A stretch of DNA of 64,000 bases, taken from assembly GCA_963781585.1 (NCBI GenBank), contig CAWAGQ010000009.1:32001-96000 (forward strand). Reading direction: 5' to 3'. Below are positions 1 through 64,000 of this stretch, in pieces. Within the stretch, counting starts at the first letter, position 1; every line of letters begins with the position of its first letter. This stretch comes from an uncultured Gemmatimonadaceae bacterium. GTDB taxonomy: Bacteria > Gemmatimonadota > Gemmatimonadetes > Gemmatimonadales > Gemmatimonadaceae. Position numbers and translations under genes: made by a program. Under the pieces are notes generated by a model that was given only the letters and a program-made list of their open reading frames with translations, searched no databases and was not told the origin of the DNA.

Positions 1-991
1 GCGTGAACTTGATGGCGTTGTCGAGAATGTTCATCGTGAGCCGGCGCAGCAACGCCGCGTCTCCGTCCACGACCGCTTCTTCGTACTCGACAACGGATAC
101 GGTGACGTGCGCCATCTGGGCGACAACAGCTGCCGACTGCGCCGTCTCGAGCACGATGTCGTCGAGGTAGAGGCCGGCCGTAACCTGGGGCCGCTCCCCG
201 GCCTCGGCGCGCGCGAGCACGAAGAGGCTGTCGACCACATGAGCCAGATGCCGCGCCTCGGCGGCGACGCCCTGCAGGGCGGTCACGTAGTCGTCGGTGC
301 TCCGCTCCCGCTGGAGTGCGACCTCGGCTCGCGTTCGGACAATCGTGACCGGGGTGCGAAGCTCGTGTGCCGCGTCGGCCATGAATCGGCGCATGTGCTC
401 AATGGTCTGGCCGACCGGAGCGCTCGCCTTCCGCACGAGGATCCAGCCGCCGCCCCCGACGAGAACAATCGCGGCGACAGCCGCGGCACCGAATGCCGCG
501 ATCAGTTCCGCGTATCGGTCCTCGAGCTCCACACTGCGGTCCACCACCGCAGCAACGAGGGTCGTGCCGTCGGACAGCACGAACCGCTCGGCACGGAGGC
601 GGAGCGTCGTTTCGCTGCCACCATCCCGCTCATCCCGCGCTGTCCCATCGCGCGCCGCGCGCACGGCGGCCTCGCGCACCCAGGGGTCGGCCGCCGTCGG
701 GGAAACCGGATGTCCATCAGCGGTCAGGAGGTACGTGGTCCGCTCGCTCCGTCGCGCCGGATGGTCTGCCGGCGCAGCCCAGGAGCGTTCGACAAGGGCC
801 CGACTCCCCAGTGCCTGCGCGTTCCGGATCGCGTCCGTGGTCGTGACCCGGAGCGAGCGGCGCATTTCGCGCGAGTACTGCTCCCGGATCGCGAAGAACA
901 GCCCGCCGCCCAGGAGCACCAGGATGACGGTCAGCGTGGCGGCGTACCAGGCGGTGAGCCGGACGCGGAGTCTCGACAGCGGTTCAAGCAC
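1..991 (-). CDS. Sensor histidine kinase (3' end runs off the window)
   Basis: Hand translation from GTG 991: VLEPLSRLRVRLTAWYAATLTVILVLLGGGLFF (TM). H-box RRFMADAAHELRTPVT and N-box LRRLTMNILDNAIKFT near position 1-60. Not in the ORF track because it has no stop inside the window. Confidence 0.9.
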   Translation of the reverse strand, partial: MLEPLSRLRVRLTAWYAATLTVILVLLGGGLFFAIREQYSREMRRSLRVTTTDAIRNAQALGSRALVERSWAAPADHPARRSERTTYLLTADGHPVSPTAADPWVREAAVRAARDGTARDERDGGSETTLRLRAERFVLSDGTTLVAAVVDRSVELEDRYAELIAAFGAAAVAAIVLVGGGGWILVRKASAPVGQTIEHMRRFMADAAHELRTPVTIVRTRAEVALQRERSTDDYVTALQGVAAEARHLAHVVDSLFVLARAEAGERPQVTAGLYLDDIVLETAQSAAVVAQMAHVTVSVVEYEEAVVDGDAALLRRLTMNILDNAIKFT

Positions 992-1024
992 GACCCGGCC
1001 TGGCGCAGGTGGAGATGTGTCTGA

Positions 1025-1693
1025 TCATGCTCCGAACCGATATCCTGAGCCTCGGAGGGTATGAATCAGCTTCGGTTCGAACGCATCGTCGATTTTTCTT
1101 CGAAGCCGCCTCACGAGCACCTCGAGCACGTTGGTGAAGGGATCGTGGTTCTCGTCCCATACGTGCGCCGTGATGGACGCGCGGTCCACCACGCGACCCG
1201 CGTGTCGCAGGAAGAGCTCCAGCAAGGCGAATTCCTTCGCGGTGAGGGAGATGTCGACGTCGCCGCGACGGACCGAGTGGGTGGCCAGATTCACCTCGAG
1301 GTCGGCCACCCGCACCACCTCGTGCAGCAGCGAGGCCGGACGGCGCGCGAGCGCCGCCAGTCGAGCCAGCAGTTCGCGAAACGCGAACGGTTTCACGAGA
1401 TAATCGTCCGCACCGACTTCGAGCCCGGTTACGCGGTCGTCGACTGCGTCGCGAGCCGTGAGCATCAGGACCCGTGATGCCACTGCCTGCGCCCGCAGGG
1501 TCCGGCACAACTCGAATCCGGAGCCATCGGGGAGCATCACATCGAGCACGATGACGTCGAACTCTTCGTGCAGGGCCCGCAGGGCCCCGTCGCGAAATCC
1601 GGTGGCCGTTTCCACATGCCATCCTTTCTCCCGGAGCCCCGCCTGGAGCACCGAGCGCAGCTCGTTATCGTCTTCGACGACCAGCACTCGCAT
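1025..1693 (-). CDS. OmpR/PhoB-family response regulator
   Basis: MRVLVVEDD...LDVMLPDGSG...MLTARD...GADDYLVKPF receiver domain plus winged-helix end LIHTLRGSGY. Start taken at ATG 1693. Confidence 0.95.
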   Translation of the reverse strand: MRVLVVEDDNELRSVLQAGLREKGWHVETATGFRDGALRALHEEFDVIVLDVMLPDGSGFELCRTLRAQAVASRVLMLTARDAVDDRVTGLEVGADDYLVKPFAFRELLARLAALARRPASLLHEVVRVADLEVNLATHSVRRGDVDISLTAKEFALLELFLRHAGRVVDRASITAHVWDENHDPFTNVLEVLVRRLRRKIDDAFEPKLIHTLRGSGYRFGA

Positions 1694-1893
1694 CGAACTG
1701 CGGACCCCCGATGTCGCCAATTTTGGTGCGCGGACCGAGACGTTCAATCCCGGGCGTTGCGCCGCGGCGTTCCGCCCGTCACGATCCTTGCGAAATCTGT
1801 GCTGCCATCATGTCGTTGGCGAATCCTATGCCCGGTCACCTGTCATCTCCATGACCTCTGCGACAGGTCGTGACGTTCCCCCTTGCCTGATTC

Positions 1894-2745
1894 ATGACGG
1901 TTGATCCGGGCGATTCCCTGAGCGCCCTCGCGCCGCTGGAGCGGTTCCATGTCCGCGTGGCAACGCGAATGAACCGCGAGCCGTGGAAGGCTTTCTGGAC
2001 GGCGTGCGGGCGACAGATCAACGCCAGGTGGATCTGGGCCATCGCGCGACGGCAAACCCGGGTTCACGGATTCGAGCATGTGGAAGGAACCTCGCCGCTT
2101 CGGCCGGTGCTGCTGGTGGCGAATCATCGCTCGTTCTTCGACATGCACGTGGTGACCTGCCTGCTGTTCCGGCGCCTTCGGCGCCGCATGCGCATCTATT
2201 TCCCCGTCCGCGGCCGATACTACTACGAGACTGTGGGTGGCATGGCGCTGAATTGTTTCGGAGCCTTCTGGGCCATGTACCCCCCACTTTTCACGCACGC
2301 CACGCACCAGGCCTTCGATCGGTACTCGCTCGAGGTTCTCATCAATCTCTGCCGCGTGGGTGAGGGCCACTTCATCGGGATTCATCCGGAGGGCGGACGC
2401 AATCGTGATGCGGATCCGTACTCCTTCCGCCGCATCCAGCCTGGGACGGGGCGGATCATCCACGCCGCGGCGCCCCAAGTGATTCCAGTCTTCATCGCGG
2501 GACTCGGCAACAGCCTGCGCCGACATATCGCGGCGAACTGGCGCGGCGGAGAACCGATTCGCGTGCACTTCGGCCCGCCGGTCGAGATCACACCATTTCT
2601 GTCCCTGCCGCCGAAGGGAAGCACCTACAAGACCATCACCGAGCATGTGATGTCCTGCGTGCGGGACCTGGCCGAGCAGGATCGCGTGCTATACGCGTCA
2701 GACGCTCCGTCTCGGCCGGGGTGGCCCGATCCAGCGGGATCCTAG
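1894..2745 (+). CDS. Lysophospholipid/1-acyl-glycerol-3-phosphate acyltransferase family (PlsC-like)
   Basis: NHRSFFD (HxxxxD) and HPEGGR motifs. Confidence 0.85.
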   Translation: MTVDPGDSLSALAPLERFHVRVATRMNREPWKAFWTACGRQINARWIWAIARRQTRVHGFEHVEGTSPLRPVLLVANHRSFFDMHVVTCLLFRRLRRRMRIYFPVRGRYYYETVGGMALNCFGAFWAMYPPLFTHATHQAFDRYSLEVLINLCRVGEGHFIGIHPEGGRNRDADPYSFRRIQPGTGRIIHAAAPQVIPVFIAGLGNSLRRHIAANWRGGEPIRVHFGPPVEITPFLSLPPKGSTYKTITEHVMSCVRDLAEQDRVLYASDAPSRPGWPDPAGS

Positions 2746-3719
2746 TCCTTGCGTCGCCCGGTAGAGGCTGCCGGCTGGGTGCGAGACTGTCCCTTGCCCA
2801 TGCGCTGCGCCGCCCTGGTCTGGTACGCGGCGTCGGGCGGCGGGTTGCCGTTCGGCCAGTCGAGCTCCTTCCCCGGCAGATCGGGGCGTGGCCGCGACGT
2901 GATGAGCGTAGCCAGATCGTAGGCCTGCTGCAGCGTCAACGTCCCAGGCGCGTTCTGCGGCATGACATGTTTGATCCATGCCGTCGCCTGATAGAGTCGC
3001 GCCATCCCGGCGCCGATGTTGAATGAGCGCGGCCCCCACAGCGGCGGTGCAAGATCGGTTCCGAGTCCGTTGGGTCCGTGGCAGGCGACACACTTCTCCG
3101 CGAAGACCTGCTTCGCGCGCAGCGTGTCGCCGGGCGGCGGATTCAGCGGCAGGGAATCGATGTGCGGCAACCCCTGCCCCTCCACCCGCGACCCCACGGG
3201 ATACCCGTTGGAGAGGAAGGCCATGTACGCCACCATGTCGCGCATGTCGCGACCGGCAATCGGGAGCGGCTTGCCGTTCAGACTGCGCAGGAAGCAGTCG
3301 TTGATGCGATCCTCGATCGTTTGCGGATACGCCGAGCGACTCCGGTACTGCGGGTACCGCGCATATGCGCCAATCCAGGGCATGGCGTTGCGGAGCGTGC
3401 CGTCGTTTGGGTGGCAGCTGATGCACTGCAGTGCGTTCCCTACGTGGCGGGTCAGGGAATCCCGGGTGTCCCGCAACAACGCCCGTCCGCGGCGAATCGA
3501 TTGCAGGAGCGCCGGGTTGTCGATCTCGCTCTCGCTGGGAATGCGGAATACCACGCGCGAGACGGGGACGGGGGCCACCGTCACGCCGGTGTCGAGGGTC
3601 GCGTCGGCCGCCGTCTCACCGGGCGATGTATGCACGACCTTGCAGCCGCACACGCATGCTACGGCGGCGAAACCAACGAGCTCCCGCACGCCAGCAGGCT
3701 TTCTTCTCAGACCCATCAT
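2742..3719 (-). CDS. tsdA: Diheme c-type cytochrome of the TsdA thiosulfate dehydrogenase/tetrathionate reductase family, probably exported or a lipoprotein
   Basis: Two CxxCH sites (CISCH, CVACH), RINDCFLRSLNG with the catalytic Cys, PPLWG..SFNIGAGMAR and MPQ. N-terminal hydrophobic segment ending VACVCGC. GAGG RBS before ATG 3719. Confidence 0.8.
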   Translation of the reverse strand: MMGLRRKPAGVRELVGFAAVACVCGCKVVHTSPGETAADATLDTGVTVAPVPVSRVVFRIPSESEIDNPALLQSIRRGRALLRDTRDSLTRHVGNALQCISCHPNDGTLRNAMPWIGAYARYPQYRSRSAYPQTIEDRINDCFLRSLNGKPLPIAGRDMRDMVAYMAFLSNGYPVGSRVEGQGLPHIDSLPLNPPPGDTLRAKQVFAEKCVACHGPNGLGTDLAPPLWGPRSFNIGAGMARLYQATAWIKHVMPQNAPGTLTLQQAYDLATLITSRPRPDLPGKELDWPNGNPPPDAAYQTRAAQRMGKGQSRTQPAASTGRRKD

Positions 3720-4022
3720 CAAGTCCTCTCTGGAACTCCACCCCGTCCCGGCGGCGCCGTTGCGGTTCGAGGTGTTGTGCAGAATCAACAATCCCGCCGA
3801 CCGGCACCGCGTTCCGGCGCTGACGACGGCCTCTCGATGCAGATTACGGCGCGCCCAACGTGCACGATAGAGCGATGGCAGACGCGACGCAGGCGTCCCC
3901 GGGCCGGCGCGGGCCTTGCGCGCACGAGTGTGAGCGGTGCTTCATGCACGCACGGGCGCGCATCCCGACTGCACTGCGGCGGTGCGGCGAGCGCCCGCAG
4001 CGGTTCACCCGGCCTGAGCGAC

Positions 4023-4946
4023 ATGACACGCACCGTACGCCTGATCGGCGCCGGAATCTCCGTCTGCACCGCGCTGCTGGTCGCCGCGCGGCCGGGTGGC
4101 GCGCAAGCATCCGGCTCGATCCTGGTCTCCACGCAATGGCTCGAACAGCACCTCCGCGATGCCGACCTCGTGGTGATCCACACCTCGGGCCAGAAGTCCG
4201 ACTACGATGCCGGTCATGTGCCGGGTGCCCGGTTTCTGCCGTTGCAGGCCTATACGACGCAACGCGACGGGCTGTCGAGCGAGCTGCCGGATCCAGCCCT
4301 CCTCGATTCGGCGCTCGAGGCTATAGGCGTCTCCGACCATTCGCGCATCGTCGTGACCGGGGGGCCGATCACGAACACGGCGCGTCTCTTCTTCACGCTG
4401 GACTACTTCGGCCTCGGCGCGCGCCTTTCGTTGCTCGATGGAGGCATCGATGCCTGGCGTGAGGAGGGGCACCCGCTCGAACGTGCCGCTCCACCGACGC
4501 CCCGCGGCACCGTGACGCTGCGCCCCCAGCCGGACAAGCGGGTCGACGCGCACTGGATCATGGCGAAGGCCGGCTTGCAGGGCGGTCATGTGGCCGTGCT
4601 CGATGCGCGGGTCCCGGAGTATTTCGAAGGGCTGCTGGCCAACAACACGCCACGGGCCGGCCACCTTCCGACCGCGAAGAACGTTCCGTATAGCTGGCTG
4701 ACGGGTGAACTCACCCGGTTTCGCGACCGCGACAAGCTGGCGCGGCTCTTCGCACGTGCGGGGGTCACGCCGGGTGACACGGTGGTCACGTACTGTCACA
4801 TCGGCATGCAGGCCAGCGTGCTGTACGTGGCGGCGCGCGTACTCGGCTATCCCGCGGCGGTGTACGACGGCTCCTTCGAGGACTGGAGCCGGCGCAGTGA
4901 ACTTCCGGTCACCGGCGCGGTCCCCGCGCGACCCCCGCATCACTAG
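4023..4946 (+). CDS. Exported tandem-domain rhodanese/sulfurtransferase
   Basis: Signal peptide ending AQA. GHVPGA, LLDGG, GHLPTA, active-site YCHIGMQAS and YDGSFEDWS signature. Confidence 0.9.
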   Translation: MTRTVRLIGAGISVCTALLVAARPGGAQASGSILVSTQWLEQHLRDADLVVIHTSGQKSDYDAGHVPGARFLPLQAYTTQRDGLSSELPDPALLDSALEAIGVSDHSRIVVTGGPITNTARLFFTLDYFGLGARLSLLDGGIDAWREEGHPLERAAPPTPRGTVTLRPQPDKRVDAHWIMAKAGLQGGHVAVLDARVPEYFEGLLANNTPRAGHLPTAKNVPYSWLTGELTRFRDRDKLARLFARAGVTPGDTVVTYCHIGMQASVLYVAARVLGYPAAVYDGSFEDWSRRSELPVTGAVPARPPHH

Positions 4947-4956
4947 GGCCCATTGC

Positions 4957-4990
4957 GCCACGGGCCGCCCCAATCGGGGCGGCCCGTGGC
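4957..4990. terminator. Perfect 15-bp hairpin between convergent genes (probable bidirectional terminator)
   Basis: GCCACGGGCCGCCCC-AATC-GGGGCGGCCCGTGGC; no clear U-tract. Confidence 0.6.
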
Positions 4991-5012
4991 AGGCTGGAGT
5001 GAAAAACAGGCG

Positions 5013-5645
5013 TCAGAATCCGAGATTGAGGCCCACGCCGAACATCCAGTTGTGCGCGGTGTTTCCGGTCAGGTTCAGACCGGTCGCCTCCTTGAAATCG
5101 AACTTACCGACGTAGTCCTTCGCCATGGCGCGCAGCCCGAGGGCGCGAGTGACCTGGACATCCACGCCTCCACCGAAGTTGGCGGCGAAGTTGGTGGCAC
5201 GGGTGGTGAGCGATGCAGCGGTCACTTCGTAGCGTATCGCGCCCGCACCCGCCTCCACGTAGGGCACCAGTCCGGTGCCCGACGCGCTGAGGACCGGAAG
5301 CCGGAACTGGAGACCGCCGTCGTACAGCAGTGCCTTCGTGTCGGCGATCTTGAGACCGCCGATCAGGGGTAGTCCCACCTCGAGGTTGGAGTCGGTGTAC
5401 CCGACATTCCCCACAAGGGCGACGTTGGGAACGAGCGAGATACCCAGCTGGGCCCCATAGATGACCGATCCCTGATTCGAGAGGTACGTGCCGATCGGAC
5501 CGGTCGCAATGTTGCCGAAGGTGATGTAGCCGACATATGGCGTGAGGCGCGCCACCGAGGAGCCAGTGCTTCGCTGGGCCTGAGCGACTCCGGGAAGCCC
5601 GGCCAGGACGAGCGAGATCAAGGTGCGAACAAAGCGTGCGTTCAT
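5013..5645 (-). CDS. Outer-membrane beta-barrel protein
   Basis: Signal peptide ending AQA, alternating beta-strands (PYVEAGAG, NFGGGVDV) and C-terminal Phe (GVGLNLGF). Confidence 0.8.
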   Translation of the reverse strand: MNARFVRTLISLVLAGLPGVAQAQRSTGSSVARLTPYVGYITFGNIATGPIGTYLSNQGSVIYGAQLGISLVPNVALVGNVGYTDSNLEVGLPLIGGLKIADTKALLYDGGLQFRLPVLSASGTGLVPYVEAGAGAIRYEVTAASLTTRATNFAANFGGGVDVQVTRALGLRAMAKDYVGKFDFKEATGLNLTGNTAHNWMFGVGLNLGF

Positions 5646-5805
5646 TGGGGTCCCCCTGGAAAGGTCGAATTCTCCGAGCGCCCACCAGTAAGGCATGCCC
5701 AATGCCGTATCGTCGCGTCGCCTCAAGTGGCCGGACCGGCGGGACTTGCGAGCGCGCGGCCGATTGGCCGGAATCCCGATGTCCACCACCAGGGACGCCC
5801 GCATG

Positions 5806-7176
5806 TCACCGCGCGGTCCCCAGCTCCTCCCATAGCATGGCGACCGCCTTCATCCCTGTCCGGAAGTTCTCGTCGCTCATCCACTCGTTGGGCGCATGGG
5901 CGTTCTCTCCTGGGAGTCCAAAGCCCAACAGCAGAACGGGGCTTCCCAGGATCCGACGGAAGTCATCAACCACGGGAATCGAGCCGCCCTCACCGGCCAG
6001 CACAGGTGCCTTTCCGAACGCGCGCTGCAGCGCGCGCCGCCCCGCTTCGAAGAGCGGCCCTTCGAGCGAGGCACGCCACGGCCGGCCACCGTGAAGCGGT
6101 GTCACCCTGACCGTCACCCCAGGTGGTGCCACTCGTTGCACGTGCGCCCGCAACAGCCCGGTGATCGTGTCAGGATCCTGATCGGGGACCAGGCGACAGC
6201 TGACCTTCGCCATCGCCTTCGAGGGCAACACAGTTTTGGCTCCCTCTCCCGTATAGCCACTCAGGAGCCCGTTCACCTCGAGGGTTGGACGCGACCAGAT
6301 CCGCTCGAGCGTAGAGTATCCCGTTTCGCCACCGAGGGCGGGCCCTCCCGTTTGGCGCCGGAATGTGTCGTCATCAAACGGCAGGGTTCGGATCTGCTCG
6401 CGAACCTCGGGTTCCCACTCGCGCACGAGATCGTAGAACCCTGGAATGGCAATCCGACCCTGGCTGTCATGAAAACTGGCGATGATCCGGGCCAGCGCGG
6501 CGGCGGGATTCACGACCGCCCCGCCGTAGCTGCCGGAGTGCAGGTCGGTGGACGGCCCCTGCACATCGATCTGCACGTAGGTCATTCCGCGGAGCGAGAA
6601 GAGGAGCGACGGGAGACCCGGCGCGAACATCGACGAGTCGGAGATCACCACTCCGTCGCACGCAAGCCGCGCGGCGTTGGCTTCGATGAAACCGGGCAGG
6701 TGTTCGCTGCCCACTTCTTCCTCGCCTTCCGCCACCACAATCACGTTTACGGGAAGGTGCCCAGTGGTGGCGAGGTGCGCTTCGATGGCCTTTACGTGCA
6801 GGTAGAGCTGCCCCTTGTCGTCGACCGACCCACGCGCGTAGATGCGCCCGTTCCGCACGACCGGATCGAAGGGCGGTGATTCCCACAGGTCCAGGGGCTC
6901 GGCCGGCTGCACGTCGTAGTGGCCGTAGACCAGGATGGTCTTCGCGGCCGGTCCTGCTCCGCGCCACTCGCCGAGGACTATGGGGTGGCCGGCGGTGGGA
7001 TGGACCTCGGCGGTAAGACCGGCCGCGCGCATGCGTTGGGCGAGCCACTCGGCCGCGCGGCCTGTATCGGCCTGATGCTCGGAGCGAGCGCTGACGCTCG
7101 GAATGCGCAGGAAGTCGAACAGTTCCTCGTGGAAGCGGGCATCGTTGGCGTCGAGGAACGACAGGATCTGGCTCAT
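5806..7176 (-). CDS. M20-family metallopeptidase (dipeptidase, ArgE/DapE-like)
   Basis: YGHYDVQP, ARGSVDDKGQ, EGEEEVGS, DLHSG and NAHAPNE. Start MSQILSF. Confidence 0.95.
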   Translation of the reverse strand: MSQILSFLDANDARFHEELFDFLRIPSVSARSEHQADTGRAAEWLAQRMRAAGLTAEVHPTAGHPIVLGEWRGAGPAAKTILVYGHYDVQPAEPLDLWESPPFDPVVRNGRIYARGSVDDKGQLYLHVKAIEAHLATTGHLPVNVIVVAEGEEEVGSEHLPGFIEANAARLACDGVVISDSSMFAPGLPSLLFSLRGMTYVQIDVQGPSTDLHSGSYGGAVVNPAAALARIIASFHDSQGRIAIPGFYDLVREWEPEVREQIRTLPFDDDTFRRQTGGPALGGETGYSTLERIWSRPTLEVNGLLSGYTGEGAKTVLPSKAMAKVSCRLVPDQDPDTITGLLRAHVQRVAPPGVTVRVTPLHGGRPWRASLEGPLFEAGRRALQRAFGKAPVLAGEGGSIPVVDDFRRILGSPVLLLGFGLPGENAHAPNEWMSDENFRTGMKAVAMLWEELGTAR

Positions 7177-7366
7177 GCTCGGGGCTGGAAGGGGTGGTGG
7201 CGACAGTCGGTGACGGCTGGTGATCGAACCTGCTGCATGGTGCGCGTTGGCACAATGCGTCCGGCGGGCCAACCGAGCCGGCGTTAGGCAGCCGGGCGCC
7301 GGAGGAACTGACACGCTTGCCGCCGGGTGCGACCGGGAGTCGGGACCTCAGCGGCTACCGTGCATC

Positions 7367-7443
7367 TAACTGGCAACATGCATATTGCCGGTCCAAGAAC
7401 GAGAGTCCGCAATTATATCTGGCATTAATACATTTGTCGGTTA
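7367..7443. promoter_or_regulatory. Two tandem imperfect 28-bp palindromes (putative operators) in an AT-rich divergent promoter
   Basis: TAACTGGCAA-N8-TTGCCGGTCC (7367-7394) and TATCTGGCAT-N8-TTGTCGGTTA (7416-7443). Confidence 0.55.
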
Positions 7444-7517
7444 GATTGCCGTCCGTGGCCAGGACCAATGGCTCAATGGGCGGCTCGACATACCGTCGCA
7501 ATAAACCGGAACTCCCA

Positions 7518-8228
7518 GTGTCCCATCAGGTTGCGGCAGACGACGCCTCGCCCCGGTCCAGCGGCACCGAGCCTGGCTCGCGGAGGGCGCTCTGCATCGC
7601 GTTCGCAAATTCGGCTCGATGGACGGAGAACCGGCCGCATATGGACAGCCTGTCCAGCGTGGATGGTGTCGCTCAGTGGCTCATGCAATCGGCGCTCATG
7701 GCTCGAACTGACGCAGATGCCGTCATCGAGAGAGCGCGTGTCGACCCCGCATCGGCCGAGCGCGTCGTCTCCATCGTGGCCCATCATCGCAAGGTCGTGC
7801 GAACGCTACTCATCAAGGCGGCAGCCGGGCCCGGTATCAGCGACTCCGATCTCGGGCCGGTGAACGAGCTCCTTGAAGACGCAATGTCCAGGTTCCGCCT
7901 CTGTGCGACTCATTCGGGGATCCGATGGCAGGCGGCCGCCGGGGCCGCCCCGTCGCGCGCGTTGGCAACGATCGCGTGGTCCGCGGTAGACGTGCTCACG
8001 ACGCCGGCCCTGGCGGTCCGGCTGCGCTGTTGCGCGGAACCAGGATGTGGAACGCTGTTTCTCGACCAGAGTCGAAACGCCTCACGCCGATGGTGTGACA
8101 TGCGCGGGTGCGGGAATCGCGCGAAGGCACGTCGTCATTACGCGCGCCGTCGTGGCGCGCGAGGCCCCGGGGAGTTGCGCCGTGTGCCGGTGGAGCCGCG
8201 GGGCGCGCAGGCGGACGGGGTGCGTTAG
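7518..8228 (+). CDS. ABATE/CGNR zinc-finger domain protein (putative regulator); start uncertain
   Basis: LCIAFANS at the N-terminus and C-terminal C..PGC..LFLDQSRNASRRWCDMRGCGNRAKARRHY. Confidence 0.85.
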   Translation: MSHQVAADDASPRSSGTEPGSRRALCIAFANSARWTENRPHMDSLSSVDGVAQWLMQSALMARTDADAVIERARVDPASAERVVSIVAHHRKVVRTLLIKAAAGPGISDSDLGPVNELLEDAMSRFRLCATHSGIRWQAAAGAAPSRALATIAWSAVDVLTTPALAVRLRCCAEPGCGTLFLDQSRNASRRWCDMRGCGNRAKARRHYARRRGARGPGELRRVPVEPRGAQADGVR

Positions 8229-8268
8229 CGGCCCCGCGCTCTTACCTTGAGGCGGCGCTCCCGCGCTC

Positions 8269-8320
8269 GGCGATGGAGTTCGCCGCGTGTGCCAGCGATC
8301 GGCTGGATGATGACTCCTGC
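8269..8320 (+). ncRNA. Fluoride (crcB) riboswitch
   Basis: GGCGATGGAGTTCGCC (P1), CCAGC/GCTGG (P2), then GATGACTCCTGC with the GGAGT/ACTCC pseudoknot. Lies upstream of a crcB operon. Confidence 0.92.
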
Positions 8321-8362
8321 GCACTTTACGCCACGAGTTGCCTTTCACCGGGACACCGGCCG

Positions 8363-8824
8363 ATGACGAGCGACATCCTCAACGAGCATCAACGACGTCA
8401 CTATCACGTCCTGCTCTCGATGCTCGCCCAGAGCGCCTCACGAGTGGAGGCGTTGTCGACCCCCCGATCGTCCGACGACTCGGCGCTGATCGAGTACCGC
8501 AACGATCTGCCGAACGAGTTTGCGGCTCGCATCGCACCGCATCTGCGATCGCTTCGAGACATGCTCGCGCGGCTGGCGACGGAACTGGACATCGCGCCGA
8601 AGCAGATCTCCCGTCGCAACTCGGTTCGGGCCATTCTCGTCTCCGAGATCGTCCGGATCGAAGACAGCATGGCCGGCGGCCTTCGCGGCTACGGCGAGGT
8701 GGACAGCCGGGTCCGGGAGCGCCTCGATCCCATGCTGGACCAGATGGTGGGGCAACTGCGCGCGATACGGCGGGTGCTCGAAGGCCACGATGGCGCACCG
8801 GCCGATCCCGTCGCGGCGGCGTGA
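8363..8824 (+). CDS. Hypothetical helical protein (153 aa), first gene after the fluoride riboswitch
   Basis: MTSDILNEHQRR...LRGYGEVD...; typical codon usage; ends 14 nt before crcB. Confidence 0.75.
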   Translation: MTSDILNEHQRRHYHVLLSMLAQSASRVEALSTPRSSDDSALIEYRNDLPNEFAARIAPHLRSLRDMLARLATELDIAPKQISRRNSVRAILVSEIVRIEDSMAGGLRGYGEVDSRVRERLDPMLDQMVGQLRAIRRVLEGHDGAPADPVAAA

Positions 8825-8838
8825 GGAGGGGGGGGCAC

Positions 8839-9231
8839 ATGATCTTCTGGTTCATCGCGATTGGCAGCGCGTTAGGCGGCGTGAGCCGCTACGCGCTCAG
8901 CGTCGCCATACAGAATCGGTCAGGCGCGGTGTTCCCCGCCGGCACGTTGATCGTAAATGTGACCGGGTCTGTCGTCGCCGCCTTCCTGCTCCGCTACGCG
9001 CTCGAATCGCCGGCGATCACTCCGCAAACGCGTGCCCTGCTGGTGACGGGGTTCTGCGGAGCGTATACGACCTTCTCCACCTTCAGCTACGAAACGGTGA
9101 AGCTGGTGCAGGACGGCGATTATCGCCGGGCGGCACTCAACGTCGTCCTGAACGTGGGGCTGGCGCTGGTGGCCGCGTTCATCGGATTCGCCGCCGCGCA
9201 CGAAGCGCTGCAGCTGCGTCGCCATTTCTGA
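8839..9231 (+). CDS. crcB: Fluoride efflux channel Fluc/CrcB
   Basis: GSALGGVSRY, GTLIVNVTGS and TGFCGAYTTFSTFSYE; four TM segments; GGAGG RBS. Confidence 0.95.
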   Translation: MIFWFIAIGSALGGVSRYALSVAIQNRSGAVFPAGTLIVNVTGSVVAAFLLRYALESPAITPQTRALLVTGFCGAYTTFSTFSYETVKLVQDGDYRRAALNVVLNVGLALVAAFIGFAAAHEALQLRRHF

Positions 9232-9261
9232 TCGAACTGCTCAACGCGGGAGTGTCCGACC

Positions 9262-9648
9262 ATGCACGGCTTCAAGGGAGAGCGCGTTCTCATGCGAATT
9301 CATCTCGGCGAACGCGATCGGCACCAGGGCAAGCCGCTGTATCAGGCGATCGTGGAGCTGCTCCGGCAGCGCCATTTTGCGGGGGCGACTGTCTTCCGCG
9401 GCATCATGGGATTCGGCGCCAGCGCCAAGCTCCACACCGATCGGCTCGACGTGCTCTCGCTCGACCTCCCGATCGTGGTGGAGTGCGTGGAAACGGACGA
9501 GCGAATCGCGGAGATCCTGCCCGAGCTCGACAACATGATCGGCGGGGGACTCATCACGCTCGAAGGCGCCCGCGTGATCATGTATCGTCCGGAGCTGCCT
9601 CCCGATCGCCGGACGCCCAGCCACGGGATCGACAAGCCGGACGGATAG
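9262..9648 (+). CDS. DUF190 (PII-like) protein
   Basis: GATVFRGIMGFG...LSLDLPIVVECVE; this family typically follows crcB. Confidence 0.9.
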   Translation: MHGFKGERVLMRIHLGERDRHQGKPLYQAIVELLRQRHFAGATVFRGIMGFGASAKLHTDRLDVLSLDLPIVVECVETDERIAEILPELDNMIGGGLITLEGARVIMYRPELPPDRRTPSHGIDKPDG

Positions 9649-9672
9649 CGCAGCGCCCGCTCAACCCCTGTC

Positions 9673-11730
9673 ATGCCCAACCATCTCGCCGGCGAAACCA
9701 GTCCGTATCTGCTGCAGCATGCCGGGAATCCGGTCGACTGGTATCCGTGGGGACCGGAGGCACTGGCCCGTGCCCGTCAGGAAGACAAGCCGATCCTGCT
9801 GAGCATCGGCTACGCGGCGTGCCATTGGTGCCACGTGATGGCCCACGAGTCGTTCGAGGACGCGGAGACGGCGCGCCGGATGAACGACCTGTTCGTGAAC
9901 ATCAAGGTGGATCGCGAGGAGCGTCCGGATCTCGACTCGATCTACATGCAGGCGGTCCAGGCGCTCACCGGACATGGCGGGTGGCCGATGACGGTCTTCC
10001 TCACGCCGGCCGGGGAGCCGTTCTACGGCGGGACCTACTTTCCGCCTGACGATCGACACGGACTGCCGTCCTTCCCACGCGTGCTGGGCGCGGTGGCGGA
10101 TGCCTGGAAGAGCAAGCGCGAGTCGGTGCAGGAGACGGCGCAACATCTGCGTGAGGCATTTCGCACGACGGCATCCGCCCCCACAGCGGCCGGCGACGTG
10201 GACGCGCGAGTGCTCGACGAGGCGTATCGCGGTCTGGCAGGCGATTTCGATCCGCGCTACGCGGGGTTCGGCGGAGCGCCGAAGTTCCCGCCCACCATGT
10301 CCCTCGACTTCCTGCTCCGATATTCGACGCGCACGAACACGCGCCGGGCGCTCGAGATGGCGCTCCAAACGTATCGCGCGATGGTGCGGGGCGGGATCTT
10401 CGATCAGATCGGGGGCGGGCTGCACAGGTACAGCGTGGACGAGCACTGGCTCGTGCCGCACTTCGAGAAGATGCTCTACGACAACGCGCTGTTCGTCCGT
10501 CTGGGCGTGCATCTGTGGCAGGCGACGAAAGATCCCGAACTCCGACGCGCCGTGGAAGCCACCCTCGAGTGGGCGTATCGCGAAATGCGATCGCCCGAAG
10601 GCGGATTCTTTTCTTCTCTCGACGCCGACAGCGAGAGGGAGGAGGGGCGCTTCTATGTGTGGGAGTGCGCCGAGCTCGACGCGGTGCTGGGAGCTGACGC
10701 GGAGGTGGCCCGGACGTACTGGGGGATGACGCGGGAGGGCAACTTCGAGGGCCGGAACATTCCCTTCGTTCCGGATGAGGTGTCGGCGGCCGCCGTGCGC
10801 TGCGGCATCGATCCGGACCGGCTTCCGGTCATTATCGAGCGATCCCGAACGGCGCTGCTCGACGCGCGTGGCACCCGCACCCGTCCCGGGCGCGACGACA
10901 AGATCATCGGCGCATGGAATGGCCTCATGGTGCGTGCGATCGCCGAGTCGGCGCGGGTAATGGAACGACCGGTGGACAGGACCGCCGCACTCACTGGAGG
11001 AGAGTTCCTCTGGAGCCATCTGGTGCGCGATGGGCGTGTGGCGCGCTCCTTCAACCGTGGCATCGTGAAGGGACCGGGTTTCCTCGACGACCAGGCCGCG
11101 GTTGGCCTGGCGTTCGCCGACCTGTACGCGCTGACCTTCGATCGCCAATGGTTCGCGCGCGCGACCCTCGTCGCCGACCAGCTCGTGGCGTGCTTCCTGG
11201 ACGAGGAATCCGGGCTGCTGTTCGACACGGCGAGCGATCACGAAGCCCTTCTCGTGCGCCCACGCGATGTCGCGGACAACGCGACGCCCTCGGGAACGTC
11301 GCTGGCGGCGGAATTCCTCTGGCGGATGGCGGAATTGAGCGGCAGAGCGCCCCTCGCTGCCATCGCGACCGACGCGGTGCGTCGCTCAGCCGCGCTCCTC
11401 GGCCGCTATCCGAACGCGTTCGGCCATCTCCTCGGCGTGGCCGACGGGCTGGTGTTCGGCGCGGTGCAGGTGGCGGTGGTGGGAGCGCCGGGAGACACCG
11501 ATGTCGCCGAGCTCGTCAGATGCGTTGGAAGCCGATACGTGCCCTCGCTGGTGCTGGCAGGTGGCGAGCCGGCGGACTCGCAGGAGCCCATTGCCCTGTT
11601 AAGGGGTCGAAGGCCGGCCGGCCCCGCGACGGCCTACGTTTGTCGAGGTTACGCGTGCGATGCCCCCACCACACTACCGGCAGAGCTGGCGGATCAGCTC
11701 GCTCGTGCCACGACGGGGGAGCCCGGGTAG
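9673..11730 (+). CDS. Thioredoxin-domain protein of the YyaL/SSP411 (DUF255) family
   Basis: [32 protein letters not shown] and [11 protein letters not shown]. Confidence 0.93.
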
Positions 11731-11880
11731 CGGCGGCGGAATCAGGTCGGCGGGACGCCCGGGCCGGTGGTGAAGGCCGGGCGGGTTCCGCGGGCCCAAA
11801 CACTCGCGCCCGCGGCTCCAGCGTGAGACCTCGGGGGACGGGGGCCCGAGCCCTGAACGTGTCATACGAGTGATGCAATC

Positions 11881-11896
11881 GGGCACGTCGCTTGCC
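11881..11896 (+). promoter_or_regulatory. Possible sigma-54 (-24/-12) promoter upstream of the Ig-like lipoprotein
   Basis: GGGCACGTCGCTTGC resembles TGGCACG-N4-TTGC (GG-N10-GC). Confidence 0.3.
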
Positions 11897-12142
11897 CCCT
11901 CGGTTCGCAGTTATCGTCCGTTCGGGTCGGTCGTCCCTACCCGGGGCACATGGTGACGTGGGCTCTGGCATGGAGGCGTGCCAGGGTGTTGTTATCTTGC
12001 CACAGAGTCTCTCGGCCTGCGCCTGCAGCGGATCGTCCTGGATGGCAGCTGCCCGCCGTGTGAGAGCAGGGGGTCACACGCCAGATGCGTCGTGGCGGTG
12101 TGGCCGAGCTATCGGATTCTCACGGAGTTGAGTCGACAGCGT

Positions 12143-13570
12143 ATGCAAAGAGCGCGGATCTCGTTGCGGGGACATTGGCCGGCACCAAGGGCAGCGTGGT
12201 ACCTCGGGCTCTCGTTTGCCCTTGGCCTGCTGGGCTCTGGGTGCACAACGCCTACCAGCACGGTCTCGGTGGCGCAGATCAACCTGACGCCGGGATCCGA
12301 TTCAATTGAAGCCGGGCAGGTCTATCCGGGTTTCAAGGTCTCGATGGTGGACAAGAACGGCCAGGTGTTGACCGGCCGGAAGCTGCAATGGACCACAACC
12401 GACCCCGCGACGGCTACGGTTGACGAGTCGGGGCACGTGACGGGAGTCGGCGTCGGCCAAACCGATGTCACGGCGAGCGTCGATGGCCGCAGGGCGACGT
12501 CCACCATCCGCGTGATCACCCCCGTTGCGCAGATCCTGCTTTCTCCCGACACCGCTGACGTGGCGCTGACCACGACGCGAACGCTTTCGGTGCAGCTCAT
12601 CGGGCCGCATGGCGAAGCGGTGGTGGGGCGTGTGATCTCCTGGGCCAGCTCGAATCCAGGGGTGGCCACCGCCGCCCCCAGCGGTCCCCTCGGGGCCGTG
12701 GTCACTGCTGTGTCGATAGGCTCCGCGACCATCACGGCGTCGGCCGGCACGAAGACCGCCACCGCCGCCATCACGATCATCGAAGAGCCGGTGCTGAGTG
12801 TCTTGATCTCTCCGGGTGTGCCGGTTCAGGTGGTGCGCCTGACTCAGAGCTTCCAACTGGCGGCCACGTGCTACGGCGCGACCGGCGTCCTCCCCGGACG
12901 CACTGTTGCCTGGACGTCCAGCAATCCATCGGCAGTGCCCGTTGGTCCCACCGGGCTTGTCGCCGGCAATGCGATCGGATCGGCGACGATCACGGCCAAC
13001 TGCGGTGGAAAGATTGCGCAGATTACCATCCAGGTGACGCCGGTGCCGGTCAGCCAGGTCACGGTGACACCGCCGTCCCTGACGTTATCGGTTGGTCAGC
13101 TGCAGCAGCTGGCTGCCACCGCGAAGGACAGCGCCGGCAACGTACTGTCCCTCCTCACACGGCAGGTCATCTGGACTACCGACAATCTGCTGATCGCGTC
13201 GGTCTCGGGCGCGGGGGTGGTCGCGGGCAGCCAGGCCGGCACCGCGAATATCCAAGTGATCGTTGACGGCGTGGCGAGCAACGTGGTGCCGGTGCTGGTC
13301 GAGAACGTGCCGGTGGCCTCGGTGCAGGTCACCAGTCCGACCCCCTCGCCGAAGGTCGGGACGCAGACTCAGCTCAACGTCATTCTCCGCGATGCCAACG
13401 GCAGCCAGCTCTCCCCCAATGGTCGGCAGATTACGTGGTCGAGCTCGAATAACGCCGTGGCCACGGTGTCGATTAACGGACTCGTCACGGCGCTCGCGGT
13501 GGGGCCGGTCACCATCAGTGCGATGTGCGAAGGACAGACCGGCTTCGTGAACCTGACAGTCATTCCCTGA
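12143..13570 (+). CDS. Lipoprotein with about 5 tandem bacterial Ig-like (Big_2) domains
   Basis: Lipobox LLGSGC; repeated W(T/A/S)SSN..VA.V...G.V.....G...ITA units; T/S/V-rich. Confidence 0.85.
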   Translation: MQRARISLRGHWPAPRAAWYLGLSFALGLLGSGCTTPTSTVSVAQINLTPGSDSIEAGQVYPGFKVSMVDKNGQVLTGRKLQWTTTDPATATVDESGHVTGVGVGQTDVTASVDGRRATSTIRVITPVAQILLSPDTADVALTTTRTLSVQLIGPHGEAVVGRVISWASSNPGVATAAPSGPLGAVVTAVSIGSATITASAGTKTATAAITIIEEPVLSVLISPGVPVQVVRLTQSFQLAATCYGATGVLPGRTVAWTSSNPSAVPVGPTGLVAGNAIGSATITANCGGKIAQITIQVTPVPVSQVTVTPPSLTLSVGQLQQLAATAKDSAGNVLSLLTRQVIWTTDNLLIASVSGAGVVAGSQAGTANIQVIVDGVASNVVPVLVENVPVASVQVTSPTPSPKVGTQTQLNVILRDANGSQLSPNGRQITWSSSNNAVATVSINGLVTALAVGPVTISAMCEGQTGFVNLTVIP

Positions 13571-13575
13571 CGGAT

Positions 13576-13797
13576 TCACAGATCGGCACAGGTCTGCAGG
13601 ATCGTCCTGCAGTTACGACAGACGATCTTGCACCGGATCTCCATCAGGTCACGTGAACCGCAGATATCACACCGTGCTGGAACCGTCGACGCGGACGGAT
13701 TCACGGGGCCCGCCGCAGGGTTCGCCGCATGGCCGCCGGCCGACGATGTGTCGCCGGAGCCGGTCCCATGACCGTTTGGCAGTGGTGTCCTGAGCAT
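13576..13797 (-). CDS. Small Cys-rich zinc-finger protein; start uncertain
   Basis: C-terminal CDICGSRDLMEIRCKIVCRNCRTILQTCADL (6 Cys) directly downstream of nadC. Confidence 0.6.
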   Translation of the reverse strand: MLRTPLPNGHGTGSGDTSSAGGHAANPAAGPVNPSASTVPARCDICGSRDLMEIRCKIVCRNCRTILQTCADL

Positions 13798-13835
13798 CTC
13801 GGGGCCGGCGTGGCCGCGCCCAGTGCGCCTCGGCG

Positions 13836-14762
13836 CTACTCGAAGTCCACGGCGAGGTTCATCGCCGGCGCCGAATGGGTGAGCGCACCAATGGAGATGA
13901 CGTCGACCCCGGTCTCGGCGATCGCGCGGACGTTGTCGAGATTGACTCCTCCTGAGGCTTCGAGCTGTACGCGCCCAAGCGCAATGCGCACGCACTCGCG
14001 CATGAGAGTCACGGGCATGTTGTCGAGGAGGACGATGTCGGCGCCGGCGGACGCGGCCGCTTCGACCTGATCCGCGGTGAGACATTCCACTTCGATCCGG
14101 GCACCCGCCGGCGCCAGGTCACGCGCCCGGCGCACAGCGAGCGCCACGTTGCCGTCGACCGCGGCGAGGTGGTTATCCTTGATGAGAATCGACGTAGCCA
14201 GGTCCATCCGATGGTTGGTACCGCCGCCGGCGCGGACCGCGTACTTCTCGAGACTGCGCCAGCCCGGGGTGGTCTTCCGCGTATCGTAGATCTTCGCGTG
14301 GGTGCCCCGGACGGCATCGACGAACTTCGCGGTGAGCGTCGCGACTCCCGAGAGACGCTGCATGAAATTGAGCGCGACGCGCTCAGCCGACAGAATCCCG
14401 CGGGCGTGTCCGGTGAGGAACAGGATGGTGTCGCCCTTCACGGCGCGCCGGCCGTCTTCCAGGTCCACGCGCATGGAGATCTTGGGATCGAGCAGGCGAA
14501 AGGTCTCGAGCGCGAAGGGGATTCCGGCGATGGTGCCGCTCTGTCGGGCCACCAGCGCGGCACGCGCGTGGCGCTCCGAGAGCACGGTGGCAATGGTTGT
14601 TACGTCGTTGAAGGCCCCGTCTTCCTCGAGCGCGTCGCGCACCCGCGTCATCAGCTGCTCGCGCGTGAGCGGAAACCGGAGGCGATCGGAGGCGTTGACC
14701 GCCGGCACCTGGAGCGGTGTGACGCGTCGCGGGGGCATGGCGCCGGGCTCTGGCGTGGTCAT
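13836..14762 (-). CDS. nadC: Nicotinate-nucleotide diphosphorylase (quinolinate phosphoribosyltransferase)
   Basis: DTRKTTPG, LIKDNH, LLDNM, EASGG and GALTHS. Confidence 0.97.
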   Translation of the reverse strand: MTTPEPGAMPPRRVTPLQVPAVNASDRLRFPLTREQLMTRVRDALEEDGAFNDVTTIATVLSERHARAALVARQSGTIAGIPFALETFRLLDPKISMRVDLEDGRRAVKGDTILFLTGHARGILSAERVALNFMQRLSGVATLTAKFVDAVRGTHAKIYDTRKTTPGWRSLEKYAVRAGGGTNHRMDLATSILIKDNHLAAVDGNVALAVRRARDLAPAGARIEVECLTADQVEAAASAGADIVLLDNMPVTLMRECVRIALGRVQLEASGGVNLDNVRAIAETGVDVISIGALTHSAPAMNLAVDFE

Positions 14763-14788
14763 GCGATTCTCCTTACCGGTGCGGAGCG

Positions 14789-15811
14789 CTACTCGCCTGG
14801 ATCCAGGGCGGGAGCGGCAGTGGAGGACGGTTGCCTGGATCCCCCCACGGCGACCATCCGTTCCAGGGCGCGTCTTGCGCGATCAGCGATCTCGGGAGCC
14901 ACTACAATACGATGCTCCATACGTTCCAGCGAGCGGAGCAGCTTGGGGAGCGTCGTCATCTTCATGTACTGACATTCTGCTCGTTCACTGGCCGGCAGAA
15001 ACGTCTTGTCGGGATTTGCACGCCGCAGCCGGTAGAGGATCCCGGTCTCGGTCGCGACGATGAATTCACGCGCCGGCGAGCGCGCGGGTCGCTGGATCAT
15101 TCCTTCCGTGGACAGAATCTGCACGCTGTCCGACGGGATGGCGCCCGCGGAAACAGCCTCCAATACGTTGGTGGAGCACCCGCATTCCGGATGCACCAGC
15201 ACTTCCGCACCCGGGTGCTCGGCGCGCTGCCGGGCAAGAGTCTGGGGCGTGATACCGGCGTGGACATGACACTCGCCCATCCAGATGTGCATGTTCTGGC
15301 GGCCGGTAACGCGGCGTACGTGAGCGCCGAGGAACAGGTCGGGAAGAAACAGCACGTCGGTTGCGAGGGGAATCGACCGGACGATCTCGACGGCATTGCC
15401 CGAGGTGCAGCAGTAGTCGCTCTCCGCTTTCACTTCGGCGGTGGTGTTCACGTAGGAGACAACGACGGCCCCGGGATGTTCGGCCTTCCAGGCCCGCAGC
15501 TGTTCGGCGTCGATGGTCTCTGCAAGCGAGCAGCCGGCTGCCAGGTCCGGGAGAAGAACGGTCCTGGAGGGCGAGAGGATGGCCGCCGTTTCCGCCATGA
15601 AATGGACGCCGCAGAAGACGATCACGTCGGCGCTGGTCCGGGCTGCCTCGCGGCTGAGTCCGAGTGAGTCACCGACGAAGTCCGCGCAGTCCTGGACTTC
15701 GGGGCGTTCATAGTTGTGGGCGAGTATGACGGCATTCCGGTCGCGGGCCATGGCGCGGATTTCGTTTCGCAGTCCAGTGGGCACGGCCGGTTCAGTGGTG
15801 AGTGTGCTCAT
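14789..15811 (-). CDS. nadA: Quinolinate synthase
   Basis: ILAHNYE, FCGVHFMAE, AGCSLA, YVNT, GECHVH, HPEC and CQYMK. Start MSTLTTEP. Confidence 0.97.
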   Translation of the reverse strand: MSTLTTEPAVPTGLRNEIRAMARDRNAVILAHNYERPEVQDCADFVGDSLGLSREAARTSADVIVFCGVHFMAETAAILSPSRTVLLPDLAAGCSLAETIDAEQLRAWKAEHPGAVVVSYVNTTAEVKAESDYCCTSGNAVEIVRSIPLATDVLFLPDLFLGAHVRRVTGRQNMHIWMGECHVHAGITPQTLARQRAEHPGAEVLVHPECGCSTNVLEAVSAGAIPSDSVQILSTEGMIQRPARSPAREFIVATETGILYRLRRANPDKTFLPASERAECQYMKMTTLPKLLRSLERMEHRIVVAPEIADRARRALERMVAVGGSRQPSSTAAPALDPGE

Positions 15812-15983
15812 GGGCGAAATGTAGAGGCCTGATGGCGCGCGGGGGCATGACGCGGCGGTGACGATGGGGAGCGACCCTGTTCGTGGGGCGGGACTGGCGG
15901 CTGCCATACCGCCGTGACGGCGGCGCGCAATCCTGTTCGCGGTGGCCTCCCCAGCGGCGCGCCGGGCGACCGTCAGGACCGGG

Positions 15984-17495
15984 TCACCACTCGAAGTGCC
16001 TGTGCCCCCATCCGCGGCGTTTCCTGGGAAAGTCGCTGCGGTAGTGTCCTCCCCGGGATTCCTTTCGCGCCAGCGCTGCTTTCGCCACCAGGGACGCCGT
16101 CTCGCACATGTTGCGCTCCTCGGTGGCACCGGCAGGGAGTCGCTCGCGAATCTCGGCCAGCGTCCGGAGACACGCGCGAAGCCCGCGCGCGTTGCGGTCG
16201 ATCGCCGCGTGTTCCCACATGACGGCACGGACGGCGTCGGACGCCACCTGGGCGGCACCCCGGTCAGGGAGCGGCGGCACGCTCCAGCGTCCTGCGCGAC
16301 GGGGGGCGGCAGCGCGGGGCACGGACTCGAGATCGCGGGCCACGCGTTCCGCGAAGACGAGCCCTTCCAGGAGCGAGTTGGAGGCCAGGCGGTTGGCCCC
16401 GTGCACGCCGGTGCACGACACTTCACCGCAGGCATAGAGATGCGGCGTCCCGGACCGGCCCCGCAGGTCGGTGACGATGCCGCCCATCATGTAGTGCGCA
16501 GCCGGCGTGACCGGAATCAGGTCGTGCCGCGGGTCGATACCCCGGGCGAGACAAATGGCGAAGATGCCCGGGAAGCGCTCCGGGAAGTGATCGCCTAACG
16601 AACGGGCGTCGAGCCAGACCCGCCCGGTGCGTTGGCGCTCCCTGAAGATCTCGCGCGCCACGACGTCGCGTGGCGCGAGCTCGGCCGCCCGATGCCGTCG
16701 CGGCATGAACCGTTTCAGATCCCCGTTCAGGAGCACCGCTCCCTCTCCCCTCACCGCTTCGGAGATGAGCGACAGCGGGTTTTCCCGCGCATCGAGGGCG
16801 GTGGGATGGAACTGAACGAACTCCATGTCGGCCAGGCGCACGCCGGCGCGGTGGGCGACGGCGTAGCCGTCACCGGTGGCCACGATGGGATTGGTCGTAT
16901 AGCGATAGATCTGACCGCAGCCGCCGGTGGCGAGCACGGTGGCGTCGGCTCTGATCTCCACCGGCTGCCCTCGCACGCTCGCCCGAACGCCGGCGCATCG
17001 ACCGGACTCGACGATCAGCTCCAGCACCCGGGCCTTCTCCAGCGCGCGTGTTCGGGCGCTTTCGCGCACCCGCTCCACGAGGGTGCGCGCAACTTCGGCG
17101 CCGGTGCGGTCGCCGTGCGAATGGACGATGCGCCGCCGCGAATGCGCGGCTTCCCGCCCGAGCGCGAGGGTCCCGGCCGGCGTGAGGTCGAACTCGACAC
17201 CCGCAAGCTGGAGCTCGCGAACGCGAGCCGGACCTTCCTCCACCAGCACCTTCACGGCGCGCTCGTCACAGAGCGCGGCCCCGGCGGCCAGCGTGTCCCG
17301 GCGGTGCAGCGCCGGAGAGTCACCTGCGCCGAGGGCGGCGGCGATGCCACCCTGGGCGTAGGCGGTCGCGCTGTCAAAGAGAGATCGCTTGGTCAGCACG
17401 ACCACGTCGCCGTGCTGCGCCGCCCGCCACGCCGTGTGAAGCCCCGCGACGCCACTCCCGACCACCAGGAATCGCGTTCGCATCAGAGATGGCAT
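15984..17495 (-). CDS. nadB: L-aspartate oxidase
   Basis: VVGSGVAGL, AQGGIA, QFHPT, LISEAVRGEG and GVHGANRLASNSLLE. Confidence 0.95.
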   Translation of the reverse strand: MPSLMRTRFLVVGSGVAGLHTAWRAAQHGDVVVLTKRSLFDSATAYAQGGIAAALGAGDSPALHRRDTLAAGAALCDERAVKVLVEEGPARVRELQLAGVEFDLTPAGTLALGREAAHSRRRIVHSHGDRTGAEVARTLVERVRESARTRALEKARVLELIVESGRCAGVRASVRGQPVEIRADATVLATGGCGQIYRYTTNPIVATGDGYAVAHRAGVRLADMEFVQFHPTALDARENPLSLISEAVRGEGAVLLNGDLKRFMPRRHRAAELAPRDVVAREIFRERQRTGRVWLDARSLGDHFPERFPGIFAICLARGIDPRHDLIPVTPAAHYMMGGIVTDLRGRSGTPHLYACGEVSCTGVHGANRLASNSLLEGLVFAERVARDLESVPRAAAPRRAGRWSVPPLPDRGAAQVASDAVRAVMWEHAAIDRNARGLRACLRTLAEIRERLPAGATEERNMCETASLVAKAALARKESRGGHYRSDFPRKRRGWGHRHFEW

Positions 17496-17875
17496 GCGGC
17501 GAATTCAATGCGCGCGGAGGGGCGCCGTAAAGCCGGCAGCCGGCGTGCCACGGCCAGCCGCACCTGCGTCGACGCCATACCTCCCGGAGCGCGTCGAAGC
17601 AGACCACCCCGTCGTACCGCCCCCTTTGAGCTGAAGGCTGGCAGGTGAAGGCGGAACACCGAACGCTGCAGGTTCGAGCCTCGGTCCGGTCCACCGAGTC
17701 TGTTGCACGGGGCCGAAACGGACCGGAAATTCCCTGGACCGGGGCCGTCCCCGCGGACGCGGAATCCGTGGTTGGCCGAATGCTCGAACGCGTTGTCGGT
17801 CGCCGGACCTCGGGTTCCCGATCACTCCGCGATGACCGCCACTTGCTGCCACGCCAGATCTCACTCCCGATCACG

Positions 17876-18979
17876 ATGATTCGCACACGGCAACGTCGAT
17901 CTCGGCAAGCGCGGGCTCGCGGTCTGGCGATTGCGGCCGGGTTGGCGCTCCTCGGGACCGCCACGGCGGGGGCGCAGTGGCAGCCGCTCGTCACAGGAAC
18001 CACCGCGTCGCTTCGCGGTCTGAGCGTCGTGAGCGATGACGTCGTATGGGCCAGCGGTACCCGCGGTACCGTGCTGCATACGCTCGACGGCGGCAGCACA
18101 TGGTTGGTGGACTCCATTCCCGGCGCAGCGCGGTTCGACGTGCGGGCGATCCATGCACAGAACGCACTGGTGGCGCATGCCGCGGCTACGTCGGGACGCA
18201 TCTGGCGCACCACGGACGGCGGCCGCACCTGGGCGCTCACGTACGAGGCGGCGGACACGTCGGTCTTTCTGGACGCGATAGCGTTTTTTGACGACCAGCA
18301 CGGGCTCGCGCTCGGTGACCCGATCGCTGGTCGATTTCTGCTGCTGGTGACCGATGACGGCGGGACGACCTGGCGCGAACCCGCGGAGGCATCGCGGCCG
18401 ACCGCGAGGCCGGGCGAGGCGGCGTTCGCCGCCAGCGGGACGTCTGTGGCAACCTGGGGTGGGCGCCTGGCCCTGATCGGCAGCGGGGGGAGTGTGGCGC
18501 GAGTTTTCCGAACCACGGACGCCGGACAGCACTGGACGGACGTATCGACTTCCCTGGCAAGCGGGTCGCCATCGCAGGGGATCTTCTCGGTCGCGCTCGC
18601 CGATTCCCTGTGGGGCGTGGCCGTGGGTGGCGACTATCAGCACCCCGACTCGGTGCAGGGCAACGCGGCCGTTACGCAGGACGGTGGTCGGAGCTGGCGG
18701 CCCGCGGACAGCCCTCCACACGGTTATCGTTCCGGCGTGGCCGCAATTCGGCGTGGCGGCGCCGTGGTCGCGGTCGCGGTTGGCACCACCGGGGCGGACC
18801 TCTCGCTCGACGGCGGACGGACGTGGCGGTCCCTGGGGTCCACCGCGTTCAATGCGGTCCGGTTCACCCCGGGGGGCGCGGCGATTGCGGTAGGGCCGCG
18901 TGGGACGGCGGCGCGATGGCCCCCGTTCCGCGGCGTCCTCCCGGGCGCGGGCGCATCGATCGCCATCGTCGTCCGGTAG
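17876..18979 (+). CDS. Secreted YCF48/BNR-repeat beta-propeller protein
   Basis: Signal peptide ending AGA; repeated T.DGG.TW Asp-box motifs; EAAFAASG. Confidence 0.85.
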   Translation: MIRTRQRRSRQARARGLAIAAGLALLGTATAGAQWQPLVTGTTASLRGLSVVSDDVVWASGTRGTVLHTLDGGSTWLVDSIPGAARFDVRAIHAQNALVAHAAATSGRIWRTTDGGRTWALTYEAADTSVFLDAIAFFDDQHGLALGDPIAGRFLLLVTDDGGTTWREPAEASRPTARPGEAAFAASGTSVATWGGRLALIGSGGSVARVFRTTDAGQHWTDVSTSLASGSPSQGIFSVALADSLWGVAVGGDYQHPDSVQGNAAVTQDGGRSWRPADSPPHGYRSGVAAIRRGGAVVAVAVGTTGADLSLDGGRTWRSLGSTAFNAVRFTPGGAAIAVGPRGTAARWPPFRGVLPGAGASIAIVVR

Positions 18980-19023
18980 TCGACGCGCCGGCCCGGCAAA
19001 CCTTCACACCTAACGAGCACATC

Positions 19024-19734
19024 ATGACATCGCGTTTGCGCACCCTGATCCCTGCGGTGGCCGTTCTGGCCGCCTGTCGCGGCGAATCCGCACCCAGGAC
19101 GGCCGCGGACTCGACGGCCATGCCGCAACCGACTGCAGCGAACGCGCCGGCGCCGGCGGTATTTCAGGTGCGATTCGAAACGAGCCGGGGCCCATTCGTG
19201 GTGGAGGCGCATCGCGACTGGGCGCCGCACGGCGCGGACCGGTTCTACCGGCTCGTGAACAGCGGGTTCTTCGACAAGGCACGTTTCTTCCGCGTCCTGC
19301 CGGGCTTCATCGCGCAATTCGGAATGCACGCCGATCCTGCCGTGACGGCTGCCTGGGACTCCCTGCACATTCCGGACGACCCGGCGATTCAGAGCAACAA
19401 GCGGGGCTTCGTCACGTTCGCCATGGCAATCGGCACGCCGAACTCCCGCGGCACCCAGCTTTTCATCAACTTCGTCGACAACACGAATCTGGACGCCATG
19501 GGGTTCGCGCCGATTGGCCAGGTGGTGGAGGGGATGCCGGCGGTGGACAGCCTGTACGGCGGATACGGCGAGGCGGCGCCCGACGGTCAGGGGCCCACGC
19601 AGGAGCGCATCGCGCGTGAAGGAAACGCGTATCTCGAGAAGGACTTTCCGAAACTCGACTTCATCCGCACCGCGCGCGTGTTGTCGCCGATGACAGCCGA
19701 TTCCGCGGCGATGCACGATTCGGCGAAGAAGTAG
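19024..19734 (+). CDS. Cyclophilin-type peptidyl-prolyl isomerase lipoprotein
   Basis: Lipobox VLAAC; FFRVLPGFIAQFG, FAMA, TQLFINF and LDAMGFAPIG. Confidence 0.92.
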   Translation: MTSRLRTLIPAVAVLAACRGESAPRTAADSTAMPQPTAANAPAPAVFQVRFETSRGPFVVEAHRDWAPHGADRFYRLVNSGFFDKARFFRVLPGFIAQFGMHADPAVTAAWDSLHIPDDPAIQSNKRGFVTFAMAIGTPNSRGTQLFINFVDNTNLDAMGFAPIGQVVEGMPAVDSLYGGYGEAAPDGQGPTQERIAREGNAYLEKDFPKLDFIRTARVLSPMTADSAAMHDSAKK

Positions 19735-19797
19735 CGGCTCGCATCCACAGCGCCGCGCCTTGCAGCGCGCGGCCCCGGCGTCAGATTCTCCGAGCCT

Positions 19798-20835
19798 ATG
19801 CGGAAGCTGGTTCTGCTGCTCGCCGGTCTGTTCGCCGTGCACATCGCGTTTCTGTTTGTGCACCCCTCGGGTGCGGCGGAGCTCGCGGCGGGCGATGGCG
19901 TCGACGTGGGCATCGTCTTCGACGTGGGCGGACGCGGCGACAAATCCTTCAACGACGGCGCCTACGTGGGCGCGACGCGCGCCCAGCGCGAACTCGGCGC
20001 CCGCGTGCGATTCATCGAGCCGGGAGAAGGGTCGGACCGCGAAGCCGGACTGCGCCTGCTTGCGGCTGAGGGGATGGACCTGGTGATCGGAGTGGGGTTC
20101 ATCTTCAGCGACGATCTCACGCAGCTTGCCGCCGAGTATCCGGGAACGCGGTTTGCCGGGATCGACTACTCGGTGGCAACCGATGCCGCCGGCAATCCGG
20201 TGGCACCACCGCCAAATCTGGCCGGACTGAAGTTCCGGGAGGAGCAGGGATCGTTCCTGGTGGGCGCTCTCGCGGCCTTGGTGGGCGGATCGAAGAAGCT
20301 CGGCTTCGTGGGGGGGATGGACTTTCCGCTCATCCACAAGTTCGAGGCAGGATATCGGGCGGGGGTCCACGCGGTCTGCCCTGACTGCGAGGTAATCGCG
20401 CAGTATGCCGGCGTGACGCCCGAGGCGTTTCGCAATCCGGGGCGCGGGCAGGAGCTGGCGCTCAGCCAATACCAGGCTGGCGTCAACGTGATCTTCCACG
20501 CCTCTGGTTCCACGGGACTGGGAGTATTCGAGGCGGCGCGTCGGCGGGGCAAGCTCGCGATCGGCGTGGATGCCGACCAGTACAGTGAGGCGCCGGGGTT
20601 CATTCTCACGTCGATGGTGAAGCGCGTCGATCAGGCGGTGTTCGACGCGGTGCGTGCGGTGAAAGACGGGACGTTCAGGGGTGGGATCTATCAGCTCGGG
20701 CTTGCCGAGCATGGCGTGGACTACGTCTACGACGACCACAACCGGGCGCTGATTCCGGATTCGGCGCGCGCCCGCGTCGAAGAGCTGCGGCGCGAGATCA
20801 TCGAGGGTCGCATCGCGGTGCCGGTCACACGATGA
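19798..20835 (+). CDS. BMP-family ABC substrate-binding protein (nucleoside-type)
   Basis: GGRGDKSFND, FREEQGSFLVG, AIGVDADQ and LTSMVKRVD. Confidence 0.92.
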   Translation: MRKLVLLLAGLFAVHIAFLFVHPSGAAELAAGDGVDVGIVFDVGGRGDKSFNDGAYVGATRAQRELGARVRFIEPGEGSDREAGLRLLAAEGMDLVIGVGFIFSDDLTQLAAEYPGTRFAGIDYSVATDAAGNPVAPPPNLAGLKFREEQGSFLVGALAALVGGSKKLGFVGGMDFPLIHKFEAGYRAGVHAVCPDCEVIAQYAGVTPEAFRNPGRGQELALSQYQAGVNVIFHASGSTGLGVFEAARRRGKLAIGVDADQYSEAPGFILTSMVKRVDQAVFDAVRAVKDGTFRGGIYQLGLAEHGVDYVYDDHNRALIPDSARARVEELRREIIEGRIAVPVTR

Positions 20836-20851
20836 GATCCGGCGAAGGCCC

Positions 20852-22432
20852 GTGACCGCGGCCCTGGAGGCCCGGGGAATCCGGAAGTCGTTCGGTGCGG
20901 TGGTGGCCAACCGCGGCGCGTCGCTTCAGGTCGCGCGTGGCGGGATTCACGCGGTGGTAGGCGAGAACGGCGCCGGAAAGTCGACGCTGATGCGCATTCT
21001 GGCCGGACTCATTCGGCCGGATGACGGTACGGTCCTGGTGAGCGGCCGCGATGTGACCGGCTGGACGACTCGCGAGGCGATCGCCGCCGGGGTCGGCATG
21101 GTGCACCAGCACTTCATGCTCGTCCCGACCCTCACTGTCGGCGAGAACCTGGTGCTGGGGCGTGAGATGACGCAGGGCCCCTGGCTGGATCGCGCCGCGG
21201 CCGATCGCGCGGTTGTCTCGTTAGGTGTGGAGACCGGTCTGGTGGTCGCCCCCGATCGCCTGGTGGCCGGGTTGACGGTGGGCGAGGCCCAGCGGGTGGA
21301 GATCCTCAAGGTGCTGTGGCGCGGGGCGCGGATCCTGATCCTCGACGAACCAACGGCGGTTCTGTCGCCGCCCGAAGTGCGGGAACTCTGGGCCGTGCTG
21401 CGTCGCCTGCGTGACGCCGACGCCGCCGTCGTCCTGATCACGCACAAGCTGGACGAGGTCATCGAGATTTCCGATACGGTCACGGTCATGCGCGCCGGCG
21501 AGACGGTGGAGCGTCTTGCCACTCGGGAGGCCACACCCTCGGCGCTTGCGAGAATGATGGTGGGCCGCGATGTAGAGCTGGTATCGGTCGGAGCGGCGAT
21601 GACGGACCATGACCCCGGCGCTCCGACGCGGGGAACGGATCGCGCAGCCGGTGTGCCGCCAGAGGCCGACCAACCGCCGGCGCTGGTGGTCCGGGAACTC
21701 AGCGTGACCACGCCGCTTCGACCTCGCGCGGTGGACCGCGTCACGTTCGCGGTCGCTCCCGGCGAGATTCTCGGGATCGCCGGGGTGGAGGGGAACGGGC
21801 AGACCGAACTGGTGGAGGCGGTGGCGGGGCTGCGGGAGGTCTCGTCGGGGAGCGTGCGGCTGGGCGACCGCGACATCACGCATGCGTCGGTTCGTGGGCG
21901 CAGCGATTGCGGGCTGTCGCATATTCCGGAGGACCGCCAGCACCGTGGTCTGATTCTCGATTTCCCGGTGGCGGACAACCTCATCCTGGGACAGCAGCAT
22001 CGGTTTTCCAGGCGCGGAGCGATCGAGCGCGACGAGGTCGCGGCCAATGCGCGGCACCAGATCGCGGCGTTCGACATCCGGCCGCCCGAACCGTTGCTCG
22101 CGGCGCGCGCGTTGTCCGGCGGCAATCAGCAGAAGGTGGTTGTGGCCCGCGAGATGGGGCGCGACTTCACGGTGCTGGTGGCAGCCCAGCCCACGCGTGG
22201 CGTGGATGTGGGTGCGATCGAGTTCATCCACGCACAGCTGCGCGCGGCGCGCGACGCGGGAAAGGCGGTGATCCTCGTCTCGGCGGACCTGGCCGAGGTG
22301 CTCTCGCTCTCCGATCGGGTCGCGGTCATGTTCGGCGGCCGGTTCGTCGCCGTGCTTTCACGCGCAGCGGCCACGGTGGAGGTGGTGGGGCGGTACATGA
22401 CGGGGCTGTCGGGCACGGGGGCCGCGGCGTGA
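20852..22432 (+). CDS. ABC transporter ATP-binding protein (CUT2/nucleoside type, double domain)
   Basis: GENGAGKST, LDEPTAVL, LSGGNQQK and AQPTRGVD. Confidence 0.95.
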   Translation: MTAALEARGIRKSFGAVVANRGASLQVARGGIHAVVGENGAGKSTLMRILAGLIRPDDGTVLVSGRDVTGWTTREAIAAGVGMVHQHFMLVPTLTVGENLVLGREMTQGPWLDRAAADRAVVSLGVETGLVVAPDRLVAGLTVGEAQRVEILKVLWRGARILILDEPTAVLSPPEVRELWAVLRRLRDADAAVVLITHKLDEVIEISDTVTVMRAGETVERLATREATPSALARMMVGRDVELVSVGAAMTDHDPGAPTRGTDRAAGVPPEADQPPALVVRELSVTTPLRPRAVDRVTFAVAPGEILGIAGVEGNGQTELVEAVAGLREVSSGSVRLGDRDITHASVRGRSDCGLSHIPEDRQHRGLILDFPVADNLILGQQHRFSRRGAIERDEVAANARHQIAAFDIRPPEPLLAARALSGGNQQKVVVAREMGRDFTVLVAAQPTRGVDVGAIEFIHAQLRAARDAGKAVILVSADLAEVLSLSDRVAVMFGGRFVAVLSRAAATVEVVGRYMTGLSGTGAAA

Positions 22433-23484
22433 CCTCCGGATCGCGGATGGCGACGGTGGTGCTGCCGGCGCTGCTGGCGCTCCTGATCGCGGCGGTGGTG
22501 GGCGACGTGCTGATCGTGTCGTTCGGGCAGCCGCCCGGGAGCGTGTTCCGCCTGTTGCTGGAGGGGACGTGGGGGAACGCGTACGGCCTGGGCCAGGTGC
22601 TGTACAAGGCGACGACGCTCTCGTTCACCGGCCTGTCCGTCGCGTTAGGCATCCGGGCGGGGTTGTTCAACGTCGGGGCGGAGAGTCAACTGGCGGTGGG
22701 CGGCTTCTGCGCCGCGCTGGCCGGCCTGGCACTTCCCGCCGGCGCCCCGGCCCCGGTGGCGGTGGGGCTCTGCCTGGCGGCCGCGGCGTTAGGCGGGGGG
22801 CTGGCCGGTGCCGTGCCGGGCGTCCTCAAGGCACGCTTCGGCGCCAGCGAAGTCATTGTCACCATCATGCTCAACTTCGTCATCCTGGCGCTCCTGAACT
22901 GGATCGTGTCATCCCGGCTGCACGTGGCCGAGTCGCTGCACACAGGGACGATTCACGCCGGGGCGGTGCCGCGCCTGTCGGCCGCGGCCTCCATGTTCCA
23001 CGGGTCGGCGGCGAACTTCACGATGCTGTTCGCGGCCAGCGCCGCGGTGCTGACCGGATGGTACCTCTTCCGCACCCGGGCCGGATACGATCTGCGCGCG
23101 GTGGGACTGCAGCCCGGGGCGGCGCAGTATGGCGGCGTGCGGGTGGGAAATGTCTACCTCTGGACACTCATCCTCTCGGGCGCGCTCGCCGGCCTGGGAG
23201 GAACCAACTACGTGCTGGGTTACAAGCGGTACTACGAGGACGGATTCGCGGGCGGCGCCGGCTTTCTGGGAATCGCGGTTGCGCTGGTGGGGCGCAATCA
23301 TCCCGCCGGGGTCGTCGTCGCCGCGCTGCTGTTCGCGACGATCTCCCAGGGCGGTCTGGCCGTGAACGCCCTCGTGCCGAAGCAGATGGTCGAGGTGCTG
23401 ACGGCGGTGGTGATCATCGCCGTCGCAGCCACTGTCCCCGAGGTACAGCGGATGCTGCGGGCCGCTCGCCGGGCGCCGTCATGA
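22429..23484 (+). CDS. ABC transporter permease
   Basis: GLFNVGAESQ, EVIVTIMLN and GFLGIAVALVG; GTGA overlap with the ATPase gene. Confidence 0.9.
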   Translation: MTSGSRMATVVLPALLALLIAAVVGDVLIVSFGQPPGSVFRLLLEGTWGNAYGLGQVLYKATTLSFTGLSVALGIRAGLFNVGAESQLAVGGFCAALAGLALPAGAPAPVAVGLCLAAAALGGGLAGAVPGVLKARFGASEVIVTIMLNFVILALLNWIVSSRLHVAESLHTGTIHAGAVPRLSAAASMFHGSAANFTMLFAASAAVLTGWYLFRTRAGYDLRAVGLQPGAAQYGGVRVGNVYLWTLILSGALAGLGGTNYVLGYKRYYEDGFAGGAGFLGIAVALVGRNHPAGVVVAALLFATISQGGLAVNALVPKQMVEVLTAVVIIAVAATVPEVQRMLRAARRAPS

Positions 23485-24395
23485 GCCTGCTCGCCTTCCT
23501 GGTGCAGACGCTCCGGATCGCGACGCCGTATCTCCTCGCGGCATCCGGAGGCGTCCTCTCGGAACGAGCCGGGATCATCGCGCTCACTCTCGAGGGGTGG
23601 ATGCTGACCGGCGCGTTCTGTGCCGCCATTGGCAGCTACTTCGCCCACTCACCCTGGGTGGGCGTGGCCTGTGGGCTGGGCGGTGGCGTGCTCGCGGGAC
23701 TACTGCACGCGCTGGTGAGCATCCGTTATCGTGCGAATCAGGTGGTGACCGGCATCGCCGCCAATCTGCTGGCGGTGGGCCTGACCCGGTTCTTTCTGCG
23801 GCTGGCGTTCGACAGCTCCTCGAATTCGCCTCGGGTGCCCGGATTCGACTGGTTCGCCGCCACCGGCGGCGGGTCGACCGCGTCGGCGGGGGGCGCGGGA
23901 GTCATCCTCTCGTCCGTCGCGAACCCGCTGGTGGTGTTCGGTATTCTTTCTCTGCTCCTTGTGTCGACGCTGCTGTCGCGGACACCGTTCGGGTTGCGGG
24001 TGCGGGCCGTGGGGGAGAAGCCCGAGGCGGCGGAGTCGGTCGGCGTGCCGGTGGCGCGCATCCAGTGGTTCGCGGTCGGCCTGGCAGGGGGACTGACCGC
24101 CCTCGGCGGTACGTACCTCGCGCTCGATCAACATCAGTTCACGGACAGCATGACCGCCGGACGCGGGTTCATTGCCCTGGCGGCGGTGATTTTCGGTAAC
24201 TGGCGGCCGGCGCGGGTGGCGGCGGGATGTTTCCTGTTCGCCGCCGCCGAGGCGCTGCAAATCCAGCTGCAGGGACTCCAGGTGATTCCGTCCCAGTTCG
24301 TCGAGATGATTCCCTACGTGTTGACCATCGTCGCACTCGCCGGGGTGGTGGGCAGGGCCACGCCGCCGGCCGCACTCGGACGCGCGGCGAGCTGA
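23481..24395 (+). CDS. ABC transporter permease
   Basis: LSERAGII.LEG, GLRVRAVGE and GRGFIALAAVIFG; ATGA overlap. Confidence 0.92.
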   Translation: MSLLAFLVQTLRIATPYLLAASGGVLSERAGIIALTLEGWMLTGAFCAAIGSYFAHSPWVGVACGLGGGVLAGLLHALVSIRYRANQVVTGIAANLLAVGLTRFFLRLAFDSSSNSPRVPGFDWFAATGGGSTASAGGAGVILSSVANPLVVFGILSLLLVSTLLSRTPFGLRVRAVGEKPEAAESVGVPVARIQWFAVGLAGGLTALGGTYLALDQHQFTDSMTAGRGFIALAAVIFGNWRPARVAAGCFLFAAAEALQIQLQGLQVIPSQFVEMIPYVLTIVALAGVVGRATPPAALGRAAS

Positions 24396-24401
24396 CGACG
24401 G

Positions 24402-25931
24402 ATGCCACTCGAGGTGGGCAGCGGCTTCGAATCGCCGCTCGTGCGTGCCGGGCTGGCCGTCATTGGGGCCGCGCTGCTGTACGTGCTGGCCCGCGAGGTT
24501 CGGAAGATCCCGCCCAAGCTCTTCGTGCTGATGGCCACGGCGTTCATCGACATGCTGGGGCTGCTGATGATCATCCCGCTGCTGCCCTTCTACGTGAAGC
24601 AGCTCGGTGGCAACGGGTTCCAGCTGTTCGGGACCCGGGTGGGGATCGGGATGATCACCGGATTCATCGTGTCGGCGTTCACGGTGGCACAGTTGCTCAG
24701 TTCACCGATGTGGGGGCGCTTCTCGGACCGCTTCGGGCGCCGACCGGCGTTGCTCATCGCACTGGGCGCCGAGGGCATCGCTTTCCTGATATTCGGATTT
24801 GCGAACTCGCTGTGGCTGCTGTTCCTGTCGCGGATCGTCCAGGGCGCCGGCGGCGGGACGGTCGGGGTGATCCAGGCCTATGTGGCCGACGCCACCGAAC
24901 CGGAGAACCGGGCCCGCAGCCTGGGCTGGCTGTCGGCGGCCACCAACCTGGGCGTGGCGCTGGGCCCGGTACTGGGAACATTCGCTGTCTCGTTAGGCGA
25001 GCAGGATCTGCTGCCGGGTGCGGGCACGCTGCACATGGGGCGGGCCGCCCCCGGAATCGCCGCCGCCTGCCTCTGCTTCCTCAACATCCTGTTCGCGCGC
25101 CGGTACCTCACCGAGACGCGCCATTCGGCCCTGCACCGGCACCAGCCGCAACGACGCTCGCGCGAGGCGGTGCGGCGGGTCATTACGCACTCCGCCGAGC
25201 CGGCGTCGCGCCTGATCTGGATCTACGCGATCGCCATGGGCGCGTTCAACGGCGCCACGGCTGTGCTGGCGCTCTTCCTCAACGCCCGGTTCCAGGTCAC
25301 CGAGAAGACCATCGGGTACTTCTTCATGTACATCGGCGCCATCTCGGTCTTCACCCGCGTGCTGCTGCTGGGCAAGGCGGTGGACCGGCTGGGCGAGGCC
25401 CGCCTGTCGCGGGTCGGCGTGGTGTTACTGTCACTCGGCCTGGCGCTGATGCCGCTGTCGCGCCACCTCGGGATGCTCGCATTCGCTGTGGCCCTCATTC
25501 CGTTGGGCACCGCGTTCACCTTCCCCTGCGTCACCTCGCTCCTGTCGCGGGTAATCTCGCCCGACGAGCGCGGCCTGTTCATGGGCCTGCAGCAGACCTT
25601 CGGGGGCGTGGCCCGCGTCATCGCCCCGCTCTGGGCCGGATTCGCCTTCGACCATCTCGGGATCGGGGTGCCGTTCTACAGCGCGGCGGTGTTCGTCCTC
25701 GCCACTATCTCGCTCGGACTCGGCCTCGACCAGTACGCGAAGCACAGCGTGCCGGCCGCGGGAGTGAGCTCGCAATCCGCGGCGGCCATGGCAGCGGTCC
25801 CGGAATCGCCGGGTGACGGGAAGATGGCGCATCTCGCCCCCGCTGCCGGGGCGGCGATCGCCGACGCGCATCGCACCGCCGCCCCCGTCCCCGGTCCGGT
25901 ACCGCACGCTTCCCCACCCCGATCCGACTGA
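24402..25931 (+). CDS. MFS transporter (TetA/DHA1-like)
   Basis: Motif A GRFSDRFGRRP, AYVADAT and GPVLG; about 12 TM segments. Confidence 0.9.
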   Translation: MPLEVGSGFESPLVRAGLAVIGAALLYVLAREVRKIPPKLFVLMATAFIDMLGLLMIIPLLPFYVKQLGGNGFQLFGTRVGIGMITGFIVSAFTVAQLLSSPMWGRFSDRFGRRPALLIALGAEGIAFLIFGFANSLWLLFLSRIVQGAGGGTVGVIQAYVADATEPENRARSLGWLSAATNLGVALGPVLGTFAVSLGEQDLLPGAGTLHMGRAAPGIAAACLCFLNILFARRYLTETRHSALHRHQPQRRSREAVRRVITHSAEPASRLIWIYAIAMGAFNGATAVLALFLNARFQVTEKTIGYFFMYIGAISVFTRVLLLGKAVDRLGEARLSRVGVVLLSLGLALMPLSRHLGMLAFAVALIPLGTAFTFPCVTSLLSRVISPDERGLFMGLQQTFGGVARVIAPLWAGFAFDHLGIGVPFYSAAVFVLATISLGLGLDQYAKHSVPAAGVSSQSAAAMAAVPESPGDGKMAHLAPAAGAAIADAHRTAAPVPGPVPHASPPRSD

Positions 25932-25976
25932 CGCGCCACAGCGCGGAGGCGCGTGCCCGCGAACGCTCCGCCACCG

Positions 25977-26768
25977 TCAGCGCGGAGCGCCCTCGAGATC
26001 CCGAATCCAGATGTTGCGATACCGGACCCTGTGTCCGTGATCCTGGAGGCTGATGGGCAGACGATCGGCGTGCGCCTGATACGGGGGACGCTGCTGATGC
26101 GCCGTGGGACCGGTGAGTTCGACGTGATCCTGCACCAGAACGCCGTTGTGAAAGACCGTCATGATGGCGGGACTGGTGACGTGGCCGTCGGCGCCGAAGC
26201 GCGGGCGGCGGAAGACGATATCGTAGCTCTGCCAGACGCCGGGCGCGCGCGAGGCGTTCACCAGCGGCGGATACTGGCCGTAGATCGCGGCGGCCTGGCC
26301 ATCGGCATAGGTGCGGTTGCCGTACGAGTCGAGGACCTGCACTTCGTACAACCCCATGAGGTACACGCCGCTGTTTCCGCGATCCTGACCCTCACCGGAG
26401 GCCGGCGCAGGGCTCGCCCACTCCACGTGGAGTTGTGCGTCGCCGAATCCCTGTTGCGTCTGGATGCTGCCGGTGCCAGGGGCAACCTCGAAGTACCCGT
26501 CGTGCACCGTCCACTTCGCGGGCCCCCCAGTCGCGGAGGTCCAGTTTTCGAGACCGTGGCCGTCGAACAGCACCACGGCGTCGTGGGGCGGAGGCACGGG
26601 CAGTGCGCCGGGCCCTGGATCCACGACTGGAGGAACGGGACGTTCCATGGAGTGCTGCGGCCAGTCGCCCGGCTTCTGCGCGGAGGCTTGGGAGGGCTGC
26701 ATTGCCTGCATAACGAGCGCGGTGAGGGAGAGACTCAGGGTGCTGCGGAGAGGGTGTCTGGAGTTCAT
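25977..26768 (-). CDS. DUF1080 (3-keto-disaccharide hydrolase family) secreted protein
   Basis: Signal peptide; VLFDG, GNSGVY, YEVQVLDS, WQSYDI, LQDHG and YRNIW. Confidence 0.9.
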   Translation of the reverse strand: MNSRHPLRSTLSLSLTALVMQAMQPSQASAQKPGDWPQHSMERPVPPVVDPGPGALPVPPPHDAVVLFDGHGLENWTSATGGPAKWTVHDGYFEVAPGTGSIQTQQGFGDAQLHVEWASPAPASGEGQDRGNSGVYLMGLYEVQVLDSYGNRTYADGQAAAIYGQYPPLVNASRAPGVWQSYDIVFRRPRFGADGHVTSPAIMTVFHNGVLVQDHVELTGPTAHQQRPPYQAHADRLPISLQDHGHRVRYRNIWIRDLEGAPR

Positions 26769-26886
26769 GGCTCAAGGCTCATGGATCAATGCTCATAGCT
26801 CATGCCTCATACTTCACAGCTATAGCTCAACGCTCGCACCCAGCGCACTTCGCTGACAGCTGACCGCTGACGGCGGACAACTGACG
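26764..26886. repeat. Two degenerate heptamer tandem arrays
   Basis: TTCATGG CTCAAGG CTCATGG ATCAATG CTCATAG CTCATGC CTCATAC TTCACAG, then GCTGACA GCTGACC GCTGACG GCGGACA ACTGACG. Confidence 0.85.
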
Positions 26887-26893
26887 ACCGCCC

Positions 26894-28186
26894 TCATCCC
26901 GTCCCTTCCCTTCTCGACCAGAGAATGAGTCGCACGCCCCGCTGCCAGGTGAAGAACGCGTACGCCCACTGGAGCAGCACGCTGAGTCGGTTTCGGAAAC
27001 CCGCCAGGTACAGAATATGGACGAAGAGCCAGAGCAGCCATGCCGGGAGTCCGGTAACTCCGATCGGACCGAACTGGGCAAGGGCGCGGTAGCGGCCTAT
27101 CACGGCCAGGTCGCCCTTGTTCACGTAGTGGAACGGGCGCCTCGGCTGCCTCCTGATGTCGCGGATGATGTTGGCGGCGGCGGCGCGGCCCATCTGCATC
27201 GCGGCCGGCGCTACCGCCGGGACCGGCTTCCCGGACGGCTCCGTGACCATGGCCTGGTCGCCGACCACGAACACCTCGGCGTGTCCCGGCGCGCTGAGAT
27301 CCGGTGCCACCCGCACGTGACCAGACCGGTCGAGCGGTACTCCCAGGAGCGTGGATAGCGGCGAGGCTCGATTTCCAGCGGCCCAGAACACCGTACGGGC
27401 CGGAATCCGTTCATCACCCACGTGAACGAAGTCGCAGTCGAGGCCCGTCACCGCCGCATTCAGCCGAACATCCACGCCGAGCGCGGTGAGGTCCGCTACC
27501 GCCTGACGCGACAGCCGCTCCGAAAGCGCGGGTACGAGGCGCTTGCCAGCCTCGAGCAGGATGACGCGTGTGCTCGCAGTGTCGATGTGACGGAAATCGC
27601 GACGCAAGGCGCGTCGCACGATGCTCATGAGGATGCCGGCGAGTTCGACGCCGGTGGGCCCGCCGCCGACGATCACCAACGTCTGGAGGGCGGCGCGTTC
27701 GTCGTCGCTGGCGGCGCACTCGGCGCGTTCGAACGCCAGGAGGAAACGATTCCGGATCAGCAGGGCGTCCTCGACTGTCTTGAGGCCCGGTGCGCAGCGT
27801 TCCCAGTCGTCGTGCCCGAAGTACGCGTGGCGCGCGCCGGCCGCGAGGACGAGATAGTCGTACGAGAGCTCGTGCCCATCGTCGAGCGTAGCCGTGCGGC
27901 GATCGAGCGCCAGGCCGGCTACCGAGCCGAGTATGACCTGAGTGTTGCTCTGCTTGCGCAGCAGCCAGCGGATCGGGACGGCAATGTCGCTCGGTGCGAG
28001 GGCGGCGGTGGCCACCTGATAGAGCAGTGGCTGAAAGACGTGGTGATTGGAGCTGTCCACGAGGGTGATATCGGCCGGCGCGCGGCGCAGCGACCGGGCG
28101 GCGCAGATGCCGGCGAAGCCGCCGCCGATGATCAGGACGCGCGGACGCCGAGGGGCGCCGGATGGCGAGCCCGGGCCCGCGGTCAT
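26894..28186 (-). CDS. ndh: Type II NADH dehydrogenase-like NAD(P)/FAD oxidoreductase
   Basis: IIGGGFAG, FQPLLYQVAT, VGGGPTGVELAG, WAAG and VFVVGD. Confidence 0.88.
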   Translation of the reverse strand: MTAGPGSPSGAPRRPRVLIIGGGFAGICAARSLRRAPADITLVDSSNHHVFQPLLYQVATAALAPSDIAVPIRWLLRKQSNTQVILGSVAGLALDRRTATLDDGHELSYDYLVLAAGARHAYFGHDDWERCAPGLKTVEDALLIRNRFLLAFERAECAASDDERAALQTLVIVGGGPTGVELAGILMSIVRRALRRDFRHIDTASTRVILLEAGKRLVPALSERLSRQAVADLTALGVDVRLNAAVTGLDCDFVHVGDERIPARTVFWAAGNRASPLSTLLGVPLDRSGHVRVAPDLSAPGHAEVFVVGDQAMVTEPSGKPVPAVAPAAMQMGRAAAANIIRDIRRQPRRPFHYVNKGDLAVIGRYRALAQFGPIGVTGLPAWLLWLFVHILYLAGFRNRLSVLLQWAYAFFTWQRGVRLILWSRREGTG

Positions 28187-29877
28187 GGTGTGCCCGACGT
28201 CGCGAGCCGACGATCCCTCCCCAGCGGGCTCACCGCGAGCCCGACGATCAGCACGGTCACCGCACCCACGACGTTATGCCACAGGAACGACACAGCCGGC
28301 GCCCCGAATGCGACGGTCGCGACGGTCGCCATTCCCGCCAGCAGGCCCACGAAGGCCCCCAGCGCCCGGGCCCTCGGGATCATCGCCAGCAGGAAGACGC
28401 CGAGGATCGATCCGTAGAAGAAGGATCCGAAGCGATTCACCACTTCGATCAGCGAGCCTAACGTGGCGGCGTAGGTGGCCACCACGCAGGCGAACAGGCC
28501 CCAGAACGCCGTCGCCATTCTGGAGACCCGCAGAAAATGCGCGTCCGATGCCACCGGCCGCACCCAGCGGCGATAGAAGTCCACGACCGTTGCCGTGCTC
28601 AGCGAATTCAGCTCGGCAGCGATGCTCGACATCGCTGCCGCCATCACGGCGGCGATGAACAGCCCGGCGAGACCAATGGGTAGCTCGGAGAGCACGAACC
28701 GGGGCATGATATAGTTCGCGTCGCTCGAGTGATCGCCGGTGACCCGGCCGGCCAGAGCCAGGGCGTCGGAGCGCACGGCGCGCACGGCGCTGTCGCCCCG
28801 GGCGAAGTCGGCGCGGGCCGCGACGACCCCGTCGCGGTCGGAGCGCGCGGTGATGGCGAGCTCGCGGGCGGCGCGTTCGCGCGCGGTGAAGGCGGACTGA
28901 TAGCGCGTCTCCAGCTGCTGGTAGGCCGGCGCATCCGCGTCCCGCACGCTCCGCTCGTGCGCGGGATTGAAGAACAAGGGCGGCGTCTGAAACAGGAAGT
29001 ACACGAACACCAGCACGCCGACCAGGAGCACCAGCGCCTGGAGCGGGATCTTCCAGTACGCGCTCATCAGGAGGGAGCTGCGCGCCTCATCCACCGACTT
29101 CGCCGTGAGGTAGCGTTGCACCTGGCTCTGATCCGTGCCGAAATACGAGAGCATGAGGAAGGTGCCGCCAATGACCCCCGACCAGACCGTGTACTGATTC
29201 GTGAGGTCGAACGAAAAATCAAATACGCGCAGACGGCCCGCCGAGCCCGCAAGGTGCAACGCGGCATCGGGACTGACTGGCAGCTTGATCAGCAACACCA
29301 CGACGATCGCGATCAGCGAACCCACGATGATCACCATCTGTTTCACGTCCGCCCAGGTCACCGCCTGGACGCCGCCGATCATGGTGTAGAGCACGGTTGG
29401 AACGCCCATCAGGGCCACCGACCAGCCGATGCTCCATCCGAATATCGCCGAGAATACCACGGCCGGCGCGGCAATGATCCCGCCGCACGACATCGCGCGC
29501 GAGACAAGGAAGAGGAAGGCCGTCAGCGAGCGGGTCGGTGCATCGAATCGTCGTTCGAGATACTCGTAGGCGGTGAAAACCCGGGCCCGGTGCAGCAGGG
29601 GCACCAGCGTCACCCCGAGGATGACCATGGCCAGCGGCAGTCCGAAGTAGAACTGCACGAAACGCATGCCGTCGGTGGCCCCCTGGCCGGTCGTGCCGAT
29701 CATGGTGACGGCGGACAGCTGCGTTGCCATGACCGACAGCCCCACCGCCCACCACGGCAGGCTGCGGTTGGCGAGGAAGTACCCTTCCAGCTCCTTCGTC
29801 CCCTTCGCCCGCCGGATGCCGTCGGTGACGACATAGACGAGGTAGCCGACGACGATCAGCCAGTTGAGCCAGTGCAT
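28183..29877 (-). CDS. Sodium:solute symporter family protein
   Basis: YFLANRSLPWW, TAYEYLERRF, GTDQSQVQRYL and AAAMSS. Confidence 0.93.
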   Translation of the reverse strand: MHWLNWLIVVGYLVYVVTDGIRRAKGTKELEGYFLANRSLPWWAVGLSVMATQLSAVTMIGTTGQGATDGMRFVQFYFGLPLAMVILGVTLVPLLHRARVFTAYEYLERRFDAPTRSLTAFLFLVSRAMSCGGIIAAPAVVFSAIFGWSIGWSVALMGVPTVLYTMIGGVQAVTWADVKQMVIIVGSLIAIVVVLLIKLPVSPDAALHLAGSAGRLRVFDFSFDLTNQYTVWSGVIGGTFLMLSYFGTDQSQVQRYLTAKSVDEARSSLLMSAYWKIPLQALVLLVGVLVFVYFLFQTPPLFFNPAHERSVRDADAPAYQQLETRYQSAFTARERAARELAITARSDRDGVVAARADFARGDSAVRAVRSDALALAGRVTGDHSSDANYIMPRFVLSELPIGLAGLFIAAVMAAAMSSIAAELNSLSTATVVDFYRRWVRPVASDAHFLRVSRMATAFWGLFACVVATYAATLGSLIEVVNRFGSFFYGSILGVFLLAMIPRARALGAFVGLLAGMATVATVAFGAPAVSFLWHNVVGAVTVLIVGLAVSPLGRDRRLATSGTP

Positions 29878-29887
29878 GTGCGCGGCG

Positions 29888-30010
29888 TCAGCCGGAGTAG
29901 CGTGTCTGGAGCAGCCAGAGTGCGCACAGGGTGACGATCTGCACGCTCAGCACGGCCAGCAGGGTCCGGCGGAATCGCCGGCGCCCCGACTCGACGGGCT
30001 CGTCAGTCAT
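29888..30010 (-). CDS. Small single-TM membrane protein (40 aa)
   Basis: Hand-translated MTDEPVESGRRRFRRTLLAVLSVQIVTLCALWLLQTRYSG*; fills the gap between the PIG-L gene and the SSS gene with 10-nt spacers on each side. Confidence 0.7.
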   Translation of the reverse strand: MTDEPVESGRRRFRRTLLAVLSVQIVTLCALWLLQTRYSG

Positions 30011-30020
30011 CGCCGCGTCC

Positions 30021-32624
30021 CTACTGCACCACCCGGTCCGCCTTCGCCGCCAGCAGATTCACGAACAGGCGCGCCGCGCCCGGCACGCCGTTAGGCAGCT
30101 GGCGGAAGAACGCGAGCGTGGTGTACACGAAGGTCCCCTTGCCGTAGGGAGCGACCAGGATCGCGCCCTTGTTGGGCGGTTCGCCGGGATCATTGACCTC
30201 GAGCATCGCGGCGTACTTGGGGTCGAACGTGCGCGGCATGTAGAGTGTCAGGTCCTGCTGCCAGCCCGTGAAGTCGGCGGTGGTGATCCGGTTGGGCGTG
30301 GTGAGCACCGGCGACGCGGGATCGACGATCCGCACCGGTGCGTCCTCGACGGTCACGCGATCGGCGGGGCGTGCGAGCGTGATGGGATACGGCAGGAGCG
30401 ACGGCATCTCGTACTGGCCGTACTGCACCACCGCCGTCCCCCCACCCTTCACGTAGTCGAGGAGGATCGGGTTGCCGGCCACGAGCGACGCATTGGCCTC
30501 GTAGGCCCGCGTACCGACGACAATCGCGCTGAACTTCGACAGATCGGTGCGCGAAAGCTGCGCCGGATCGAGCAGCGTGACGTTGATGCCGAGCTGTTCC
30601 AGCGTCGGCGCGACGTTGTCACCCACGCCGGCGATGTAGGCAATATGGAGATTGGCCGGCAACGCGAGATCCACTGCCTCCAGTTCCAGCGTCGACGGCC
30701 GGTAGAGCCGCTGCGTCCGAATGTGGTCGTACTCGATGGCGGTGTAGCCATCGGTGAACGTCTCGCCATTGCTGGTGGCGACCGCCTGGAGGTGGTGTCG
30801 TCCCACCGGCAGCCGTCCGTGCACGACGAAGGCGACCGTGCGCTCCGAGCCCGGTGTGGGAAGGGTCAGGTGGCGCACCACCGTGTCGGCCTGGAGTCCG
30901 TTCGGGAGTCGCAAGGTCACGTCGACGTCGCGCGACGCTGACGCCGCGGACGTCAGATGCACGCGGATGGTGCGCTGGAAGTTCGTGTTGGCCGGCGCGT
31001 ACTCCACTTCATGATCGAGGAGCAGGGTGATCGCGGGGGCGCCCGCCACCGGCCTGTCCATCTCGCCCCTGACCGGATCGGCGTGCCGGTAGACGACCGG
31101 CACCCAGAGCGTGAGCGGCGCGCTGTCAACCGCCAACTCCACCCGCACGCCGGCTGCGGCGGGGCGGCTGCTTTCCTCGACCCCGCGTACTTCGGGTGTG
31201 AACATCGAGCCCTGACGCGGCTGGACCAGCCACCAGGGCTGCGAGGTATCGCTCATGGCGTCGGTGGTGAGCCGGCGCGTCCACGTGCTGTCGGGGCCGA
31301 GCGTCGTCCAGGTCGGATGCTCAGCCGCGAGCGCGTGCCGCCCGATCGTGGCCCCGACGTCGCCGATCTGAACCGGCAGCTGGCCGCGGTCGTAGATCTC
31401 CACCGAGACCGGTACCTGTTCACCCACCCCCCAGACTTCGCGTGACGCCGTCGCTTCCACCGCCACTCCGGCGGCGATGGACAATGCCTGGCTGAGACGC
31501 GCGCGCGCGACGGCCACGCTGGTTGCGAGATCGGAATCGATCGTCACCCGGGTTCCCGGCATGGCGGCGGGATCCTGGCACAGCGCGGCGGACGCGCCGG
31601 CCGGAGCGCCACACACCGCGTCCAGAAGGCGGCTGATTCTCGCCATCGCGGGGAGCAGCTTCTCCGGGGCGAAGGCATCGAATCGCTCGCGTGCAGCGGC
31701 GAAAGCGGCCGGGAGCGAGTCGAGCGCGGCGCGTCCGGATGAGGTGCGCACCGTTGTGCGGAAGCGCGCCCAGGTGGTATCCACGCCGTCGAAAATCGAG
31801 CGCTCGATGAGGCCGTTGGCCGGCATTCCCGACCGCGCCTCCTCGAGCCGCAGCCCGTCGGTTCGCGCTCCCTTGCGCTGCAGCGAGCCGGTGGCCTGCG
31901 ACTTGTGCTGGGAGTGCGCGTCGTCGGCGATCTCTCCATACGAGCGCCCGAGCAGCGGATCGTACTCTCCCACATCGATGGAGAGGGTCGGCGGCTCTCC
32001 GCGCGCACGACGATAGAATTTCTGCACCGTCCACGGACCGAGACCGGCGGTGGCGGCTCTGGGGAAGCGTACCGTGTCCCCGGCCAGGTCATACGCTTCT
32101 CTCGCGACGATACCCGAGACCTGGTGCTGACCGTGGCCGTCGCGCGGGGTGCCGGTGAAGATTGCCACGATCACGTGGGGGCGGAACGCGCGGACCACGG
32201 TAACCACGTCTTGCAGCACGGAATCATGCGGCCACTGTGCGAACGACTCGGCGGCCGACTTGGAGAAGCCGAAATCGTAGGCCCGGCTGAAGAACTGCCT
32301 GCCACCGTCGATGCGACGGGCGGCCAGCAACTCCTCGGTGCGAATGGCGCCTAACGACTGGCCGAGTTCGTTGCCGATCAGGTTCTGACCGCCGTCTCCA
32401 CGGGTGAGCGACAGGTACGCCGTTTCGACATGGCGGCCGGTGGCCAGCCACGCGATCAGCTGGTTGTCCTCGTCGTCGGGATGGGCGGCGATGACGAGCA
32501 CGCGTCCGGACACCGAGAGACCGGACACCAGCTCACCGAGGGCGGCGGCGCCACGCTCCTGGGCCTTACCGGCGCGGCCGAAAACGAGGGAGCAGGCGAT
32601 GGCAATGCAGATGCGTCTGTGCAT
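30021..32624 (-). CDS. Exported PIG-L/LmbE-family deacetylase with C-terminal accessory domains
   Basis: Signal peptide MHRRICIA...AGKA; AAHPDDED, TRGDGGQN, RTEELL, DFGFSK and HGQHQ. Confidence 0.9.
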   Translation of the reverse strand: MHRRICIAIACSLVFGRAGKAQERGAAALGELVSGLSVSGRVLVIAAHPDDEDNQLIAWLATGRHVETAYLSLTRGDGGQNLIGNELGQSLGAIRTEELLAARRIDGGRQFFSRAYDFGFSKSAAESFAQWPHDSVLQDVVTVVRAFRPHVIVAIFTGTPRDGHGQHQVSGIVAREAYDLAGDTVRFPRAATAGLGPWTVQKFYRRARGEPPTLSIDVGEYDPLLGRSYGEIADDAHSQHKSQATGSLQRKGARTDGLRLEEARSGMPANGLIERSIFDGVDTTWARFRTTVRTSSGRAALDSLPAAFAAARERFDAFAPEKLLPAMARISRLLDAVCGAPAGASAALCQDPAAMPGTRVTIDSDLATSVAVARARLSQALSIAAGVAVEATASREVWGVGEQVPVSVEIYDRGQLPVQIGDVGATIGRHALAAEHPTWTTLGPDSTWTRRLTTDAMSDTSQPWWLVQPRQGSMFTPEVRGVEESSRPAAAGVRVELAVDSAPLTLWVPVVYRHADPVRGEMDRPVAGAPAITLLLDHEVEYAPANTNFQRTIRVHLTSAASASRDVDVTLRLPNGLQADTVVRHLTLPTPGSERTVAFVVHGRLPVGRHHLQAVATSNGETFTDGYTAIEYDHIRTQRLYRPSTLELEAVDLALPANLHIAYIAGVGDNVAPTLEQLGINVTLLDPAQLSRTDLSKFSAIVVGTRAYEANASLVAGNPILLDYVKGGGTAVVQYGQYEMPSLLPYPITLARPADRVTVEDAPVRIVDPASPVLTTPNRITTADFTGWQQDLTLYMPRTFDPKYAAMLEVNDPGEPPNKGAILVAPYGKGTFVYTTLAFFRQLPNGVPGAARLFVNLLAAKADRVVQ

Positions 32625-32627
32625 GGT

Positions 32628-32693
32628 GTCGAGTGAGCGTGCGTGAGCGACCGGCTGCGGGTCGAGTGAGCGTGCGTGAGCGACCGGCTGCGG
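32628..32693. repeat. Exact 33-bp tandem duplication
   Basis: GTCGAGTGAGCGTGCGTGAGCGACCGGCTGCGG twice (32628-32660, 32661-32693). Confidence 0.95.
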
Positions 32694-32798
32694 GCGGTGA
32701 CGTCCAAGGCATGGGGCCATGGGCGATCCAACCGGACCCCCATGGACCGCGAGCCCCCAGCCGCGACCGGTTGTTGTGCGACCTCCGGTGAAACGGGT

Positions 32799-35552
32799 TC
32801 AGCGTCCGGCGCCGACCCGCGGAGGCCTGAATCCCGGAATATTCGGCGCGGCCAGCACATCCGCCACAATGCGTGCCTGTTCGGCCTGGTGCACCGTCAC
32901 CGACCCTTCCGCCGGGCTGGCCCGCTCGGGGCGGCCGACGTAGCGGATGATCAGGGCGTTCCCCGCCGAGGCCCGCAGTCGCGGAGCAACGTAGCTCCAG
33001 GAACCCATGTTCTTGGGTTCCTCCTGCGCCCACACGATCTCCACCACGTTCGGATACGCGTCCACGACCCGCGACACCTCGTCATGCGGCCAGGGGTACA
33101 GCTCCTCCACACGCGCGACCGCGAGGTGCCTGGGCTTCTCTCCGGCGACCAACTCGTAGTAGAGTTTGCCGGTGCAGAAGACCAGCCGCGTGATGTCGTC
33201 GCGCGCCGGCACTGCGGGGTCGTCGATCACCTGCTGGAATCTCCCCTGCGTGAGGTCCTGGAGGCGTGAGGCCGCCGCCGAGAGCCGAAGCATCGACTTC
33301 GGCTGCATCAGAACCAACGGCCGGCGCACGGGCTCCCAGGCCTGGCGGCGCAGAATGTGAAAGTACTGCGCGGGCGACGTGGGATATGCAACGCGGATAT
33401 TCCCTTCGGCGCACAGCTGGAGGAATCGCTCCAGCCGCGCACTCGAATGCTCGGGGCCCTGCCCTTCGTAACCGTGCGGGAGGAGCAGCACCACCGAGGA
33501 GTCCTGTCCCCACTTCACGGTGTCGGCGGCGATGAACTGGTCGATGACCGGTTGCGCCATGTTGGCGAAGTCCCCGAACTGCGCTTCCCACAGCACCAGG
33601 GCGCCGGGGGTCGCAGTGCTGAAGCCATACTCGAAAGCCAGCACCGCCATTTCGGTGAGCGGACTGTTCCAGACCTCGAACCGGCCACTCGCATCAGGCA
33701 GGTGCTGGAGCGGCGTGTACGCAGCGCCGCTGTCGACGTCGTGGAGCACGGCGTGGCGGTGCGAGAAGGTGCCCCGTTCGGTGTCCTGACCGGTGAGTCG
33801 GACGTCGACCCCCTCGGCCAGCAGAGCTGCAAACGCGAGTGCTTCGGCATGTCCCCAGTCGATATCGGCGTCACCGTGCATGGCCGTGCGGCGCCGCTCG
33901 AGCTGGCGGGCCAGTCGCTCGTGGACGTGGAGATCGGACGGCCAGGTGAGCAGGCGCTCGTTGAGCGAGATCAGCAGCTCGGCGCGCACCGCGGTTTCAT
34001 GGGGGGGCGCCGCGTCGCCGGAACGCGCGCCGTCCGACTCGGGCTCCGGCTCGGGGTGCCGCGCGGCGTGGGCGGCTTCGAGTCGCGCCATCACCGTGCG
34101 TTCCTCCTCCTCGACGTCCTCCTGGGTGATGACGTTCTCGCGCACCAGCCGTTCGGCCCAGATCTGGCGTGCCGGCGGGTGCGCGCGAATGGCGGCGTAC
34201 AGCTTCGGCTGCGTGTAAGCGGGCTCGTCGCCCTCGTTATGCCCCCAGCGTCGGTATCCGACCAGGTCCACCAGGAAGTCCTTGCCGAACTGCTGCCGGT
34301 AGGCGATCCCCAGCCGGACCGCAGTGACGCACGCCTCCGGATCGTCCGCGTTCACGTGCACGATGGGTACTTCGAAGCCTTTCGCCAGATCGCTGGCGTA
34401 GTACGTGGAACGGCCGTCCGCCGGATTGGTTGTGAACCCGATCTGGTTGTTGCAGATGATGTGGAGGGTGCCGCCGACCCGGTAGGCGCGCAACCGCGAC
34501 AGATTGAGCGTCTCGGCTACCACGCCCTCTCCGGGGAACGAGGCGTCGCCGTGGACCAGGACGGGAAGGACCGCATTTTCGTCGCGTTCGGCGCCGGCGG
34601 CCGCGTAGTGCTGCTGCCGGGCGCGGGCCAGTCCGGTGAGGACCGGATTCACCACCTCGAGGTGGCTCGGATTCGGGAGCAGCGTAAGGCGCACGACGTG
34701 TCCGTCGCCCGGGGTGCGCTCGGCCTCGTAGCCGAGGTGGTACTTCACGTCGCCGGTTTCGCTCTCGTCCAGGTCGGCGTGCTTCCCCTCGAACTCGTCG
34801 AAAATGATGCCTAACGGCTTGCCGAGGATGTGCGCCAGCACGTTGATGCGTCCGCGATGGGCCATCCCGATCACCACTTCGCGGGTGCCGCCGAGGGCGG
34901 CATCGTGTATGGCCACGTCGAGCATCGGCACCAGCGCGTCCGTCCCTTCGATCGAGAAGCGCTTCACGTTCACGTAGGTGCGGTGAATGAAACGCTCCAG
35001 TCCGTCCACTTCGGTGAGCCGGCGCAGCAGCGCGCGCTTCTCGTCCGGCGTGAGGAATCGGCGCAACTCCTCGCCCTCGATGATGCGGCGGAACCAGTCG
35101 CGCTCGTCCTCGCTTTCCAGGTGCTCGAACTCGTATCCGAGGCGGGAGGTGTACAGGCGGCGCAGGCGGGCGGCGACATCGGCCGCGGTGCCCATGGCGA
35201 AGCCGAGGGCGGGCGCCGGCACCACGGCGAGGTCCTCTTCGGCGATGCCGTAAAACGCCGGCGCCAGCTCCGCCGCGCCGGTCGGGGCAGATCCCAGCGG
35301 GTCGAGCGGCACCTGAAAGTGTCCGTAGATGCGGATCGCCTCGATGAGCGCCGCCGCGCCGGCGACCCGGCGCAGGTAGGAGACATCGGCCGCGACCGTC
35401 GTGACCGGGGTCGCGCCGCCGGTCAGCATCTCGGCGAAGCGGAAATACTGGCGCCAGCTCTCGTCGACCGACGTCGGATCGCGCCGATACCGGTCGTACA
35501 GATCGGCGATGAATCCGTCGTTGTAGACGCCGGTCACAGGCGGTATGGACAT
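32799..35552 (-). CDS. sucA: 2-oxoglutarate dehydrogenase E1 component
   Basis: KRFSIEG, GMAHRGR, GDVKYHLG, NPSHLE, HGDASFPGEG, WEAQFGDF and PHGYEGQGPEHSSAR. Confidence 0.96.
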   Translation of the reverse strand: MSIPPVTGVYNDGFIADLYDRYRRDPTSVDESWRQYFRFAEMLTGGATPVTTVAADVSYLRRVAGAAALIEAIRIYGHFQVPLDPLGSAPTGAAELAPAFYGIAEEDLAVVPAPALGFAMGTAADVAARLRRLYTSRLGYEFEHLESEDERDWFRRIIEGEELRRFLTPDEKRALLRRLTEVDGLERFIHRTYVNVKRFSIEGTDALVPMLDVAIHDAALGGTREVVIGMAHRGRINVLAHILGKPLGIIFDEFEGKHADLDESETGDVKYHLGYEAERTPGDGHVVRLTLLPNPSHLEVVNPVLTGLARARQQHYAAAGAERDENAVLPVLVHGDASFPGEGVVAETLNLSRLRAYRVGGTLHIICNNQIGFTTNPADGRSTYYASDLAKGFEVPIVHVNADDPEACVTAVRLGIAYRQQFGKDFLVDLVGYRRWGHNEGDEPAYTQPKLYAAIRAHPPARQIWAERLVRENVITQEDVEEEERTVMARLEAAHAARHPEPEPESDGARSGDAAPPHETAVRAELLISLNERLLTWPSDLHVHERLARQLERRRTAMHGDADIDWGHAEALAFAALLAEGVDVRLTGQDTERGTFSHRHAVLHDVDSGAAYTPLQHLPDASGRFEVWNSPLTEMAVLAFEYGFSTATPGALVLWEAQFGDFANMAQPVIDQFIAADTVKWGQDSSVVLLLPHGYEGQGPEHSSARLERFLQLCAEGNIRVAYPTSPAQYFHILRRQAWEPVRRPLVLMQPKSMLRLSAAASRLQDLTQGRFQQVIDDPAVPARDDITRLVFCTGKLYYELVAGEKPRHLAVARVEELYPWPHDEVSRVVDAYPNVVEIVWAQEEPKNMGSWSYVAPRLRASAGNALIIRYVGRPERASPAEGSVTVHQAEQARIVADVLAAPNIPGFRPPRVGAGR

Positions 35553-35561
35553 GAATGGAAT

Positions 35562-36734
35562 CTAAGCGGGAATGGACACCGGGAGATGGCCCACCAGGAA
35601 GTGCACGCGGATTCCGCCGTTCGAGGTGCGGAATCGCTCGAGCAGGGGCACGCGCAGTTGGGCATCGAGCCGCCGATCGGTGGAGAGGATGCCGATGTGC
35701 CAGCCGGCGAAGTTCCCGCGCAGCGAGGCACCGAAGTGCGCATAGAGCGCGCGCAACTCATCGCGTCGGCCCAGCCGAACGCCGTACGGCGGATTGGACA
35801 CCAGCCAGCCCGGGGTCGCCGCCGGCGGCACGATGGCGTTGGCGTCGTGGCGGCCGAAGACCACATCGTCTTCGACGTCCGCGCGCGCGGCATTGCCGTT
35901 GGCGGCACGCAGGGCCCATCCGCTCCGGTCAGTGCCGACAATCGGTGCCGAGGTGGAGGTCCGTTCTGCCTCACGCGCCCTGGCCCAGACGCCAGCCCAG
36001 AGGGCTTTGTCGAAGTCGGGCCAGTCCATGAATCGGAACCGGCGGTCGCGGCCCGGCGCGATCCGTCGCGCGAAGCGTGCCGCCTCGATCGGGATCGTCC
36101 CCGATCCACAGAACGGATCCAGGAGCGGCGTCGAACCGTCCCATCCGCTCGCCAGAAGCATCGCGCCGGCAAGGGTTTCCCGCAGTGGGGCCTGCGTCAC
36201 GGCGAGCCGGTATCCGCGGCGGTGGAGCGCCGCCCCGGAGGTATCCACGCTGATCGCACACTCATCGCGCTCGAGACGCACCACGAACAGCTGCGCTTCG
36301 TCTCCATCGTCATCGGGGGCGCTGCCGGCATCGCGTGTCTTCCTCGTGGGTGAGGCGCCGGTAGCGGCGCCGATGGCGTCGTAGATCCGCTCGGCGACCG
36401 CGTCGGAGTGGTACAGCCGTGACTTGTGGCAGGTCACGCGCAGGTGCACGCGGCCTTTTGAGGGAATGATCGACGCCCAGGGAAGGCGGCGGGCGCGGCG
36501 CTCGAGCTCCGCGAACGAGTCGGCATGGAAGCTCGCCAGTCGTACCAGGACGCGACTGGCGGAACGAAGGTGGAGATTGGCGGTGTACAGCACCTCACGA
36601 CCGGCCCGGAATTCCACGCCTCCGGTGATCGAATGCACGCGCGAGGCGCGGAGCAGGCGGAGCTCGGCGGCGACGATGGCCTCGAGGCCCGGCGCCGCGA
36701 CCGCGAAGGCGTCGTAGATGCTTGGGGAGTGCAC
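35562..36734 (-). CDS. THUMP-domain class I SAM-dependent RNA methyltransferase (RlmL-like)
   Basis: LHRRGYR, APLRETLA, DPFCGSGTIPIE and NPPYG. Confidence 0.9.
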   Translation of the reverse strand: MHSPSIYDAFAVAAPGLEAIVAAELRLLRASRVHSITGGVEFRAGREVLYTANLHLRSASRVLVRLASFHADSFAELERRARRLPWASIIPSKGRVHLRVTCHKSRLYHSDAVAERIYDAIGAATGASPTRKTRDAGSAPDDDGDEAQLFVVRLERDECAISVDTSGAALHRRGYRLAVTQAPLRETLAGAMLLASGWDGSTPLLDPFCGSGTIPIEAARFARRIAPGRDRRFRFMDWPDFDKALWAGVWARAREAERTSTSAPIVGTDRSGWALRAANGNAARADVEDDVVFGRHDANAIVPPAATPGWLVSNPPYGVRLGRRDELRALYAHFGASLRGNFAGWHIGILSTDRRLDAQLRVPLLERFRTSNGGIRVHFLVGHLPVSIPA

Positions 36735-36769
36735 CGGCGAAGTGTAACGTCAGCGCAGGGGGAGTTCCC

Positions 36770-37366
36770 ATGGCACAACGTGGACGAACTGACGCGGCTC
36801 AGAGGGAGGGCAGTTCCCTTGCGACGCTGTCATCTCACTGGTTGCCGCGACGCTCCTGGCGCTCACGGTGGGTTCGCACCGCCGGGCGAGCTGCGACCGC
36901 GGCGGCATTGGTGGCCGGCACAGCAGGCTGCGGCGCGATCACCACCGCTGAGGAAGTAGCCGCGGATACCGTGTCGGCGCCGGGGATCGACGTCGTTGCC
37001 GACGGTGGGATCGCGGCGCTCCACACCATGGCACACATCGACAGTGCCACCGGCGCCGCGTACTGGGTGTTCCGGGCCATCTGCGCACCGGCAGTCAATT
37101 GCACCCCCAACGACTCCCTCAACGGCAAGGTGACGGGCAGCCTGGTCGAGAACCTGTATGAGCGCGCCGCGACACCGGAATTCCGCGCTCTGCGACGCGA
37201 CTATGGCGTCACCGTGGGCAGCGCCGACATGCGCGCCTATACGCTGATCATCCGCGCGAACGGGACGTCCCGGACGCTGCGGGCCGACGATGGAACCATG
37301 CCCACTCTGATGGCGCAGTTCGTGAACGATGTGACGCTCGCGGTCAACGACGTGGTGAGGCGTTAG
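36770..37366 (+). CDS. Hypothetical lipoprotein; start uncertain
   Basis: AAALVAGTAGC lipobox-like segment; GGGGAG RBS before ATG 36770. Confidence 0.6.
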   Translation: MAQRGRTDAAQREGSSLATLSSHWLPRRSWRSRWVRTAGRAATAAALVAGTAGCGAITTAEEVAADTVSAPGIDVVADGGIAALHTMAHIDSATGAAYWVFRAICAPAVNCTPNDSLNGKVTGSLVENLYERAATPEFRALRRDYGVTVGSADMRAYTLIIRANGTSRTLRADDGTMPTLMAQFVNDVTLAVNDVVRR

Positions 37367-37377
37367 GTACCGGCGGA

Positions 37378-37458
37378 AATCGGGGTCAGCGTCGAACTGC
37401 CGGCAACGCCACCGGTAGTTCGACTCTGACCCCGATTCCGTACAATCGACTCTGACCC
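37378..37458. repeat. REP-like long inverted repeat plus a third half copy
   Basis: AATCGGGGTCAGCGTCGAACTGCCGG (37378-37403) pairs with CCGGTAGTTCGACTCTGACCCCGATT (37412-37437); extra TCGACTCTGACCC at 37446-37458 followed by a T-run. Confidence 0.8.
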
Positions 37459-37575
37459 GTTTTTTCTCCCTCCGAGGCCGCTGCGCGGCGCGCGTGCTAT
37501 AGTTGAATCGGGCCGGTCGGCCTTTGCCGCCCGGCCCGCGATTCGCCTCCTCCACCCATCCACGGGTTCGTCTCC

Positions 37576-39879
37576 ATGCCTGTTGCCGACACCTCCGAGC
37601 CCGGTCATCGCCCGTCGTACGGAGCGGCCGCGATCGCGGCCCTGCTCGTGTTCATCCTGTACGTCATCACGCTGGGGCCTTCCACGGCCATGTGGGACAC
37701 GAGCGAGTACATCGTGGCGGCGTACGTGCTGGGGTTGCCGCACCCACCCGGCAATCCGCTGTTCGTGCTGCTGGGCCACGTGTTCACCCTGCTTCCGTTC
37801 GGTGGCAGTCCGGCGGTCCGGGTCAATCTGCTGGCGGCCCTGTGCAGTGCCGTCTCAGCGGGTCTCTGGTTCCTGGTGGCGGAGCACGTGCTCGCACGCT
37901 GGCTCACCCATCGATGGCAGCGGATGGCCGGCGGCGGCCTGGCCGCGCTGCTGGGCGCCACGGCGTTCACCGTCTGGAGTCAGTCGGTGGTGAACGAGAA
38001 GGTGTACACGGTCGCGTTGCTGGGCGTCGCCCTGGTCTCCTGGCTCACAATTCGCTGGATGGACCAGCCCGATGGACGGCGCGGCGACCGCCTGCTTGTG
38101 CTCGTCGCGTACCTGCTGGGACTCGGTTACGCGAACCACATGGCGGGCTTCATCCCGGGACCCGCCGTTGCCACCGCGGTGCTCATTCGGCGTCCGGCCA
38201 CCTTGCGGCGCTGGCGTCTGCTCCTGGCGTGCGTCGGTGCACTGGTGCTCGGTCTCACCCCGTTCGCCACGCAGCCGATCCGGGCGGCGCACTTCCCCGC
38301 CGAGAACGAGGGGGAGCCTACCGGGTGTCGAACCGAATTCCACTGGAACTGCACGTTCAGCGCGCGAACGTGGGATGCATTCAAGTACAACTTCAATCGC
38401 GAACAATTCGGGAAGCCGTCGCTCCTGCAACGACAGGCGCCGATCACGGCGCAGGTCGGCATGTGGTGGACGTACTTCCGCTGGCAGTGGTTCCGCGACG
38501 CGTACGATCGTATGCCCGCAGTGCAGGCCGCGATGGCGGGATTTTTCCTGGTGCTCGGGCTCGTGGGCGCGTGGATACACTGGCAGCGCGACCGGCGCAG
38601 CTTCTGGTATTTCGGGCCGCTGATGGGGACCCTCACGCTGCTGCTGATCGTCTATCTGAACTTCAGGTACGGATACTCGCAGTCGCTCCAACTGGGGAGC
38701 GCGGTGCCGCGTGAAGTGCGCGATCGTGACTACTTCTACCTCTGGAGCTTCTCGGCCTGGAGTGTGTGGGCGGCGCTCGGACTGATGTTCGTCTGGGAGT
38801 CGATCGCCGAACTCGTCACCGGCCTGACTTCGCGGGTCAGCGGTGCGGCGCGGCCGCGGTGGCGCGGATGGGCCGTCGCGGCACCGGTGATCGCAGTTGC
38901 CTTCTTTCCACTCTTCGGCAACTGGTCCGTGGCCACCCGGCACCGCGATACGACCACCCGCGACTTCGCGCACGACATGCTCGATTCGGTGGAGCCGTAC
39001 GGCATCCTGGTGGTGGCCGGTGACAACGACACGTTTCCGCTCTGGTACGCGCAGGAAGTGGAAGGCATTCGCCGCGACGTGGTAGTGGCCAACACCGAAC
39101 TCCTGAACACCGACTGGTACGTGCGGCAGCTGATCAGGATGCCCGTCCGCGAGTACGATGAAGCGAAGGGTCCCGCGATCTACCGCGGGAAGGTCTGGTC
39201 GAGGCCATCGGGGCCGGTCCTGCACATGACGCTCGATGAGGCGGACACGATGCCGCTGATGTACCAGGTACAGGACACGTCGGTGTTCGTCGGACCGGGA
39301 GACATTCGGGCGACGATCACGCCGCGCGTGCTGACGAAGGCGGACGTCGCGGTGTTCCACCTGATCCAGGACAACCCCGATCGGCCGATTTACTTCGGGG
39401 TCACGACGGCCGACTACCCGCAGCAGCTGGGACTGGGCCCGTGGCTGGTGACCCAGGGTCTCGCCCGAAAGCTGGCGCAGCACCGTCCGGTCGCGACGCG
39501 CGACACGGTGCTCGTCGCGGGACAGGGCTTCGTGGACGTCGCGCGCAGCCGCGATCTCTGGCTGGAGGATTCACTGGGACCGCGATCGTTCGACCGGAAG
39601 GGCGGATGGCCCGACCGCGCTTCGCTCAACGTGCCGGTGAGCTATCTCGTCACGGGGCTGCTGCTCACCCAGGTGCTGCATTGGGTGGGGCAGGATTCGG
39701 CGGCCACGGCGGTCCTCGCGCAGTCGAAACGGATCGCCGAGGTCACGCGACTGGCCGATCAGATTGACTTCAAGTCGTACGAGACCCCGTCCCGAGCGCC
39801 CGTTCCGCCTGGCCTCGACTCCGACACCAGGCCAAGGGATTCGGTGCCGGTCGGGCGCGGTAGCCCGCGACAGCGCTGA
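37576..39879 (+). CDS. DUF2723/TMEM260-like GT-C membrane glycosyltransferase
   Basis: WDTSEY...GLPHPPGNPL, WSQSVVNEKVY, REVRDRDYF and GDNDTFPLWYAQEVEG. Confidence 0.88.
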   Translation: MPVADTSEPGHRPSYGAAAIAALLVFILYVITLGPSTAMWDTSEYIVAAYVLGLPHPPGNPLFVLLGHVFTLLPFGGSPAVRVNLLAALCSAVSAGLWFLVAEHVLARWLTHRWQRMAGGGLAALLGATAFTVWSQSVVNEKVYTVALLGVALVSWLTIRWMDQPDGRRGDRLLVLVAYLLGLGYANHMAGFIPGPAVATAVLIRRPATLRRWRLLLACVGALVLGLTPFATQPIRAAHFPAENEGEPTGCRTEFHWNCTFSARTWDAFKYNFNREQFGKPSLLQRQAPITAQVGMWWTYFRWQWFRDAYDRMPAVQAAMAGFFLVLGLVGAWIHWQRDRRSFWYFGPLMGTLTLLLIVYLNFRYGYSQSLQLGSAVPREVRDRDYFYLWSFSAWSVWAALGLMFVWESIAELVTGLTSRVSGAARPRWRGWAVAAPVIAVAFFPLFGNWSVATRHRDTTTRDFAHDMLDSVEPYGILVVAGDNDTFPLWYAQEVEGIRRDVVVANTELLNTDWYVRQLIRMPVREYDEAKGPAIYRGKVWSRPSGPVLHMTLDEADTMPLMYQVQDTSVFVGPGDIRATITPRVLTKADVAVFHLIQDNPDRPIYFGVTTADYPQQLGLGPWLVTQGLARKLAQHRPVATRDTVLVAGQGFVDVARSRDLWLEDSLGPRSFDRKGGWPDRASLNVPVSYLVTGLLLTQVLHWVGQDSAATAVLAQSKRIAEVTRLADQIDFKSYETPSRAPVPPGLDSDTRPRDSVPVGRGSPRQR

Positions 39880-39886
39880 CGGCGCG

Positions 39887-41401
39887 TCACCCCTCCACAA
39901 TCGTGCGGATGTCGTCATCGAGGTCGCGGGCGGCACGGCGCCGCGTCACGAACGACACCGCGACGAATACCAGCAGTGACGCCACCAGCGCCAGTGCGGT
40001 CGCGGTGACGCCGGCCGGAAACGTGAACACGCCGAAATGGGCCAGGCTCTCGAAGACGAGAGTCACGACGAGGCCGGTCGACATCGATGCGATTGCGCCG
40101 GACCGGGTACCGCCCGTCCAGTTCATGCCCACGGCCAGCGCCGGCACCAGCGTCGAGGCAAAGAGGCCCCAGCCGAAGATGCCGAGGAACGCAACCAGGG
40201 TGCGCGAGAGTGTGGCCACGAGGGCGGCGACGGCGGCAATGGCAATGGTTGCGACACGCCCCCACAGGAGCTCGTCGCGCACCCGGCGCCCGAGCGCAAC
40301 GGCGAGGTCGTGCGTCACCGCCGCGGCGCCGACGTTGAGAAACGAGTTCACGGTGCTCATGATCGCGGCCGCGACGCCGGCGAACACGATCGCCGCGAGG
40401 GCGAGCGGCGTGTAACCGATCAGGAAGAGCGGCGCGGCATCATCGGGGCGCGCCAGCGCCGGCAGTCCGCCGCGGGCAACCAGCGCCCGGACCACGATGC
40501 CGACGCCGATGAACAGGAGCTGCGCGACGACGATGGCGACCCCGCTGAGGAGGGGATACCACCTGAGCCGACGGGGATCGCGGATCATGTAGAACTTGTG
40601 CAGGACATGGGGTTGCCCGACCGCACCGACGCCGAAGACGAAGTAGAGAGACAGTGCGGCGAGGGGGGTCATTCTGCCCCACGGCGACAGGAAGGCCGGA
40701 TCGACCGGGACGATGGCTCCGGCCGCCCCGCCCAGGCTCGCGCCCACCCGTAACACGTAGGCGAATACCAGCAGCGACGCGACCGCCATGACCGTCCCCT
40801 GAAAGAGATCGGTGTAGACGCCGGCCTTGATGCCGCCCGATGCCGAGTAGGCCAGCGTCACCAGGGTGCCGATCCAGAGGCCTGGCGCGAGTCCGGTGCC
40901 GAAGACGCCGTCGATCACCACGCCTAACGCGAGGACATTGGTGGCCATGTAGCCGACCACCGCCACCAGAATCGCAACCGCCGCCAGTCCCTGCGCGGCG
41001 CGGGACCGATAGCGCGCACCGATCGCATCGGGAATGGTGAACACTCCGCGCGCGTCGGCGAGCAGGCGAAGCCGGGTCCCCAGCGTCCACCCCACCAGCG
41101 ACGACGTGACGGCCACCGGCAGCACGATGAAGGCGGCGCCGAGTCCCTCCGCATAGACGAGCCCCGGACCGCCGATGAACGAGAAGCCCGAGATGGTGGC
41201 CGCCATGGCGGCGATCGACATCGTCCAGATGCCGAGCTGCTTTCCCGCCAGGAAGAAGTCGCCGGCAGTGCGGGTACGCCGAGTGGCCCAGACCGCAATC
41301 GCGGCCACCACCGCAAAGTAGCCAAGCGAGACGCCCGCGATGACCGGTCGCGAAAGCGCCGGCAGCGTCGTCGCCTGGACGGCCAGAAGCCCGGTCAGCA
41401 C
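39887..41401 (-). CDS. Sodium:solute symporter (PutP/PanF-like)
   Basis: DFFLAG, SGFSFIGGPG, YTDLFQG, GQPHVL and AAIMSTVNS. Confidence 0.9.
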   Translation of the reverse strand: MLTGLLAVQATTLPALSRPVIAGVSLGYFAVVAAIAVWATRRTRTAGDFFLAGKQLGIWTMSIAAMAATISGFSFIGGPGLVYAEGLGAAFIVLPVAVTSSLVGWTLGTRLRLLADARGVFTIPDAIGARYRSRAAQGLAAVAILVAVVGYMATNVLALGVVIDGVFGTGLAPGLWIGTLVTLAYSASGGIKAGVYTDLFQGTVMAVASLLVFAYVLRVGASLGGAAGAIVPVDPAFLSPWGRMTPLAALSLYFVFGVGAVGQPHVLHKFYMIRDPRRLRWYPLLSGVAIVVAQLLFIGVGIVVRALVARGGLPALARPDDAAPLFLIGYTPLALAAIVFAGVAAAIMSTVNSFLNVGAAAVTHDLAVALGRRVRDELLWGRVATIAIAAVAALVATLSRTLVAFLGIFGWGLFASTLVPALAVGMNWTGGTRSGAIASMSTGLVVTLVFESLAHFGVFTFPAGVTATALALVASLLVFVAVSFVTRRRAARDLDDDIRTIVEG

Positions 41402-41471
41402 CGGCTCGGCGTATCCGCGCCGACGACCCGATCGCGGTCGGTCGGCAACGCGCTACCCGTCCGATCGCTGG

Positions 41472-41981
41472 TCATTCACGCGGACGCGCTGGTTCCTTCG
41501 GGGTGTCGCCCGCGGCATCCGTGGGAATCGACCGCGCATCAGGCACGTGGCGCATGACACGGTCCGGATCGAGGGGCGATGCGTCGAAGGTCCACGCGTA
41601 CCCGAGCGACACGAGCACCAGCAGCAGCGCCCCCGCGCCGTACATGACAATTGCGGACGGAAGCGGGAGACCGAGGGCTACGCGGGTTTCCGTCCGACCA
41701 CCGGAGGACCACAGCAGGCCGGCCGCGAAGGACGCCAGCAGCGCAAGGAATGTCCCGATGAACAGGCCCGTCATCGCACGCGACCGGCGCCCCGGGCGCA
41801 GCGCTCCCAGCGCCATCATGGACGTCACGAGACCGGCCACACCGACGGCCATCAACCAGGCGCCGACGCGCTCGCCGGCATCGCCGGCGAACGCGGACAG
41901 ACAGGCGGCGGCCACCAGCACTGTGGACAGCACCACCAGGCGGAACGGGTAGTGCGGTTCCGGCGTGAACGGAGGCCTCAT
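41472..41981 (-). CDS. Hypothetical 4-TM membrane protein upstream of the symporter
   Basis: Four hydrophobic segments; co-oriented between msrQ and the SSS gene. Confidence 0.65.
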   Translation of the reverse strand: MRPPFTPEPHYPFRLVVLSTVLVAAACLSAFAGDAGERVGAWLMAVGVAGLVTSMMALGALRPGRRSRAMTGLFIGTFLALLASFAAGLLWSSGGRTETRVALGLPLPSAIVMYGAGALLLVLVSLGYAWTFDASPLDPDRVMRHVPDARSIPTDAAGDTPKEPARPRE

Positions 41982-41997
41982 GGGTGCGGGAACGCCG

Positions 41998-42750
41998 CTA
42001 CACGGCCGCCGTCGATTGCGCGATGGTCCGTTCGCGCGCCATCCGCTTGCGCCGTGTGGCCGTCGCGGCCGACACCCGGTATCCCAGCAGCGCCGTGAAG
42101 ATGACGGCGAAGATGAGGGGGTCGGTGATGTCGCGTTTCACGGACATCCAGAAGTGGATCGTGCCCAGGACAGCGGAGGCGTAGACCGTGCGGTGGAGGG
42201 CATTCCAGCGCTTGCTCCCGAGCCACCGGATCGACGCCTTGGTGGACGTGAGTGCGAGCGGCACCAGCAGGAGGAAGCCGATCATCCCGAGCGTGATGTA
42301 CTTCCGCTTCATGACGTCTGCTACGAGGTCGGCCCAACGCAGCTCCACATCGAGCACGAAGTAGATGGTGAGGTGTGAGACGATGTAGAGGAACGCGAAG
42401 AGCCCGAAGATGCGGCGGTAGGGGATGAGCCATCCTTGCCGGGTGAGGCGGATGGCGGGGGTCACAGCGAGGCAGGCGGCGAGGAATCGCAGATTCCAGT
42501 CGCCGGTGAAGTGCTCCATCGCCTTGATGGGGTTGGCGCCGAAGTGGCGCGTGCCGGCGTAGTAGTCGGAGAGGAAGCCGAAGACGAGCCAGGCGAAGGG
42601 CAGGAAGCCGGCGGCGATGACGAGCGGTTTGAGCCAGCGCGGGGGTTTGATGGCGCGCGCGTTGGAACGGTGACGCGCTGTTGCGGCATCGGCACCATAT
42701 TCTGTTTTGGGGGGGGCCCCCCGCGCTTCCATCGTCCGCGGCGCCGTCAT
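41998..42750 (-). CDS. msrQ: Protein-methionine-sulfoxide reductase heme-binding subunit
   Basis: HFTGDW, YRRIFGL..F.Y...HL, PLALTS and WNALHR.VY...H; TGATG overlap with msrP. Confidence 0.9.
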   Translation of the reverse strand: MTAPRTMEARGAPPKTEYGADAATARHRSNARAIKPPRWLKPLVIAAGFLPFAWLVFGFLSDYYAGTRHFGANPIKAMEHFTGDWNLRFLAACLAVTPAIRLTRQGWLIPYRRIFGLFAFLYIVSHLTIYFVLDVELRWADLVADVMKRKYITLGMIGFLLLVPLALTSTKASIRWLGSKRWNALHRTVYASAVLGTIHFWMSVKRDITDPLIFAVIFTALLGYRVSAATATRRKRMARERTIAQSTAAV

Positions 42751-43748
42751 CAGTAATAGCGGCGCAAATCCATTCCGGCGTAGAGCCTCGCCACCTGGTC
42801 CGCGTAGCCGTTGAACATCAGTGTCGGCTTCGACCGGAAACTGCCGATGATGCGCTCCCGGGCCTGGCTCCACCGGGGATGGTCCACCTCGGGATTCACG
42901 TTCGCGTAGAACCCGTACTCGTTAGGCGCGGCCACGTTCCATGCCGTCCTCGGCTCCTTGTCGGTGAGCCGGATCTTCACAATCGACTTGCATCCCTTGA
43001 ACCCGTACTTCCACGGCACCACGTGGCGCAGCGGCGCACCGTTCTGGCCCGGCAGCATCTTCCCGTACACTCCCACCACGAACAACGCCAGCGGATGCAT
43101 CGCCTCATCCATCCGCAGCCCTTCCACGTAGGGCCACTCCAGCACCGGAATCCGTTGACCGGGCATCTGCTTCGGATCGTAGAGCGTCGTCAGCTCGACA
43201 TACTTTGCCGAGGGCTGCGGCTGCGCCGCCTTGAGCAGATCGGCCATCGGGAAGCCCATCCACGGAATGACCATCGACCACGCCTCCACACAACGGTGCC
43301 GGTAGATCCGCTCCTCCAGCTTGTACGGCTTGATGAAGTCCTCGAGATGGTAGTCCGCCGGCTTCGCCACCATCCCTTCCACCCGCACCGTCCACGGCGT
43401 GGTGCGGAAGTTCTTCGCGTTGGCCGCGGGATCTTCCTTGTCCGTCCCGAACTCATAGAAGTTGTTGTAGCCGGTCACGTCGTCCAGTGACGTCAGTTCC
43501 TTCCTCAGCTCGGCGCCGAACTCCGGGGTGCCCTGGCCGCCCGGTGTGGGCTCCGCGTCACCCGGGACGCTGCCCCCGACGCCGCGCACCGCGTCGAGGG
43601 CGCGAGCCAGAGCCGGTGCGGCCACGCTGGCGGCGGCGATTCCGAGCAGGCCGGCCTTCCGCAGGAAATCGCGGCGCCCATGATATGTCGCCTCGTCAGT
43701 GATCTCCGACGAGCGGACCGGATGCGGCGGAGTGACACGAATCAGCAT
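42750..43748 (-). CDS. msrP: Protein-methionine-sulfoxide reductase catalytic molybdo-subunit
   Basis: Tat motif [40 protein letters not shown] and [10 protein letters not shown]. Confidence 0.96.
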
Positions 43749-43848
43749 GAAACACGCTCCTCACGGTGCAGGTCCTTCCCACAAGGCCAGGGCGCGACGG
43801 CGCCACAGGCTACTTATCGCCAAATCGTCGCCTGAGGTTCCCGTATCG

Positions 43849-44352
43849 TCAAACGGCCGGCGGCTGCATGCCCCACCGGGCCCACGACTGCTTCGACGGT
43901 CCCACCACATCGGGCACCTCGCATCCCGCCTGACGCATGAGCACGGTCATCTGGCCGCGGTGATGCGCTTCGTGCACGATCATGGCGAGGAGCGTGTATC
44001 CCCTCGTCCAGGGCTCTCCGTACATGTCGTCCACCACGCGCAGCGTTTCGTCGTTCCATTTCCCCGTGACTTGTGATAGAGTCGAAAGGCTCGCCGTGGC
44101 GTAGGCGTCCGCAACCTCCTTCGCCGTGGCCGGGACCGGTGCCCGCACCGGCGGACCCGCGATCTCGAGCCCGGTGCGCCGCATGGTGTCACCGACGCTG
44201 GTTGTAAGGTGCCAGGCGATCCGGCCGAGCGTGCGATAGCCTTCGGCCACGACTTGAGCGAGCGAGGCGTCGGTGAGGGCGTTCATGAGGCGTTGCGTGG
44301 CAGTAATCTGGTTTTCGTACGCCCCGCGAAAGGAGGCGATCGTCTCGAACAT
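43849..44352 (-). CDS. DinB family protein
   Basis: TLGRIAWH and HEAHHRGQMTVLMRQAG. Confidence 0.9.
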   Translation of the reverse strand: MFETIASFRGAYENQITATQRLMNALTDASLAQVVAEGYRTLGRIAWHLTTSVGDTMRRTGLEIAGPPVRAPVPATAKEVADAYATASLSTLSQVTGKWNDETLRVVDDMYGEPWTRGYTLLAMIVHEAHHRGQMTVLMRQAGCEVPDVVGPSKQSWARWGMQPPAV

Positions 44353-44468
44353 GGTCTTCCTCGTGGAGTGATCCCCACGGAACAAGGCATCCCGGCACCG
44401 AATCGTGCAACGGCAGCGCAGCGGCATACGCGCCGTTCATCCCTGTTGACCTGAACTCTTCGCGACTC

Positions 44469-45578
44469 GTGGTCACAACGTTCCTGGGAAATTCCCTCAT
44501 CGACTGGATCAGAGCGGGCGTGGTCTTCACGCTCGTTCTGGTGGGGCTGCTCACCGCGCGCCGCGTCATCGTAGGCCGCCTCGAAGCCATCGCGAAAAAG
44601 ACGACGACCGACGTCGACGACTTCTTCGTCAGCCTGCTCCGGAGCATCCGGCCGTATCTGATCGTCGCGCTGGCGCTCGCCACCGCGGCGCGTGTCCTGG
44701 TCTTCCCCAGCGGTGTCACCGCGTCGGTGGACAAATGGATCCACGTGATCACGCAGCTGGCGATTCTCCTCCAGGTGGGCCTGTGGGGGAACGCGCTCAT
44801 CGCGTACTGGATCCGGCACTGGGCAGAACGGCGCGTCGGCGAGAGCGTCAGCATCACGACGCTGGCTGCCTTCGGCGCGCTGGCGCGCGTCGCCGTATGG
44901 CTGCTCCTCGCCCTGTTCGCGCTGCGGAACACCTTCGGACAGGAGATCACACCGCTCATCACCGGTCTGGGCATCGGCGGCGTGGCCGTGGCCCTGGCGG
45001 TGCAGAATATCCTCGGCGACATCTTCGCCGCGCTCGCGATCGTGGTGGACAAGCCCTTTCTGGTCGGTGAGGCGATGACGGTAGGCGACCTGACAGGCAT
45101 CGTGGAGCACATCGGCCTCAAGACCACGCGTCTGCGCAGCGTGAACGGCGAACAGCTGGTGTTCTCCAACAGCGACCTGCTCCAGTCGCGAATGCGCAAC
45201 TGGTCGCGAATGCGGGAACGGCGCGTCGTCTTTTCGATCGGCGTGACCTATGACACGAGCCCGGCGCTGGCGCGCCACATACCCGATCTGGTGCGCGACA
45301 TCGTCAGCGCCACCGACAAGGCCCGGTTCGACCGGTGCCATTTCGTCGCGTACGGCGATTCCTCGCTCAATTACGAGATCGTGTACTGGGTCACGACGCC
45401 AGACTACCTGGACTACCGCAACACGCTGCACGCGGTCAACGTGGGAATCCTCGCCAGGTTCGCGGAGGTCGGCATCGAGTTCGCGTTCCCGACGCGAACC
45501 CTGCAGATCCAGTCACCGGAGCGTGCAATTGCCGCCGACGGCGCCCCGCAGGCCCCGTCGTCAGCGCCCCGCGCCTAG
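44469..45578 (+). CDS. Small-conductance mechanosensitive channel (MscS family)
   Basis: LGIGGVAVALAVQ, DKPFLVGE, GIVEHIGLKTTRLRS and IEFAFP. Confidence 0.92.
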   Translation: MVTTFLGNSLIDWIRAGVVFTLVLVGLLTARRVIVGRLEAIAKKTTTDVDDFFVSLLRSIRPYLIVALALATAARVLVFPSGVTASVDKWIHVITQLAILLQVGLWGNALIAYWIRHWAERRVGESVSITTLAAFGALARVAVWLLLALFALRNTFGQEITPLITGLGIGGVAVALAVQNILGDIFAALAIVVDKPFLVGEAMTVGDLTGIVEHIGLKTTRLRSVNGEQLVFSNSDLLQSRMRNWSRMRERRVVFSIGVTYDTSPALARHIPDLVRDIVSATDKARFDRCHFVAYGDSSLNYEIVYWVTTPDYLDYRNTLHAVNVGILARFAEVGIEFAFPTRTLQIQSPERAIAADGAPQAPSSAPRA

Positions 45579-47920
45579 CGCCCAGCCATGCACCGGTCCA
45601 GGGCGGCACCGCCAGGAGGCGACGGGAAGGCCGTGCGCGCCTCGCCGGCTCGCTCACCGGCCAGAGCGCGCCAGAGAATGGCATCTCGCAGATCCCGCAG
45701 CATCGCCTCGGTGAGCTCAGGGTTCCACGGCGGTCCGTCGAACACCCGCAGCGGCCCGCTACCCGCCGGGGCGTAGTGGCTGGCAAACGCCCGCCACCTC
45801 CGCACCACGCCGCGCGCACGCGCCTCGGCCGCCAGGCCGATCATGGTCCGCGCCGCGCGACCATCCGTGCTGCGGTCGGCGTAGGCATCCACCAGGCACT
45901 CCCACGCCCCGGACGACCCCGCCTCGCTCCGGAATAGCGCCGTCGCCGCATCCGTGGCGGAGAAGGCGAAGGTCGACGGGTGATGCAGATCGATGGCCGA
46001 GATCGGCGCCTCGAGCACGTCACGCACCAGCTCCTGCACCGAGTACCGTCGATCGGCCCCGTACCGGTCCGAATACCATTCCCGCAATTCCGCCGGGACA
46101 ATCGTCATTCCCTCGAGCGCGCTGAGCGTGGCACTCCCACCGTCGTGCGCCAGTTCAGGCGACATGGCCGATCCGTATCCTGTGAGCATCGCGTCCTGCA
46201 CGGCACTCAGATAGCCGTTCATGCGTCCGTCGCGTGACAGGGAGGCACTGACGAACCAGTCCACGCTCCGCGCAAAAACTTCGGTCGGACGCGTCCGCGG
46301 GTCGGTACGCCCGTACAGCGTGTCGGGCCTGAGAGCACTCGCCATCTGTCGAAGCGCACCAGCCAGCAGATCGGTAGACTGCCGCACCGCACGGTCGGTG
46401 CGATACCCCACGGTGCTGCCGTAGTAATGCCGAGCCGCGAGCCAATCGAGGTCGTGCGCGAGCTCGTGCGCCATCACGCCCGCGCTGCTCGCCACCGGGA
46501 AGTAGATCGTGCGGCTCACGGGATCGTGAAGCGCGAGCGCGCGCTCGTGCAGCGGGCTGTCGCCGAAGTGCACGTGCAACCCGTGGGGATCGTACGCCGG
46601 GAAGACGCGGCGGAAGTCGTCCAGCGCATTGGCCAGATTCCGCCGGAGGTATGCCCGCCAATCGGTCGGAACGTCGCGATCGAAGGACAACGACACTCCA
46701 TAGCGCAATTGCAGGTCACGCGCACCCGGTGCCTCGTCGTCGGGCAACCACGCCCTTTCCTGCGCGTATGGCCGAAGCGAGACGCTTGCGGTCAACACGG
46801 CCGCCGCAGCAACCGGAGTTGGCCGGTCCAGTCGGCTCCTCAACAGGGCGAATTCCGCCGCCAGCGTCTCCTCGCTCCGTGCCATGGCGACGAACCGCTG
46901 CATCACGCCGCGCTCAACCATTGACGTCAGTGTGCGAGCCGCCAAAGGACCATACCCGGTGACTGTGACCGTCACCGGGGCCTCGGGCGGACTGCCTCTG
47001 CTCTGCGCAATGGCGGCCATTCGCCGCGCGACTCCTTCGCCCGGGCGGGCGAGTGCCGGCGCATGTTCCGAGCTGGCGGTCGAGGCCGCGGCTCGGCGCT
47101 CATCGTTGTCATCCACGAACGACGTATCCAGACCTGCCAGTGCGTCGATCCTCGCTACGATTCCCGCAACGTCGTCGACGGCCGCGCGCTCGGCACGCGG
47201 TGGCAACGGGTCGATGAGCGGACGCTCCACCGCGAAATGCCGCGAGTCGCGCCAGACCCGGAGCAGCACGAACGGGTCAGCGTTCGCGTCCTCGGCGGCT
47301 TCGATCAGGCGCTGAGCGTCGCGCATCGCAAGTACGCGATCCCGAATCTGCGCCGCGGCGCATGAGGCCAGCTCGATTGCCCGGGGGGCCGCACCCTCGG
47401 TTGCAACGGCGAGCTGATAGGCCAACCGCACCGCCAGCTCGCCCGTGCGCGGATCGTGCTCCCGGCGCACGGCCGCTTCGATGAGGGAGAGATGCTGGGC
47501 GCCCGCGCCCCCTTCCCGTGCCTCGGCATCCGGGCTGGCCATGTCCAGCGCGCCGGGATCGATCTGATAGCCCTGTCCGGACAGCGTACGCGCCAGCAGG
47601 GAAAAAGCCAGCTGCCGGCGCCGCGACGTCTCCACCGAGGAGTCGCGCAGCACCTGGTCGATCAGTCGGAAGGGACTCCCCACCCCAAGTCGCTGCCGCT
47701 CCAGATAGAGCGCCATCAGCGCGTCCGATGCCGGGATGGCGTTCGCCGGTTGGACCGACAGCGCCAGCTCCAGCGAGTCAGCGAAGCGTTCGCCCTGAAG
47801 AAGCTGGGGGCGGTATGAGACACGATCGGACCGGGACGCCGAACGCACGGCGAGCACGCCCAAGGCGGCCGCGGCTACCGCCGCGCATCCGATTGCCAGA
47901 AGCCACTTCGACTGTCTCAC
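45575..47920 (-). CDS. Hypothetical 781-aa membrane-anchored protein with a zincin HExxH motif
   Basis: N-terminal hydrophobic anchor; VMAHELAHDLDW; downstream PTEVFAR. Confidence 0.7.
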   Translation of the reverse strand: MRQSKWLLAIGCAAVAAAALGVLAVRSASRSDRVSYRPQLLQGERFADSLELALSVQPANAIPASDALMALYLERQRLGVGSPFRLIDQVLRDSSVETSRRRQLAFSLLARTLSGQGYQIDPGALDMASPDAEAREGGAGAQHLSLIEAAVRREHDPRTGELAVRLAYQLAVATEGAAPRAIELASCAAAQIRDRVLAMRDAQRLIEAAEDANADPFVLLRVWRDSRHFAVERPLIDPLPPRAERAAVDDVAGIVARIDALAGLDTSFVDDNDERRAAASTASSEHAPALARPGEGVARRMAAIAQSRGSPPEAPVTVTVTGYGPLAARTLTSMVERGVMQRFVAMARSEETLAAEFALLRSRLDRPTPVAAAAVLTASVSLRPYAQERAWLPDDEAPGARDLQLRYGVSLSFDRDVPTDWRAYLRRNLANALDDFRRVFPAYDPHGLHVHFGDSPLHERALALHDPVSRTIYFPVASSAGVMAHELAHDLDWLAARHYYGSTVGYRTDRAVRQSTDLLAGALRQMASALRPDTLYGRTDPRTRPTEVFARSVDWFVSASLSRDGRMNGYLSAVQDAMLTGYGSAMSPELAHDGGSATLSALEGMTIVPAELREWYSDRYGADRRYSVQELVRDVLEAPISAIDLHHPSTFAFSATDAATALFRSEAGSSGAWECLVDAYADRSTDGRAARTMIGLAAEARARGVVRRWRAFASHYAPAGSGPLRVFDGPPWNPELTEAMLRDLRDAILWRALAGERAGEARTAFPSPPGGAALDRCMAGR

Positions 47921-48122
47921 TGCAACACCATCAGAATGTCCCGCTCATCCGTGGGTTCGAACCCAAATGGTCGTTCTGTCCCCTTGTCCGCCTGCTGGCC
48001 AGCCGGAACCGGGTGACCGACGTCCGCATGCAGATTCGACAGATGAACCCCGGAATTGGTCACCCGCCAATCATACATCGGTTCCCGGCACTGCTGACCG
48101 CGGCGATTACCTTTACCTCACA

Positions 48123-48788
48123 TTGCGCCCTGCTTCCGCCCTCCTCGGACCAGCCATCCTTCCTGGCCTTCCTCTGTTTTCACGCCCTCGCATCCTCTCC
48201 CTTGCGCTCGCCCCGATTCTGGGGTTCGCGGGCAGGCGACTCCCGGCACAGGCTCCGCCGACGTCACACATCGGACTCGAGGCGATCGGCGCGTTGGGGA
48301 TTCACATTGGCCGAGCCTCCGTCGTGCACTCCGCGAGCGGGTTCGACGCCGGTGGCGTGATCGACATCGGCTGGATCCGGTCACCGCGATTCCGGATGCA
48401 GGGAGAATTGGACTGGCTTCGGGCGACGCTCGACGAATTCGTCGCGGCCGACGACAAGAACTATCACGGACACTTCTACGACCTCAGTGGATCAGTGTCG
48501 GGGGTTCTGCTGGGCGGCGGGACGCGCAGTCGCCTGGTGCCCTACGTGGAAGCCGGGGTGGGCGTTCACGCGCTGTCCAGCAGCTTCGGGACGCTCACCT
48601 TGGACGAGCGGTACAATGCGAATCCGTTTGGAGCGCATGTGGGCGCCGGAATGAGGGTCTGGTTGTCGTCCACGGGAAGGCAGGGTGCGTCGCTGGACAT
48701 TCGGCGCGTGATTGCGCAGAACGTGAATCGAACCAGCGTGCGCATTGGCGCGCTGTTCCTGTTTGGGGACCTGGTGCGGCCGCGCTGA
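48123..48788 (+). CDS. Putative outer-membrane beta-barrel protein; start uncertain
   Basis: PYVEAGVGVH, FGAHVGAGMRV, alternating hydrophobic strands and a signal-like segment ending LPAQ. Confidence 0.6.
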   Translation: MRPASALLGPAILPGLPLFSRPRILSLALAPILGFAGRRLPAQAPPTSHIGLEAIGALGIHIGRASVVHSASGFDAGGVIDIGWIRSPRFRMQGELDWLRATLDEFVAADDKNYHGHFYDLSGSVSGVLLGGGTRSRLVPYVEAGVGVHALSSSFGTLTLDERYNANPFGAHVGAGMRVWLSSTGRQGASLDIRRVIAQNVNRTSVRIGALFLFGDLVRPR

Positions 48789-48811
48789 AAGGCAGTGGAG
48801 AGCACTTCAGC

Positions 48812-48851
48812 TTGACACTCATACGCTTGCCGGTAATGATACATACGTATG
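48812..48851 (+). promoter_or_regulatory. Promoter (-35 TTGACA) with a palindromic operator overlapping the TetR start codon
   Basis: TTGACA 48812-48817; AATGAT 17 nt later; perfect palindrome CATACGTATG 48842-48851; no SD sequence. Confidence 0.6.
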
Positions 48852-49466
48852 AATCAGACCAAGCCGGTCTCCGAACGCCTCGTCACCGCTGCCCGCGAAC
48901 TGTTCACCCGCAAGGGATTCGAGGAAACGTCGGTCCGTGAGATCACGACCCACGCCGAGGCCAACCTCGGAGCCATCACCTACCACTTCGGTTCCAAGGA
49001 AGCTCTCTTCCACGCGGCGATAGAGAGCGTGGTGGAACCCCTGGTCACCGCGGTGGCGTCCGCCGCCGAGGGTGACGGAAGCGCTCTCGACCGGATCGAG
49101 CAGATCGTCCGAGCCTTTCTCGCCCACGTCGAGCGGAATCCGTGGGCACCAGCGCTTCTGCTCCGCGAGCTGTCGAGCGACCGTCCCATCCCTCCCCCCA
49201 TCCGTCACGGCATGCAGCGGAACCTCGGCCTGCTCGTACGGACCATCACCGCCGGACAGGAAGAAGGCTCCATTCGCGCCGGCGATCCGCTGCTTCTCGC
49301 CCTGAGCGTCGTTGCCCAGCCGTTCTTCTTCACCGTGGCAGCGCGCCTGCTGCGCGAAGCTCTCGGGTTGGACCGCTCCGATCGCACGGCCTACACTCGA
49401 GCCACCGAACACATCGCGATGGGTGTCCGGCGCTTCCTCGCCGCCCATGTGGAACGTGAACCATGA
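48849..49466 (+). CDS. TetR/AcrR-family regulator (CecR-like)
   Basis: ARELF..KGF..TSVREIT..AEANLGAITYHFGSKEAL helix-turn-helix. Confidence 0.93.
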   Translation: MNQTKPVSERLVTAARELFTRKGFEETSVREITTHAEANLGAITYHFGSKEALFHAAIESVVEPLVTAVASAAEGDGSALDRIEQIVRAFLAHVERNPWAPALLLRELSSDRPIPPPIRHGMQRNLGLLVRTITAGQEEGSIRAGDPLLLALSVVAQPFFFTVAARLLREALGLDRSDRTAYTRATEHIAMGVRRFLAAHVEREP

Positions 49467-50797
49467 TAGCCACCCTGTTTCTCGTCGCGGCCGCCTTCGC
49501 GCAGGACACCTCGCACCTGACGCTCTCGCAGGTGGTGGATCGCGCTCTTGCCACACATCCATCCGTTGCCGCGGCGCGGGCGCGGCGTGACCACGCCGCG
49601 GCCGAGGTGGGTGAGGCCCGCTCGACCACCAGACCCCGGCTCCTTCTCGACGCATCGGTGAACCAGTTCCAGGAGCCGATGGTCATCGCTCCGCTCCATC
49701 GATTCGATCCCCGGAATCCGCCCTTGTTCGATCGCACACTGGTGCAGTCGGCGCTCTCTCTGAACTGGACGGTCTTCGACTTCGGGAGCCGCGCTGCCGG
49801 TGTCCGTGCGCAGCGGGCGCTCGAAGACGCAGCCGACGACGCGGTCACCAGCGCTACATCGGATCTCATCGCGCAGACGGCCAACGCCTACCTGGAAGCG
49901 CTGACGGCGCGCGAGGTGCTGGCCGCGCAGGATCAGCGACTGACAGCGCTGTCGGCGGAAGCGGACCGCGTGGGCCAGCGACTCGCGCAGGGGAAGGCGG
50001 CCCAGGTCGAGCAGCTGCGTGTGACCGCCGCGTTGAAGCGCGCGGAGGCCGATCGGATTGCGGGAGCGTCGCGACTCGACGTCGCCGAGCGTCAGGTGGC
50101 ACAGCTGACCGATCTGCCGTACACCGACGTGCACCGTTCGACGTTAGGCGGACTGCGGCTGGCCGACACGGCGTTCGCTGCGGACACCACGGCCCGGCTC
50201 CGTGCGTCGCTGGTGGATGCGGCGGATCGGGCCAGCCCGCAGGTGCGGGAGCTGCAGGATCGGGTACGCGCCGCCGGTGCCGGACTCACCGCAGTCCGAG
50301 CCACCGCGCTCCCCGAGCTCCGGCTCGGCAGCGCGTACGTGGATCGCGGCCGGTGGTGGGCCGATTACCGGGCGGAATGGCAGGTCGGCCTGTCGGTCTC
50401 GTATTCGCTCTACGGGGGCGGCTCGCAGTCCAGCGCGATCCGGAAGGCCGCCGCTGACGATCGCGCCGCCGGCGAGCAGCTCCGATTGGCCCGGATGCGC
50501 GTGGACCAGGGCGTGGATCAGGCGCTGGCGGCGCTCCACGAGGCGCACGCGCGGGTCGCCGCGCTGCGCAGCGCGGTCGAGCAGTCGGCCGAGGTCGCGC
50601 GCATCGAACGCCTGGCGCTGGACGTGGGGTCGGGAACCCAGACGGACTATCTGGCGGGGGAAGCAGACCTGCTGGCGGCCAGAGCGAGTCTCGCCGAAGC
50701 GAACCAGGCGCAGATCTCGGCGCGGATCGAACTGGCGCGCGTCGGTGGCGAGCTCTCGCGGGACTGGCTCACTCGGGTACTGGAGGTGGCGCCATGA
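49463..50797 (+). CDS. TolC-family outer membrane efflux protein
   Basis: LTLSQVVDRALATHP, WTVFDFG and two OEP-like halves; ATGA overlap. Confidence 0.9.
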   Translation: MIATLFLVAAAFAQDTSHLTLSQVVDRALATHPSVAAARARRDHAAAEVGEARSTTRPRLLLDASVNQFQEPMVIAPLHRFDPRNPPLFDRTLVQSALSLNWTVFDFGSRAAGVRAQRALEDAADDAVTSATSDLIAQTANAYLEALTAREVLAAQDQRLTALSAEADRVGQRLAQGKAAQVEQLRVTAALKRAEADRIAGASRLDVAERQVAQLTDLPYTDVHRSTLGGLRLADTAFAADTTARLRASLVDAADRASPQVRELQDRVRAAGAGLTAVRATALPELRLGSAYVDRGRWWADYRAEWQVGLSVSYSLYGGGSQSSAIRKAAADDRAAGEQLRLARMRVDQGVDQALAALHEAHARVAALRSAVEQSAEVARIERLALDVGSGTQTDYLAGEADLLAARASLAEANQAQISARIELARVGGELSRDWLTRVLEVAP

Positions 50798-51792
50798 AGC
50801 GCGCACGCGTGGTGCCGGTGGTGCTTGCCGTCGTGGTGCTGGCGGTGGCGGCGTACGTCGTGTTCCTGCGGCCCCACCCGGACGCGAACGAACTGATGGC
50901 ATCCGGCACGGTCGAAGCCACGGAGGCGGGGCTCGGGACGCAAGCGCCTGGACGAATCGACAGCATTTTGGTTCGGGAGGGAGATCGGGTGCGCACCGGC
51001 CAGGAGTTGGTGGTGATGGACCGCGTGGAGCTGCGCGCGCGGGTCGCGCAGGGGCAGGCGCAGGAGGCCGCAGCGCGCGCGTTGCTGGCGGAGCTCGAGC
51101 GCGGATCGCGCCCGGAGGAAGTCGCGCAAGCACGTGAGGCAGCGCGTGCCACCGAGCAGCGCCTGGCCGATGCGCAACGCGACTTCGATCGGACCCAGCG
51201 ACTGCTGCAGGGAGGCGCGGTGTCGCAGGAGACGCTGGACAAGGCGAAGCTGGCGCTCGACGTGGCGCAGAGCCAGCGCGAACAGACCGCGCAGCAGTTG
51301 CAACTGGTGGAGACGGGACCGAGGCCCGAGCGGGTGGCGGCGCAGCGCGCGGCGGTGGCGCAGGCCGGGGCGATGGTGCAGCAGGCGGAGGCGGCGTTGT
51401 CGCACGCGGTAGTCCGCGCGCCGTTCGACGGCGTGGTGACGGTGCGCGACCGCGAGCCGGGCGAAACCGTGGGTGCCGGAGCACCGGTGGTCACGGTCAT
51501 GAACGTCGACGATCGCTGGGTGCGGATCTACGTCCGCGAGGACCGGCTGGGAGCCGTGCAGCTCGGGCAGACGGCGACGATTACGTCGGACACGTATCCG
51601 GGCAAGCAGTACACGGGAACGGTCTCGTATCTGTCGAGCGAGGCGGAGTTCACGCCCCGCAACGTGCAGACCACCGAGGAGCGCGTGAAGCTGGTGTACG
51701 CGGTCAAGGTGCGGATCACCGGCGACCCGGGGCACGAACTGAAGTCGGGGATGCCGGCGGACGTGCATCTGGACCTCCGCGGCGCGCAGTGA
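50794..51792 (+). CDS. HlyD-family periplasmic adaptor (YbhG-like)
   Basis: SGTVEA, VREGD.V, RAPFDG and AEFTPRNVQT.EER..LVY. Confidence 0.93.
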   Translation: MKRARVVPVVLAVVVLAVAAYVVFLRPHPDANELMASGTVEATEAGLGTQAPGRIDSILVREGDRVRTGQELVVMDRVELRARVAQGQAQEAAARALLAELERGSRPEEVAQAREAARATEQRLADAQRDFDRTQRLLQGGAVSQETLDKAKLALDVAQSQREQTAQQLQLVETGPRPERVAAQRAAVAQAGAMVQQAEAALSHAVVRAPFDGVVTVRDREPGETVGAGAPVVTVMNVDDRWVRIYVREDRLGAVQLGQTATITSDTYPGKQYTGTVSYLSSEAEFTPRNVQTTEERVKLVYAVKVRITGDPGHELKSGMPADVHLDLRGAQ

Positions 51793-51801
51793 GCGGCCGC
51801 G

Positions 51802-51836
51802 CGGAGACCAGAGGTCGGAGGTCGGAGACCGGACGG
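51802..51836. repeat. Short degenerate heptamer array
   Basis: CGGAGAC CAGAGGT CGGAGGT CGGAGAC CGGACGG. Confidence 0.6.
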
Positions 51837-51865
51837 GAGCCGCTGTCTGGTGACGAGAAAGTGCG

Positions 51866-52915
51866 ATGACGAATGAGCCGTCGAAGGGCGCCGCGGACCC
51901 GCCGCGCCTGACGCGTGTGGCTGCACCGTCGGCAGTTGTGCGGTCGACGGAGCCGTCGGTCTCGCTGCGCGGCCTCACGAGGCGCTTTGGCGAGCGGACG
52001 GCGGTGGATGGCCTCACGTTCGACGTGGCGGGAGGCGAGCTGTTCGGTCTGGTGGGGCCGGACGGCGCGGGGAAGACGACGACGCTCCGGATGCTGTCCG
52101 GCGTGCTGCGACCGAGCGCCGGCGACGCGTTGGTGGGCGGCGTGAGCGTGGCGCAGGATCCAGAGGGGGTGAAGCATCGCATCGCCTACATGTCTCAGCG
52201 CTTCGGTCTCTACACGGATCTGACGGTCGGCGAGAACATCGAGTTCTACGCCGACCTCTATCTCGTGCCGCGGGCCGACCGGCCGGCGCGGCTGGAGCGG
52301 CTCTATCAGTTCTCCAGCCTGGGGCCGTTCGCGGGACGGCTGGCGGGGCAGCTCTCGGGCGGGATGAAGCAGAAGCTCTCGTTATGCTGCGCCCTCATTC
52401 ACCAGCCGGAGATCCTGCTGCTCGACGAGCCCACGTTCGGCGTGGATCCGATCTCCCGTCGCGACCTGTGGCTGATCGTGCACGAGATGGTGGCCCAGGG
52501 GGTGACGGTGCTGGTGTCGACCTCGTACCTGGACGAGGCGGAGCGCTGCGACCATGTGGCGATGCTCGACCGGGGGCGGGTTGTGGCGCTGGACCGCCCG
52601 GATGCCCTTCAGCGCAGCCTGCCGGGGGAGATGCTGTCGTTGCAGTCGGCCGATGCCCGGCGGGCGGTGGAGGTACTGCGGTCGGCGCCCGGAATCCGCC
52701 GGGCGTCGCTGTTCGGCGACACGGTCCATGTATCGCTAGGCTCGGAGGTGCGGGACTGGCCGGCCGCGGCCCGGCGCCTGGCCGAGGCAAGGGTGCCGGT
52801 GAGCGACGTGCACCGCATCGAACCGTCGCTCGAAGACGTCTTCATCGCGCGCGCGGAACGCGAGGGGTCGGGTCCAAACCGGGCGTCCGACGCCAGTGGT
52901 GCCGATGGCGCCTGA
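51866..52915 (+). CDS. ABC transporter ATP-binding protein
   Basis: GPDGAGKTT, LSGGMKQK and LLDEPT. Confidence 0.93.
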   Translation: MTNEPSKGAADPPRLTRVAAPSAVVRSTEPSVSLRGLTRRFGERTAVDGLTFDVAGGELFGLVGPDGAGKTTTLRMLSGVLRPSAGDALVGGVSVAQDPEGVKHRIAYMSQRFGLYTDLTVGENIEFYADLYLVPRADRPARLERLYQFSSLGPFAGRLAGQLSGGMKQKLSLCCALIHQPEILLLDEPTFGVDPISRRDLWLIVHEMVAQGVTVLVSTSYLDEAERCDHVAMLDRGRVVALDRPDALQRSLPGEMLSLQSADARRAVEVLRSAPGIRRASLFGDTVHVSLGSEVRDWPAAARRLAEARVPVSDVHRIEPSLEDVFIARAEREGSGPNRASDASGADGA

Positions 52916-53924
52916 CGACGCTGGCACCCGTGCATCCGGCGGTACGGCCGGCGCGTCAAACGCGCCGCAGGCACCAGATCGCGACCGCCCGGTGGTCGTC
53001 TCGGTCCACGACCTGACGCGCACGTTCGGCGACTTCGTGGCGGTCGATCACGTCTCGTTCGACGTGCACCGCGGAGAGATCTTCGGATTCCTGGGGCCCA
53101 ACGGCGCCGGCAAGACGACCACCATCAAAATGCTCACCGGTCTGCTCGCGGCGACGTCCGGCTCGGGGACGGTCGCGGGGTTCGACATCCGGACCGAGCC
53201 GGAGTCGATCAAGGCGCGCATTGGCTACATGTCGCAGCTCTTTTCGCTCTATGGCGACCTCACGGTCGACGAGAATATTGCGTTCTTCGCCGGGCTGTAT
53301 GAGGTCACGGGCGAGCGCTTCGCGCGCCGGCGCGACTGGGTGCTGCAGATGGCCGGGCTGGAGGGCGAGCGCGACCGGATGACGGCCGAGCTGGCGCTGG
53401 GATGGAAGCAACGGCTGGCGTTGGGGTGCGCCGTGCTGCACGAGCCGCCGGTCCTGTTCCTCGACGAGCCCACCTCGGGCGTGGATCCCATCTCGCGGCG
53501 CCGATTCTGGGACCTGATCTACTCGTTCGCCGACCGCGGAACCACGGTGTTCGTGAGCACCCACTATATGGAAGAGGCCGAATACTGCCACCGGCTGGCG
53601 CTGATGAACCGGGGACGGCTGATCGCGCTCGACCGCCCGGGCGCGCTGCGCGAGCGTGTGGGTGAGCCGATTCTCGAGCTGCGCGTGGACAACGGACCGG
53701 CCGCGGTGCAGGTGCTGCAGCACGCGCCCGGCGTCCTCGAGGCCACGCTGTTCGGGCGGGCGGTCCACGTCGTGGTGGACGACGAAGAGGCGGCGGAACG
53801 CGCGCTGCCCGGGCTGCTGCAGCAGCGCGGACTGACCAGCCACGCGGTCACGCCGGTGCGCCCTTCGCTCGAGGACGTGTTCGTGTCGCTGGTGCGCCGC
53901 GAAGGCGGCGCCGCCGCCGGGTGA
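52905..53924 (+). CDS. ABC transporter ATP-binding protein
   Basis: GPNGAGKTT, LALGWKQR, FLDEPTSGVDP and STHYMEEAE. Confidence 0.93.
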   Translation: MAPDDAGTRASGGTAGASNAPQAPDRDRPVVVSVHDLTRTFGDFVAVDHVSFDVHRGEIFGFLGPNGAGKTTTIKMLTGLLAATSGSGTVAGFDIRTEPESIKARIGYMSQLFSLYGDLTVDENIAFFAGLYEVTGERFARRRDWVLQMAGLEGERDRMTAELALGWKQRLALGCAVLHEPPVLFLDEPTSGVDPISRRRFWDLIYSFADRGTTVFVSTHYMEEAEYCHRLALMNRGRLIALDRPGALRERVGEPILELRVDNGPAAVQVLQHAPGVLEATLFGRAVHVVVDDEEAAERALPGLLQQRGLTSHAVTPVRPSLEDVFVSLVRREGGAAAG

Positions 53925-53928
53925 CGCC

Positions 53929-55050
53929 ATGAATCTGAGTACCACGCGCCTGCTCGCGATCGCGCGGAAGGAGGTCGTGCAGTTGCGCCGCGATCCCCGC
54001 AGCCTGGCGATGGCGTTCGTGGTGCCGGCCGCGATGATCGTGTTCTTCGGCTACGTCATCAGTTTCGACGTCAACGACATCCGGATGGCGGTACTGGATC
54101 AGGATCACACGCCACAGAGCCGGGAGCTCGTCGCAGCGTTCGAGGCGGCCGGGCGGTTCCATGTCAGGTCGCGCCTGACGTCGTACGGCGAGATCGAACC
54201 GCTGATGGTGCGGGCCGGCGCGCGGCTCGTGCTGGTCATTCCCCCCGGCTTCCAGCGCGAGCTCTCCACCGGCGGCCCGGCGCCGATCCAGGCGATCGTC
54301 GACGGTGCCGACGCCAACACGGCGGCGATCGCACTCAACTACGCCGACGTCATCGCGGCCTCCTTTTCGGCATCCCGGTCCAGCGGCGCGGCGCGGCGGC
54401 CTGCCCCGATCGTGGTGGGCGATCGCGTCTGGTACAACGAGACGCTCGCCAGCAGCAACATGATCGTCCCCGGACTGGTGGCGATGATCATGATGATCAT
54501 CGCCGCGATGCTGACCGCGCTCACCGTGGCCCGGGAATGGGAGCGCGGCACCATGGAGCAGCTCGCGGCCACGCCGGTCCACCGCGTGGAGGTCATCATC
54601 GGCAAGCTGCTGCCGTATCTCGGCATCGGCCTGTTCGACGTCACCGCCGCGGTGCTGATCGGCATGTACGTGTTCGACGTCCCGTTCCGGGGGAGCCCGC
54701 TCCTCCTGTTCGCGATGGCGATCCTGTTCCTGCTCGGCTCGTTAGGCCTGGGGATCTGGATCAGCGCGGCCGTGAAGTCGCAGCTGCTGGCCACCCAGAC
54801 CTCAATGCTGGTCACCTTCCTGCCGTCACTGATCCTGTCGGGCCTGCTGTTCGACATCGCCAGCATGCCGATCGCGCTGCGCGCCATCTCGACGGTGGTG
54901 CCGGCGCGGTATTTCATCGTCGTGCTGCGGGGCATCTTCCTCAAGGGCGTGGGGCTCGACGTTCTCTGGACCCAGGGCGTTGCGATGGTGCTGTTCGCGA
55001 CCCTCGGCCTCGGGCTTGCCGTGCACGCATTCCGCAAGGAAATCGCATGA
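53929..55050 (+). CDS. ABC-2 permease (YbhS-like)
   Basis: KEVVQLRRD, IVPGL and AREWERGTMEQL. Confidence 0.92.
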   Translation: MNLSTTRLLAIARKEVVQLRRDPRSLAMAFVVPAAMIVFFGYVISFDVNDIRMAVLDQDHTPQSRELVAAFEAAGRFHVRSRLTSYGEIEPLMVRAGARLVLVIPPGFQRELSTGGPAPIQAIVDGADANTAAIALNYADVIAASFSASRSSGAARRPAPIVVGDRVWYNETLASSNMIVPGLVAMIMMIIAAMLTALTVAREWERGTMEQLAATPVHRVEVIIGKLLPYLGIGLFDVTAAVLIGMYVFDVPFRGSPLLLFAMAILFLLGSLGLGIWISAAVKSQLLATQTSMLVTFLPSLILSGLLFDIASMPIALRAISTVVPARYFIVVLRGIFLKGVGLDVLWTQGVAMVLFATLGLGLAVHAFRKEIA

Positions 55051-56198
55051 TGCGGCCGTGGCTCAGCATCGGCCGCCTCCGCCAGATGGTGCGCAAGGAG
55101 CTGCGCCAGGCGCTGCGGGATCCTCGTTCGCAGCGGATCCTCTTCGTGGCACCGGTGGTGCAACTCCTGATCTTCGGGTACGCCGTGACCACCGACGTGC
55201 GCAACACCGGAACGTTCGTTGTCGACCACGATCGCTCGGCGGAATCGCGCGGGCTGGTGAGCGCGCTGGCGGCCGGCGGCTACTTTCGCATCGTCGGCCG
55301 GAGCGAGCGGTCTGTGGATCTCTCGGCGGCCCTCGACCACGGCGACGCCCTGGTCGGTCTGGAGATCCCGCGCGGCTTCGCCGCGGATCTGGCGAGCGGG
55401 CGCCAGGCCTCGGTTCAGTTGCTCGTCGATGGCAGCACCGCGAACACGGCCAACGTGGCTCATGGCTATGCGATGCGGATCATCGCACGGTTTGCGGCCG
55501 AGCAGGGTGGCGCGGTCGCGGCACGCGCCGGGAGCGAGGTCCCGCCGGCTACGAGCGGCGTGGATTTCCGCGCGCGCGCCTGGTTCAACCCCGACCTCGC
55601 CAGCCGGGTGTACAACGTGCCGGGCGTGATCGGCACCGTGACGATGTTGATGACCCTGCTCCTGACTTCGCTGGCGGTGGTGCGCGAACGCGAGATCGGG
55701 ACTCTCGAGCAGCTGATGGTGAGCCCGCTCCGTCCGTCGGAATTGATTCTCGGGAAGACGGTGCCGGTGGTCCTGATTGCCCTCGTGGATCTGGCGCTGA
55801 TCACGACGATTGCGCTCTTCTGGTTCCACGTGCCGTTTCGCGGAAGCTTCCTGCTGCTGCTGGTCGCGAGTCTGGCCTACATCCTTACTGGCCTCGGCAT
55901 CGGGCTCTTCATCTCGACCGTCTCGAGCACGCAACAGGAAGCGTTCATGTCGATGTTCTTCTTCCTGCTGCCGGCGATTCTGCTGTCGGGGTTCATGTTT
56001 CCGATCGAGAGCATGCCGGTCGTACTCCAGTACCTCACGCTGCTCGATCCGCTACGCCATTTTCTGGTGGTGGTGCGAGGGATCTTCCTGCGGGGCGCCG
56101 GATGGCAGGTGCTGCATCGCGAGATCCTGGTGCTGATGGCGATGGGCGTGACGGTGTTGTGGATCGCCACGACGCGGTTCCGGAAGACGAGCGGGTGA
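55047..56198 (+). CDS. ABC-2 permease (YbhR-like)
   Basis: KELRQALRD, REREIGTLEQLMVSP and LSGFMFPIESMP; ATGA overlap. Confidence 0.92.
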   Translation: MMRPWLSIGRLRQMVRKELRQALRDPRSQRILFVAPVVQLLIFGYAVTTDVRNTGTFVVDHDRSAESRGLVSALAAGGYFRIVGRSERSVDLSAALDHGDALVGLEIPRGFAADLASGRQASVQLLVDGSTANTANVAHGYAMRIIARFAAEQGGAVAARAGSEVPPATSGVDFRARAWFNPDLASRVYNVPGVIGTVTMLMTLLLTSLAVVREREIGTLEQLMVSPLRPSELILGKTVPVVLIALVDLALITTIALFWFHVPFRGSFLLLLVASLAYILTGLGIGLFISTVSSTQQEAFMSMFFFLLPAILLSGFMFPIESMPVVLQYLTLLDPLRHFLVVVRGIFLRGAGWQVLHREILVLMAMGVTVLWIATTRFRKTSG

Positions 56199-56398
56199 GC
56201 CAGTTGTCAGTTTTCAGCAGCCGGTTTCAGCTGTCCGTTCTTCAGTCGTCCGGTCGCACGGTGTCGCCAATCAGTGTGAACCCTGCCGGGTTACTTCCCG
56301 GAACACCTTGAGCATGCTGAGAACCGAGAGCCAGGGACCGACAGCTGATGACTGACCGTGACTGACAACTGATCACTGATAATCACCGACTACTGACG
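56199..56398. repeat. Inverted pair of degenerate TCAG/CTGA short-repeat tracts
   Basis: CAGTTGTCAGT (56201-56211) pairs with ACTGACAACTG (56361-56371); TCAGCTGTC (56227-56235) pairs with GACAGCTGA (56340-56348). Confidence 0.7.
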
Positions 56399-56412
56399 TT
56401 TCCCGTCAATCG

Positions 56413-56832
56413 ATGCCCCTTCCCCCATCCATCGAAACCGTCCTGCAGCGATTTCAGGTCCTCGGGCGCGAGGAGAAGATGCAGGCGCTGGTGTCGTACG
56501 CGAAGAAGCTCGAGCCGGTGCCTGAGCGATTCATGGCGCTCGACGACGACGCCTTCGCGGTGCCGGAGTGCCAGACGCCGGTGCGCATCTTTCCCGAGCG
56601 GCGCGACGGCCTCCTGCACTTCTACGCCGACGTGGACGTGCGCCGCTCACCGACCGTTGCGGCATTCCTCAGCATTCTCCTCGGCGCCGTGAACGACCAA
56701 CCGCCGAGCGCCACGCTCGCCGTTCCCGACGACTTCGTGCGGATCGTCATGCAGAGCGTCGGGCTCGGAGCACGCGAAGTGGGACTCGAAGCACTGGTGG
56801 CGCGACTCAAGCGCTTCGCGCGGGAGGCGTAG
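56413..56832 (+). CDS. sufE: SufE-family sulfur acceptor protein
   Basis: VPECQTPV with the conserved Cys; SPTVAAF; 139 aa. Confidence 0.8.
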   Translation: MPLPPSIETVLQRFQVLGREEKMQALVSYAKKLEPVPERFMALDDDAFAVPECQTPVRIFPERRDGLLHFYADVDVRRSPTVAAFLSILLGAVNDQPPSATLAVPDDFVRIVMQSVGLGAREVGLEALVARLKRFAREA

Positions 56833-57032
56833 CCGGCGCGGCGACGTTCCCGGGGGGAAGGGTTCCGACACCATCGCCGGGCCTCGTCGCGAGTCGGGCG
56901 CGACCGGTTCGCGAGGAGCGCTCGGGTGGCGCGACCGCCGCTCGCCACGCCTTCCCTTTGGCGACGGTCTCTCTGCACTATTCGAGCACGGCGCGTGCCA
57001 CGCGGTGCCCGCCCCAACGCGGAGCGGTTGTC

Positions 57033-57392
57033 ATGGGGGTCCTGCAGATCAGGGTCAAGCGTCATGGTCCGTATACGATCGCGCTGGAGGACGCGGGCGC
57101 GGTGTGCATCGTCGACCACGACGGAAACCAGCTCATCCCCGAGCCGGGACGCCCGATTGTGCTGTGCCGCTGCGGGGGGTCGGGCACCAAGCCGTTCTGC
57201 GATGGAACGCACAAGCGGAATGGATTCCTGCGACCGACGGGTTGGAGACCAGAGGGCGGAGAACAGCGCGTTGGAGGAGGGGGCGCGGCGGCGCGAGAAG
57301 CGGAGGGACGAGGTCAGGGTACCGAGGGACGCAACGAGTTGCCCGTCGAAGGAAGCGCGGAGACGAAAGTCGACGCGCGGAGAGGGAGATGA
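57033..57392 (+). CDS. CDGSH iron-sulfur domain protein
   Basis: HGPY...LCRCGGSGTKPFCDGTH; low-complexity C-terminal tail. Confidence 0.85.
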   Translation: MGVLQIRVKRHGPYTIALEDAGAVCIVDHDGNQLIPEPGRPIVLCRCGGSGTKPFCDGTHKRNGFLRPTGWRPEGGEQRVGGGGAAAREAEGRGQGTEGRNELPVEGSAETKVDARRGR

Positions 57393-58444
57393 CGCGCGGC
57401 ACCACCGCGCACGCGGCGATGTTTGCGCCGCAATCGGAAGACGAGCTCGAAGATCTGCTTTCCCGGCCCACCGCCGGCGTGATCGACGCGCTGCGCGCAT
57501 GCCCTGGCGACGTGATCGTCCTGGGAGCGGGCGGCAAGATGGGACCGACGCTGGCCCGCATGGTGCGGCGGGCCGCGACCACGCTGGGCGACGGCCGTCG
57601 GGTCTTCGCGGCGTCGCGATTCTCGTCCGATCGCGCCCACGCGCAACTCGAGGCGTGGCGCGTCGAGTCCCTGCGCGTCGACCTCACCGACCAGGCGGCG
57701 CTGCGCGCCCTGCCCGACGTGCCTAACGTGATTTGCATGGCCGGGCAGAAGTTCGGCACCCGCGAGCTCCCTTCCCTCACCTGGGTCACCAACACGGTCG
57801 TCCCGGCGCTGGTGGCCGAGCGGTATCGCGAGGCGCGGATCGTGACGTTCTCCACCGGCAACGTCTATCCGCTGACTCCGGCGTCAGGCAGCGGGTCGCG
57901 CGAAACGGACGCACTCGGCCCGCTGGGCGAGTACGCCTGGTCGTGCGTGGGGCGCGAGCGGGTGCTGGAGCAGGCGTCGCGCGCGCGCGGGACCGCGATG
58001 GCGATCGTGCGGTTGAACTACGCGGTCGATCTGCGCTATGGGGTGCTGGTGGATCTCGCCCGCCGCGTCGCGGCCGGGGAACCGGTCGATCTCCGGATGG
58101 GCGCAGTGAACGTGATCTGGCAGGGGGACGCGACCGCGCAGGCGATTCAGTGTCTGCCGCACGCGGCGGTGCCCCCGTTCGTGGTAAACGTCACGGGTCC
58201 GGAGCGTCTGTCGGTGCGCGCACTGGCGCTCGAGCTGGGGCGTCACGTCGGTCGGGAGCCGGTGTTCTCCGGGAGCGAGGAAGCCGATGCACTGCTGAGC
58301 GACACCCGGCTCGCGCAATCGCTGTTCGGCCGGCCGGCGGTCTCGGCGGAGACGCTGGTGGCGTGGACCGCGGAGTGGCTGCGGGCGGGGCATCCCACGT
58401 CAGGCAGGGCCACGCATTTCGAGGAACGCGAGGGCACCTTCTGA
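57389..58444 (+). CDS. NAD-dependent epimerase/dehydratase family protein
   Basis: VLGAGGKMG, MAGQKFG, FSTGNVY and RLNYA; ATGA overlap. Confidence 0.88.
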   Translation: MTRGTTAHAAMFAPQSEDELEDLLSRPTAGVIDALRACPGDVIVLGAGGKMGPTLARMVRRAATTLGDGRRVFAASRFSSDRAHAQLEAWRVESLRVDLTDQAALRALPDVPNVICMAGQKFGTRELPSLTWVTNTVVPALVAERYREARIVTFSTGNVYPLTPASGSGSRETDALGPLGEYAWSCVGRERVLEQASRARGTAMAIVRLNYAVDLRYGVLVDLARRVAAGEPVDLRMGAVNVIWQGDATAQAIQCLPHAAVPPFVVNVTGPERLSVRALALELGRHVGREPVFSGSEEADALLSDTRLAQSLFGRPAVSAETLVAWTAEWLRAGHPTSGRATHFEEREGTF

Positions 58445-59484
58445 ACGTCCGTCGCCACCTGCTCACCGGCACGGTCATCCCGGCGCACCCGCTGGCCCTC
58501 ACGCCGCGCCGGACGCTCGACGAGCGCCGGCAGCAGGCCCTCACGCGGTACTACCTGGACGCCGGCGCCGGCGGCCTCGCGGTCGCCGTGCACACCACCC
58601 AGTTCGCCATTCGGGGACCGCGCGTCGGGCTGCTGCGACCGGTTCTGTCGCTGGCGGCCGACACGGCGCGGAGCTGGCGCGATCCCGCGCGTCCGGTTGC
58701 CCTGGTGGCCGGCATCTGCGGCGACACGAAACAGGCGGTGATGGAGGCCTCGCTGGCCGCGTCGCTCGGCTACCACGCGGGGCTGGTGAGCCTCGCGGCA
58801 CTGGGTGACGCCAGCGACGACCGGCTGCTCCGGCACTGCCGCGCCGTGGCCGACGTCCTGCCGCTGTTCGGCTTCTACCTGCAGCCGGCCGTGGGCGGAC
58901 GGGCGTTAGGCTACCGCTTCTGGCGGGAGCTGGCCGAACTCGCCGGATTGATCGCCGTGAAAATCGCGCCGTTCAGCCGCTACGCCACGCTCGACGTGGT
59001 GCGCGCCATGGCCGATGCCGGCCGGGACGACGTGGCGCTCTACACCGGCAACGACGACTCGATCATCCTCGACCTGCTCACGTCCTTTCCGTTCGGCGCC
59101 GGCGGCCGCGTTGGCGAGCGGCGGATCGTAGGCGGACTGCTCGGACAGTGGGCAGTGTGGACGCACCGGGCCGTGGAACTCCTTGCCGAAACGCGACGCG
59201 CGTCGTCAAGGGCGCAGATGGGCCGGCGCTGGCTGGCGCGCGCCGCCGCGCTGACTGATGCCAACGGTGCGATCTTCGATGCGTCGAACGGCTTCGCCGG
59301 CTCCATCCCCGGCATCCACGAGGTCCTGCGCCGACAGGGACTGCTGCGCGGCACGTGGTGCCTCGATCCCCGGGAACGGATGTCGCCGGGTCAGTCTCGC
59401 GAGATCGACCGGGTGCTGCGGAGCTATCCGGAGCTCACGGACGACGAATTCGTGGCCGGGAATCTGGATCGGTGGATGGCGTAG
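58441..59484 (+). CDS. Dihydrodipicolinate synthase (class I aldolase) family protein; probable CTG start
   Basis: VIPAHPLAL, GGLAVAVHTTQF, FYLQP, VKIAPF and LYTGNDD. Confidence 0.85.
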   Translation: MNVRRHLLTGTVIPAHPLALTPRRTLDERRQQALTRYYLDAGAGGLAVAVHTTQFAIRGPRVGLLRPVLSLAADTARSWRDPARPVALVAGICGDTKQAVMEASLAASLGYHAGLVSLAALGDASDDRLLRHCRAVADVLPLFGFYLQPAVGGRALGYRFWRELAELAGLIAVKIAPFSRYATLDVVRAMADAGRDDVALYTGNDDSIILDLLTSFPFGAGGRVGERRIVGGLLGQWAVWTHRAVELLAETRRASSRAQMGRRWLARAAALTDANGAIFDASNGFAGSIPGIHEVLRRQGLLRGTWCLDPRERMSPGQSREIDRVLRSYPELTDDEFVAGNLDRWMA

Positions 59485-59612
59485 GTATCCGGTGAGTCCA
59501 GGGTCCAGAGGGCTGCATGCCCGAACCCGGGAATTCCGGCAGCTCGATCTCGGTGCAATCGATTGACTCGGCGCGCATTCGAATGGTACTTCAGATGGAC
59601 GCTTCCGGAGCT

Positions 59613-59993
59613 ATGATGACGGACGAAATGGGAATCCTCCGCGTGGATGTGACAATCGAGAACCAGCTGCGACCGGGCGAGAGCCGGGTTCTCCGCGGAG
59701 TCATGGTCGATACCGGGGCGGAACTATCCTGGGCTCCAGCCGATGTCCTGGAGGCGCTTGGCATCGCTCGCGTGAAACGCATCGCATTCCAGCAGGCGGA
59801 CGGGACCGTCCTCGACCGGTGGGTTGGCTTCGCCGTGCTGCACGCCGAGGGGGCCGTCACCGTTGACGAGATCGTCTTTGGCGCGCCTGACGACCTGGTG
59901 CTGCTCGGCGCACGCACGTTGGAAGGGATGAACCTGAAGATCGACCTCACCGCAAAGCGGTTGGTGGCCGGCGGACCCATGATGGCCGCCTAA
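59613..59993 (+). CDS. Small retropepsin-like (clan AA) aspartyl protease
   Basis: MVDTGAELSW and LLGARTLE motifs. Confidence 0.8.
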   Translation: MMTDEMGILRVDVTIENQLRPGESRVLRGVMVDTGAELSWAPADVLEALGIARVKRIAFQQADGTVLDRWVGFAVLHAEGAVTVDEIVFGAPDDLVLLGARTLEGMNLKIDLTAKRLVAGGPMMAA

Positions 59994-60787
59994 CGCCGCG
60001 GCGCCACCCAGTGCTTCGCGGTCGTCCAGGTCGCTGGTGAGAAGAGCCCCGTATCGATCGCCACATCGACCTTCCAGTCCGCATACTGCTCCGCCTGACG
60101 ACGCACGCCGTTGACGGACATCGCGATCTGCGTCGCCAGCCATCCCTTCCCAACGGCCACGTATCCGTCGAGGTGAATGTCCATCGGCGGGGTGGTGGGA
60201 GACGGCTGGAGGATCATCCGTACTACGACGTCGCGTTGCGCGTCGATCCAGATCTGTGGCGAGGTCGTGTCCGTCGCGGTCGCGACACCGATGATCCATA
60301 CGCGGCGGCCCCGCCACGTTCCCGGCGTCACCCGGCTCATGTCTACTCCAGTAGGTGTCAGCTCGCGCACCGTCTCGTCCACCGGCTGCAGATACACGCC
60401 CTCGATGAGCGGGAGGAACTCGTTGCCGCCCGCGCGCGACGTGGCCAGCTTCCCGTCGCGCACCCGATAGGTCGAATCAGCGCTGAAGAGCACGCCATTG
60501 CCGAGTGACGGCTCGCCGATGTCGATCCGGAGCCAGGTGCCATGGTCGGGCGTGTGGCGGAGGGTCTCGTACCAAGTCTCGACAGTGTCAGTGCCATTTG
60601 GCTGGCGCAGCGTGGTCGTCTGCCGGAAGATGAGTGTGCGGTACCACTGCCCCTGATAGGCATCGTGCATGCGCTGCAGCACCTCGGCGCCGGAACGCGG
60701 TACATCCGCCTGGGCGTCGAGGCGTGCGGCCACGATGGAGAGGCCGGCAACCCAGATCGCGGCGATACGTCGAGACGGGAGATGCAT
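59990..60787 (-). CDS. Secreted hypothetical protein (possible LolA-like beta-rich fold)
   Basis: Signal peptide MHLPSRR...LDAQA; WYRTLIFRQ.T, ETWYE, LRID and IWID. Confidence 0.7.
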   Translation of the reverse strand: MHLPSRRIAAIWVAGLSIVAARLDAQADVPRSGAEVLQRMHDAYQGQWYRTLIFRQTTTLRQPNGTDTVETWYETLRHTPDHGTWLRIDIGEPSLGNGVLFSADSTYRVRDGKLATSRAGGNEFLPLIEGVYLQPVDETVRELTPTGVDMSRVTPGTWRGRRVWIIGVATATDTTSPQIWIDAQRDVVVRMILQPSPTTPPMDIHLDGYVAVGKGWLATQIAMSVNGVRRQAEQYADWKVDVAIDTGLFSPATWTTAKHWVAPRR

Positions 60788-61223
60788 GGTCGATAGTCCG
60801 TCGGTGGGAGAAACGAGTCGCGTGTCAGGGACGAACACCGCGGCACGAGGTCGGCCCGGAGACGGGAGAAGAGTCGTTGCGCGGACGGAGCGCGCGCCAG
60901 ACCCAGGCACATCACCGATGCTCTGGTCGGCTGCTGTGGGAGATCCGGCCGCCGGCCTTCCGCACCACGGCGACGGAGAGTAGTTCCTCCAGGCCGTATT
61001 CGCCACCATGTGGCCCGGCGGTCCCGACGGGCTTGGCTGACGTCGTGGCAGACGCGTCGGGCATTGGCGCAACGCCCGATCGCGACCCGACTACGCATCA
61101 TCCCCGGCCAGTCGCAAGTCGTACCACATTGAACGATTCGACCCCCGCAATTGTCCACATAGTACGAACATTTCGCTTCCCGTTTCCCGTCGCCCCGCAC
61201 TCCTCCCGTCCCCTCGCGCCATC

Positions 61224-63674
61224 ATGGACACGCTCCTGAAGGACCTGCGCTACGGGCTGCGCCGGGTGCGCAAGAGCCCTGGTTTCTCCACCATCGTCGT
61301 GCTCACGCTGGCGCTCGGCATCGGCGCCAACACGGCGATCTTCACCGTGGTCAACACGGTGCTGCTCCGTCCGTTTCCCTACCGGAACCCGGAGAGGCTC
61401 GTCACCATCGATCACTTCTATCCGTCGCTGAACAATCTCGAGGCGGGGGCATCGGCCCCCGGATTCCGCGACCTGCGCGACAAGGGAGAGATTTTCGACG
61501 GCGTGTTCGTGGAGTCGGGATGGGGGCCGGCGCTGACCGGGATGGGGGAGGCGCGCCGCCTGACCGGTGTCCGCGTCTCGGCGCAGTACTTCAGCACGCT
61601 GGGGGTGAGTCCGGCGCGGGGTCGAGCGCTTCTCCCCGAAGAGGACCAGCCCGGTCACAACAAGTTCGTGGTGATCTCGAACGGGCTCTGGCAGCGCGAG
61701 TTCGGCGGGGATGCGAGCACCGTAGGCCGCTCGATACTCCTCGACAACGAACAGTACCAGATCGTGGGCGTGATGCCGCCGGGGTTTCAGGATTTCTTCC
61801 GTCCCAACAGCGAGATCTGGTCGCCCATCGCACTGCCACCGGCGGCGTTCTCGGACGACCGCCGCACCAACGAGAACATGTCGCTGATCGCGCGGCTCAA
61901 ACCGGGCGTGAGTATCGAGCAGGCACACGCGCGCATGACGGCGTTCGCCGACCAGCTCAAGCAGCAATACCCGAACAATTACGGGCGCACCTGGACCCTC
62001 AAGGTGGCCACGCTCACCGAGAAGAAGAGTGGGCGCATCAAGCCGGCGCTGCTGGTGCTGCTCGGAGCGGTTGGCTTTGTGCTCCTCATTGCCTGCGCCA
62101 ACGTCGCCAATCTGCTGCTGGCGCGGGCGGCCGCGCGTCTCAAGGAGGTCGCGATCCGGTCGGCGTTAGGCGCGAGCCGCCGCGTCCTGGTACGCCAGTT
62201 GCTGGTGGAGAGCCTGCTGCTGGCCCTGATCGGCGGAACGTTGGGCGTGGGGCTGGCGTGGGCCGGAGTGAAGGGTGTGGTGGCGCTTCAGCCGGCCAAC
62301 GTGCCGCGCGTCGACCAGCTCGGCCTGGACGGCACGGTGCTCGGCTTCGCGCTCCTGGTCACGCTGGTGACAGGCCTGCTCTTCGGGATGGTCCCGGCGT
62401 TGCAGACGTCGCGCGGGAACCTGCAGGAGACGCTCAAGGAAGGCGGACGGACGTCGTCGGCCGACCGGAGCGGCCATCGGCTGCGGCAGGCACTGGTGGT
62501 GGCCGAGATGGCGCTGGCGCTGACGCTGCTGGCGGGAGCTGGACTGCTGGTGAAGAGCTTTGCACGCCTGGCCGGCGTGAATCCCGGATTCGATCCCGAT
62601 CGCCTGCTGACCTTCAACGTGGGGCTGGCCGCGGCGAAGTACCCGAGCGACACAGCGCAGCGGGGATTCTGGAATGCCGCTCTGCCGCGGATCGCCGCGG
62701 TGCCCGGGGTGCAGGGCGTCGCGGTCACGTCGACGCTCCCGTTCAGCGGGAACTGGTCCACCGGTAGCTTCTCGGTGGAAGGGTATCAGCCGGCCAAGGG
62801 CCAGCCGGGTCCGTGGGGCGACTTGCGCGTCGTCAATGCCGATTTCTTCAAGGCGATGCGAGTTCCCCTGCTCAAGGGCCGCGCGTTCGACCCCGGCGAC
62901 GACGAGCGTGCACCGGTGCGGGCGATCGTCGACGAGGAAGCGGTCCGGCGGTTCTGGCCCGACGTCGATCCGATCGGCAAGCGGATCACCTTCGGCAACG
63001 CCGAGGATACCAGCGCCCATTGGATCACGGTGGTGGGGGTGGTGGGTCATACCAAGCACGAGGGACTCGACGCCGAGAACCGGTTGCAGGTCTACTTCCC
63101 GATGGCGCAGGCCGCGTCGCTCGGGGCCGGCACGCGCTTCATGTCGTTGGCCGTGCGCACCACCGGCGATCCGCTGCGCGCGCTTCCTGCCGTGTCGGCC
63201 GCGATTCACGAGATCGACCGGGATGTGCCGGTATCGAACACGTCGTCGATGGACGACCTGATCGCGAATTCGATGGGTCAGCGGCGGTTTGCGATGCTCC
63301 TGCTGGTGCTTTTTTCGGCGCTCGCGCTCACGCTGGCCTCGATCGGGATCTACGGCGTGATGTCGTTCTCGGTCACCCAGCGCGCGCACGAGCTCGGCGT
63401 TCGCATGACCCTGGGGGCCACCCGCCGCGACGTGCTCGCGCTCGTTATGCGGAACGGGATGATCCTGGCCCTGCTGGGGGTGGCGATCGGCATCGCCGGG
63501 GCGATCGCGATGCGGCGGGTGATCGCCAACCAGTTGTTCGCGGTGCGGCCGGACGATCCGGCCACGCTGGTGGTGGTGGCGGTCACGCTGATGGTGGTGG
63601 CCGCGGCCGCGATCTTCATCCCCGCGTTACGGGCAACGCGGGTGGATCCGGTGGTGGCGTTGCGGGAGGAATAG
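61224..63674 (+). CDS. ADOP-type duplicated MacB/FtsX ABC permease
   Basis: DLRYGLR..KSPGF...LALGIGANTAIF, LLIACANVANLLLAR, GIYGVMSF.V.QR..ELGVR and RATRVDPVVALR. Confidence 0.93.
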   Translation: MDTLLKDLRYGLRRVRKSPGFSTIVVLTLALGIGANTAIFTVVNTVLLRPFPYRNPERLVTIDHFYPSLNNLEAGASAPGFRDLRDKGEIFDGVFVESGWGPALTGMGEARRLTGVRVSAQYFSTLGVSPARGRALLPEEDQPGHNKFVVISNGLWQREFGGDASTVGRSILLDNEQYQIVGVMPPGFQDFFRPNSEIWSPIALPPAAFSDDRRTNENMSLIARLKPGVSIEQAHARMTAFADQLKQQYPNNYGRTWTLKVATLTEKKSGRIKPALLVLLGAVGFVLLIACANVANLLLARAAARLKEVAIRSALGASRRVLVRQLLVESLLLALIGGTLGVGLAWAGVKGVVALQPANVPRVDQLGLDGTVLGFALLVTLVTGLLFGMVPALQTSRGNLQETLKEGGRTSSADRSGHRLRQALVVAEMALALTLLAGAGLLVKSFARLAGVNPGFDPDRLLTFNVGLAAAKYPSDTAQRGFWNAALPRIAAVPGVQGVAVTSTLPFSGNWSTGSFSVEGYQPAKGQPGPWGDLRVVNADFFKAMRVPLLKGRAFDPGDDERAPVRAIVDEEAVRRFWPDVDPIGKRITFGNAEDTSAHWITVVGVVGHTKHEGLDAENRLQVYFPMAQAASLGAGTRFMSLAVRTTGDPLRALPAVSAAIHEIDRDVPVSNTSSMDDLIANSMGQRRFAMLLLVLFSALALTLASIGIYGVMSFSVTQRAHELGVRMTLGATRRDVLALVMRNGMILALLGVAIGIAGAIAMRRVIANQLFAVRPDDPATLVVVAVTLMVVAAAAIFIPALRATRVDPVVALREE

Positions 63675-63703
63675 CGGGCGGGCGATCGCACGCCGGGGGC
63701 ACC

Positions 63704-63734
63704 TTGACGTAGTCTCATATGAGACACATATTGT
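63704..63734 (+). promoter_or_regulatory. Promoter with a 14-bp palindromic operator upstream of the antitoxin
   Basis: TTGACG 63704-63709; GTCTCATATGAGAC 63712-63725; CATATT 63727-63732. Confidence 0.65.
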
Positions 63735-63740
63735 ATCCAT

Positions 63741-64000
63741 ATGAAACGCTCCCCCGTATCGGTCAGACCGGACCAGGTGGCCCGCATCCTGGGAGGCGAA
63801 CGCGTCCTCGGCCGACGCATCCGCACCCTCGAACAACTGCGGCGCGCTGTGGAAGCGGGACTCCCGGTCGCCGCGTTGTCTCGCGTGGCTGAGCACGTCG
63901 CCAGCTACGACGTCGATGCTGCAACCGTCAAGTACCGCATCGTGCCCAAGGCGACGCTGCACCGCCGGGACACCCGGCTGACCCTCGAAGAGAGCGAACG
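63741..64000 (+). CDS. Xre/MbcA/ParS-type antitoxin (DUF2384-like), truncated by the window end
   Basis: Hand translation MKRSPVSVRPDQVARILGG...RAVEAGLP...IVPKATLHRR..RLTLEESE; open to the window edge. Confidence 0.75.
   Translation, partial: MKRSPVSVRPDQVARILGGERVLGRRIRTLEQLRRAVEAGLPVAALSRVAEHVASYDVDAATVKYRIVPKATLHRRDTRLTLEESE

Follow-up and report, generated by a model that had tools for sequence, protein, structure and literature searches.

Abundance and Position of the Word

The window analysed here, a stretch of 64,000 nucleotides from an uncultured Gemmatimonadaceae bacterium, raises the question of why one octamer, CGTTAGGC, recurs throughout it, and whether the force responsible acts on DNA or on protein. 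The octamer was found 18 times in exact form (11 copies on the plus strand, 7 on the minus strand) and CGTTAGGY 21 times (13 and 8, respectively), a count on both strands which reproduced the totals of a first-pass annotation of this DNA, agreed with every coordinate in it and gave no copies beyond those it had listed. In 100 dinucleotide-preserving shuffles of the window the mean chance count was 0.93 for CGTTAGGC (largest 4) and 1.40 for CGTTAGGY (largest 8). The G+C content of the window is 67.8%, close to the 69% which that annotation had estimated by eye. The enrichment it had reported also holds under a third-order Markov model, which expects 0.49 copies and ranks CGTTAGGC as the most over-represented 8-mer of the window, and it survives codon control, with 16 coding copies against 0.73 ± 0.82 (largest 4) in 1000 rounds of synonymous-codon shuffling within 49 curated gene segments.

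On both strands of the window, all 21 occurrences of TTAGG and 21 of the 25 of TTAG lie inside CGTTAGGY. The 19,344 codons of the window include 20 in-frame TTA, and 14 of these 20 are copies of the motif. TTA is not equally common across leucine contexts, as it makes up 14 of 28 codons in NCG-Leu-GGY contexts against 6 of 2007 among other leucine codons. The flanks of CGTTAGGC in the window are not conserved, except for the 3′ neighbouring base, which in 15 of 18 copies is a purine, and with such flanks the word is not a mobile element. The copies are as follows, each being CGTTAGGC unless given as the CGTTAGGT variant.

7282..7289, plus: upstream of an M20 peptidase gene (minus) or in its doubtful N-terminal extension; divergent region before a CGNR regulator gene
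8870..8877, plus: crcB, sense GCG-TTA-GGC (A-L-G)
16593..16600, minus: nadB, sense TCG-TTA-GGC (S-L-G); five distant homologues retain L-G
19008..19015, minus, CGTTAGGT variant: intergenic, antisense to a cyclophilin-type isomerase gene, ending 9 nt before its ATG (19025)
21219..21226, plus, CGTTAGGT variant: ABC ATPase, sense TCG-TTA-GGT
22643..22650, plus: ABC permease 1 (frame of ORF 21907..23484), sense GCG-TTA-GGC
22787..22794, plus: ABC permease 1, sense GCG-TTA-GGC
24991..24998, plus: MFS transporter, sense TCG-TTA-GGC
28456..28463, minus: sodium:solute symporter, sense ACG-TTA-GGC
30089..30096, plus: antisense to a PIG-L-domain gene, CTG-CCT-AAC-GGC (L-P-N-G); L-P-A-G in three syntenic relatives
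32349..32356, minus: PIG-L-domain gene, sense TCG-TTA-GGC; L-G kept in relatives via CTA or CTC
34809..34816, minus: sucA, sense CCG-TTA-GGC (P-L-G); P-Y-[A/S/G] (CCG-TAC-...) in the three closest relatives, leucine in none of 76 aligned homologues
37361..37368, plus, CGTTAGGT variant: CGT-TAG, stop of ORF 36722..37366 (no Pfam match); a hairpin and T-run are seen by eye downstream
40922..40929, minus: second sodium:solute symporter, sense GCG-TTA-GGC
42920..42927, plus: antisense to msrP, GCG-CCT-AAC-GAG (A-P-N-E); proline is the usual residue, the following residue being variable among 120 homologues
50142..50149, plus: TolC-like outer-membrane efflux protein, sense ACG-TTA-GGC
54740..54747, plus: ABC-2 permease, sense TCG-TTA-GGC
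57721..57728, minus: antisense to an epimerase-family gene, GTG-CCT-AAC-GTG (V-P-N-V)
58904..58911, plus: unnamed gene (about 58450-59484), sense GCG-TTA-GGC
59988..59995, minus: overlapping stops of convergent ORFs, the TAA of 59517..59993 (plus) and the TAG of 59990..61072 (minus) both lying within the motif
62164..62171, plus: MacB-like permease, sense GCG-TTA-GGC

The 21 copies comprise 14 sense xCG-TTA-GGY, three antisense CCT-AAC (30089, 42920, 57721), two at stops (37361, 59988) and two outside clear coding sequence (7282, 19008), and the frames described at first pass therefore hold.

Occurrence in Gemmatirosa and Other Gemmatimonadota

The word is not confined to the window, being even denser in megaplasmids of the cultured relative Gemmatirosa kalamazoonensis. 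Ten 50-kb pieces (500 kb) sampled from two megaplasmids, with our own GC3-based gene calls, hold 380 copies of GTTAGGC, or about one per 1.3 kb; with 327 of CGTTAGGC, this compares with an expectation of 0.29 under a motif-masked third-order Markov model. Coding copies in three of the ten pieces number 79 against 2.65 under codon shuffles. The flanks are again not conserved. The 3′ purine is kept in 64 of 74 intergenic copies, and is thus part of the DNA word, of which the nine-letter form CGTTAGGCR (CGTTAGGC plus purine) is the more exact statement. Only one copy in total was found among twelve other Gemmatimonadota loci (235 kb; two titled Gemmatimonadaceae), and the distribution among relatives is patchy. 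The word is a lineage-specific, hyper-abundant one, common to the genome of the window and to Gemmatirosa kalamazoonensis.

Action on DNA Rather than on Protein

The word is used on both strands, in every stop-free frame, at stop codons and between genes. The 380 Gemmatirosa copies divide into 177 sense xCG-TTA-GGC, 82 antisense CCT-AAC, 73 intergenic (74 in the 3′-purine tally), 23 at gene 3′ ends giving TAG or TAA stops, 14 antisense CTA-ACG and 11 sense GTT-AGG. Density between genes is there 2.7 times that within them (1.69 vs. 0.62 per kb), and the strands are used about equally, with 180 plus and 200 minus copies in Gemmatirosa and 13 and 8 copies in the window. Per opportunity, frame use tracks codon cost and not sense strand: xPN[VADEG] carries the word at 74 of 137 sites in Gemmatirosa (3 of 11 in the window), [SPTA]LG at 143 of 606 (14 of 76), [SRGC]LT at 14 of 199 (0 of 33) and xVR[LPHQR] at 11 of 425 (0 of 40). 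An apparent sense-strand bias in the window (14 to 3) is not real, but reflects opportunity, with no difference once this is counted (P = 0.40).

A signal read in translation or in mRNA, with the rare TTA in a fixed NCG-TTA-GGY context serving as a pause or bldA-type regulatory codon, is suggested by the 14 of 21 window copies in that sense frame, by the 14 of 20 TTA codons which fall in this context and by the many carrier genes which encode membrane proteins. However, 7 of 21 copies in the window and 203 of 380 in Gemmatirosa supply no TTA codon, lying antisense, between genes, at stops or in other frames; the frame most saturated per opportunity is the antisense Pro-Asn one, and the sense excess disappears on correction. 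As a sole cause such a signal is in effect refuted.

Protein sequence is seen to yield to the word. Peptides that the word encodes are about 1.5 times as frequent as expected in Gemmatirosa (observed/expected 1.54 for PN and about 1.5 for ALG, SLG, and TLG), and the word supplies 16 of 60 TAG and 9 of 21 TAA stops. Alignment with orthologues, a check proposed at first pass, was made for five window sites: two recode a conserved L-G, two alter shared residues (P-Y-x to P-L-G in sucA, L-P-A-G to L-P-N-G in the PIG-L gene) and one falls at a variable residue (msrP). These effects match the pattern given by Findlay and Redfield (2009; PMC2817400), where tripeptide frequencies were roughly doubled, preferred codons set the frames and sites lay at poorly conserved residues. 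Every test run supports the central inference of the first-pass annotation, that the force acts on DNA and not on protein, in the likeness of uptake sequences or HIP1, and it is shown that a force on double-stranded DNA drives the word into the genome wherever it is tolerated. The word comes in where [S/P/T/A]-Leu-Gly is recoded synonymously with TTA, a codon avoided elsewhere, as well as through Pro-Asn read from the other strand, at stop codons and in spacers. Codon cost and protein function restrain it, leaving a mutation-drive balance with its cloud of one-off variants.

Variants and Possible Methylation

One-off variants are above expectation in TGTTAGGC (42 vs. 0.1), CGTTGGGC (71 vs. 13), and CGTCAGGC (75 vs. 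24), and transition neighbours of the word exceed expectation 3- to 5-fold. Where copies deviate, the most frequent change is C to T at one or other of the outer cytosines (TGTTAGGC in 42 of 380 Gemmatirosa copies, CGTTAGGT in 3 of 21 window copies). This recalls the end-biased deviations which Elhai tied to methyltransferase cores (PMC4390886). A HIP1-like origin may be considered, in which a 5-methylcytosine methyltransferase reads the word or its core and either methylation-dependent repair of the very-short-patch type turns near-matches into the word, or the methylated word is itself a functional mark. The enriched transition neighbours and the position of the first C of the word within CpG are consistent with this, as is an enrichment of the size reported for HIP1 (15- to 300-fold; PMC5861425). 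However, the word is non-palindromic and all HIPs are palindromic, single-mismatch repair alone cannot fix all eight positions, and no methyltransferase beyond one RlmL-type RNA enzyme was found when 52 ORFs of the window were scanned. In Gemmatirosa kalamazoonensis the SMRT methylome lists three m6A motifs only (RGATCY, ATGCAC, and CCAGN7TCA), none related to the word (PMC3974934), and the m6A and m4C part of the methyltransferase target suggested at first pass is accordingly disfavoured. Such a mark would probably have been called, given the thousands of copies expected genome-wide. SMRT chemistry detects 5mC poorly, and so 5mC on the word could still be present. On balance, an origin in methylation or repair is considered unlikely.

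Spacing and Orientation

The copies are spaced a little more evenly than chance would give (CV 0.69 in the window, P = 0.046; 0.88 in Gemmatirosa, where counts per 5 kb have a variance/mean of 0.78), and density climbs with local G+C (Spearman 0.43, P = 1e-5, 100 bins) despite the A+T in the word, which fits slow accumulation in resident DNA. Evenness would suit a site for a nucleoid-associated or chromosome-organising protein, selected in place, as would the presence of the word on a chromosome-like window and on both megaplasmids, and an asymmetric 9-bp word is of a size that one protein domain may read. Xu et al. reportedly proposed a chromosome-organising role for HIP1. However, the evenness is weak, a candidate protein was not identified, and with thousands of copies the selection on any one of them would be minute, whereas amino-acid identity is overridden and stop codons are supplied in the proportions above. 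This explanation is judged quite improbable.

The word shows no replication polarity. The 13 of 21 window copies on the plus strand, the G-rich strand taken as leading, are not a significant excess (P = 0.38), the share on the plus strand in each Gemmatirosa piece (0.29–0.68) tracks gene orientation, and five sense copies in minus-strand genes of the window sit on the minus strand. A recombination hotspot of the Chi kind, at which RecBCD or AddAB recognises one strand, is brought to mind by an 8-nt non-palindromic word found once per 1.3–3 kb, since known Chi sites are similar in size and spacing, and by the lean of the window copies toward the G-rich strand. As the orientation follows the gene strand and not the replicon, with an almost even split in Gemmatirosa, and as known Chi words are made of common codons and enriched only a few-fold while this one uses the rarest leucine codon and exceeds expectation at least 20-fold, a Chi role is highly improbable.

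Close inverted pairs are not in excess (17 gaps of ≤60 nt vs. 17.0 expected), and of the 33 neighbour pairs separated by at most 150 nt only 6 have the minus/plus orientation. Integron-type recombination sites had been raised at first pass because the 7-mer GTTAGGC fits the GTTRRRY core, and GCCTAAC turns up in one paper on integron sites. This resemblance is not borne out: pairs of GCCTAAC...GTTAGGC show no excess at attC spacing (5 of 19 neighbour pairs 41–150 nt apart are so oriented), the closest opposite-orientation pair in the window is at least about 1 kb apart, most copies lie within conserved genes and the scan of 52 ORFs from the window revealed no integrase domain. For the bulk of the copies an integron origin is in effect refuted, with next to no probability left.

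A Candidate Self-Recognition Word

The best reading, put forward tentatively, is that the word may serve self-recognition in the manner of an uptake sequence and owe its spread to molecular drive. Drive of this type has been described for the DUS of Neisseria and the USS of Pasteurellaceae. Cells would favour fragments bearing the word when they bind and import DNA and would then recombine them, so that alleles with the word would displace those without it. Another hyper-abundant octamer, HIP1, has recently been proposed to serve DNA uptake (PMC13756078). Against the uptake reading, literature searches on Gemmatimonadota found no report of sequence-specific transformation, inverted pairs of the Neisseria DUS terminator type are not in excess and the word is short (8–9 bp). 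Moreover, the statistical features that fit uptake sequences would all emerge wherever selection on DNA is strong or repair is biased, and so do not single out uptake, the even spacing could equally mean a function at each copy's own place, and the Gemmatirosa support comes from plasmid DNA and GC3-based gene calls.

Comparison with Known Systems

GTTAGGC fits the consensus of the integron attC/attI core, but without a paired inverse core at attC spacing, a cassette context or an integrase. The word is an eight-base, non-palindromic, dispersed one like Chi and the polar octamers of the KOPS/SRS type. However, words of the Chi and KOPS type strongly favour the leading strand, whereas this word has no replicon polarity beyond gene orientation, and it is far more enriched than any Chi is known to be.

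HIP1 (GCGATCGC, cyanobacteria) is likewise an octamer hyper-abundant in and between genes, replaced or absent in some relatives, and it went decades without an assigned function before its proposed role in DNA uptake (PMC5861425, PMC4390886, PMC13756078). HIP1 is, however, a palindrome and a target of known methyltransferases, whereas the present word is asymmetric and corresponds to none of the m6A or m4C motifs in the Gemmatirosa methylome (PMC3974934).

The word resembles the DUS of Neisseriaceae and the USS of Pasteurellaceae in being short, non-palindromic and specific to a lineage, in its hyper-abundance on both strands and in having flanks that are not conserved. It differs in its size (8–9 bp vs. 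9–12 bp), in lacking an excess of terminator-type inverted pairs and in its host, a high-G+C soil bacterium of a different phylum, Gemmatimonadota, which is not known to have competence, an uptake bias or a receptor. Like DUS and USS, it is mainly intragenic and in the frames of least codon cost, is denser between genes, has a cloud of one-off variants and is absent from close relatives, and its encoded tripeptides are enriched and its copies placed at variable or altered residues, as reported in PMC2817400.

Abundance of the word in the window

The 64-kb window contains 18 copies of the octamer CGTTAGGC (11 on the plus strand and seven on the minus strand) and 21 of the form with a terminal pyrimidine, CGTTAGGY (13 plus, eight minus). 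The coordinates listed in the first-pass annotation were all exact, and no further copies were present in the window. Dinucleotide-preserving shuffles (n = 100) gave an expectation of 0.93 for the exact octamer (largest value 4) and 1.40 for the Y form (largest value 8). A third-order Markov model predicted 0.49 copies and placed the octamer as the top-ranked 8-mer of the window; this order was used instead of a maximal-order ranking, in which the word was masked by the signal of its sub-words. A chance origin was rejected on these shuffle and Markov expectations. Codon usage as the source was rejected on synonymous-codon shuffles, the control proposed in the first-pass annotation, under which the enrichment persists: 16 coding copies were observed and 0.73 ± 0.82 expected (largest value 4; 1000 within-gene shuffles of 49 hand-curated gene segments).

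All 21 occurrences of TTAGG in the window, and 21 of the 25 of TTAG, lie inside the word. The 3′ neighbouring base is a purine in 15 of the 18 exact copies, and the flanks are otherwise without conservation. Since the flanks differ from copy to copy, a mobile-element remnant was ruled out.

Placement in window genes

Annotation of the window (Pfam on 52 ORFs, together with codon-position G+C) indicated ordinary housekeeping and transport genes, namely crcB, nadA/B/C, sucA, msrPQ, TolC-like/HlyD/ABC efflux, MFS and SSF transporters and a MacB-like permease. No integrase, DNA methyltransferase, competence gene or pilin was detected by Pfam among the 52 ORFs scanned, and neither a tRNA nor an Rfam family was found in the window. 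A fluoride riboswitch gave no Rfam match at gathering score window-wide, despite the presence of crcB and a DUF190 gene at 8338-9231. The 21 copies are placed as follows:

14 of 21 copies: sense, xCG-TTA-GGY
3 of 21 copies: antisense, the gene reading CCT-AAC
37364-37366: TAG stop of ORF 36722..37366, supplied by one variant
59990-59993: overlapping TAA and TAG stops within one copy, for the convergent ORFs 59517..59993 (+) and 59990..61072 (-), which overlap by 4 nt
7282 and 19008: copies outside clear coding sequence
19008: variant ending 9 nt 5′ of the ATG of a cyclophilin-type peptidyl-prolyl isomerase gene (19025-19734)

The cyclophilin-type gene has a signal-peptide-like start, read by eye, and is left out of the codon counts of the window. 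Just past the motif-borne TAG stop, at 37381-37466, CGGGGTCAG ... CTGACCCCG make up an inverted repeat with a T-run behind it, an arrangement that by eye is terminator-like.

Among 19,344 codons of the window only 20 are in-frame TTA, and 14 of these are copies of the word; the impression from the first-pass annotation that few TTA codons lie outside it is thus borne out (six of 20). TTA is used in 14 of 28 NCG-Leu-GGY contexts versus 6 of the 2007 remaining leucine codons (Fisher P = 7e-24).

Use of the word per opportunity in the window, an opportunity being any peptide for which synonymous codons suffice to encode the word
[SPTA]-L-G, sense, NCG-TTA-GGC: 14 of 76
x-P-N-[VADEG], antisense, CCT-AAC: 3 of 11
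[SRGC]-L-T, antisense, CTA-ACG: 0 of 33
x-V-R-[LPHQR], sense, GTT-AGG: 0 of 40

Per opportunity, use in the sense direction (14 of 116) is similar to that in the antisense direction (3 of 44, P = 0.40). The sense bias of the word in the window is therefore apparent only, and its orientation tracks that of the genes because of coding opportunity.

Occurrence in relatives and in Gemmatirosa

A search of genome contigs with SucA, of which the best 80 of at least 600 stretches were examined, puts the window in Gemmatimonadota; the closest relatives among the matches listed had 60-63% identity and were titled Gemmatimonadaceae or Gemmatimonadetes. The exact octamer was absent from 74 and present once in each of six of the best 80 SucA loci. 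The word is lineage-specific and near-absent from other sampled family-level relatives (one copy altogether in the 12 Gemmatimonadota loci, 235 kb, among the matches listed), as judged from 20-kb loci of limited power, the word ranking first in just two of three 20-kb pieces of the window itself.

Top 8-mers at five other loci (L049, L001, L015, L005 and L040) were rejected as dispersed words, being tandem repeats. A gene at L049:491-3261 has 276-bp tandem repeats each bearing ACCGACAACGT, which produce a false k-mer signal, and the other four loci contain short G/A-rich or 24-bp tandem arrays in inverted blocks. At L007:101-16638 (a Gemmatimonadaceae MAG, 20 kb) the 7-mer GACAGGT occurs nine times, dispersed and on one strand only, with an overlapping 8-mer at nine copies versus 1.15 expected; this may be a polar KOPS-/Chi-like word, or may arise from the codons of genes that share an orientation. 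At L023:44-22493 (a Gemmatimonadota MAG, 22.8 kb) the palindrome GCCATGGC was found at nine dispersed sites versus about 1.5 expected, which amounts to a HIP-like pattern elsewhere in the phylum.

The two megaplasmids of the cultured soil isolate Gemmatirosa kalamazoonensis KBS708, whose chromosome and three circular elements have the accessions CP007127-CP007130, were reached through a protein search of a plasmid collection. The sample is plasmid DNA only: plasmid 2 contributed nine stretches of 50 kb and plasmid 1 a tenth, which makes 500 kb of about 2.15 Mb. The core 7-mer GTTAGGC was found 380 times (180 plus, 200 minus), about one per 1.3 kb, with 327 copies as CGTTAGGC and 42 as TGTTAGGC. 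A third-order Markov model trained on the motif-masked sequence predicted 0.29 copies, and codon shuffling, applied to three of the ten, gave 2.65 ± 1.73 versus 79 observed. TTAGG occurs 384 times in total, and the word accounts for 380 of the 592 TTA trinucleotides. At 380 copies per 500 kb in Gemmatirosa the word is not restricted to the window; such a restriction is what the first-pass annotation had regarded as fatal to its proposal. The two genomes sharing it differ in G+C content (68% in the window, 72-74% in Gemmatirosa), and the window proteins have no orthologues in the Gemmatirosa sample, where the best match reached 42% identity.

Anatomy of the word in Gemmatirosa

Genes were called by an in-house GC3-based heuristic (coverage 0.81-0.94), with the following placement:

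sense, xCG-TTA-GGC: 177 of 380
antisense, CCT-AAC: 82 of 380
intergenic: 73 of 380
gene 3′ ends: 23 of 380
antisense, CTA-ACG: 14 of 380
sense, GTT-AGG: 11 of 380

The cheapest codon combinations carry the word most often. Per opportunity, the antisense frame x-P-N is the most saturated (74 of 137, 54%), followed by [SPTA]LG (143 of 606, 24%), [SRGC]LT (14 of 199, 7%) and xVR (11 of 425, 2.6%). A direct stop-codon census found that the word supplies 16 of 60 TAG and nine of 21 TAA stops. A translational signal, with TTA acting as a rare codon of the bldA type, is highly improbable on these figures, given that the word is something other than a TTA codon in 7 of its 21 window copies and in 203 of the 380 in Gemmatirosa, and that an antisense frame is the most saturated; a purely translational signal was rejected on the copy counts.

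Density of the word is 1.69 per kb in intergenic DNA versus 0.62 per kb in genes, and climbs with local G+C (Spearman 0.43, P = 1e-5, 100 bins). Intergenic GTTAGGC is preceded by C in 63 of 74 copies and followed by a purine in 64 of 74, so the unconstrained word is CGTTAGGCR. One-off variants are also over-represented, with 42 copies of TGTTAGGC versus 0.1 expected, 71 of CGTTGGGC versus 13 and 75 of CGTCAGGC versus 24. The longest motif-free stretches (L083:23403-31288, L090:20927-27248 and L088:41645-50000 of the sampled pieces; G+C 0.69-0.71) contain two SusC/SusD-type receptor pairs and a glycosyltransferase/ABC/ParA-ParB region, and may represent more recently acquired DNA or a plasmid partition region.

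Spacing between neighbours is near random (CV 0.88). Gaps of ≤60 nt number 17 versus 17.0 expected and are mostly direct repeats, and a neighbour-pair census found no excess of inverted pairs. Neighbours ≤40 nt apart are direct repeats in 12 of 14 pairs; at L082:35995-36061 (plasmid 1) the word is present in each of about four tandem 15-bp units of CCGCCGTTAGGCGTC. The slightly even spacing of copies is the sole pointer to a nucleoid-protein site, which is considered distinctly unlikely.

The first-pass annotation had noted a resemblance of the word to the integron core, and this is not supported. Integron attC sites pair RYYYAAC with GTTRRRY 50-150 bp apart at cassette borders, with intI nearby. 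Unlike this arrangement, only five of the 19 neighbour pairs 41-150 nt apart in Gemmatirosa have the -/+ orientation, and the 52 window ORFs include no integrase, making an integron origin scarcely credible.

Effect on proteins

The Gemmatirosa proteome is distorted by the word, with an observed/expected ratio of 1.54 for the dipeptide PN and about 1.5 for ALG, SLG and TLG. Five window sites were compared with homologues; two altered a residue shared by relatives, one lies at a variable residue and two are synonymous. The copy in sucA encodes P-L-G in the window versus K/M-P-Y-[A/S/G] (CCG-TAC-...) in the three closest relatives among the matches listed, leucine being found at this position in none of 76 aligned homologues. 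An antisense copy in a PIG-L gene gives L-P-N-G versus L-P-A-G in three syntenic relatives. At the msrP copy proline is the usual residue and the next one is variable among 120 homologues (following proline, H 31, D 25, N 17, Q 16, G 8, S 8). Both the other PIG-L copy and the one in nadB fall on a conserved L-G, where the codon alone is altered.

Nature of the underlying force

Strand use, frames, stops, spacers and codon shuffles agree in showing that the force acts on DNA and not on protein, as was first proposed, and that it is strong enough to override the preferred codons and, in places, the identity of the amino acid. Strand symmetry and an absence of replicon polarity are shown as well. 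The proposed check for strand bias relative to ori/ter revealed no significant skew: cumulative G-C skew rises over the entire window, whose G-rich strand carries 13 of the 21 copies (P = 0.38), and in Gemmatirosa 180 of 380 copies are on the plus strand and orientation in each piece tracks gene orientation. These figures come from parts of replicons, so that a weak skew may still exist. KOPS-like polarity was rejected, as orientation tracks the genes. A Chi-like site is quite improbable in view of this lack of polarity and of an enrichment far above any known for Chi sites.

A HIP1-like model, in which cytosine methylation or repair maintains the word, would fit the C-to-T variants at its outer cytosines but is unlikely, as the word has no dyad symmetry; unlike HIP-type palindromes, CGTTAGGC differs from its own reverse complement GCCTAACG. 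SMRT sequencing is weak at detecting 5mC. The SMRT methylome of Gemmatirosa, which also argues against this model, lists RGATCY, ATGCAC and CCAGN7TCA only, with 5mC outside the survey (PMC3974934). Three reports show that HIP1 itself is only now being tied to transformation (PMC5861425, PMC4390886, PMC13756078).

The likeliest mechanism, by analogy, would be uptake and recombination: cells would preferentially take up and recombine word-bearing DNA, and the word would spread by molecular drive. This reading is put at somewhat below an even chance because competence, a receptor and uptake bias are all unreported for the phylum. No report of sequence-specific uptake or transformation in Gemmatimonadota was found in the literature, nor any mention of the word itself or of an uptake-like motif in the phylum, in a search that was thin on subscription journals. 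That Gemmatimonadaceae practise sequence-specific natural transformation with CGTTAGGCR as the uptake sequence is offered as a tentative and rather doubtful proposal. If true, only the HIP1 proposal would precede it as an uptake word outside Proteobacteria, the patchy spread of CGTTAGGCR among relatives would delimit lineages isolated in recombination (dialects), and a comparison of carrier with non-carrier genomes could reveal the receptor.

Significance

Hyper-abundant short words are rare genomic features, and the known cases (DUS, USS and HIP1) each opened work on bacterial recognition of own DNA. The present word was found in a poorly studied phylum, Gemmatimonadota being among the most abundant in soil. 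Its effect is large enough to account for most TTA codons, to shift peptide composition measurably and, in the Gemmatirosa sample, to provide a quarter or more of TAG and TAA stops. Because the cultured KBS708 carries it about once per 1.3 kb, sequence-specific uptake in the phylum is directly testable. The word also marks the lineage, which is of use in binning and in the detection of foreign DNA, and it is a warning to gene callers and codon-usage models that rare codons can have a non-translational source. Should the word prove to be an uptake signal, the development of genetic tools for Gemmatimonadota could benefit.

Comparison with known systems

The word is like the uptake sequences of Neisseria (DUS) and Pasteurellaceae (USS) in consisting of a single short and specific word that is hyper-abundant on either strand in the window and in Gemmatirosa, with coding copies in codon-cheap frames, encoded peptides enriched and conserved residues avoided. 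DUS/USS have a receptor in the uptake machinery, which is ComP in Neisseria, and Neisseria DUS frequently occur as inverted pairs forming terminators. Unlike these, the word has no inverted-pair excess at short gaps. In one study, uptake sequences were found to roughly double the tripeptides concerned, to follow preferred codons in their choice of frame and to sit at poorly conserved residues (Findlay and Redfield, 2009, PMC2817400), and the codon-set frames, enriched peptides and residue placement of the word resemble that description. Membership of the uptake-sequence family is not claimed, since biased uptake is its defining feature and Neisseria-type terminator pairing is lacking; in its genomic behavior the word nevertheless appears to be like DUS, USS and HIP1.
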